Assembly (NCBI GenBank): GCA_049972095.1
Contig: JBMFKQ010000002.1
Span: 69,021-88,636 of the forward strand
Source of the DNA: Elusimicrobiales bacterium
GTDB taxonomy: Bacteria; Elusimicrobiota; Elusimicrobia; Elusimicrobiales; UBA9959
Reading direction: 5' to 3'
DNA: 19,616 bases
In this document: piece by piece, positions 1 to 19,616 of the stretch
Layout of the letters: every line of letters starts with the position of its first letter
How positions within the stretch are numbered: the stretch's first letter is position 1
Translations under genes and position numbers: made by a program
The notes under the pieces: model-generated
Told to the model about the DNA's origin: nothing
Databases searched by the model: none
Seen by the model: the letters and a program-made list of their open reading frames with translations, nothing else

Positions 1-849
1 GTATCTGGCACAACTGGAAGTGGCGATCTTGTTTTTAGCACACAGCCAAGCTTTACCACGGGGATAACAGTGTCTGGGTGGGGGAATTTTTCTGGTGGCA
101 TAACAGCATCAAGCGGGACATTTACAACTGCAGTTGGAACACCGCGTATGAATCTAACAAGCAATGTTTACATATCATCAACCACATCTGCAAATTATGG
201 CGGTGTTTATGTCTCAACACATATATATCTTGTATCAGGAGCAAGATATTATGGAAATGGAAGTCAAATTACAAACATTGATGCCTCAAAAATAACAACA
301 GGAACACTTCCTCCTTCAAGAGGTGGAACTGGTATTTCTGGTGCAGGTGGGACAGCAAATAGGGTTCTTATTACAACCGATGGATCTTCCTGGACAGCAG
401 GCCAAATAAATCCAGCAACAATGATATCAGCAGGAGCGCTTCCAATAAATGTTATTGCATCATCAATAGCAGTCAATGCGGTTTATACTGGGGCGATATC
501 GGATGGTGCGGTTACGGATGCGAAAGTATCAGACAATATTTCTATCAATAATGGAAATTTATATTCAATATCAGGTTCTGGCAACGTCGGCATCGGGACG
601 ACAAATCCACAATATAAATTGGATGTGTACGGGGATCTTCGCGTTACCGGTATTATACGGGATTTCTGCATACCAGTTGCCTATCCCAACGGAACATGTC
701 CTTCGACCCACCCAAGAATGTCAGGATTTTTCCCTAATGATTCAGGTTATATTGACTTCTATGCAATGGACGCAGCGAGTTCATGGACCAGATACAGGTT
801 TTCTCTATTTTCGGGTGGAACTATAATATGCTGTAAGATATGGTACTAA
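1..849 (+). CDS. C-terminal part of a large repetitive surface/fibre-like protein (5' truncated by the window edge)
   Basis: Frame 1 is open from base 1 (VSGTTGSGDLVFSTQPSF...) to TAA at 847-849, so the GTG at 70 is probably internal. Gly/Ser/Thr-rich beta-repeat character with motifs ASKITTGTLP, AISDGAVTDAKV and GNVGIGTTNPQYKLDVYGD seen in fibre-like/surface proteins; short Cys-containing tip (CPSTHP...ICCK). Confidence 0.65.
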   Translation, partial: VSGTTGSGDLVFSTQPSFTTGITVSGWGNFSGGITASSGTFTTAVGTPRMNLTSNVYISSTTSANYGGVYVSTHIYLVSGARYYGNGSQITNIDASKITTGTLPPSRGGTGISGAGGTANRVLITTDGSSWTAGQINPATMISAGALPINVIASSIAVNAVYTGAISDGAVTDAKVSDNISINNGNLYSISGSGNVGIGTTNPQYKLDVYGDLRVTGIIRDFCIPVAYPNGTCPSTHPRMSGFFPNDSGYIDFYAMDAASSWTRYRFSLFSGGTIICCKIWY

Positions 850-855
850 AGGAGG
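850..855 (+). promoter_or_regulatory. Shine-Dalgarno site (AGGAGG) for the TTG start at 860
   Basis: Consensus AGGAGG immediately after the upstream stop and 4 nt before TTG. Confidence 0.7.
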
Positions 856-859
856 TTTT

Positions 860-1303
860 TTGAAAGATATTGTTTTAAGATATCCGGTGAGTTATGATAT
901 TGAGGTGATAAGATATGTCTCATATATGATGACATCTGATTTCTGGGTTTTTGTAAGTAAATCCGGAAATTTCTTTCAAATAAGGCTTACTCCAAAGAAA
1001 GATGGTGTATACGATCTAAGAAAAATTAAAAAAAGATTTGAAGATGAGTTAAAATACGAGATATTTAGAAAAAAACTCTTAGATAAAAATGCTGATTTCA
1101 GGTTTCACATAATAAAAAAGGCGATTACCTATACCCCACCCTCTCAAGAGGAACTTCCAGATGCTTTAACACCAGAGGAGCAAAAAGAGCTTGAAAGGCT
1201 TATAAAAGAGGCTGAGGAAGAGATAAAAAAAGAACTTCAAAAGGAGAAGGATGATGATATTAGAAAAACATGGGAAGAAAAATACGGCAAAAAAGTTAGA
1301 TAA
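860..1303 (+). CDS. hxsD: HxsD-like His-Xaa-Ser system accessory protein with acidic C-terminal extension
   Basis: RFEDELKYEIFRKKLLDKNADFRFHIIKKA resembles the HxsD C-terminal helix pattern (F.NEL....LR........IR..I...A). Lies directly upstream of hxsB; tail ends ...IRKTWEEKYGKK. Confidence 0.6.
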   Translation: MKDIVLRYPVSYDIEVIRYVSYMMTSDFWVFVSKSGNFFQIRLTPKKDGVYDLRKIKKRFEDELKYEIFRKKLLDKNADFRFHIIKKAITYTPPSQEELPDALTPEEQKELERLIKEAEEEIKKELQKEKDDDIRKTWEEKYGKKVR

Positions 1304-2720
1304 CACTCTCTTTGTAAGATGGAAAAAGATATCCAAAAACAAAGTTATAATGACAAATGATTTTGGAGGCTATATTATCCTTAAAGAAAAAGACCTCAAT
1401 GATTATATATCTAACAAAATAACTAAAAAACACAGACTTTACAAAGAGCTTTCAGAAAAGGGGTTTATAAAAACATTTATGGATTTTGACTCACTTTTCA
1501 GAAAGTGGAAAGACTTAAACTCATATCTTTTTACAGGCCCTTCACTTCATATAATTGTAATAACTCTTAGGTGCAATCAGAGATGCATTTACTGTCAAAG
1601 TCAAGCAGTTGGAATGAAAGATACAGACACTGATATGAATATTAACACAGCAAAAAAGGCTGTTGATACTGCTTTTTTATCACCTTCGAAAAACCTGATA
1701 ATAGAGTTTCAGGGTGGAGAGCCGCTTGTAAACTGGGATGTAGTTAAGAAAACAATAGAATATGCAAGGGAAAAAGAAAAAAAATCAGATAAGAGACTTT
1801 CACTATCGGTTGTCACAAATTTCTCGCTAATGGATGAAAAAAAGGCAGAGTTTCTTTTGAGAAATGAGATTTCACTCTGCACATCTCTTGATGGACCTAA
1901 GAGACTCCACGAGTCAAACAGGATATATTCAGGCTCAAGCTCTTATGAGCTTGCGGTTAAATGGATAAAATACTTTAACAATAAATATGAAAAACAGCAT
2001 GGACTTTCTTATAGGATATTCAAGCCATCAGCCCTTTTGACTGTTTCAAAAAAATCACTTGACTATCCTAAAGAGATAGTTGATGAATATGTTAAAAATG
2101 GCCTTGAAACCATTTTTATAAGACCACTTTCCCCAATAGGATTTGCCAAAAAACATTGGAATATTATAGGATATACTCCTGATGAGTTTGTAGATTTCTA
2201 CAAAAAAGCTCTTGAATACATAATAAAACTGAATATAAAAGGTAAAATACTTTACGAGAAAACAGCTCAGATGCTTTTAAACAAAATAATAAACTCAAAA
2301 GACCATGGATTTACTGATCTTAGATGTCCATGTGGTGCTGCAACAGGACAGATAGCATACAACTTCAACGGTGATGTCTACACCTGCGATGAGGGAAGGA
2401 TGGTGGGATGGGAAGGGGATGAATCGTTTAAAATAGGAAATCTTTTTAGTGATTCATACTCAAAACTTATAAACTCCCCAATAACAAGGATATGTATGCA
2501 TACATCAAACCTTGAAAATCAACCAAGATGCTCAAGATGTCCTTATATGCCGTGGTGTGGGGTTTGTCCTGTTGTTAACTACGAATCACAGTCTAACTTT
2601 TGGGGTGATAACTTTACATCATCAAGATGTGCTATAATGATGGGTATATTTGATACACTCTTTGAGTTTATGGAAAACAAAAGTTATTCCAAGGTTCTTA
2701 ACGACTGGGTAAAAATCTAA
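1251..2720 (+). CDS. hxsB: His-Xaa-Ser system radical SAM/SPASM maturase HxsB (copy 1)
   Basis: CNQRCIYC, IEFQGGEPL, CTSLDGP, FIRPLSPIGFA, DLRCPCGAATGQIAYNFNGDVYTCDEGRM and SPASM-type CSRCPYMPWCGVCP...RC. About 95 aa N-terminal extension; RBS aaggagaagg before ATG 1251. Confidence 0.85.
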   Translation: MMILEKHGKKNTAKKLDNTLFVRWKKISKNKVIMTNDFGGYIILKEKDLNDYISNKITKKHRLYKELSEKGFIKTFMDFDSLFRKWKDLNSYLFTGPSLHIIVITLRCNQRCIYCQSQAVGMKDTDTDMNINTAKKAVDTAFLSPSKNLIIEFQGGEPLVNWDVVKKTIEYAREKEKKSDKRLSLSVVTNFSLMDEKKAEFLLRNEISLCTSLDGPKRLHESNRIYSGSSSYELAVKWIKYFNNKYEKQHGLSYRIFKPSALLTVSKKSLDYPKEIVDEYVKNGLETIFIRPLSPIGFAKKHWNIIGYTPDEFVDFYKKALEYIIKLNIKGKILYEKTAQMLLNKIINSKDHGFTDLRCPCGAATGQIAYNFNGDVYTCDEGRMVGWEGDESFKIGNLFSDSYSKLINSPITRICMHTSNLENQPRCSRCPYMPWCGVCPVVNYESQSNFWGDNFTSSRCAIMMGIFDTLFEFMENKSYSKVLNDWVKI

Positions 2721-2734
2721 GGTGTGAGGTAAAG

Positions 2735-3013
2735 ATGAAGTATGAAATAGATCTTGACATATACTCGGCTGATGCTATAAAAATAGCAAAAAACATTATA
2801 GACAAAGAAGATCTCATAAAGATAAATATAAAAGATGAAAAGGCTGAGGCAATATTCGACGAAAAAAATATAACCTTATTTAATAATCTTATGAACGAAG
2901 CATTATCACAGCAATGCAGGATAGATACATCAAAGAAAAACTCAAAAGTAGCTGAGCTTTTGACAACTCTTGTTATACTTTCTGCCCTTGGAAAAGGAGG
3001 AGGCAAAAAATGA
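2735..3013 (+). CDS. hxsD: HxsD-like small protein (copy 2)
   Basis: 92 aa. N-terminal IDLDIYSADAIK and C-terminal FNNLMNEALSQQCR match the HxsD pattern; RBS gaggt upstream; follows hxsB. Confidence 0.65.
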   Translation: MKYEIDLDIYSADAIKIAKNIIDKEDLIKINIKDEKAEAIFDEKNITLFNNLMNEALSQQCRIDTSKKNSKVAELLTTLVILSALGKGGGKK

Positions 3014-4071
3014 AAAAATATATAGTGTTTGGTATAATAATCGTTGCAGCAGTTATTATTCTGCTACAGATTAAAAGCAGAAAAACTCCTATAATTCAAC
3101 AACCAGAAACACAAACTGAGGAGCTAAAAATAGGAAAAGAAATTCCAAAGGATTATACCACTCCACCACCTGTTTCTACTCCTCCACCATCCATTGAGCA
3201 AACTGTATCACCAGAGTATATGCAGATGACTGGATGCACAAAAACATTCGAAGACATAATTTCAGGCTGGGGTAAGGAATGGGGACCACCACCAAGGAAG
3301 ATAACATCCCCCATTCAACAACTAACATTATCCCCTCAGCAGACTAACAAAATAGTAGAGCTTCTAAAGGATTACCTTTTATGTGAGGCAATTGCCAATA
3401 AAGACCCATCAAAGTGTGATAGGTTTACACCGACAAAAGAAGAATGTACAAAGGTATATTATGAGTATCAGTTTAATGAGTTTTTTATAGGTGCAAATAA
3501 AAACGAAGCTGATTGTAAAAAATACCTAGAGATGGAGATACGTGATGAAAAGGAAAATCGGATACGTACAAGTGATTCCTGGCGTTTTTCATCTCTAAAT
3601 CTTAGCCCAGATAAAATTTGCTCCGAAATAAAAAATGATATAAGAGGGATATGTGATAGACTTTTCACAAACCCATCAGAAAGAAAAAAATGCTACACTG
3701 TTTTCCCTAAGAATATACTTGATGGGTGCCCAATGCCCAACAAAGAAGAATGCGTTAAAGCATATGAGAATATAAAAACTACAGGAAAATATGATTGCGA
3801 GTTTCTCGAAAAAGGCTCGGAAGAGTTATGTAAAATCAGAAAGATAGGAGGTGTTATATGTAGAGAAAAACTCAACAAACTTCTTTCGACATACTGCTCA
3901 TACCTTGCTGATCTTGAGGAAAAAAGGAAAAGAGAAGAAGAAAAGCTTAAACAAGCACAGGAGGAGGAAGAAAGAAAAAAGTTAGAGGGAGAGATAATAA
4001 AAAAGGCAAAGCAGGCTGCAGAGGAAGAAAAAAGATTTAGGAGGAAAAGAGGGGGTGGTGATGAAGAATAA
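3010..4071 (+). CDS. Membrane-anchored or secreted Cys-rich hypothetical protein with C-terminal charged coiled coil
   Basis: MKK plus hydrophobic stretch (YIVFGIIIVAAVIILL), Pro/Thr linker, 14 Cys, E/K/R-rich helical tail. ATGA overlap with the upstream gene. Confidence 0.75.
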   Translation: MKKYIVFGIIIVAAVIILLQIKSRKTPIIQQPETQTEELKIGKEIPKDYTTPPPVSTPPPSIEQTVSPEYMQMTGCTKTFEDIISGWGKEWGPPPRKITSPIQQLTLSPQQTNKIVELLKDYLLCEAIANKDPSKCDRFTPTKEECTKVYYEYQFNEFFIGANKNEADCKKYLEMEIRDEKENRIRTSDSWRFSSLNLSPDKICSEIKNDIRGICDRLFTNPSERKKCYTVFPKNILDGCPMPNKEECVKAYENIKTTGKYDCEFLEKGSEELCKIRKIGGVICREKLNKLLSTYCSYLADLEEKRKREEEKLKQAQEEEERKKLEGEIIKKAKQAAEEEKRFRRKRGGGDEE

Positions 4072-4396
4072 AAAAGCAAAAGAAAGCATAAAAAAATATC
4101 TAAAAAATTATCTAACAAGTGAAGAAGGAAAAATCCTTGATAGTGATGTTGTAAAAACTGCAATTGCCTTAGGGATTATTGGTGCATCACTTCCACAGGA
4201 AGCTGAGGCAGGTGTCTTTCATACAAATTACTTTACAGGAACACGGCATGTCTCCCATTCATCACATGGTTCTCACTCATCTCATGGAGCACATGGATCA
4301 CATTCATCTCATGGAGCTCATGGAGCACATTCATCTCATGGATCTCATGGATCTCATGGATCTCATGGATCTCATGCACGCGGTGGATGGTGCTGA
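4061..4396 (+). CDS. hxsA: His-Xaa-Ser repeat precursor peptide (HxsA-like), 111 aa
   Basis: ATG 4061 behind ggggtggtg is preferred over GTG 4055. Leader MKNKK...YLTSEEGKI...TAIALGIIGASLPQEAEA, then a core of 15 His-led triplets (11 HxS, 3 HGA, 1 HAR) and terminal GGWC; embedded among HxsB/C/D-like genes. Confidence 0.88.
   Translation: MKNKKAKESIKKYLKNYLTSEEGKILDSDVVKTAIALGIIGASLPQEAEAGVFHTNYFTGTRHVSHSSHGSHSSHGAHGSHSSHGAHGAHSSHGSHGSHGSHGSHARGGWC
4247..4381 (+). repeat. Coding 9-bp tandem repeat array (15 units) encoding the His triplets
   Basis: Units such as catggatct, cattcatct and catggagca. Four perfect catggatct copies at 4337-4372; 27-bp higher-order units starting at 4265, 4292 and 4319. 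Confidence 0.92.
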
Positions 4397-4461
4397 TGAC
4401 TAAAAAATAATAAAGAATTTACATAAATATATTAGACAAAAGTGAGTCATAAAAAGTAGAA

Positions 4462-5481
4462 GTGAAAATACTATCCACAATTGATGCCATAAAAAAGTTT
4501 GGTTGGCCATATACAAACCCAAAATCATGCGAGCTTACACTTCACTACTCCTGCAATGCAAAATGTATCTTTTGCTATACTGAGTATCCCCAAACACAAT
4601 TATCTTCCCTATCCATTGATTTAAAAAAAGCGGCACTTCATATGAAAAAATCCTATGAAAATGGCTCAAGACTATGCCAGATAATAGGAGGAGAGCCAAC
4701 AGTATATCCAGAGCTTGAAAAGATAGTATCAATTGCAAGAAAAATTGGATATCCCATAATTCAGATAGTGACAAATGGTATAAATCTTTCAGACTACAAA
4801 TTTGTCAATAAGCTAAAAAAAGCAGGGTTAAACTCAATAACCTTTTCCATCCACTCTCATAATCCTAAAACCCATGACAGAATAGTAGGTATTAAAGGGG
4901 CATTTTACAAAGTTTTAAAAGCCATAGAAAATGTCATAAAGGAAGAAATACACATAACTGTTGGAACAGCTGTAAACTTGCTAAACTTCAAGGATATACC
5001 TCATCTTGTAAAATACTTTCACAAAAAATATGCCATAGAAACATTTCACATAATAGGGCTCCATATAATAGGAGAGGTAAAAAAAAATAAAGAAAAACTT
5101 ACAGTTCCATACTCTACAACCCTTCCCTACATAAAGCAGGCAGTAGAATATCTTGCCTTGCATAATGCATTCCCACTATCTCCGATTCTTTCCAACTACA
5201 CTCCATGTCTTTTGCCGGGATATGAAGGGCTTATATCTGATTGGAAGATTCCATTCTCAGATGATGACCTTATACTACCTCAAAAAACTTATTACAACCA
5301 AATGTATACAATGATAACTCAAAATTTGAGAATTAAGACAAAAAGATGTGAAAAATGTATATATTCAAAAATATGCGCTGGTTTTGAAAAAAAATACTAT
5401 GAAGAGTTTGGAGACAAAGAATTTAAACCGCTAGATAAAATCCATAGCCCCCCAAAGATATCGTGCTTTTACAAAAGATGA
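4462..5481 (+). CDS. HxsC-like radical SAM protein
   Basis: LHYSCNAKCIFC, IIGGEPT, IVTNG, FSIHSH...HDRI, YTPCLL and C-terminal CEKCIYSKICAG...Y...FG..EFKP tail; GTG start. Confidence 0.82.
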   Translation: MKILSTIDAIKKFGWPYTNPKSCELTLHYSCNAKCIFCYTEYPQTQLSSLSIDLKKAALHMKKSYENGSRLCQIIGGEPTVYPELEKIVSIARKIGYPIIQIVTNGINLSDYKFVNKLKKAGLNSITFSIHSHNPKTHDRIVGIKGAFYKVLKAIENVIKEEIHITVGTAVNLLNFKDIPHLVKYFHKKYAIETFHIIGLHIIGEVKKNKEKLTVPYSTTLPYIKQAVEYLALHNAFPLSPILSNYTPCLLPGYEGLISDWKIPFSDDDLILPQKTYYNQMYTMITQNLRIKTKRCEKCIYSKICAGFEKKYYEEFGDKEFKPLDKIHSPPKISCFYKR

Positions 5482-6653
5482 AGGAAACTGAAAATCTCAA
5501 TACTCTGCCACATGACCATATAATATCAATAGGAAATATATGTAACAGCAACTGTCTTTACTGTGCAGCTAAAAATAAAAATGAGACAAAAAATCAGATT
5601 GATGAAGATACCTCATATAGAATAATAGACTTTATTCTCTCAAAATCACCCCAGTATATATATCTTGAGCTAACTGGTGGTGAGCCATTTCTCATAACAG
5701 AAAAACTTGAAAAAATGCTTAATTATTTTGAAAAAAAAACTAAAGAGAAAAAAATCAAAAAACATATATCAATTGTATCAAACCTAACAAAACTTACTGA
5801 TGATGACATAAAACTCATCCTTAAATACCGAATAACTATATGCACATCTCTTGATGGACCAAAAGAGCTTCACAATCTTCAAAGAGATGGAATTAAAGAT
5901 GCATACTCAAAACTCTCATCATCAATAAAAAAAATTCAATACTATGCTTCAAAAGGTATAATAGAACAACCCAATCTGATAACAACGATAACCAAATTCT
6001 CTCTTTCTTTTTATAGAGAGATAATAAATGAATATCTAAAGCATAACATCACAAGGGTTCAGCTGGGAATGATTGAGCCAATAGGAAAAGCCAATGAAAT
6101 ATGGGATAGGATAGGAATAACATCAGAGGAATACATAGAATTTTATGAAAAAGCATTTGATGAGATAATCAGAATAAACCATGACAGAGAAATACCAATA
6201 TATGAAAAAGGTTTCTTTCTACTCTTAAAGACTATGAAACTAAAAAAATACCATCCTAAAAGAAGCATTCCAATCTTAAACAGACTTTCTTATGATCACA
6301 ATGGAAACATATACCCTGATGATGAGTCAAGAATGCTTTGTGAGGATGGAAAAAAGGATTTCAAATTGGCAGATGTATCTATGTCTGTAAAGAGATTTTT
6401 AAACTCTGAAAATGTAAAAGAGATTCTCAAATACTCAACAACAAACAAATATGATCAAAACTGTAAAATGTGTGCTTATTCTAACTACTGCCATATCCCA
6501 ATATGGCACAGATATCTTTACTCAGATATATCATCTCCCTCAAAAACACCAAAGTGCAAGATATTTAAATTTATCTTTGATCTTATAAACCAGTCTCAAA
6601 AAGACAGATTATTAAGTAAGATAATGAAAAGATGGCTTGAGATTTATGAATAA
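5478..6653 (+). CDS. Divergent HxsB-like radical SAM protein lacking the N-terminal extension
   Basis: ATG 5478 forms an ATGA overlap with the upstream stop. CNSNCLYC, LELTGGEPF, CTSLDGPKELHN, YDHNGNIYPDDESRML, CKMCAYSNYC...KC. Confidence 0.8.
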   Translation: MKETENLNTLPHDHIISIGNICNSNCLYCAAKNKNETKNQIDEDTSYRIIDFILSKSPQYIYLELTGGEPFLITEKLEKMLNYFEKKTKEKKIKKHISIVSNLTKLTDDDIKLILKYRITICTSLDGPKELHNLQRDGIKDAYSKLSSSIKKIQYYASKGIIEQPNLITTITKFSLSFYREIINEYLKHNITRVQLGMIEPIGKANEIWDRIGITSEEYIEFYEKAFDEIIRINHDREIPIYEKGFFLLLKTMKLKKYHPKRSIPILNRLSYDHNGNIYPDDESRMLCEDGKKDFKLADVSMSVKRFLNSENVKEILKYSTTNKYDQNCKMCAYSNYCHIPIWHRYLYSDISSPSKTPKCKIFKFIFDLINQSQKDRLLSKIMKRWLEIYE

Positions 6654-7554
6654 AAAACTTGATATAAAAATAACATTCAACTGCAACAATAGATGCGATT
6701 TCTGTGCACAAGGCTCAAAAAGGGAATATATAAAACCAAAGTCTTTTGAGGAGATAAAAAAAGCACTTTATGATGGCATAAAATCAGATGCAGGAACAGT
6801 AGTTCTTACGGGGGGAGAGCCAACCCTACATCCCGAGATAGTAAGAATTGTGAAAGAGGCAAAAAAAGCAGGTTATACAAGGATACAGCTCCAGACAAAT
6901 GGAAGAACACTTTGTAATGAAAGATTTCTAAAAGAATTGGTTTCAGCTGGTGTAAATGAGATAAGTCCAGCAATCCATGGGCCAAATTCACAAATTCATG
7001 ATATGCTAACACACTCACCTCAAAGCTTCAATCAAACCATTACTGGAATAAAAAATGCCAGAAAACTTGGAATATATGTTTTAACAAATACAGTAGTAAA
7101 TTCAGTTAATTATAAATATCTTCCGGAAATAGCAAAACTTCTTGTCTATTTAAATGTAAATCAGTTTCAATTCGCCTTTATACACATAGTAGGAAGGGGA
7201 TGGGAAAACAGAAACTGGATTGTTCCAAAAAAAACAGATGTTATGCCATACATATATAAAGGGCTTGAGATAGGAAGATCTGCAAAAACTCCATGCTACA
7301 CTGAGGCAATACCATACTGCATGATGCAGGGATATGAAGAGCATGTGGCTGAAAGAATAATACCGGATGGTCCTGTTGTTGACGCTGATGTATTTGTTGA
7401 AAACTTTGGAGAATACAGAAGAATAGAAGCAAAAGTCAAAGGCCCTCAATGTAAGGAGTGTTTTTATTACAATATCTGTGAAGGCCCGTGGAAGGAATAT
7501 CCTGAGATATACGGCTGGAGTGAGTTCAAACCTGTAATTAAAAAAAGAAAATGA
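6646..7554 (+). CDS. HxsC-like radical SAM protein
   Basis: ATG 6646 (MNKKLDIK) preferred over TTG 6637. CNNRCDFC, LTGGEPT, LQTNGR, IHG...HD.LT, IPYC, CKECFYYNICEGPWKEY...YGWSEFKP. Confidence 0.85.
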   Translation: MNKKLDIKITFNCNNRCDFCAQGSKREYIKPKSFEEIKKALYDGIKSDAGTVVLTGGEPTLHPEIVRIVKEAKKAGYTRIQLQTNGRTLCNERFLKELVSAGVNEISPAIHGPNSQIHDMLTHSPQSFNQTITGIKNARKLGIYVLTNTVVNSVNYKYLPEIAKLLVYLNVNQFQFAFIHIVGRGWENRNWIVPKKTDVMPYIYKGLEIGRSAKTPCYTEAIPYCMMQGYEEHVAERIIPDGPVVDADVFVENFGEYRRIEAKVKGPQCKECFYYNICEGPWKEYPEIYGWSEFKPVIKKRK

Positions 7555-8951
7555 TAATTGATATACTTTTTGAAAAGATAGATGAGAATAATTATTTTAT
7601 ATCATCCCACAGCGGGGCAAATACATTTCTTAAAAAAAATGAATTTATATCAGTAGTTGAAAATAGAATGCCTTCATATCTTTTTAGAAAACTCTATACT
7701 CTTGGAATGATAGTTGGCAAAGAAAATGAAAAAAGATACATATCAAACTACCTTAAGCTCAATAGATACCTATTTTCTCCACCAACACTTCATATAGTCG
7801 TGCTTACAACAAAATGCAACCATGCATGCGTCTACTGCAGAGCAAAACCAGAAGGGACAAAAATCATTGATATGAATTTCAAAACAGCACAAAAAACTAT
7901 TGACTTTATATTCTCTGTTCCATCAGATCATATAACTGTTGAGTTTCAAGGAGGAGAATCTTTCATAAACTGGAAGGTTTTTGAGGAATCTGTATTATAT
8001 ATAAATGAGAAAAACAGAAAAAAAGCTAAGGATGTCCTTATAACCATTGTTACAAATCTCTCACTTATGAACAGCAAAAAACTTGAGTTTATAATGAAAA
8101 ATAATATATCGCTATGCACATCACTTGATGGTCCTTGTGAGATACACAATACAAACAGAATCTATTTTGCTCAAGATTCGTACAAAAATACTATTCTTTG
8201 GCTTTCAAAAATTATTAAGCTTACATCAACTATAAAAAAAGGACAACCCGATTCTCTTCCCTCAGCTCTAATGACTACCACAAGGATCTCACTTAAGAGA
8301 TGGAAGGAGATAATAGATGAATATAGAAATCTTTCTCTTGGTGGCATATTCATAAGACCACTCTCTCCAATAGGATATGCATCATCAAGATGGAACGAAA
8401 TAGGATATACCCCTGATGAGTTCCTTGAGTTTTATGAAAAATCTCTTGACTATATAATAGAAATAAATAGAGAAGAAAAATTTATTGAAAGAAATGCAGC
8501 CATAAAACTTAAAAAAATACTTTTTAACGAAGATCCAAACTATCTTGATCTAAGAAGTCCATGCGGATCAGTCATAGGTCAGATGGCTTATTATCCAGAT
8601 GGAGGTATATACACATGTGATGAAGGGAGGATGATAGAAAACAAAGGAGAAAACATCTTTAAAATTGGAGATGTTTTCTCTTCATCATATAAAAGTATAA
8701 TTAAATCGCTAAAATCAAAGGCTGTTATTTATAGTTCTAACATAGATATCTATCCTCAATGCTCAAGGTGTGCTTTTAAACCATATTGTGGGGTGTGCCC
8801 AGCTTTTAATTATTCTACAAAAGGCTCCCTTATCAATATAGATTTCTCAAATTATTGGTGTGTAATTGAAAAGGGTATTTTCAAGATACTTATAAAAAAG
8901 CTGATGAAAAGGGAGATAAAAGATATATTTATGAGGTGGTTTGATGCCTGA
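7551..8951 (+). CDS. hxsB: His-Xaa-Ser system radical SAM/SPASM maturase HxsB (copy 2)
   Basis: PTLHIVVLTTKCNHACVYC, VEFQGGE, FIRPLSPIGYA, YLDLRSPCGSVIGQMAYYPDGGIYTCDEGRM, CSRCAFKPYCGVCP. Clear full-length paralog of 1251-2720. Confidence 0.85.
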   Translation: MIIDILFEKIDENNYFISSHSGANTFLKKNEFISVVENRMPSYLFRKLYTLGMIVGKENEKRYISNYLKLNRYLFSPPTLHIVVLTTKCNHACVYCRAKPEGTKIIDMNFKTAQKTIDFIFSVPSDHITVEFQGGESFINWKVFEESVLYINEKNRKKAKDVLITIVTNLSLMNSKKLEFIMKNNISLCTSLDGPCEIHNTNRIYFAQDSYKNTILWLSKIIKLTSTIKKGQPDSLPSALMTTTRISLKRWKEIIDEYRNLSLGGIFIRPLSPIGYASSRWNEIGYTPDEFLEFYEKSLDYIIEINREEKFIERNAAIKLKKILFNEDPNYLDLRSPCGSVIGQMAYYPDGGIYTCDEGRMIENKGENIFKIGDVFSSSYKSIIKSLKSKAVIYSSNIDIYPQCSRCAFKPYCGVCPAFNYSTKGSLINIDFSNYWCVIEKGIFKILIKKLMKREIKDIFMRWFDA

Positions 8952-9837
8952 CATATCACTGTGGAATAAATGTAATAACAGATGCATAATGTGCACAAAT
9001 CCAAGAGATTATTCTAATTCAGATCCATATGGTAATTATGATTTAAAAACCCAGATAAAAAAAATAAATCTTTACCTTCAAGGTAAAGATGATGTTTTTT
9101 ACCCAAACCACAAAAGAAAAGACTATATAAACATAACAGGTGGAGAGCCAACCCTTCATCCAAATTTTTTTCATCTTATAAGATACTTTTCTGATAAATT
9201 TAAAAAAACACCAATAACACTTTTAACAAATGGTAGAAGGTTTTCGGATGAAACATTTGCTAAAAAATTTTCAGCAATAACAAATGAAAGATTTACTGCT
9301 GCCATAAGTATTCATTCATACAGATCTGATGTCTTTGACAAAATAACAGGAGTAAAAAAAAGTTATCATCAAACAATATCAGGACTTATGAATCTTATGA
9401 AATACTTTTGTGGAAGTATAGAGATAAGAACTGTTGTTCATAAACTCAATATAGAAGATTTAAAACAAACCATTCTTTTTGTAAAGGATCTAATGATAGC
9501 TTATAGAAATTGGTATCATGTTATTATACACTATGAGATAGAAGGAGTTGGTGAGGAAAATAGAAAAATAATAAAACTCAAACTTTCAGACTCTGCAAAG
9601 GTAATAGAAGAAATTGATGAAGATATATTAAAAGCATCAAACATAAGACTTTATCATTTTCCACTTTGTATACTTAATCCGAGACTCAGAAGATATGCAT
9701 GGAAAACACTTCCAGATAATGAGATTATTTTTACAAAAAAATGTGAAAAATGCATTTTAAAAAAGAAATGTCTTGGACTTATGAAAAGATATTATGAACT
9801 TTATGGAGACGATGAGCTTAAAACAGTTTGTAGATAA
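8944..9837 (+). CDS. hxsC: His-Xaa-Ser system radical SAM maturase HxsC (closest to the canonical form)
   Basis: CNNRCIMCTNP, ITGGEPTL, LLTNGRRF, EIRTVVHKLN, EIEG...N, LYHFPLCIL...AW, CEKCILKKKCLG. Immediately follows hxsB as in canonical hxsBC pairs. Confidence 0.8.
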   Translation: MPDISLWNKCNNRCIMCTNPRDYSNSDPYGNYDLKTQIKKINLYLQGKDDVFYPNHKRKDYINITGGEPTLHPNFFHLIRYFSDKFKKTPITLLTNGRRFSDETFAKKFSAITNERFTAAISIHSYRSDVFDKITGVKKSYHQTISGLMNLMKYFCGSIEIRTVVHKLNIEDLKQTILFVKDLMIAYRNWYHVIIHYEIEGVGEENRKIIKLKLSDSAKVIEEIDEDILKASNIRLYHFPLCILNPRLRRYAWKTLPDNEIIFTKKCEKCILKKKCLGLMKRYYELYGDDELKTVCR

Positions 9838-10999
9838 CCTGAGTATTTTTCTATTTTATGCATCAGCATTCTTTTACATAACATGGGGAATTTTTATTAT
9901 AAAGGAAGATTTTGAAACAGGAAAGATAAAAAATTCACATATCATCTTAGCATTTAGATTTACACTTTTTATGCTTTTAATACAACTAACACTAACTCTT
10001 CTTGGAAGCTATGGATATATCAGCAATTACTTAACAAATCAGTTTTACATATACTATTTTTATAATCTCATACAGTCTGCAATCTTTTCATACATACTTT
10101 GGTATGGGGAGGTATGGCCTGCTGGGGATTCAAAGTTTTATACTGCAAATATGGTAATAATCCCTCTTATAAATCCTCAACTACGAGGATTTCCACAATC
10201 TTTATGGCTATTATGCCTTATAAACATATTTATAATAGCTGCTTTTTTTTCTATCTATTCATATGTAAAGGAAAACAGCACAATGCTTAGAAAAGGAGAT
10301 AATGATGCATTCAAAGAAATAAAAGAATATTACAAAAATGAGTTAAAGGAATCTTTAAAACTTAAACCTCAAAACCTTTTTATGATATTCTCACTTTTCT
10401 CAGTCTTCTCATATAAACAGACACTCAACCTCCTTCTTCAAAACTACATCTTTAACATCTTTCACAGAACAGACATATTCTTTTTTCTTCTTTACTTTCT
10501 ATGGCCTAAGATATCAACAATGTTTAGATCAAAGATCTGGAAGTACATAATGTTTGTTTTTTATGTCTGGCTTTTAATATATGCATTACTGTCTCCACAA
10601 TCATATGAGATAATAAAAAATATAATAATAACTGCTATAAAAAACACTTTTAAGTTTGCAACAATCTTTACTGTTGGAAAAATAATATTTGAAAAGATAA
10701 TAGAAGCCCACAATATATTCTATGCCTCAAAGGATGAGATAAAGCCTGGTATGATCCTTTCATCATATGAGCTTGGAATAATCAAGAAAAATGAGGTATT
10801 TAATGGAATCTTTGATGATCTTTTTAAGGATGGGCTTAGTGAAGAGCAGGTTGAGGTTCTTAAGAAATGGATGGAAAATCATCCTAATAAAAATGTTAAG
10901 CTAAGATTTGTAAGAGCAAAACCATTTGCATTCAATATATTTATAGGGTGTCTGATGCAGATAATAATTAACAAAAATCTGCTTAAGCTAATATTATGA
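9794..10999 (+). CDS. Polytopic membrane protein, putative A24 (prepilin/preflagellin peptidase-like) GxGD aspartic protease
   Basis: Many hydrophobic segments. First-Asp motif EDFETGKIKN (D39), second WPAGDSKF (D112), and C-terminal EIKPGMIL...GLSEEQV...PFAFNIFIG resembling FlaK-type A24 C-termini. Start codon uncertain (9794, 9803 or 9812). Confidence 0.7.
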   Translation: MNFMETMSLKQFVDNLSIFLFYASAFFYITWGIFIIKEDFETGKIKNSHIILAFRFTLFMLLIQLTLTLLGSYGYISNYLTNQFYIYYFYNLIQSAIFSYILWYGEVWPAGDSKFYTANMVIIPLINPQLRGFPQSLWLLCLINIFIIAAFFSIYSYVKENSTMLRKGDNDAFKEIKEYYKNELKESLKLKPQNLFMIFSLFSVFSYKQTLNLLLQNYIFNIFHRTDIFFFLLYFLWPKISTMFRSKIWKYIMFVFYVWLLIYALLSPQSYEIIKNIIITAIKNTFKFATIFTVGKIIFEKIIEAHNIFYASKDEIKPGMILSSYELGIIKKNEVFNGIFDDLFKDGLSEEQVEVLKKWMENHPNKNVKLRFVRAKPFAFNIFIGCLMQIIINKNLLKLIL

Positions 11000-11919
11000 G
11001 GAAATTAAAAAAACTTGTAATATTCCTTGGCTATTCATGTAGCAACAACTGTGTCTTTTGCATAAACAGTCAAAGAAGAAACAAAATAAAAGACAAATCA
11101 ACACATGAGGTTTTAAAGGAGATCTATCTTGCTGCGAAAAAAGAAAAGGTTGATATTCTTGAACTGATAGGTGGTGAGGCAACAATAAGAAAGGATTTTT
11201 TTGAGATAATATCTACGGCAAAAAAACTCAAGATTCCAGATATAGTTATTGCAACTAATGGTAGAGCATTTGCAGACATAGACTTTTGTAAAAAAGCCTT
11301 AGAAGCCGGACTTTCTACCATAATATTTTCAATACACGGACATACACCACAGCTTCACGACAAACTTACAAGATCACCTAAGGCATTTTCTCAGATGATG
11401 AAGGGTATAGAAAACCTTAAAAAAATAGGTTTTTCAAGGATAAACGCTAACACAACAGTGGTCAAAACAAACTATAGATACCTTCCAAAAATAGCATTTC
11501 TTCATATAAAACTTGGAATAAGAGATGTTGAATATATATTTGTTGATCCCCAAGAAGGCGGTGCTAATGAAAATTTTGATAAGCTTGTGCCAAGAATATC
11601 AGATGCCTCAATTTATATGAAAAAGGCACTTGAAATAGGGATAAAAAACGGCTTTAATCACTGGAAGGTAAGGTATGTTCCACTATGCTACTTTTCAGAT
11701 TATCTTGACTACATTAGCGAGATAAATGAAGCAAAGCTTTTTAAATCAAAACACTGGGCACCTGATTTTAAGGATGATGATGTAGTTAAATCAAGGAAAA
11801 AATACGGGAGAACAAAGACAGAAAGATGTATAGGATGTAAGCTATATAATCTCTGTGAGGGAATATGGAAGGAGTATATAAAAAAATATGGAGACAGCGA
11901 ACTAAATCCAATAAAATAA
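10996..11919 (+). CDS. HxsC-like radical SAM protein (paralog of 6646-7554)
   Basis: CSNNCVFC, LIGGEAT, ATNGR, SIHGH...HDKLT, NTTVV..NYRYLP, VPLC, CIGCKLYNLCEGIWKEY...YGDSELNP. Confidence 0.85.
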   Translation: MRKLKKLVIFLGYSCSNNCVFCINSQRRNKIKDKSTHEVLKEIYLAAKKEKVDILELIGGEATIRKDFFEIISTAKKLKIPDIVIATNGRAFADIDFCKKALEAGLSTIIFSIHGHTPQLHDKLTRSPKAFSQMMKGIENLKKIGFSRINANTTVVKTNYRYLPKIAFLHIKLGIRDVEYIFVDPQEGGANENFDKLVPRISDASIYMKKALEIGIKNGFNHWKVRYVPLCYFSDYLDYISEINEAKLFKSKHWAPDFKDDDVVKSRKKYGRTKTERCIGCKLYNLCEGIWKEYIKKYGDSELNPIK

Positions 11920-12950
11920 ACAAGCTTTTTGTATATGTAACAAGCTCTTGTAATCTTAGATGCTCATACTGCTTTTATTCATCTTACAAAAAAAAGAAAA
12001 GCATATCTTTTGAAGCATTTAAAAGGGCATTTAAAAAGTTTTTAGACATATCAGAAAATCCAGAGGTTATTTTTATAGGTGGAGAGCCACTAATTGAAAA
12101 AGAAAAGGTAGTAAAAATGATGAGATATGCTGTGAAAAGTGCAAGAATAAGCATATTTACAAATGCAACGCTTATAGATAGAACCGTAGCAGATTTTATA
12201 AAACAAAACAATATAAATCTAATAGTAAGCATAGATGGAGATTTGAAAACAAATGATAGAAACAGAAGGTTTATAGGTTTTAAATCCTCGGTTTATAAAA
12301 GGGTTTTATCTGTGCTTGAAAAATATAACTTAAAGGACTACACATCAGTAAATATGGTTATAACCCCAAAAACTATAAATAGCCTTTCAAACAATATAAA
12401 ACATCTCTATGAAATAGGATTTAAATCCATAGGTATTTCCTTTGACTATTCATCTAACTGGTGTCAAAAATCAATCTTAATACTTAAAAAAGAGCTCAAA
12501 AAGGTTTTTATTGATTATCTTAAAATGATAAAAGAGCATAATGCATATAGATTTGCAAATATGTATGAAGTTTTTTATAAAATTAAGAATAAAAAAATAC
12601 CACCCTGCTCAAACCTAATACTCTTTCCCGACGGTAATTTTTATTTATGTGATAAAATAATATCTATGAATGAGAATGAGAGAAATCTTTTTAAAATAAA
12701 GAAGAATATCATCAGGGAAAGAGAAATCTTTTTTGATTTTATGAATAAAAATGAGATATCCTCATCACAAGGCTTCTGCCAGATTGGAATATATTTATAT
12801 CTGAAATATATAAAAAAATTGAATGATGATATAGTAAAACTGAGATTATTAGAAAAGTCTAAGCTTCAAAGCGAAATAGAAGAAATTTTAACAAATTATT
12901 TTACAAAACTACTTAAATTTAAATATTTTACAGAACTTCATAGAGTATGA
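11865..12950 (+). CDS. Radical SAM protein, third subtype (anaerobic sulfatase-maturase-like core with reduced auxiliary Cys set)
   Basis: YVTSSCNLRCSYC, FIGGEPL, VSIDG...NDRNR.F, PC...FPDGNFYLCD, GFCQIGIY. Similar to the two minus-strand enzymes. Confidence 0.82.
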   Translation: MEGVYKKIWRQRTKSNKINKLFVYVTSSCNLRCSYCFYSSYKKKKSISFEAFKRAFKKFLDISENPEVIFIGGEPLIEKEKVVKMMRYAVKSARISIFTNATLIDRTVADFIKQNNINLIVSIDGDLKTNDRNRRFIGFKSSVYKRVLSVLEKYNLKDYTSVNMVITPKTINSLSNNIKHLYEIGFKSIGISFDYSSNWCQKSILILKKELKKVFIDYLKMIKEHNAYRFANMYEVFYKIKNKKIPPCSNLILFPDGNFYLCDKIISMNENERNLFKIKKNIIREREIFFDFMNKNEISSSQGFCQIGIYLYLKYIKKLNDDIVKLRLLEKSKLQSEIEEILTNYFTKLLKFKYFTELHRV

Positions 12951-14119
12951 AAAACAACAATCAATGCTATGAGATACTCCTCAACTACTCCTGCAACGCT
13001 TCATGTATATTCTGCTCTCAAGCAGACTATGATAGAACTAAAAAAGCATCCTTTGATGATATAGTAAAGCAGATATATAAAGCAAAAAAAGAGGGATATA
13101 TTAAACTTGGCTTAAGTGGTGGTGAGCCAACAATTAGAGATGACCTCCCTCAGATAATAAAAACAGCAAGGAAAATAGGGTTTAGCTTCATAAGGATACA
13201 AACAAATGGAATACTTCTTGAAAATTACGAATTTGCTAAAAAACTTGTTGAAGCAGGACTAACATTCTGTAAATTTTCATTTACATCACATATACCAAAA
13301 ATACACAATATACTTGTGAAAAGAGAATATGCATGGGAAAAAGCAATGAAAGGTCTTGAAAATATGAAAAAACTTAAAGTAAGAATAGGAAACAACATAC
13401 TTGTAAATAAATGCAATATATTGAATATTGAGAAAACAGTTAAATTCTTCTTAGATAAGGGGGTGAGCAATTTTGTAATAATATATCCAATCTATACAGG
13501 CAATATGTATATAAACAGAGATATTGGGGTCTCGCTTGGAAAATGTAAAAAACATTTTTTAAACCTTATAGAAATGATGAAGAAAAACGGACTTTCTAAT
13601 GAAATACTTTTTCTAAATGTGCCACCATGTTTTCTTGATGAATATTATCAGCAAGCAATAGGGCTCTCCCCATTTAACACGCTTGTGACCTCACCTGATG
13701 GCAGAAGAATAGATCTAGATGAAAATGCAAATGAAGAAAAAATAAAGGGGAAGATATGTGAAAAATGCATGCTTTATAAAATCTGCAAAGGAGTGGATAG
13801 AAAATACATTGAGATATTTGGATGGGAGGATTTTATGCCACTTAAAAGCGAAAATGATAAAAAAAAGAAGCAAAAATTTTCAAAAGAGTACCTTACTGAT
13901 AACGAAAAATGTCTTATAGAAATACTTAAACGGAAAAACAATATAGATACTCAAACAGTTCTTAAGATAGCAAAGAAAATACCACTATGTCAGGATTGCA
14001 CAGATGGAAACAATGTGATTAATGCCGCTGCAAAGCTTGTTAATAAAAAAATAATACAAATGGAGTTTATAAAAGGAAAATACTACTTTAAACTATTAAA
14101 AAACCAGGAAAGCATTTGA
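12947..14119 (+). CDS. HxsC-like radical SAM protein with a C-terminal CxxC-containing winged-helix-like extension
   Basis: LNYSCNASCIFC (cf. 4462), LSGGEPT, IQTNG, NVPPCFL, CEKCMLYKICKG...FGWEDFMP, then about 75 extra residues LTDNEKCLIEILK...CQDC...KLVNKKII...GKYYFKL. Confidence 0.82.
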   Translation: MKNNNQCYEILLNYSCNASCIFCSQADYDRTKKASFDDIVKQIYKAKKEGYIKLGLSGGEPTIRDDLPQIIKTARKIGFSFIRIQTNGILLENYEFAKKLVEAGLTFCKFSFTSHIPKIHNILVKREYAWEKAMKGLENMKKLKVRIGNNILVNKCNILNIEKTVKFFLDKGVSNFVIIYPIYTGNMYINRDIGVSLGKCKKHFLNLIEMMKKNGLSNEILFLNVPPCFLDEYYQQAIGLSPFNTLVTSPDGRRIDLDENANEEKIKGKICEKCMLYKICKGVDRKYIEIFGWEDFMPLKSENDKKKKQKFSKEYLTDNEKCLIEILKRKNNIDTQTVLKIAKKIPLCQDCTDGNNVINAAAKLVNKKIIQMEFIKGKYYFKLLKNQESI

Positions 14120-14766
14120 ATTTTACATTACTATAAAAGAAATATTTAGTCTCTCTAATTGATTAACATTTAATTAACCTACCACAAAAGTAAGGTTAAA
14201 GATATGAAAATAGAGAAAATTGAGAGAAATTATTAAATAATATCAAAGAAAACAGAAAAAAGGAAAGTTGTTATCATATCATATTCAGGTGGAAAAAGAT
14301 TTTCATATTGCAATAATCAAACTAATTGAAAAAGAATTTTTTTCTGTTTTTCTAAGCCTATTCTTGGAGAAAGAAATTTAAGATACCTTAACTGTCCTGA
14401 CTTGAGTGAGCTAATTAAAATAGTAAAATAACTAAAAAACTTTTAGAAGCAAACAAAGAAAAACTTGAAGAACCATTATCTAATTTTTTTATAGACTGTA
14501 GTTGTTCAATTATCATTGTTTAAAGATAATACCCAAATTTTCATAGATCAAATTAAAAAAATTCTTCATCATTATTATTATTCCAAAACCTACTAAATCC
14601 AAGTTTATCTTAAATTAATTAGTAATTAAGCAAATCTTGAGACATAAAAATAAGATGTGGAACAATTTTAAATTTTGGATATTGGATTCTGGAACATTAA
14701 AAGATAATACTTATAAAATCAAACATAATTTAATTTTAGTGAAAAGATGATGGGTGAGAAGTGAAA

Positions 14767-14995
14767 TGTAAGACATAAGCAATTTTAAGTATTGGATGTT
14801 GAATTTCAAATTTCGGAGTATGACAGAAGAATGTAGTGTGCTGGTATTTATTTTTACACAATCTCATAAACAAAATACACATCTAAAGAGAGGAATAACT
14901 ATAAAGGTATTTTAAAAGTGGTGATTCTCTTTAGATAGAAAAAAGAAAACAAAGAATTAACCCCTGAAAGGTCCCAAAACATATGTAATCCTACA
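14767..14995 (+). mobile_element. Degenerate IS481-like remnant (TGT...ACA bounded)
   Basis: 14945-14995 matches the reverse complement of 19515-19565 at 37/51 positions ungapped (peptides ENKELTPERSQNICNPT vs ENKELTPENSKMYGDLT) and ends in ACA. Upstream FIFTQSHKQNTHLKR loosely resembles the integrase-core P.SP.QN.H.ER motif. The left boundary (tgtaaga at 14767) is tentative. Confidence 0.55.
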
Positions 14996-16076
14996 ACTTG
15001 AAATTTTTTATTATTTGTAGTAGAGATGCTGTATAAACGCGGGAAAAGTTTAATTGATTTATAAACCATTCTCGTGGACTTTGACCTGAAAATTTACAAA
15101 AGAAATATAAAGCCATAGGGCAATAAAAAAAAAGAAAAGAATCTTTAAAATTGTAGGTTATATATTTTTTTGCCTCTTTTAATAAACTATCCCTTTTATC
15201 CCATAAAATACCCTGCTTTATATTACCTATTGTAAAAGATTCATTATTACCCTTTGAAATAAATCTCATACACTCATCACATATATAATAATTTCCATCA
15301 GGGCCAACATTAATCTGTCTACACTCATGCCACCAGTATCTTCTTTCCAAATATTTTGTAACTCTTTTCCAAACATCTTCTATTTCTGGAAATGTTTTTG
15401 TTAGTTTATCCCATGTGAAATTTTCAGATAAAATAAAATGTTCAAATTTATTAAAACTGTGTTTTAAGTTAACTAAATCAACCTGTCTCCATTTAGTATA
15501 CATAACAGGAGTAAATCTTATTTCAGTAAAACCCAGTTTTAGTAATGATCTTATATTATTTGTAAAACTATTAAGAGTATTAATACTAAAAAACATTTTC
15601 GCATTTAATTGTGTGTGTTTCTTGAGTATAGGTATTACTCTTAATAATTTTTCATAAACTGAACTTTTGTTATTCAAAAATTGTCTATATTTATCATTTA
15701 TATTTCTCAAACCATCAATACTTACATAGATCTTTACTCCTTTTATGGTAAGGAATTTAATTCTATCCTCATTTAGGTTTGTCCCATTTGTTGTTATATC
15801 AATATTTATATCATAAGTTTTATACTTTAGCCTTATATAATCTATTATCCTTTCTATTGTTTTATAATACAAAAAAGGTTCTCCTCCAATTATAGAAATA
15901 TATTTGCGATTATAATTTGAAGAATAAATAATAAATCTGTCTATTGCTCTGTATAGCATAGCCACATCATCCAGCGTCTTTGAAATATTTTTATCTATAA
16001 AACAATATTTACACCTCATATTACATTCATTGGTCAGGTATAAATAAAGAGACTCTATATTATCAGCTTTGGTCAT
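14991..16076 (-). CDS. Radical SAM protein, third subtype
   Basis: YLTNECNMRCKYC, IIGGEPF, TTNG, VSIDG...NDKYR.F, WWHECRQINVGPDGNYYICDECMR, FFYCPMALY. Confidence 0.85.
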   Translation of the reverse strand: MTKADNIESLYLYLTNECNMRCKYCFIDKNISKTLDDVAMLYRAIDRFIIYSSNYNRKYISIIGGEPFLYYKTIERIIDYIRLKYKTYDINIDITTNGTNLNEDRIKFLTIKGVKIYVSIDGLRNINDKYRQFLNNKSSVYEKLLRVIPILKKHTQLNAKMFFSINTLNSFTNNIRSLLKLGFTEIRFTPVMYTKWRQVDLVNLKHSFNKFEHFILSENFTWDKLTKTFPEIEDVWKRVTKYLERRYWWHECRQINVGPDGNYYICDECMRFISKGNNESFTIGNIKQGILWDKRDSLLKEAKKYITYNFKDSFLFFYCPMALYFFCKFSGQSPREWFINQLNFSRVYTASLLQIIKNFKL

Positions 16077-17145
16077 TTAAACCTCTTTTGTAAATTTTAG
16101 ATACCTTTAGTAAGCCATTTACCATATTGATTGATATATCCAATAGGTGTCTCAATTTATAATAAGGATCTTCCTTACGATATTTACATAAAAAATATAA
16201 ACCTAAAGGACAATAAAAAAAAAACTGTGACCCTTTTATGTTTTTGATAACATATTCTCTTGCCTCTTCAATTAAAGACCTTCTCTTTTTAAAATCTATA
16301 CCTGTTCTTAAATCACCTACAACACCTTCGTTTTCTTCTAATGGTAGTCTCATACACTCATCACATACATAATACTTACCATCAGGACCAAGATTTAGCT
16401 GTCTACACTCATACCACCATGGAAGTGCTTTTTTAGTATAAAAAGGTAATCTTTTTAAAAAATCTTCAACATCTCGGAACTTAACATTTCTATATTTATC
16501 GACTATAATAGATATTTTCTCCAATTCTTTTTGTAACAATTTTAAAGACTTTTTGGAAAATTTTGTATATAGCTCAGCCAAGAGATGTATTTCTACAAAA
16601 CCTTTTTTAGCCATATATTCTATATTTTTGGAAAGAAAAGCTACATTTTTGGGAGTAACTACCATCTTTACACAAAAATCTTTAGATAAGTCTCTCCTCT
16701 GAAAAAGATTATTTAATATATTATGAACTGATTTAGATTTCTTTATTATAAACCTTCTATTTTCATCATTAACTTTCTTAATCCCATCCCAATTAACAGA
16801 TAAGTTAACTCTATATTTTTTAAACTCTTCTATTAAATTTTGGTTCAATAGTACTCCATTAGTGGTAAGCTCAAAGCTAAGATTCCGTACAGAAGAATAA
16901 TTCTTTACTAACCTAAGAATAGTATCAGAAATAAGCAATGGTTCTCCTCCTAAAAAAAGGATATGTTTAGTTGAACTTTTAGAAACTTTTAAAAAATAAT
17001 CAGTTGCATTTTTTAGATCTGTAAAAGAAAGTTTATATTTTCTTTTATCACTGAGATTATCCTTTAAGGCACAATACTTACATTGCAGATTGCATATATT
17101 AGAAGTATATATACTTAATTGATCTAAATTCTCCTTTTCAGTCAT
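16063..17145 (-). CDS. Radical SAM protein, third subtype (tandem paralog of 14991-16076)
   Basis: CNLQCKYC, FLGGEPL, TTNG, WWYECRQLNLGPDGKYYVCDECMR, FFYCPLGLY. Confidence 0.85.
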   Translation of the reverse strand: MTEKENLDQLSIYTSNICNLQCKYCALKDNLSDKRKYKLSFTDLKNATDYFLKVSKSSTKHILFLGGEPLLISDTILRLVKNYSSVRNLSFELTTNGVLLNQNLIEEFKKYRVNLSVNWDGIKKVNDENRRFIIKKSKSVHNILNNLFQRRDLSKDFCVKMVVTPKNVAFLSKNIEYMAKKGFVEIHLLAELYTKFSKKSLKLLQKELEKISIIVDKYRNVKFRDVEDFLKRLPFYTKKALPWWYECRQLNLGPDGKYYVCDECMRLPLEENEGVVGDLRTGIDFKKRRSLIEEAREYVIKNIKGSQFFFYCPLGLYFLCKYRKEDPYYKLRHLLDISINMVNGLLKVSKIYKRGLNDQS

Positions 17146-19403
17146 GACACTATTGGGATTATATCACAAAATCTTCCATCACTAACAGTTTTTTCATCTG
17201 ATATTCTTAAAGGAGATTTAAAATAATCCTCATGAGGACCAGGACAATGTGTTAAATATTTACACACCAAACATGACTCAAGTTTTATAATTTCTTCTTC
17301 ACTTTCTCTTGCATCTGGAATAAAAAGAAAGGACTCAAAAAGTTCTTCTTGTTTAGGATAAAGAAGACATGGTAAAGAATTTAAAATGACAGTTCTTATA
17401 CCAACAGCAGCTGCTTTATCTGCTATTGCAAAAGTATTTTCTTTAAGTTTCTTATAAAGTAAATAACAATCATTATCATAAGACCCAACAGGAAGGATAA
17501 ATAATAATCCATCCGCATTTTTCTTCTTAGACAATTTTATTTTATTCTCAAAATTTTTAAACTCTTTGTCTCCAAGCCCACAATAAAAGAAAAACTTTAT
17601 CCCGCTCTCTTTAAAAATTCTTAACTGGTTGTTTTCTTGCAATGATAAAGGAAGATAAACAAGAGACAAGCCTGCATTTTTAAGTCTTGTAGCATTATAA
17701 CTATTAAGATCATCAAAAGCAGGGCACATAAATGCTGAATCTAAACCTTTTTTACCTGCCATATAAACCATTAAATAGGCTTTCTTAAAAGATATAGGTT
17801 CAGAATCACAAAATACTATTTGTTTAAGACCCAAAGTTTTTTTATGAGAAATTTCAATAAAAATCTCTTCTAAAGGTCTTTCTTTAAGCCCATCTTTTGC
17901 TGCTATTAAATTATATAGAGTCAATCCTTCTCTTAAAAAGCAAAGTTTTGAATATTTGTTATGAATGTTTTTAAGAGATTTATTTTCACTTATTAAACTT
18001 TTTTCTTTCTTTTTCGCTATTCTTATATCAGCATATGAGGCAAGTTTGTAAATTATTTTAGGTGGGAAAAATACTGAACTAAGATCAAAAACTCCCTTAT
18101 TCCTGTTTTTAAGGATATAGCTGTCACAAGTTTTCAAAATCCTTCCCATTTCTAAAAGCCTTTTTAACTCAAGTCCAATCGTTTTTTCTGGTGATTTTCC
18201 AAATTTTTCTTTAAAATCTTTTAGGACCAGCTGACCTGTGTGCAAAAATTTTACTACCGCATAGTTGATTATCTCATCTTTTTTAGAAAGAAAAACAATC
18301 TTTTCAACCGGCAATAGTCCTTTTTCTATCAATGAAATATAACGACCAACATCAGAAACATTTTGATACCTCTGCTTACCAGCACAGTATGTTATTGAAC
18401 TCGCTCCAAGTCCAAGGGTAGAGTATCCTTTTTCTTCCTGCTGATCATAAGTATAGGGCCACTCTCCACCTTTTCCTTTAAAAATCCAATGACCACAACG
18501 CATAATATAACCCTTTTTTTCTATAAGCCAATCTATCCCCTTTTTGCGCCAAGCCCTTGCTTTGTCCATTGATTCACCATATAAGGAAGCGCTATGAAAA
18601 TCATTATAACTACTAAATTTCCTTGGTTGCCAGTCAAAAATATAAACACGCTGCAGTTCAAATTGGGAAAGAATCTCTATATCTCTCATAAAAATCTCTT
18701 CTGTTTGTCCGGGAAGTCCTACAATCAAATCAGCCTCAATATTTTCTATACCAGCTTTTATAGCATTATTTAAAGCATTAATTGCCTGTTGTTGGGTTTG
18801 CGGTCTACCAAGGCCCCTCATTAGTTCTTCATTGAAACTCTGGATTCCTATTGCAAGATAATTAACACCAAGCTCCTTTAGTTTAACAGCCTTCTGATAG
18901 GTTAGAGTATGTGGAGATGCTTCCATTGCTATTTTTGTTTGAGATGTAATAGTAAAGTTTTCTTTGAAAACTTTCATAAGAATCTCTAATTGTTTTTCTG
19001 AAAGTATAGTTGGAGTACCACCACCAAAAAAAAGAGCTCTTATAGGAAAATTCTTAAAAGCATCTTTAAAATAGATAGTCTCTTTAACTAAAGCCTTTAG
19101 GTAGTATTCTATTTCCAGATGACTATCTGGTATTTTTCTATAAAAGCCACAAAACTTACATATATATGAACAAAATGGAATATGAACATAAATAACTGGA
19201 TTTATGTTTCTGTTTTTGCTATTTGATTCCCTCCATAGTTTTACCACTTTTTCCGGCTTTATACCCATTACTCTATCCCATGAAAAAAATGGAGGATAGT
19301 TCGGTGGCATTTCCGGCAGCAAATTTTCATCACTTATAGCAAAAATCTTTTCCAAAAAGCCTTCATCAAAAATATCACAAGACAAAGTTTTATTCCTTTT
19401 CAT
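17142..19403 (-). CDS. HemN-like (class C-type) radical SAM protein fused to a degenerate HxsC-like domain
   Basis: VYVHIPFCSYICKFCGF, FFGGGTPT, GIQSF, DLIVGLPGQT, LGLGASS and a HemN C-terminal-like region. The last ~270 aa carry IVFCDSEP, NSLPCLL and CLVCKYLTHCPG without a CxxxCxxC. Confidence 0.82.
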   Translation of the reverse strand: MKRNKTLSCDIFDEGFLEKIFAISDENLLPEMPPNYPPFFSWDRVMGIKPEKVVKLWRESNSKNRNINPVIYVHIPFCSYICKFCGFYRKIPDSHLEIEYYLKALVKETIYFKDAFKNFPIRALFFGGGTPTILSEKQLEILMKVFKENFTITSQTKIAMEASPHTLTYQKAVKLKELGVNYLAIGIQSFNEELMRGLGRPQTQQQAINALNNAIKAGIENIEADLIVGLPGQTEEIFMRDIEILSQFELQRVYIFDWQPRKFSSYNDFHSASLYGESMDKARAWRKKGIDWLIEKKGYIMRCGHWIFKGKGGEWPYTYDQQEEKGYSTLGLGASSITYCAGKQRYQNVSDVGRYISLIEKGLLPVEKIVFLSKKDEIINYAVVKFLHTGQLVLKDFKEKFGKSPEKTIGLELKRLLEMGRILKTCDSYILKNRNKGVFDLSSVFFPPKIIYKLASYADIRIAKKKEKSLISENKSLKNIHNKYSKLCFLREGLTLYNLIAAKDGLKERPLEEIFIEISHKKTLGLKQIVFCDSEPISFKKAYLMVYMAGKKGLDSAFMCPAFDDLNSYNATRLKNAGLSLVYLPLSLQENNQLRIFKESGIKFFFYCGLGDKEFKNFENKIKLSKKKNADGLLFILPVGSYDNDCYLLYKKLKENTFAIADKAAAVGIRTVILNSLPCLLYPKQEELFESFLFIPDARESEEEIIKLESCLVCKYLTHCPGPHEDYFKSPLRISDEKTVSDGRFCDIIPIVS

Positions 19404-19480
19404 CTATTCCACATAATTCCAACATTAACTTTTTATTCTCTAAAGTTTTTATTATTTGGCATTTTATATTTTATGTTATC

Positions 19481-19509
19481 ATTCTACAATTTTTATAACC
19501 GCGAGTCAA
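19481..19509 (-). promoter_or_regulatory. Sigma70-like promoter for the minus-strand operon
   Basis: Minus strand reads TTGACT (19509-19504), a 17-nt spacer, then TAGAAT (19486-19481), about 78 nt upstream of the ATG at 19403. Confidence 0.7.
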
Positions 19510-19616
19510 ATATCTGTAAGATCTCCATACATTTTGGAATTTTCTGGTGTTAATTCTTTGTTTTCTATTTTCTCTTTAATTAAATATTCCATCGGTGTCA
19601 TCTTTATGCTTTTATG
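19506..19616 (-). CDS. C-terminal fragment of an integrase-core (IS481-like) transposase, truncated by the window edge
   Basis: HKSIKMTPMEYLIKEKIENKELTPENSKMYGDLTDI* fits the (RP)H.SL...TP.E tail of DDE transposases; the frame reads through a terminal ...cttACA. Confidence 0.6.
   Translation of the reverse strand, partial: HKSIKMTPMEYLIKEKIENKELTPENSKMYGDLTDI
19515..19616 (-). mobile_element. Right end of a putative IS481-family element
   Basis: Terminal TGT at 19515 on the + strand (tgtaagatctccatacattttgg) coincides with the transposase C-terminus; a related copy lies at 14945-14995. Confidence 0.55.

Follow-up and report, generated by a model that had tools for sequence, protein, structure and literature searches.

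An uncultured hot-spring Elusimicrobia bacterium encodes, within 18.5 kb, 12 radical SAM enzymes, two small helper proteins, a membrane protease, and a single Ser-His-Gly repeat peptide. The whole stretch of DNA analysed, 19,616 nucleotides, is called the window here (Table 1). With a probability of about 0.6, the locus is read as a single, vertically inherited, multi-step pathway for maturation and export of one small repeat peptide, with a core (HxsD, HxsB, HxsC-like, and HxsA-like proteins) that is, judged by sequence, homologous to the four-gene HXS system. Literature searches found no published description of an expanded Hxs-type system.

Twelve open reading frames between positions 860 and 19,403 carry an intact CX3CX2C motif, and all exceed the gathering cut-off of PF04055. 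Typing by NCBIfam divides them into three HxsB-type, five HxsC-like, three PapB-like, and one HemN-like enzyme, which are accompanied by two HxsD-like proteins, a Cys-rich membrane-anchored protein, a membrane protease, and one HxS peptide. This inventory and its 3/5/3/1 subtypes agree with an initial annotation made from the sequence alone, as do the mostly overlapping start and stop codons (13 of 15 same-strand junctions, each ORF counted from its first possible start codon). The genome holds 33 PF04055 matches, and 12 of them fall within these 18.5 kb of 1.44 Mb where an even spread would place about 0.4, so the clustering is not a matter of chance. The family searches suggested by the annotation were borne out in part, with PF04055 exceeded by 12 of 12 enzymes and HxsB by two, whereas the HxsC, HxsD, and HxsA matches in the window, though significant, fell below cut-off. 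With the Hxs equivalog cut-off passed only by g3 and g10, the other ten enzymes are, on their scores, Hxs-like relatives rather than family members.

Table 1. Features of the window, with positions counted from its first nucleotide
Feature	Position	Strand	Family score or remark
g2, HxsD-like protein 1 (147 aa)	860..1303	+	TIGR03976 34.4 bits, E 2.2e-8, below cut-off 50
g3, HxsB radical SAM/SPASM maturase	1251..2720	+	TIGR03978 509.1 bits (cut-off 370)
g4, HxsD-like protein 2 (92 aa)	2735..3013	+	ortholog profile matches; hhalign against g2
g5, Cys-rich (14 Cys), N-terminal membrane anchor, charged C-terminal tail	3010..4071	+	without known family
g6, HxsA-like precursor (113 aa)	4055..4396	+	HxsA4 NF038313 51.6 bits (cut-off 55); HxsA3 27.6 bits
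g7, HxsC-like radical SAM	4462..5481	+	TIGR03977 107.9 bits; CX3CX2C and C-terminal CX2CX5C
g8, HxsB-like radical SAM without N-terminal domain	5463..6653	+	TIGR03978 247.8 bits, below cut-off 370
g9, HxsC-like radical SAM	6637..7554	+	HxsC4 146 bits, HxsC 102 bits
g10, HxsB radical SAM/SPASM maturase 2	7551..8951	+	TIGR03978 439.1 bits (cut-off 370)
g11, HxsC-like radical SAM	8941..9837	+	TIGR03977 168.4 bits
g12, divergent GxGD (A24/FlaK-type) intramembrane aspartyl protease	9794..10999	+	candidate leader peptidase of g6
g13, HxsC-like radical SAM	10996..11919	+	HxsC4 147.6 bits
g14, PapB-like radical SAM (third type)	11865..12950	+	NF047865 139.9 bits
g15, HxsC-like radical SAM, C-terminal extension of ~90 residues	12947..14119	+	HxsC4 102.3 bits, HxsC 88.1 bits
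AT-rich gap without gene	14120..14990	.	degenerate IS-end remnant at 14931-14996
g16, PapB-like radical SAM	14991..16076	-	NF047865 146.6 bits
g17, PapB-like radical SAM	16063..17145	-	NF047865 116.8 bits
g18, fusion of HemN-like radical SAM (N-terminal half) and HxsC-like domain	17142..19403	-	ChuW/HutW 176.8, HemW 155.6 bits (both below cut-off)
IS transposase gene, 3' end, multi-copy	19504..19616	-	contig breaks there

Maturases and helper proteins

The HxsB-type enzyme g3 combines the CX3CX2C motif with a SPASM domain, an N-terminal domain resembling those used for peptide recognition, and conserved C-terminal Cys. Compared with the leader-binding SPASM maturases CteB (5wgg), SuiB (5v1q), TigE (8vpo), and anSME (4k36), g3 is CteB-like over its whole length: its AF2 model (pLDDT 86.7) has CteB 5wgg_A as top fold match (E 1.6e-21, 479 alignment columns), full-length fold matches extend to TigE and SuiB, and the sequence comparison with CteB gives E 1.4e-22. 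The radical SAM enzymes HtkB and HaaB are reported to join His C2 to C-beta of the residue two positions on (PMC11499958). The shorter g8 covers only positions 74-466 of the TIGR03978 profile, about 70 N-terminal residues being absent, and the genes at its position in relatives encode 416-476 aa.

Both HxsD-like genes of the initial annotation were recovered. The first, g2, overlaps the start of g3, and its orthologs adjoin HxsB in 10 of 10 fetched relatives. The second, g4, was recognized through its orthologs, eight of eight of which match TIGR03976 (best E 8.7e-15) and five of eight HxsD_rel (NF038315); alignment of the g2 and g4 ortholog sets by hhalign gave a probability of 96.1% (E 3e-9). 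The Cys-rich g5 had no match in Pfam, NCBIfam, or PADLOC and only an Elusimicrobiota hypothetical cluster in Atlas; orthologs were detected in six of 10 relatives, always in the interval between g4 and HxsA.

The five HxsC-like proteins have HxsC (TIGR03977, cut-off 267.9 bits) or HxsC4 (NF038332, cut-off 500 bits) as their best families, at 88-168 bits, and none reaches a cut-off. HxsC4 is best for g9, g13, and g15 (102-148 bits, far below 500), while g11 is the nearest of the five to canonical HxsC. Each paralog falls in its own clade with support of 99-100 (g7, 4 rows, 99; g9, 10 rows, 100; g11, 9 rows, 100; g13, 9 rows, 99; g15, 7 rows, 100). Members from a second family, f8, occur in three of these clades, that of g9 taking in two f8 genomes, G113 and G310. 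Between genera the orthologs are 26-72% identical, and three paralogs also have orthologs in other families; to judge from the sequences, each paralog forms an old clade.

Such conservation argues against the view, which is very improbable, that the paralogs are largely redundant or decaying duplicates and that cluster size has no functional meaning. Decay would explain the lost N-terminal domain of g8, the HxsC-like domain of g18 that lacks a cluster motif, and the IS activity visible at the locus, yet CX3CX2C is retained in 12 of 12 enzymes, and the smallest genome sampled in the family, at 1.44 Mb compared with 1.6-3.5 Mb for the others, still has the cluster.

The repeat precursor and the membrane protease

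The one His-triplet peptide noticed initially, g6, has a basic N-terminus and a FLxSEEGK leader, then a hydrophobic helix and an AxA-like site; its 15 His recur at exactly every third residue (residues 65-107), ahead of a C-terminal RGGWC. Its best-scoring models are HxsA4 and HxsA3 (NF038309), the former just short of its cut-off, and 13 of 13 precursor orthologs match both; a paper on the HxsA3, HxsA4, HxsC4, and HxsD_rel models was not found in the literature. Alignment of the 13 orthologs shows a conserved leader and a repeat number that varies widely between fixed flanks, with RGGWC kept in 10. A Pfam search found no peptidoglycan-binding domain in g6, and there was no Flp_Fap match by which it would be recognized as a pilin. 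The initial annotation had allowed for further (HxS)n precursors elsewhere, an alternative that was not sustained when the genome (96.5% complete) was scanned in all six frames: the window peptide was the only HxS-repeat ORF found. No other small precursor was seen within the window.

A variable repeat number between fixed flanks is what interchangeable unit copies would give, and it suits a quite different scheme in which g6 is a sacrificial scaffold and radical SAM enzymes turn each Ser-His-Xaa unit into an excised small molecule (a cofactor, metal binder, or modified histidine), as in PQQ or mycofactocin biosynthesis. Solved structures matched by the HxsC-like profile include PqqE 6c8v and MoaA, and the family-wide occurrence points to a housekeeping product. 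The scheme nevertheless seems improbable: the cluster has neither a protease able to free many small units nor a transporter, its sole protease is of the GxGD type and is modelled on the leader rather than the repeats, and the signal-like hydrophobic segment and RGGWC fit an exported intact peptide. A report on the E. coli system likewise names processed HxsA itself as the effector, acting in the periplasm (PMC13128918).

The membrane protease of the initial annotation proved to be a divergent GxGD type. All 10 g12 orthologs keep D39 and G111-D112-x-K114 unchanged, and the top VIA-align match of g12 is FlaK 3s0x_B (Z 11.2, rmsd 3.4, 172 aligned of 186 residues), the next match reaching Z 6.6. 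The protein shares with FlaK and the prepilin/preflagellin peptidases of MEROPS family A24 the fold and both conserved Asp, the second in G-D-x-K, but is roughly double the size of FlaK and carries additional helices and a soluble insert. Membership in the A24 family is weak by sequence, at 15.1 bits against PF01478 (cut-off 26.5) and with one of 10 orthologs matching (E 0.012).

A complex model of g12 with HxsA residues 1-62 reached ipSAE 0.77, 0.76, and 0.81 in three runs, against 0.00 for the best of three controls; this mark is attained by 116 of 157 complexes of solved structure and two of 215 mismatched pairs, counts that apply only approximately with custom alignments such as those used here. 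The model places the conserved g6 leader in the g12 active site, with an interface of g12 D39, 43-47, 106-115, and 373-379 and precursor residues 18-43. The presumed substrate of g12, in contrast to those of A24 peptidases, is no recognized pilin, although a hydrophobic helix follows its basic leader much as in a class III signal peptide. A canonical A24 peptidase is encoded separately in the genome (C22:28040), and the AxA-like site after the hydrophobic segment means that cleavage could instead fall to an ordinary signal peptidase.

Conservation among relatives and the PapB-like and HemN-like genes

Among 24 further genomes from the family of this bacterium, 23 exceed the TIGR03978 cut-off, across 13 genera; the exception is 60% complete, and none of 16 genomes from two sister families exceeds it. 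Both modules of the locus are syntenic in 10 of 10 fetched relatives, so the initial annotation withstands the ground for rejection that it had itself named, an architecture conserved in no other genome. The HxsD-HxsB-HxsA core is kept in all 10 and g4 in nine; the g9-g11-g12-g13 core of the second module is present in nine and cut off by a contig end in the tenth. Across 301 genomes sampled from the phylum, a g12 profile matched 46, including 19 of 21 in family f1, 23 of 27 in f8, and three of four in f6, with 0 of 88 in f2 and 0 of 89 in f15. Four of five further g12 carriers have HxsB above cut-off, three of them on the same contig, and two f8 genomes have the same kit and a similar precursor.

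All three PapB-like proteins score below the NF047865 cut-off of 340 bits, and 17 sequences of this third type conserve only CX3CX2C and one further Cys. The paralogs g16 and g17 (~190 bits to each other) have no clear orthologs among the 10 fetched relatives. The HemN-like half of g18 matches HemN 1olt (E 7e-32) and NocN 9p2u (E 2e-18), and the C-terminal ~270 residues form a full HxsC-like domain without the CX3CX2C motif (hhalign against the HxsC-like proteins, 99.9% probability, E 3.7e-31, 265 columns). Neither the three PapB-like enzymes nor the HemN fusion need have g6 as substrate, which counts against a single pathway. The gap before g16 showed no notable ORF, no Rfam match, and no similarity to the fetched relatives; an inverted repeat pairs 14931-14978 with 19532-19579. 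The IS element has at least 10 further genome copies, several at contig ends.

Such features would suit a mosaic of independent systems, in which a compact Hxs core (g2-g6 and some HxsB-type and HxsC-like enzymes) matures the His peptide, and g5 or peptides encoded elsewhere are the substrates of the PapB-like enzymes and the HemN fusion, perhaps also of some HxsC-like enzymes. The best families of g14, g16, and g17 make thioether or Cys-rich peptides (PapB, CcpM, SCIFF maturase), and the cluster encodes a 14-Cys protein; g16-g18 run in the reverse direction and are flanked by IS ends; HemN-type and PapB-like genes vary in position among relatives; unrelated genes are inserted between the modules, namely a shikimate operon (G022) and PEP-utilising, ATP-pyrophosphatase-like, and B12-radical SAM genes (G019); and more HxsC-like genes lie on another contig of the same genome (C1:8260-10064). 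A mosaic is nonetheless unlikely. The g13-g14-g15 run, with g14 or its ortholog inside, is conserved in eight of 10 relatives, and several have a PapB-like gene directly 3' of HxsA. The long HemN fusion is tied to the Hxs enzymes by its HxsC-like domain and by its position between g9 and g10 in four relatives. The window offers no second small precursor, and g5 has an export anchor without a repeat or leader-like motif.

Relation to HXS systems and the proposed pathway

The statement in the initial annotation that no product chemistry is established for Hxs has been overtaken by Li et al. (Nat Commun 2026, PMC13128918), who describe the four-gene HXS system as antiphage and as blocking phage DNA entry in E. 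coli. There, HxsA is processed at its N-terminus in a radical SAM-dependent manner, one HxS repeat carries a mass shift of +8 Da, and an HxsC-HxsD complex is reported. The same study describes a patchy distribution, with HXS in 27% of Klebsiella genomes, 99.7% of systems in Pseudomonadota, and more than 99.8% in four-gene form (PMC13128918).

The locus resembles canonical HXS (TIGR03976-03979) in having an HxsB-type SPASM maturase twice above the equivalog cut-off with HxsC-like and HxsD-like partners, an HxsD gene directly 5' of HxsB, and a precursor with His at every third residue and expected N-terminal processing before export. It differs in having 12 radical SAM genes instead of two, two HxsD-like genes, a GxGD protease, a Cys-rich anchored protein, PapB-like and HemN-like enzymes, and HxsC-like proteins below the family cut-off. 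Its precursor of ~100 aa has 15 repeats (five in E. coli HxsA), FLxSEEGK, and RGGWC, and almost all genomes of one Elusimicrobia family carry the system. The earlier interpretation is partly supported, its idea of a far more elaborate Hxs variant around one His-repeat peptide having held.

In the single pathway favored here, g6 would be made in the cytoplasm, and its long N-terminal region with FLxSEEGK would serve as recognition leader both for the HxsB-type SPASM maturases, with their CteB-like three-domain build, and for HxsC-like enzymes paired with the two HxsD-like helpers. Each distinct, separately conserved radical SAM paralog may perform a different radical step on the Ser-His-Xaa units, cross-linking or the addition of carbon being candidates and the HemN-like enzyme the likely carbon donor. 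The hydrophobic segment would then bring the peptide to the membrane, where g12 may cut in or beside the SEEGK motif, and the modified His-rich product would pass to the cell envelope, possibly with g5.

About a third of the expectation goes to an envelope barrier against phage DNA entry, by analogy with E. coli, and about a third to another envelope or metal-related role, the rest being left open. Given near-universal presence in the family as against the patchiness of HXS, the antiphage role may not carry over to these Elusimicrobia.

Gene content and borders of the locus

The stretch forms the final 19.6 kb of its contig in the 1.44-Mb genome (96.5% complete, 34% G+C) of an uncultured bacterium and carries a locus of 17 genes, whereas canonical HXS, the HxsD-HxsB-HxsC-HxsA antiphage system of E. 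coli that stops phage DNA from entering the cell, has four. The forward-strand genes g2 to g15 follow the order D-B-D'-g5-A and then C-B-C-B-C-protease-C-P-C, in which D and D' are HxsD-like (g2, g4), B is HxsB-type (g3, g8, g10), g5 is a Cys-rich anchored protein, A is the HxsA-like precursor g6, C is HxsC-like (g7, g9, g11, g13, g15), the protease is g12 and P is the PapB-like g14. Two further PapB-like genes (g16, g17) and the HemN-like g18 lie on the reverse strand. Overlaps occur at 13 of 15 same-strand junctions when each ORF is taken from its first possible start codon. Promoter and terminator scans of the locus gave no signal above shuffled sequence. In a search of public DNA sets the source DNA was present in hot-spring metagenomes of two studies, and the same search listed no RNA dataset containing the locus.

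Features of the stretch and its borders, with coordinates in the window
Feature	Coordinates	Strand	Basis
C-terminal part of a ~1140-aa ORF	1-849	+	
14 tightly packed genes	860-14119	+	ORF map
C-terminal extra domain of g15 (~90 residues)	13850-14119		
Gap	14120-14990		
Degenerate inverted remnant of the same IS end	14931-14996	+	sequence comparison
Three further genes (g16-g18)	19403 down to 14991	-	ORF map
3' end of multi-copy IS transposase gene (last 113 bases)	19504-19616	-	contig breaks inside IS

The genome contains at least 10 other copies of the transposase gene, several of them at contig ends. The 3' end in the window and the inverted remnant show that g16-g18 are bracketed by inward-facing IS ends, which explains the gene-less AT-rich gap, the contig break and the unusual place of the HemN fusion g18. 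Neither a notable ORF nor an Rfam family was found in the gap, and the gene located after g15 in relatives has left no trace there; an ortholog of that gene (44% identity) is found on contig C1, adjoining another HxsC-like gene. Three more cluster-type radical SAM genes of this genome (G000) lie outside the window. Two are the adjacent HxsC-like genes at C1:8260-10064 (locus L031), one of which is the ortholog just mentioned, and the third is a PapB/HxsB-like gene at the very start of contig C19 (C19:267-1334, locus L032).

The ~1140-aa ORF ahead of the cluster, which extends upstream to C2:66438 of the same genome, encodes a fibre-like protein rich in Gly, Ser and Thr that matches no family. 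Before it stands a gene for a small protein bearing a Por_Secre_tail sorting domain. In two relatives (G005, G007), sequences that weakly resemble the C-terminus of the fibre-like protein adjoin HxsD. Further upstream (C2:49000-68999, locus L030) is a block for LPS and outer-membrane biogenesis, with LptA/B/C-like, KpsF-like, KdsA, KdsB, heptosyltransferase and LpxK genes. Since this flank is not kept in relatives, no inference is drawn from the LPS genes.

Radical SAM enzymes and their recurrence

The initial annotation counted 12 radical SAM ORFs of four types with an intact CX3CX2C motif, an inventory that Pfam and NCBIfam confirm: all 12 score above the Pfam radical SAM cut-off, and they account for 12 of the genome's 33 radical SAM matches. 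A match of the proteins to the Hxs models, a check proposed with it, holds in part. As in canonical HXS, the HxsB equivalog (TIGR03978, cut-off 370 bits) is present, in g3 (509.1 bits) and g10 (439.1 bits), whereas the equivalog levels of HxsC, HxsD and HxsA are not reached here. The third HxsB-type protein, g8, is without the N-terminal ~70 residues and scores 247.8 bits, under the same cut-off. The HxsC-like proteins score 88-168 bits overall, below both relevant NCBIfam cut-offs: against the HxsC equivalog (TIGR03977, at least 267.9 bits) g11 is best with 168.4 and the others give 88-108, and against HxsC4 (NF038332, 500 bits) g13, g9 and g15 give 147.6, 146 and 102.3. NCBIfam assigns g14, g16 and g17 to the PapB-like type. 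The extra domain at the C-terminus of g15 is absent from the other HxsC-like paralogs.

Both PF04055 and the SPASM domain PF13186 match g3 and g10, and the fold of g3 matches CteB over its full length (479 columns, E 1.6e-21). In its model, g3 has the three-domain architecture seen in leader-dependent maturases, CteB among them, with an N-terminal leader-binding-like domain. Like radical SAM/SPASM RiPP maturases, g3 and g10 have the CX3CX2C motif and the SPASM domain, and g3 shares the N-terminal build of a putative leader-binding domain.

The HemN-like g18 scores below every cut-off of its nearest models, namely ChuW/HutW (176.8 bits, cut-off 400), HemW (155.6, 205.4) and HemN (151.8, 324.95), and matches HemN (1olt, E 7e-32) and NocN (9p2u, E 2e-18) in the PDB. 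Its C-terminal ~270 residues align with the HxsC-like proteins (hhalign 99.9%, E 3.7e-31, 265 columns) and have no CX3CX2C, so g18 joins a HemN-like radical SAM protein to an HxsC-like domain devoid of the cluster motif. In four of ten fetched relatives, long orthologs of 727-821 aa lie between g9 and g10.

Besides this genome, 23 of 24 others in its family, across 13 genera, have TIGR03978 matches above cut-off, the remaining one being 60% complete; in most carriers a single contig holds two to four copies. None of 16 genomes from two sister families has such a match. In all ten fetched relatives, which were picked for several HxsB matches on one contig, the HxsD-HxsB-HxsA core is kept. Nine of them have g4, and g5 was detected in six. 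The g9-g11-g12-g13 core is also present in nine, and the contig of the tenth breaks off within the run; some genes of the full run g7-g8-g9-g10-g11-g12-g13-g14-g15 are missing in individual relatives. Across 301 sampled genomes of the phylum, the g12 profile was found in 46 (family f1 19/21, f8 23/27, f6 3/4, f2 0/88, f15 0/89). Two f8 genomes hold HxsD, HxsB, a similar precursor, HxsC-like genes and g12 together, and four of five further g12 carriers have HxsB above cut-off. Recurrence of the gene set, a check proposed with the initial annotation, is thus borne out. A search for loci related to g3 gave two only, and the named relatives are MAGs labelled Elusimicrobia or Elusimicrobiales.

A quick maximum-likelihood tree of 58 HxsC-like proteins places each window paralog in its own clade (support 99-100), with f8 members inside the g9, g11 and g13 clades. 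The HxsC-like duplications are therefore older than those families, and redundancy does not account for the paralogs.

Some relatives carry additional genes. Two close relatives (G019, L011:11649-15962) have three genes between both Hxs modules that are absent from the window, encoding a PEP-utilising/PPDK_N protein, a diphthamide-synthase-like ATP pyrophosphatase and a B12-binding radical SAM protein; these may be additional tailoring genes. Two genomes of one genus (G012 C3:77000-118000; G021 C36/C42) have a further long run, of ~20 radical SAM matches, lying about 25 kb away from the Hxs cluster.

Several other comparisons were made. PADLOC defence typing, which has no HXS model, returned generic viperin-type radical SAM matches only. 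A preprint places radical SAM suites beside nitrogenase paralogs in groundwater Elusimicrobia (bioRxiv 10.1101/765248). A link to those loci was rejected; the context differs, and no NifH-family match in this genome exceeds the cut-off.

The precursor and its candidate leader peptidase

The HxsD homology of the small proteins is clear from sequence comparison, though g2 (34.4 bits) and g4 (15.6 bits) fall below the TIGR03976 equivalog cut-off of 50. All eight g4 orthologs match this model (best E 8.7e-15), in keeping with a second HxsD-like gene, and hhalign relates g4 to the g2 orthologs with 96% probability. The g5 protein has 14 Cys and an N-terminal anchor; it could be assigned to no family, and structural comparison gave no neighbour above TM 0.3.

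Further (HxS)n precursors elsewhere in the genome had been proposed, and the genome scan speaks against them: g6 is the sole ORF with a run of His-Xaa-Ser/Gly repeats, its 15 His placed strictly at every third residue. When 13 orthologs from three families are aligned, they show one fixed design, in which a basic N-terminus, an invariant S-E-E-(G)-K preceded by F/Y-L, and a hydrophobic helix are followed by an AxA-like site, H-x-N-Y-F and a repeat tract of very variable length; ten of the 13 end in RGGWC. As with HxsC4 and its 500 bits, the curated cut-off of the HxsA4 variant (NF038313, 55 bits) lies above the window protein, which scores 51.6 bits. All 13 orthologs match HxsA4 and HxsA3, and given a best HxsA4 E value of 4.5e-29, some may exceed that cut-off. 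Canonical HxsA (TIGR03979) does not match g6 at E up to 0.01 and matches one of the 13 orthologs weakly (E 0.017), and the peptidoglycan-binding Pfam domain was not found in g6. The leader bears what we take to be a resemblance to that of Flp pilins. A Flp-pilin assignment was rejected; Flp_Fap matched none of the 13 orthologs, nor the locus in a genome search.

The membrane-protease call for g12 has held, with conserved Asp residues, a FlaK-like fold and a complex model with the leader. Ten of ten orthologs keep D39, K44, N47 and the run W-P-A-G-D112-x-K, with G111-D112 invariant; from their positions, D39 and D112 probably form the catalytic pair, D112 lying in a GxGD-type motif. In a wide VIA-align search with the AlphaFold model (pLDDT 80), FlaK (3s0x_B) ranked first (Z 11.2, rmsd 3.4, 172/186 residues) and the next entry had Z 6.6. 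Foldseek alone gave a weak match to the FlaK-type fold (E 3.2) and nothing in the PDB at E up to 0.001. Compared with Peptidase A24, g12 thus has the two Asp and the FlaK-like fold but not the PF01478 score: the genome search gave 15.1 bits (E 0.025) against a gathering score of 26.5. Even so, g12 is the second-best PF01478 place in the genome, behind a canonical A24 gene on another contig, and one of ten orthologs matches the Pfam model weakly (E 0.012). Sequence searches retrieved 25 close relatives, all 'hypothetical' save a JGI entry labelled ABC-type multidrug transporter subunit, and in a large protein library the family comprises 1224 representative clusters at E up to 0.001.

Complex prediction for g12 with precursor residues 1-62 gave ipSAE values of 0.77, 0.76 and 0.81, the best of three controls giving 0.00. 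These values pass the mark of the method, which 116 of 157 solved complexes and 2 of 215 mismatched pairs attain, counts that apply only approximately with self-made alignments such as those used here. At least 92% of contacts agree between runs, and partner pLDDT is at least 70. On the g12 side, the predicted interface involves D39 and residues 43-47, 106-115 and 373-379; on the precursor side, it involves residues 18-43, which correspond exactly to the conserved leader motif together with the hydrophobic helix. The model supports g12 as a candidate leader peptidase of g6.

A proposed maturation line for one exported peptide

From homology and the published HXS work, we read the locus as a cytoplasmic radical SAM maturation line for one exported peptide; the chemistry, cleavage and export steps are all inferred. 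HXS became a studied antiphage system only in 2026. For the E. coli system, HxsC is reported to form a complex with HxsD, and processing of the N-terminus, like a +8 Da change on a single repeat, depends on both enzymes (Li et al. 2026, PMC13128918). By analogy, the radical SAM set would mature g6 in the cytoplasm, with HxsB, given its CteB-like build, acting as the leader-dependent maturase. The GxGD protease g12 would be the candidate for the processing step, for which no enzyme of the studied HXS is assigned. The far larger enzyme set and the variable repeat number suggest iterative, multi-step chemistry on each unit. Histidine cross-linking by radical SAM enzymes is the subject of a published paper (PMC11499958). 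The literature found on Hxs, namely the HXS paper, its preprint and incidental mentions of HxsB or HxsC, does not describe expanded clusters. The initial view of an elaborate Hxs variant making a heavily modified His-rich peptide is, overall, partly supported.

A more specific and rather improbable scheme would be prepilin-like handling. Here g12 would cut off only the short basic leader at SEEGK, the helix would be kept as an anchor or assembly module, and the mature peptide would display in the envelope a chain of 5 to nearly 30 His units cross-linked by radical SAM enzymes. Such a system would combine pilin-style processing with peptide natural-product chemistry and be a core inherited trait of entire Elusimicrobia families, with the four-gene proteobacterial antiphage HXS a stripped-down offshoot.

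HXS has a patchy spread in enterobacteria, whereas this locus is near-universal within families, and phage defence is therefore not assumed for it. Its retention in nearly every genome of the family, including one of only 1.44 Mb in which it holds 12 of the 33 radical SAM genes, argues for an important role, possibly not phage defence. The Elusimicrobia version makes both the radical chemistry of HXS and the trimming of HxsA directly testable, since its enzyme set is many-fold larger, it includes its own candidate leader peptidase, and its precursor is small and soluble-looking and so maybe easier to handle than E. coli HxsA. The locus is of interest for both radical SAM and phage-defence biology.

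Follow-up and report, generated by a model that had tools for sequence, protein, structure and literature searches.

A candidate HxsA4-type His-Xaa-Ser repeat precursor in an expanded, radical SAM-rich gene cluster of an Elusimicrobiales bacterium

The open reading frame at 4061..4396 (+ strand) in the 19,616-nucleotide stretch of Elusimicrobiales DNA analyzed here (the window) encodes a 111-residue protein that, from its family match and gene context, is very probably a substrate of Hxs-type radical SAM enzymes. This precursor is not an orphan but sits among recognizable Hxs genes, and the cluster as a whole, which takes up nearly all of the window, is, as judged by profile matches and gene content, a larger, "type 4" relative of HXS, a system of four genes. 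The locus is thus a member of a class that NCBI has already modelled (HxsA4), which is catalogued but unstudied. Taken as a whole, we consider it reasonably likely that the reading frame encodes an HxsA4-type pre-pro-peptide that follows the course of maturation proposed below. An earlier, sequence-only reading had regarded this protein as a precursor and substrate of radical SAM/SPASM enzymes, a view strengthened by the HxsA4 match and by the adjoining HxsB, HxsD-like and HxsC-like genes.

The precursor and its repeat array

The precursor is divided as follows.

4061..4396, + strand: HxsA4-type His-Xaa-Ser repeat precursor, 111 aa (translation and NF038313 match)
4061-4210, + strand: leader, residues 1-50, basic, with a YLTSEEGK motif, a hydrophobic stretch and AEA
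4211-4246, + strand: segment GVFHTNYFTGTR, residues 51-62
4247-4381, + strand: His-x-x array of 15 triplets, residues 63-107
4382-4393, + strand: GGWC tail, residues 108-111, with the stop codon at 4394-4396

Translation of 4061-4396 (+) confirms the 15 His-Xaa-Xaa triplets and GGWC end described in the sequence-only reading. The N-terminus begins MKNKK...AEAGVFHTNYFTGTR, directly before the repeat array, and a VFHTNYF segment precedes the first His triplet. The triplets are contiguous and in register, in the order HVS HSS HGS HSS HGA HGS HSS HGA HGA HSS HGS HGS HGS HGS HAR, and comprise 11 H-x-S units, three HGA units and one HAR unit. The ATG start at 4061 agrees with homologues; GTG 4055 is an alternative start in the list of open reading frames.

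The array is far beyond chance expectation. In a six-frame scan of the genome (1,438,724 bases) it is the single run of at least seven in-register H-x-x triplets, and the other match, of six triplets, is an antisense frame of the same array. At the DNA level the array forms a degenerate tandem repeat, with a period of 27 (4.1 copies, 88% matches) and also a period of 9 (12.9 copies, 76% matches), and is therefore old and diverged; this degeneracy rules out fresh slippage or an assembly artefact as its origin. Contigs from two public metagenome runs on hot springs, belonging to separate studies, also contain the array with every His kept, and one of these runs may be the source sample; no RNA run was listed among those that hold the locus. 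A strain variant replaces Ser with Ala at position 3 of two triplets, with no loss of His.

With respect to family membership, the precursor matches NF038313 (HxsA4) with 52.4 bits (E 7.2e-14), which is 2.6 bits short of the curated cut-off of 55, and matches the HxsA3 model weakly; the canonical HxsA model was absent from the matches listed at E ≤ 0.01. A domain search of the 111 residues found no peptidoglycan-binding or other domain, and returned a sub-threshold collagen-repeat match only. We identified 364 homologues at E ≤ 0.01, the named ones being annotated as HxsA4 in metagenome-assembled genomes of Elusimicrobiales and Omnitrophota. Three features recur across these proteins, namely the leader motif FLxSEEGK (YLTSEEGK here), the HTN histidine and an aromatic residue at the C-terminus; the number of His repeats ranges from 4 to 30 among the homologues listed. 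In an alignment of 37 homologues, E21 is invariant, and L18, S20, E22, G23 and H54 (the His of HTN) are each at least 90% conserved. Of 120 homologues listed, 98 carry a SEEGK-like motif, 31 contain GGWC within the last eight residues and a further 54 end in Trp, so that the conservation of GGWC and HTN for which the sequence-only reading had looked to an alignment is indeed found.

The hydropathy maximum spans residues 31-44, with AEA after it, giving a signal-like hydrophobic stretch, and small-x-small endings recur at this site in the homologue alignment. The residues that follow the conserved Gly23 are polar (K-I-L-D-S-D) and not prepilin-like. The single Cys of the precursor is at its C-terminus. 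Neither the named Hxs system nor the export-signal-like N-terminus had been mentioned in the sequence-only reading.

Enzymes and membrane proteins of the cluster

The window contains 17 genes, 12 of them for radical SAM proteins, in the order D-B-d-X-A-C-B-C-B-C-M-C-P-C on the + strand and P-P-H on the - strand. Besides the precursor, these are as follows.

860..1303, + strand: HxsD-like protein 1, 147 aa, charged C-terminal tail (TIGR03976)
1251..2720, + strand: HxsB radical SAM/SPASM maturase copy 1, 489 aa (TIGR03978 509.1 bits, cut-off 370)
2735..3013, + strand: HxsD-like protein 2, 92 aa (profile comparison with HxsD-like protein 1)
3010..4071, + strand: membrane-anchored Cys-rich helical protein, 353 aa, long C-terminal coiled coil
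4462..5481, + strand: HxsC-like radical SAM enzyme, 339 aa (TIGR03977 107.9 bits, cut-off 267.9; NF038332 HxsC4 91.6 bits, cut-off 500)
5463..6653, + strand: HxsB-like radical SAM/SPASM enzyme, 396 aa (TIGR03978 247.8 bits, cut-off 370)
6637..7554, + strand: HxsC4-like radical SAM enzyme, 305 aa (NF038332 146 bits, cut-off 500)
7551..8951, + strand: HxsB radical SAM/SPASM maturase copy 2, 466 aa (TIGR03978 439.1 bits, cut-off 370)
8941..9837, + strand: HxsC-like radical SAM enzyme, 298 aa (TIGR03977 168.4 bits, E 1.6e-49, cut-off 267.9)
9794..10999, + strand: polytopic membrane protein, A24-like, 401 aa (ESM Atlas and conserved Asp motifs)
10996..11919, + strand: HxsC4-like radical SAM enzyme, 307 aa (NF038332 147.6 bits, model positions 13-335 of 335)
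11865..12950, + strand: PapB-like SPASM/twitch radical SAM enzyme P1, 361 aa (best NCBIfam NF047865 PapB, 139.9 bits, cut-off 340)
12947..14119, + strand: HxsC4-like radical SAM enzyme with C-terminal extension, 390 aa (NF038332 102.3 bits, TIGR03977 88.1 bits)
14991..16076, - strand: PapB-like radical SAM enzyme P2, 361 aa (NF047865 146.6 bits, cut-off 340)
16063..17145, - strand: PapB-like radical SAM enzyme P3, 360 aa (NF047865 116.8 bits, cut-off 340)
17142..19403, - strand: HemN/ChuW-like (class C type) radical SAM protein, 753 aa (TIGR04107 ChuW/HutW 176.8 bits, cut-off 400)

PF04055 is matched by 12 of 18 window open reading frames, all of which have Cx3Cx2C and nine of which also have a C-terminal CX2CX5C. 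These proteins account for 12 of the 33 radical SAM matches in the whole genome and comprise three HxsB-like SPASM, five HxsC/HxsC4-like, three PapB-like and one HemN/ChuW-like enzyme. Between 860 and 14119, neighbouring + strand genes either overlap or are separated by no more than 65 nucleotides, and the core order of HxsD, HxsB, HxsD-like protein, Cys-rich protein and HxsA4, followed by 3-10 radical SAM genes, recurs in relatives. Cluster genes share 40-70% identity with their orthologues and 20-40% with paralogues inside the window, which indicates that the radical SAM copies are old and that each has been retained.

HxsB is represented by two copies above the curated cut-off that are 40% identical to one another. 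In copy 1, Cx3Cx2C falls at residue 108 and CX2CX5CX2C in the C-terminal part, and its orthologues in relatives are 43-64% identical; the shorter HxsB-like enzyme (5463..6653) covers TIGR03978 positions 74-466 and lacks the N-terminal ~70 residues of the model. HxsD-like protein 1 reaches 34.4 bits (E 2.2e-8) against TIGR03976 (cut-off 50), and its orthologues hold the same position in relatives. For HxsD-like protein 2 the window copy scores 15.6 bits only, whereas TIGR03976 is matched by all 10 of 10 orthologues (best E 2.1e-14) and NF038315 (HxsD_rel) by 7 of 10; alignment with HxsD-like protein 1 using hhalign gave a probability of 96.2% (E 2.7e-9). HxsC or HxsC4 is the best family of five genes, all below cut-off. 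The window's best HxsC match is the enzyme at 8941..9837 (168.4 versus 267.9), and HxsC4 (NF038332) is the best family of three proteins, at 102-148 bits (top 147.6 versus 500). The enzyme at 4462..5481 has Cx3Cx2C and a C-terminal CX2CX5C, with orthologues 51-56% identical, and the corresponding identities are 52-70% for 6637..7554, 55-58% for 10996..11919 and 40-45% for 12947..14119, which closes the + strand operon.

The remaining radical SAM proteins suggest a connection to the C-terminal tail. P1, P2 and P3 (P2 and P3 being 34% identical) resemble PapB-type ranthipeptide/SCIFF maturases in having PapB as their best match (117-147 bits), with CcpM or SCIFF-type thioether maturases next, and in co-varying with a Cys-bearing tail. 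In contrast to those maturases, all three score far under the NF047865 cut-off of 340, and the precursor has one Cys and no Cys-rich core. A PapB-like gene is present in 13 of 13 loci with a GGWC tail versus 0 of 10 with a GSY tail, a comparison confounded by the relatedness of the loci, several of which end at contig edges. Relatives of P1 (E ≤ 1e-20) are likewise confined to loci with a GGWC-ending precursor. PapB itself forms thioether links, and the apparent co-variation of the Cys-bearing tail with PapB-like enzymes is a new lead. The earlier suggestion that distinct motif types could explain the many enzyme subtypes gains ground here, in that certain subtypes do co-vary with tail type. 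The HemN/ChuW-like protein scores 155.6 bits against HemW (cut-off 205.4) and carries a ~350-residue C-terminal extension with CX2CX5C (Cys 711, 714 and 720); a homologue, 33% identical, lies within the same-strand Hxs cluster of one relative (L017).

Two membrane proteins complete the cluster. The Cys-rich protein is translationally coupled to the precursor through an 11-nucleotide overlap and adjoins HxsA4 in relatives too. It matched no Pfam or NCBIfam family, and its AF2 model (pLDDT 77.3) resembled nothing among solved folds but generic coiled coil (residues 280-353); in an 11-sequence alignment eight Cys are invariant and another two at least 90% conserved. The polytopic protein at 9794..10999 is probably a divergent member of the A24 (prepilin-peptidase-type) aspartyl proteases that is dedicated to the Hxs system. 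In the ESM Atlas it received feature scores of 0.95 and 0.94, with TM values of 0.67-0.72 to clusters partly annotated Peptidase_A24, and the motifs D39-x4-K-I-x-N and W-P-A-G-D112-x-K-F (including G111), which we take to correspond to the A24 catalytic consensus, are invariant in four orthologues. PF01478 is matched by two of these four (best E 1.3e-4) and not by the window copy at E ≤ 10; a PDB profile search returned no match, and the AF2 model is poor (pLDDT 57.8). Homologues occur in 20 of 24 genomes of the same family (f1) versus 0 of 16 others in the order (f2 plus f3), and the gene shares a contig with HxsA4 in many genomes. A separate canonical A24 gene is present elsewhere in the genome, so the cluster gene is an extra copy.

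Comparison with HXS and a proposed course of maturation

The canonical HXS system consists of HxsD-HxsB-HxsC-HxsA, for which models TIGR03976-03978 are credited to Haft and Basu (PMC9062424), and the E. coli form has been studied by Li et al. (Nat Commun 2026, PMC13128918). According to the accessible text of that study, the periplasmic product prevents phage DNA entry. E. coli HxsA is a 214-residue protein with five repeats, a signal peptide and an essential peptidoglycan-binding domain, and it stays periplasmic (PMC13128918). Peptides were identified over nearly all of residues 48-214, and a single +8 Da change at one HxS unit, read as +C/-4H, is the sole modification reported in that text; N-terminal processing depends on radical SAM activity, and reconstitution in vitro failed (PMC13128918). 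The D-B-C-A order is kept in 99.6% of cases, 99.7% are in Pseudomonadota and 27% of Klebsiella genomes carry the system (PMC13128918).

The window shares with this system a tandem His-x-Ser repeat protein with a predicted N-terminal export-type signal, HxsB above its curated cut-off (twice), and HxsC-like enzymes together with HxsD-like small proteins in one operon. It differs in having 12 radical SAM genes (canonical, two) and two HxsD-like genes, in the order D-B-d-X-A-C-B-C-B-C..., and in a precursor that is shorter, has 15 repeats and lacks the peptidoglycan-binding domain. Extra features are the HTNYF motif, the GGWC/W end, the PapB-like and HemN-like enzymes, the A24-like membrane protein and the Cys-rich membrane-anchored partner. 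The NCBIfam type 4 models supply the best family for the precursor (HxsA4, NF038313) and for three radical SAM proteins (HxsC4, NF038332), although the window copies are below cut-off (52.4 versus 55, and at most 148 versus 500). Counting against the preferred reading, in addition to the HxsA4 shortfall, are the HxsC-like (168 versus 268) and HxsD-like (34 versus 50) scores and the missing peptidoglycan-binding domain. These models carry no function or chemistry, since they are names only and a literature search found neither HxsA4 nor HxsC4 named in any of the papers it covered.

The hosts also differ, type 4 being found in Elusimicrobiota and Omnitrophota and near-fixed in families, unlike the canonical system. 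The cluster is present in 23 of 24 f1 genomes, spread over 13 genera, and in 6 of 7 and 3 of 4 genomes of two further families (f8 and f6); it was found in 0 of 59 f2 genomes and was likewise not found in most other Elusimicrobiota families searched. An HxsA4 match above cut-off was obtained in 18 of 24 other genomes of the same family (19 of 41 in the search that includes the window genome's own row), and relatives of the precursor extend to Omnitrophota and a handful of DPANN archaea. This near-fixation in three families, together with the lack of any match in f2, points to vertical-looking inheritance, unlike that of a patchy defence gene.

Building from these comparisons, we propose the following course. 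The N-terminal ~25 residues, basic and bearing the near-invariant F/Y-L-x-S-E-E-G-K, would serve as the leader for the maturases, recognized by HxsB, which has an N-terminal extension, with the aid of the two HxsD-like proteins. The 12 radical SAM enzymes would then act on the core in the cytoplasm, with the His-x-Ser/Ala units, the H-T-N-Y-F motif and the W-C end as presumptive targets; C-C or C-heteroatom cross-links and one-carbon additions are the likely chemistry, and the lone Cys at the C-terminus probably falls to the PapB-like set. On the strength of the signal-like segment we lean towards export after modification, in which the hydrophobic stretch and A-E-A would carry the modified peptide across the inner membrane and the leader would be removed by the A24-like membrane protease, by signal peptidase I or by both. 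The product would lie in the periplasm or envelope as a modified poly-His peptide of ~60 residues, whose 15 imidazoles could make it a pH-switchable polycation and which may act jointly with the membrane-anchored Cys-rich protein. Its most likely single role, judging from the homology to the E. coli system, appears to be that of a barrier in the envelope to the entry of phage DNA, a proposal that we make tentatively and at rather less than even odds. Counting against it, besides the near-fixation in families, is the setting of the cluster, which adjoins LPS, Kdo and Lpt housekeeping genes here and no defence island, a neighbourhood that is not conserved in relatives.

Alternative explanations and implications

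In terms of chemistry, the sequence-only reading had suggested that each His triplet could be a cross-linking site in a rigid polycyclic or metal-binding polymer. In full, every His-x-x triplet would become a three-residue cyclophane, joining a His imidazole carbon to the C-beta of residue 3, in a triceptide-like chain with different enzymes for HxS, HGA, HTN/YF and WC. Cyclophane formation on His triplets is plausible by analogy: HtkB joins His-C2 to Lys-C-beta on HTK, and HaaB and YhhB act on HAA and HNR, each with a loss of 2 Da (PMC11499958, in the part accessible). The precursor resembles those of triceptides in carrying repeated aromatic-x-x motifs (the 15 triplets and H54-T-N in HTNYF) beside SPASM-type radical SAM genes; the conserved H-T-N and the HGA/HGS units suit the pattern, the Ser-to-Ala strain variant keeps a C-beta at position 3, and a SPASM/twitch make-up is common to HxsB, the P-type enzymes and the cyclophane synthases. 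We nonetheless judge the full polymer rather unlikely. Across the models covered, all 12 enzymes score below the cyclophane-synthase cut-offs (GrrM/OscB 63.2 versus 310, YhhB 69.9 versus 445, FxsB 53.2 versus 370, XyeB 44.6 versus 450, AmcB 59.9 versus 425; overall best 45-70 bits versus 310-450). Moreover, the five HxsC-like enzymes and the HemN-like enzyme are outside the kinds known for triceptides, and the window has many more enzyme classes and an export-type signal on its precursor. The sole Hxs system studied shows +8 Da at one unit and, in the accessible text, no series of -2 Da losses (PMC13128918).

With respect to role, the strongest competitor to the anti-phage barrier is a lineage-fixed housekeeping component of the envelope, a structural, metal-binding or proton-buffering poly-His peptide, which we regard as unlikely, and as only slightly less probable than defence. 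His residues are classic metal ligands, and the 15 present here would offer many. Near-universality in three Elusimicrobiota families (and 13 f1 genera) with no match in most others searched, the relatives in Omnitrophota and DPANN archaea, the adjoining LPS, Kdo and Lpt genes and the commitment of ~18.5 kb and 12 of 33 radical SAM genes in a 1.44-Mb genome all fit such a component; the lack of a metal transporter or chaperone gene within the cluster, the failure of relatives to keep the LPS neighbourhood, and a repeat number (4 to 30) that varies more as expected of a rapidly evolving surface or defence protein do not, and the canonical homologous system has been shown to act against phage (PMC13128918). 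An improbable reading is that the peptide is a RiPP released from the cell as an antibiotic, signal or metallophore, with an ordinary leader and the A24-like protein as leader protease. The leader-core layout with many tailoring enzymes, the dedicated putative A24 protease and the likeness of the P-type enzymes to the ranthipeptide maturase PapB would suit it, but no ABC exporter, immunity or regulator gene was found in the window (the contig ends 213 nucleotides past the last gene), family fixation with vertical-looking inheritance is unusual for antibiotic clusters, and E. coli HxsA remains periplasmic (PMC13128918). More doubtful still is a pilin-like peptide, in which Gly23 of SEEG-K would be the -1 residue of a class III signal cut by the A24-like protein, with the hydrophobic segment anchoring or assembling the product. 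The similarities to type IV prepilin/A24 systems are an A24-like polytopic protein that is dedicated to the cluster, conserves two Asp motifs and co-occurs with the system (20 of 24 versus 0 of 16), a canonical A24 gene being present elsewhere in the genome, and a charged leader that ends in a Gly at least 90% conserved, with a hydrophobic stretch within eight residues after it. However, polar or charged residues occupy positions +1 to +8 and Glu is missing at +5. The hydrophobic stretch, of about 12-16 residues, is short and leads into an AxA of the type that signal peptidase I cuts, the window yielded neither an assembly ATPase nor a platform gene for a pilus, and the A24 assignment of 9794..10999 is itself weak.

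Returning to the HxsA4-type precursor as the preferred reading, a more speculative extension, to which we give little credence at present, is that the array, instead of being a defence accessory, is the ribosomal backbone of a new envelope material. A dozen conserved radical SAM enzymes of ancient divergence would turn ~60 residues into a cross-linked, C-alkylated poly-imidazole chain closed by a thioether Trp-Cys cap, which would be exported as a fixed, lineage-defining part of the envelope in entire Elusimicrobiota families. If true, such a chain might function as a pH-gated polycation or as a metal or proton conduit; no known peptide would carry more radical SAM tailoring, and it would open a new class of structural polymers that are built after translation.

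The radical chemistry of His-Xaa-Ser repeats is unsolved even in E. coli HXS, in which +8 Da alone has been seen. Type 4 would provide a richer test bed, with a short precursor, 15 target units and conserved flanking motifs, together with 12 separable enzymes of four classes, each its own conserved orthologue group. The apparent link between the Cys tail and the PapB-like enzymes offers a concrete candidate for a first assignment of enzyme to site. Finally, near-fixation in small-genome families raises the question of what the HXS machinery does in them: it could serve as a defence module, or it may instead be a core envelope trait that was later reduced and mobilised by Proteobacteria.

The His-x-x precursor and its homologues

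Translation of 4061-4396 (+) gives a 111-residue protein composed of MKNKKAKESIKKYLKNYLTSEEGKILDSDVVKTAIALGIIGASLPQEAEA, then GVFHTNYFTGTR, followed by 15 His-x-x triplets, GGWC and a stop. The triplets are contiguous and in register (11 H-x-S, three HGA and one HAR), exactly as the sequence-only reading had described them, GGWC end included. In the DNA the array reads as a tandem repeat that has diverged (88% matches at period 27, 76% at period 9), and scanning the complete 1.44-Mb assembly in all six frames returned no second run of at least seven in-register His-x-x triplets. The first 11 nt of the gene are shared with the end of the preceding ORF, and hydropathy of the product peaks at residues 31-44. 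Among NCBIfam models the protein matches HxsA4 (NF038313) at 52.4 bits, the cut-off being 55. A collagen reading of the repeat was rejected, as PF01391 scored 16.8 bits, below its cut-off of 27.2, and Gly does not occupy every third position. Two ORFs that overlap the precursor, 4179-4403 (+) and 3693-4163 (-), were attributed to the repeat and to a purine-rich stretch.

Of 3450 candidate relatives, 364 are precursor homologues at E≤0.01. Few of these carry a name, either HxsA4 or hypothetical protein, and they come from Elusimicrobiales, Elusimicrobiota and Omnitrophota MAGs, with two from DPANN archaea. Alignment of 37 homologues shows an invariant E21 and at least 90% conservation of L18, S20, E22, G23, L37 and H54, the last being the His of HTN. 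Among the 120 homologues listed, a SEEGK-like motif is found in 98 and an H-x-N no more than 40 residues ahead of the array in 77, while the repeat run ranges from 4 to 30 triplets with a median of 10. The C termini of these 120 are more varied: GGWC lies in the last 8 residues of 31, a further 54 end in W and 15 in Y or F, an aromatic residue falls within the final four positions of seven others, and 13 show none of these tail types. Conservation of the HTN and GGWC motifs, for which alignment of homologues had been proposed as a check, is thus upheld, although GGWC is one aromatic ending among several. The leader by itself (residues 1-60, phmmer against 1.84 billion representatives) returned 16 matches at E≤0.001, a query too short to size the family. 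Residues ~8-52, the segment that holds SEEGK and the hydrophobic stretch, are also matched by two long proteins, P0127 (1194 aa) and P0139 (1875 aa), in seven and six separate stretches, respectively, which suggests that a leader-like module exists as an internal repeat as well.

Contigs carrying the locus are present in two DNA sets, both of hot-spring metagenome contigs, and no RNA set appears among the holders listed. Relative to the window, a contig from public run X1 carries an in-frame TGC inserted behind 4390, which produces a GGWCC end, together with R62Q (4245) and two Ser-to-Ala changes at position 3 of triplets, S95A (4343) and S101A (4361). The variant retains every His and the same number of repeats.

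Gene content of the cluster

The surrounding gene set is identified by NCBIfam profiles as a His-Xaa-Ser (Hxs) system. Of the window's 18 larger ORFs, 12 encode a Radical_SAM domain, all of them with a Cx3Cx2C motif, and these represent 12 of the 33 radical SAM (rSAM) matches in the genome, which is 96.5% complete. HxsC or HxsC4 is the best family for five ORFs, all below cut-off, and three ORFs are closest to PapB (P1-P3). The principal features are as follows.

860-1303 (+), weak HxsD match (HxsD-like 1)
1251-2720 (+), HxsB, 509 bits against a cut-off of 370
2735-3013 (+), second HxsD-like protein, 92 aa; hhalign 96% against the HxsD-like 1 alignment, and 10 of 10 orthologues match TIGR03976
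3010-4071 (+), Cys-rich partner, 353 aa, co-translated with the precursor
5463-6653 (+), HxsB lacking the N-terminal ~70 model positions
7551-8951 (+), HxsB, 439 bits against a cut-off of 370
9794-10999 (+), polytopic membrane protein, 401 aa, A24-like
11865-12950 (+), P1, PapB-like rSAM enzyme
14991-16076 (-), P2, PapB-like rSAM enzyme
16063-17145 (-), P3, PapB-like rSAM enzyme
17142-19403 (-), HemN/ChuW-like protein, 753 aa, with a ~350-aa C-terminal extension lacking a family match and CX2CX5C at residues 711-720

The plus-strand genes from 860 to 14119 overlap or sit at most 65 nt apart, and three further rSAM genes on the minus strand converge on them. The cluster may be larger, because the contig ends 213 nt past the last gene. 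Between the convergent operons lies an AT-rich gap of 870 nt (14120-14990, 25% G+C) with no ORF above 56 aa, Rfam family or tRNA; Rfam and tRNA scans of the whole window were likewise without matches, and promoter and terminator scans gave counts equal to those in shuffled sequence. PADLOC (2023 library) found generic rSAM-core similarity to viperins only and returned no Hxs-named model. Across the genome PF00148 has no match and PF00142 a sub-threshold one only, so the system can occur without nitrogenase-like genes of 'group VI'. At 31.3% G+C the window ranks lowest among the genome's 146 stretches of 19.6 kb (mean 34.1 ± 0.9%), with the minus-strand genes at 15-18 kb at 25-28%, and this reflects either a compositional bias of rSAM genes or later addition of P2 and P3.

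The polytopic protein at 9794-10999 looks like a divergent A24 prepilin-type peptidase. Specifically, ESM Atlas places it with clusters that are partly annotated as A24 (feature scores 0.94-0.95, TM 0.67-0.72), and D39 and the WPAGD112xKF motif are invariant in four orthologues, two of which match PF01478, the window copy itself being without a Pfam match. Its AF2 model, built from a 4-row alignment, is poor (pLDDT 57.8), and a profile search against PDB sequences gave chance-level matches only (E 1.5). A canonical A24 gene is present elsewhere in the genome. The A24-like protein was found in 20 of 24 same-family genomes, often on the contig of HxsA4, versus 0 of 16 in the other two families of the order.

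As judged from an alignment and a model with pLDDT 77.3, the Cys-rich partner has a membrane anchor at the N terminus together with a linker rich in Pro, a helical domain that contains eight invariant Cys and a long coiled coil. It has no family match, and Foldseek against the PDB and a wide VIA search, with the whole model as query, gave nothing at E≤0.001. Fold matches are limited to generic coiled coil (Z ≤5.9, residues 280-353), and ESM Atlas returned only an Elusimicrobiota cluster, at 0.82 with TM ≤0.29. A complex prediction for both HxsD-like proteins with precursor residues 1-62 scored 0.00, which is no answer and no evidence either way.

Distribution, locus order and tail type

NF038313 is matched in 23 of the 24 other genomes of the window's family, the single miss being 60% complete, and in 0 of 16 genomes from the two other families of the order. 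Across an even phylum sample it occurs in 21 of 201 genomes, including 10 of 10 in the window's family, 6 of 7, 3 of 4 and 1 of 63 in the further Elusimicrobiota families f8, f6 and f13, and 0 of 59 in f2 of the same order. At the loci of 16 relatives the order HxsD, HxsB, HxsD-like, Cys-rich protein, HxsA4 recurs, followed by variable rSAM sets, and at two of these loci the gene order is almost identical to the window's. Orthologues are 40-70% identical versus 20-40% for paralogues within the window, which marks the enzyme copies as ancient and each of them as conserved in its own right.

The tail of the precursor appears to co-vary with the rSAM enzyme set. All 13 loci with a GGWC-ending precursor, the window included, have at least one PapB-like/P-like SPASM rSAM gene, and every relative of P1-P3 at E≤1e-20 falls in a GGWC locus. 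The P-like genes at these loci include a cluster of eight orthologues of ~355-375 aa, half of which follow the precursor at a distance of 10-37 nt. The 10 GSY-ending loci all lack a P-like rSAM gene and carry their own rSAM clusters. A single genus has both tail types; on one contig of a relative (G010, contig C20) two HxsA4 genes lie ~55 kb apart (114843-115109 and 170175-170444, loci L012 and L013), one ending in RGGWC and followed after 10 nt by a P-like rSAM gene, the other ending in GSY with a Cys-rich partner gene of its own alongside. Precursors at seven further loci end differently (GQW, GAW, GSW, SGT), and these loci were counted with neither type; four gave weak P-like matches only (43-54 bits). 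Loci L025, L027, L028 and L029 were excluded; in three of the latter the BLAST step called no precursor ORF, and L028 is a 2.8-kb stub whose sole called ORF ends in PAAIAT. Given the relatedness of the genomes and the truncation of several loci at contig ends, this co-variation is a lead rather than a test. One relative (L023: 6033-8159, 3934-6027 and 1898-3937, minus strand) has P-like rSAM proteins of ~700 aa, twice the usual length and presumably fusions with another domain.

Immediately upstream, one very large ORF (828 + 282 aa, at least ~1,110 aa) remains open across the join from L026:17517-20000, in the DNA preceding the window, into window positions 1-849 (+). It has no Pfam family and a Gly/Thr/Ser-rich end, is preceded by a small T9SS C-terminal sorting-domain protein and is probably a surface protein.

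Proposed modification, working and role of the peptide

In E. coli, the four genes hxsD-B-C-A confer broad phage resistance through blocked DNA entry, and HxsA, which acts in the periplasm, is N-terminally processed only with HxsB, HxsC and HxsD all present and is altered by +8 Da (+C/-4H) at a single SHRSS unit; 99.7% of HXS systems are in Pseudomonadota and 99.8% have four genes (PMC13128918). This is the only experimental paper on Hxs systems in the library searched. Passages of a 2022 paper mention HxsB and HxsC only as predicted maturases (PMC9062424), and other rSAM families are established makers of His-based three-residue cyclophanes (PMC11499958). The names HxsA4 and HxsC4 were absent from the literature searched, and, judged by title, the literature on Elusimicrobia radical SAM peptides contained nothing on Hxs. 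The locus is a member of the HXS/Hxs family, of a type 4 that is database-named but unpublished.

With respect to chemistry, the sequence-only reading had suggested that each His triplet of the precursor could be a cross-linking site, in line with SPASM enzymes that form three-residue cyclophanes. This reading is partly supported: the HxsA4 match amid Hxs rSAM genes strongly favors a radical SAM substrate, and the motifs are conserved, whereas the cyclophane is a plausible candidate chemistry, and no enzyme in the window passes a cyclophane-family cut-off. In the working that we propose, the basic conserved leader with FLxSEEGK would serve as a docking element for HxsB and the HxsD-like proteins, and cytoplasmic modification by the rSAM enzymes would target the His-x-Ser/Ala units, HTNYF and the terminal W-C. 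The hydrophobic stretch and AEA would then drive export of the peptide, the A24-like protease, signal peptidase I or both would remove the leader, and the product would be a modified poly-His peptide of ~60 residues in the envelope.

By analogy with the E. coli system, this peptide may act as an HXS-like barrier. A housekeeping role in the envelope is a serious rival, and fixation of the system across the whole family argues for keeping it. In the window genome the cluster also adjoins a compact LPS/Kdo/Lpt block in the 17 kb upstream (L026:1-17000; LptA, LptB, LptC, KdsD-like, KdsA-like, KdsB-like, heptosyltransferase and LpxK, plus CTP synthase), a position that likewise favors the housekeeping role; the block is consistent with a diderm envelope. 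This Lpt, Kds and LpxK neighborhood is not conserved at the loci of the 16 relatives, however, which weakens the housekeeping explanation and led us to reject a functional tie to the LPS genes. For radical-SAM and RiPP enzymology the locus is of solid interest.

Follow-up and report, generated by a model that had tools for sequence, protein, structure and literature searches.

A FlaK/EppA-like A24 peptidase in radical SAM Hxs clusters of Elusimicrobiota and its likely part in processing HxsA3/HxsA4-type precursors

The window analysed here (the whole stretch of DNA studied, 19,616 nucleotides from an Elusimicrobiales bacterium) encodes a membrane aspartic peptidase of the A24 type, similar to FlaK and EppA, among the genes of a radical SAM Hxs cluster. 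On the basis of sequence comparisons and structural models, we propose that it is likely to be a dedicated processing enzyme for HxsA3/HxsA4-type precursors, with a predicted cut after a glycine of the leader (G23/K24 in the window). That the peptidase acts on the HxsA4-type precursor in some way is very probable. The basis in hand is a fold match, two conserved aspartates, gene linkage, conservation of the leader, and co-occurrence.

If true, this would be a new class of protease in RiPP biosynthesis, and a case of a pilus enzyme turned to the maturation of peptides. There would also be a candidate enzyme, substrate and scissile bond for the HXS question of how HxsA is cut and exported, as it is posed in the accessible part of PMC13128918. 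The leader motif and the peptidase, which belongs to a family without an NCBIfam model, could together serve in searches for precursors whose cargo is unusual. The literature searched, mostly papers available without subscription, nowhere describes an A24 peptidase in the role of RiPP leader peptidase, and the accessible parts of PMC9062424 and bioRxiv 10.1101/765248 contain no account of the pairing of such a peptidase with Hxs genes.

The gene cluster and its precursor

The peptidase gene (9794..10999, + strand) starts with ATG and encodes a polytopic protein of 401 residues. Its start overlaps an upstream radical SAM ORF (8941..9837, +) that is HxsC-like (168 bits against TIGR03977, cut-off 267.9), and its stop is coupled through an ATGA overlap to a downstream HxsC/HxsC4-like radical SAM ORF (10996..11919, +; 148 bits against NF038332, cut-off 500). 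Homologs of these two ORFs are the usual upstream and downstream neighbours of the peptidase in close loci. The first-pass annotation had described overlapping HxsC-like genes on both sides and a window free of pilus assembly genes. Both descriptions stand, the HxsC likeness being in each case under the model cut-off; none of the 18 window ORFs scanned against Pfam and NCBIfam matched a pilus family. Close homologs of the window peptidase begin nearer to M4 or M7 than to M1.

The peptidase is part of a run of + strand genes that includes HxsD-like, HxsB, HxsC-like and HxsA4-like members. Two HxsB proteins exceed the model cut-off, and the HxsC, HxsD and HxsA4 matches lie just or well under theirs. 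An HxsD-like protein (860..1303, +; 34 bits against TIGR03976, cut-off 50) precedes the first HxsB radical SAM maturase (1251..2720, +; 509 bits against TIGR03978, cut-off 370). A small conserved protein just 3' of hxsB (2735..3013, +) has no NCBIfam match; it is kept in related loci and, as judged by eye, is probably a second protein of the HxsD type. The second HxsB is at 7551..8951 (+; 439 bits against TIGR03978). All 12 ORFs of the contig with the radical SAM motif CxxxCxxC fall within the window. Scans for promoters and terminators gave matches at chance level only.

The predicted substrate is an HxsA4-type precursor of 111 residues (4061..4396, +), which scores 52.4 bits against NF038313 (cut-off 55) and is the only match to the leader profile in the source genome. 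Residues M1 to G23 (4061..4129, +) form a predicted prepeptide ending in Y-L-T-S-E-E-G, the putative cut at G23/K24 being placed from the leader profile and the register of Flp prepilins. The next section, K24 to A50 (4130..4210, +), consists of a charged spacer, a hydrophobic segment and the sequence A-E-A; it resembles by eye the N-termini of canonical HxsA proteins, and once exposed may act in the manner of a Sec signal. The remainder (4211..4393, +) is a His-Xaa-Ser repeat core with the ending RGGWC, which from the sequence and the family alignment is presumed to be the target of the radical SAM enzymes.

It is useful to compare this arrangement with canonical HXS. In E. coli, HxsA is modified (+8 Da), cleaved at its N-terminus in a manner dependent on HxsB/C/D, located in the periplasm, and blocks the entry of phage DNA, according to the accessible part of PMC13128918. 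The canonical HXS of Pseudomonadota (TIGR03976–TIGR03979) shares with the window the HxsB, HxsC-like and HxsD-like genes and an N-terminally processed His-Xaa-Ser precursor. However, it has four genes and no peptidase, and its HxsA combines an ordinary signal peptide with a peptidoglycan-binding domain, whereas the window has a short precursor with an additional prepeptide and no such domain, alongside its 12 radical SAM genes. It counts against our main reading that E. coli HxsA is N-terminally processed from an operon without a dedicated peptidase (PMC13128918, as far as accessible). The terms peptidase, protease, prepilin, HxsA3, HxsA4 and Elusimicrob do not occur in the main text of that paper. 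Anti-phage activity at DNA entry is known for E. coli HXS only; by analogy, the modified core of the window system would probably be an envelope-located, phage-blocking effector.

The peptidase family and its active site

The window peptidase contains E38-D39 followed by G43-K44-I45-K46-N47, D39 (9908..9910, +) being the first predicted catalytic aspartate. The second is predicted to be D112, in the sequence W108-P-A-G-D112-S-K114 (10115..10135, +), an x-A-G-D variant of GxGD. A phmmer search over 1.84 billion representatives returned 219 proteins at E <= 0.001. The alignment drawn from the best 150 of the 219 has 132 rows, made up of 125 matches of 320–480 residues, the window peptidase and six of its close homologs. 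D39 is found in 131 of the 132 rows, the sole miss being a fragment; W108, D112 and K114 are found in all 132, and G111 in 129. The rows are only about 20% identical, yet both aspartates and the G-D-x-K sequence are nearly invariant. The two candidate aspartate motifs picked out earlier are therefore both present and, at these frequencies, conserved. The family motif [PA]-A-G-D retains the G-D of G-x-G-D and substitutes its first glycine. Compared with the FlaK/EppA group, the window family has W-[PA]-A-G-D in place of G-G-G-D; the EppA-like protein P0416 (see below) has A-G-G-D.

The AlphaFold2 model of the peptidase (pLDDT 82, pTM 0.76; helix at residues 2–42) was compared to 48,161 chains. 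FlaK (3s0x) is the only one with Z of at least 8, and matches with Z 11.3, rmsd 3.2 and 174/186 aligned over model residues 20–401, the next best Z being 6.9. Two points here weigh against the main reading: a Z of 11.3 is below the caution level of about 13 that the structure-comparison tool sets for helical bundles, and Foldseek with the same model gave nothing at E <= 0.001, FlaK being at rank 31 with E 9.1. A profile of 36 distant family members matches FlaK with E 0.0028, with both aspartate motifs and the last helix in register. In this profile alignment D39 and D112 align with the two aspartate motifs of FlaK, and the D112 motif lies opposite the FlaK sequence GGGDGK; the FlaK aspartates are numbered D18 and D79. 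The FlaK-like C-terminus suggested by the first-pass annotation is borne out, since the last helix aligns with the last helix of FlaK and the structural match continues to residue 401. According to the model and to hydropathy, D39 is at the end of helix 1, with D112 coming after helix 3; by helix count they are predicted to lie on the same side of the membrane.

Hydropathy across the family indicates about 10 segments, approximately four more than in FlaK, for which the accessible part of PMC4471445 gives six helices. Among archaeal A24 enzymes, FlaK/PibD is a 5-TM and EppA a 9-TM form (PMC4858521, as far as accessible). The window protein thus has about four more membrane segments than FlaK, as the 9-TM form has compared with the 5-TM form, P0416 standing in here for a named EppA sequence. 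P0416 is an unnamed protein of 392 residues with PF01478, PF06819 and PF06847. The 129-row family profile matches it over its full length (probability 99.2, 331 columns). We take P0416 as EppA-like, and infer that the window peptidase is likewise EppA-like and of the long form.

Searches with named families are less direct. The window peptidase itself has no match in Pfam or NCBIfam, and phmmer against the PDB gave no match. NCBIfam has no family for it or for the 36 distant members, and the broad 129-row profile matched only unrelated membrane helices in the PDB. The PF01478 search that the first-pass annotation had suggested gives no match for the window protein and mostly weak ones for its relatives: 36 of the 48 family members scanned match at E <= 0.1, six of them over the gathering cut-off. 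PF06819, for the Arc_PepC C-terminal region, is weak in the family (2/48 at E <= 0.1). The Atlas neighbours of the peptidase are A24 clusters. Structure and profile comparisons with FlaK, Pfam on the relatives, and Atlas therefore all agree on the prepilin-peptidase class proposed at the outset.

On this evidence from sequence and model, the window protein is a divergent member of the A24 aspartic peptidases. It probably has the long, EppA-like form, and is not TadV-like or PilD-like. Two more familiar identities were considered and rejected. The first was a TadV/CpaA for Tad pili: there is no match to Flp pilin in any of 30 peptidase genomes, and TadV is a truncated peptidase (PMC3244431, as far as accessible) in contrast to the 401 residues here. 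The second was a housekeeping PilD, of which the source genome has a separate copy; the peptidase profile does not match this PilD significantly (probability 0.5). A family tree from a quick search, including PilD, P0416 and TadE pseudopilin rows, was uninformative on origin, PilD and P0416 both being on long branches.

The window protein therefore shares with EppA (arCOG02300, 9-TM) and FlaK/PibD (5–6 TM) the A24 core, the two aspartates and the FlaK-like final helix. It also appears to resemble EppA in being a second enzyme, specific for its substrate, beside a general one. The differences lie in its surroundings, EppA and FlaK being found in pilus operons and the window peptidase in bacterial radical SAM Hxs clusters, and in its substrate, a pilin for EppA and FlaK and predicted to be a His-repeat peptide here.

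Linkage to Hxs genes and to the leader

A genome scan confirmed 195 peptidase loci, of which 80 were listed; the counts below are from 79 of these, L009 being left out. Among the 80 listed, nine bear just the title 'bacterium', and all those with a taxon name come from Elusimicrobiota. A radical SAM gene adjoins the peptidase in 74 of the 79 loci (of 195 confirmed). Within 10 kb there is an HxsB-like gene in 61 and a His-repeat precursor in 20 of the same 79. The motif S-E-E-[GA] is present in 19 of these 20 precursors among the loci listed, the other one being cut by the edge of the locus.

Co-occurrence was also counted by genome. In a sample of 251 Elusimicrobiota genomes, the peptidase is found in 30, the leader in 30, both together in 29, and HxsB in 32. 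The 30 peptidase genomes belong to three related families, and the counts therefore do not represent independent events. The exceptions are as follows. In the only genome with a leader and no peptidase (G226), the contig ends right after the gene that is usually upstream of the peptidase. The converse case (G150, in 90 contigs) has a peptidase with no match to the leader or HxsB, and counts against our main reading. A third genome (G138) has HxsB only, with a canonical HxsA bearing a plain signal and a peptidoglycan-binding domain. A fourth (G111) has HxsB with neither peptidase nor leader, and is uninformative because hxsA would fall past the end of the contig. The canonical HxsA model TIGR03979 matched in none of 21 related genomes.

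The association extends to distant lineages. A metagenome scan using the distant-member profile confirmed 563 stretches, 80 of which were listed and counted. Radical SAM genes are present in 72 of these 80 loci; of the 31 loci that are at least 10 kb long, 30 have them. Seventeen of the 80 hold between them 18 precursors, some of which are duplicates. Among the loci listed, the leader is found on all 12 precursors beside distant peptidases that were defined by their repeats, and a further six were found by the leader alone. Named relatives of the distant peptidases are from Patescibacteria, Nealsonbacteria and Parcubacteria. Named leader-bearing precursors, for which the precursor only was seen, include those of Omnitrophota and of a Diapherotrites archaeon. 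Co-occurrence with Hxs precursors, which had been set beforehand as a test of the first-pass proposal, is thus present across distant lineages.

Two compact operons are of particular use. The first (L213), which is the one peptidase locus found on viral contigs, has the order hxsA3-hxsD-peptidase-hxsC-hxsB, with HxsA3, HxsC and HxsB over their cut-offs. The second (L221, MT837156.1) has two small genes that are HxsD-like by eye, the peptidase, hxsC, hxsB, a MORN protein and a leader-bearing precursor. In both, HxsB and HxsC are the only radical SAM enzymes beside the peptidase, from which it follows that the peptidase goes with the Hxs core and not with the additional radical SAM genes. Seven viral loci that matched the repeats show no sign of Hxs systems.

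Plasmids provided a set of canonical systems. HxsB is present on 22 plasmids; tblastn with two peptidases gave no match in the whole plasmid collection, and the peptidase profile matched none of five hxsB plasmids, the plasmid sequences being what was searched. A precursor is seen in five of six canonical hxs plasmid loci examined, with the leader in none, and the leader is absent from six canonical HxsA/HxsA2 precursors. The leader-bearing precursors match the NCBIfam families HxsA3 (NF038309) and HxsA4 (NF038313). We conclude that the peptidases form a genuine A24 subfamily, not annotated so far, which is linked to HxsA3/A4 systems.

The leader, the predicted cut and alternative readings

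The leader of HxsA3/HxsA4 precursors has the motif F-L-x-S-E-E-[GA]. Its profile, drawn from 133 of 135 precursors, runs from a basic stretch through F-7, L-6, S-4, E-3, E-2 and G/A-1 to K+1, I+2, D/N+6, K+9 and G/A+11. Up to position -1 it is hydrophilic, with a median length of 22 and a mean net charge of +3.3. When the sequences were anchored without using position -1, leaving out one truncated sequence, this position was G in 113 of the 121 precursors and A in the other 8. Its register from -7 to -1 is that of Flp and TadE leaders: in 11 Flp prepilins of other Elusimicrobiota, F-7 occurs in 8, L-6 in 7, E-3 in 6 and G-1 in all 11. None of 17 leaders matched Flp_Fap (PF04964) in Pfam, and the leader profile gives Flp pilins low scores, with E 0.03 at best in a small set, so that the likeness to Flp rests on the register of the motif, not on a significant alignment.

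Beyond the predicted cut the resemblance ends. K+1 is found in 109, E+5 in 15 and K+9 in 100 of 133 precursors. The median length of the uncharged stretch is 15 residues, against some 21 hydrophobic residues right behind the cut, as a rule with Glu+5, in class III signals. Judged by its sequence, the leader is therefore Flp-like before the cut and not after it, where it lacks the Glu+5 and Tyr+6 of Flp pilins and carries more charge. By the same comparison it is not a canonical class III signal, since Lys predominates at +1, Glu+5 is lacking, and charges continue to +9; this is a point against the main reading. Cleavage can proceed without Glu+5 and depends critically on Gly-1 (PMC4471445, as far as accessible), as would suit a substrate that undergoes the cut without being polymerised.

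These observations lead to a proposed sequence of events. By analogy with E. coli HXS, HxsB, HxsC and HxsD would modify the His-Xaa-Ser core in the cytoplasm. The hydrophobic segment of the precursor would then enter the membrane and so place the leader motif at its cytoplasmic face, where D39 and D112 would remove the basic prepeptide of 23 residues. The new N-terminus would be Sec-signal-like and end in AxA, so that the modified core would be exported and freed by signal peptidase I. Given the hydrophobic segment and the frequent AxA that follow the predicted cut, the enzyme probably takes off just the initial part of the leader, and the sequences suggest that release of the core is the task of signal peptidase I and not of the A24 enzyme. 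The first-pass annotation had proposed a dedicated leader peptidase; its class, its conserved aspartates and its co-occurrence with Hxs genes speak for this, with the refinement that probably only the first part of the leader is its concern.

It is possible, and we suggest it tentatively, that a Flp-type prepeptide and an EppA-like peptidase have been co-opted as an export gate for RiPPs. The prepeptide would keep the precursor at the radical SAM enzymes while masking the Sec signal, and the A24 cut would unmask it, so that only the matured effector leaves the cytoplasm. Such a module would be portable, with the leader heading cargo that is poor in His-Xaa-Ser repeats or devoid of them, and occurring in systems ranging from Elusimicrobiota to Patescibacteria-type, Bacillota-type and archaeal ones.

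The position of the cut is less certain than the pairing of enzyme and substrate, because there is a second conserved small residue at +11 (G 81, A 38, S 1 and C 1 of 121), nearly as conserved as -1. This weighs against the main reading, as does the thought that the leader may be a recognition motif for HxsB/HxsD only. An alternative is therefore that the same enzyme acts on the same substrate by cutting at the G/A at +11, just inside the hydrophobic segment, or by degrading the remnant after signal peptidase I, while F-L-x-S-E-E-G mainly docks HxsB/HxsD. In Elusimicrobiota +11 follows K-x, like a basic class III site. Furthermore, HxsA3/A4 precursors appear by eye to lack the spacer found ahead of the repeats in canonical precursors, so that any recognition motif must sit in the leader. 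However, the residues right before +11 are hydrophobic in both compact operons, unlike a class III site, and the shared register with Flp and TadE leaders points to -1. We consider this alternative unlikely, with a modest chance of being right.

A second alternative is that the peptidase processes some other protein, either a membrane or secreted protein of the cluster or the type IV pilins of the genome, and is no more than a passenger in Hxs clusters. In Elusimicrobiota these clusters are large, with uncharacterised membrane proteins among their products (at 3010-4071 in the window), the source genome encodes seven proteins with a type IV N-terminal motif, and in G150 the peptidase stands without a leader match. 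Against this, the genome has its own PilD, and Flp pilin (PF04964), present in 78 of the 251 genomes overall, is found in none of the 30 with the peptidase. In addition, the window and the compact operons have nothing in common but the leader, the peptidase and the genes of the Hxs core. We regard this as improbable.

The precursor might instead be a hybrid of pilin and RiPP, in which the cut HxsA4 keeps its hydrophobic helix and forms a membrane anchor or Flp-like polymer showing the modified His-Ser repeats. An A24 cut normally leaves the hydrophobic helix on the mature protein (PMC4471445 and PMC4858521, as far as accessible), the leader register is that of Flp, and strict AxA, found in 79 of 133 precursors, is absent in the other 54. 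The missing Glu+5 and Tyr+6, the short hydrophobic stretch, the failure of all 17 leaders to match PF04964, and a window devoid of pilus genes make this highly improbable. Finally, a non-catalytic scaffold or translocation helper of the radical SAM complex, for which one might cite the non-canonical route of HxsA export suggested in the accessible part of PMC13128918 and the four or so membrane helices beyond those of FlaK, deserves hardly any weight when the aspartates and G-D-x-K are almost invariant at such low row identity.

It is worth adding that large radical SAM clusters of groundwater Elusimicrobia have been described before, as Group VI nitrogenase-paralog/radical SAM clusters with a proposed tetrapyrrole product (bioRxiv 10.1101/765248, as far as accessible). 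The terms peptidase, prepilin and His-Xaa-Ser do not occur in the accessible part of that work. One of the peptidase loci (L117) holds what appears by eye to be a NifH-like N-terminus.

The leader and its cargo

The F-L-x-S-E-E-[GA] leader of the His-Xaa-Ser precursors, the predicted substrate of the A24-type peptidase, is also found joined to other cargo. Fusions of this type lie near the peptidase in the fetched loci L128 (665-1903), L131 (93-641), L135 (3530-4906), L186 (5002-5538) and L189 (4289-4810). Here His-Xaa-Ser repeats are few or absent, and the cargo, of up to 458 aa, has Cys/Asp-rich and Trp-Ser-Asp repeats. This occurrence of the leader on other cargo near the peptidase suggests that it is portable. 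A genome can encode more than one leader-bearing precursor: there are two in each of G236, G174 and G060, alongside two peptidases in G236, three pieces of peptidase in G174 and a single peptidase in G060.

Further genes of the window

Three more radical SAM genes, one encoding a 753-aa HemN-like protein, lie on the minus strand (window 14991-19403). They probably belong to the pathway, because their homologs in relatives are located within the plus-strand cluster. The converging gene blocks are separated by an AT-rich gap of 870 bases (14120-14990), touched by only two ORFs, both short (48 and 56 aa).

Directly 3' of hxsB is a gene for a 92-aa protein (2735-3013), kept at this position in many loci, which has no match in NCBIfam and looks like a second HxsD-type protein. 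Next comes a gene (3010-4071) whose 353-aa product is rich in Cys, starts with a hydrophobic anchor and has no family match; in this window, as in several related loci, it lies directly 5' of hxsA. On the other side, 5' of hxsD, the gene at 1-849 has a conserved, Cys-containing C-terminal tail; in related loci (e.g. L017:5286-6760) this position is taken by a secreted protein with a conserved T-T-Y-Y-P-A-P-Y-G motif.

Other peptidase clusters

The peptidase cluster of G150 (L117:7470-11599) contains several HemN-like genes and, as judged by eye, a NifH-like N-terminus; a search of this assembly gave no HxsB or leader match. It may be a counterpart of the nitrogenase-paralog clusters of group VI, for which bioRxiv 10.1101/765248 proposes a tetrapyrrole product; these clusters could act on a peptide instead of a tetrapyrrole.

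Compact Hxs operons with a peptidase and a MORN-repeat protein are found in L213 (2520-7982) and L221 (871-6425), both filed in the database as viral. The L213 MORN-repeat protein also carries a peptidoglycan-binding domain, and possibly supplies in trans the domain that is fused in canonical HxsA. An integrase-like ORF (judged by eye) directly adjoins this operon.
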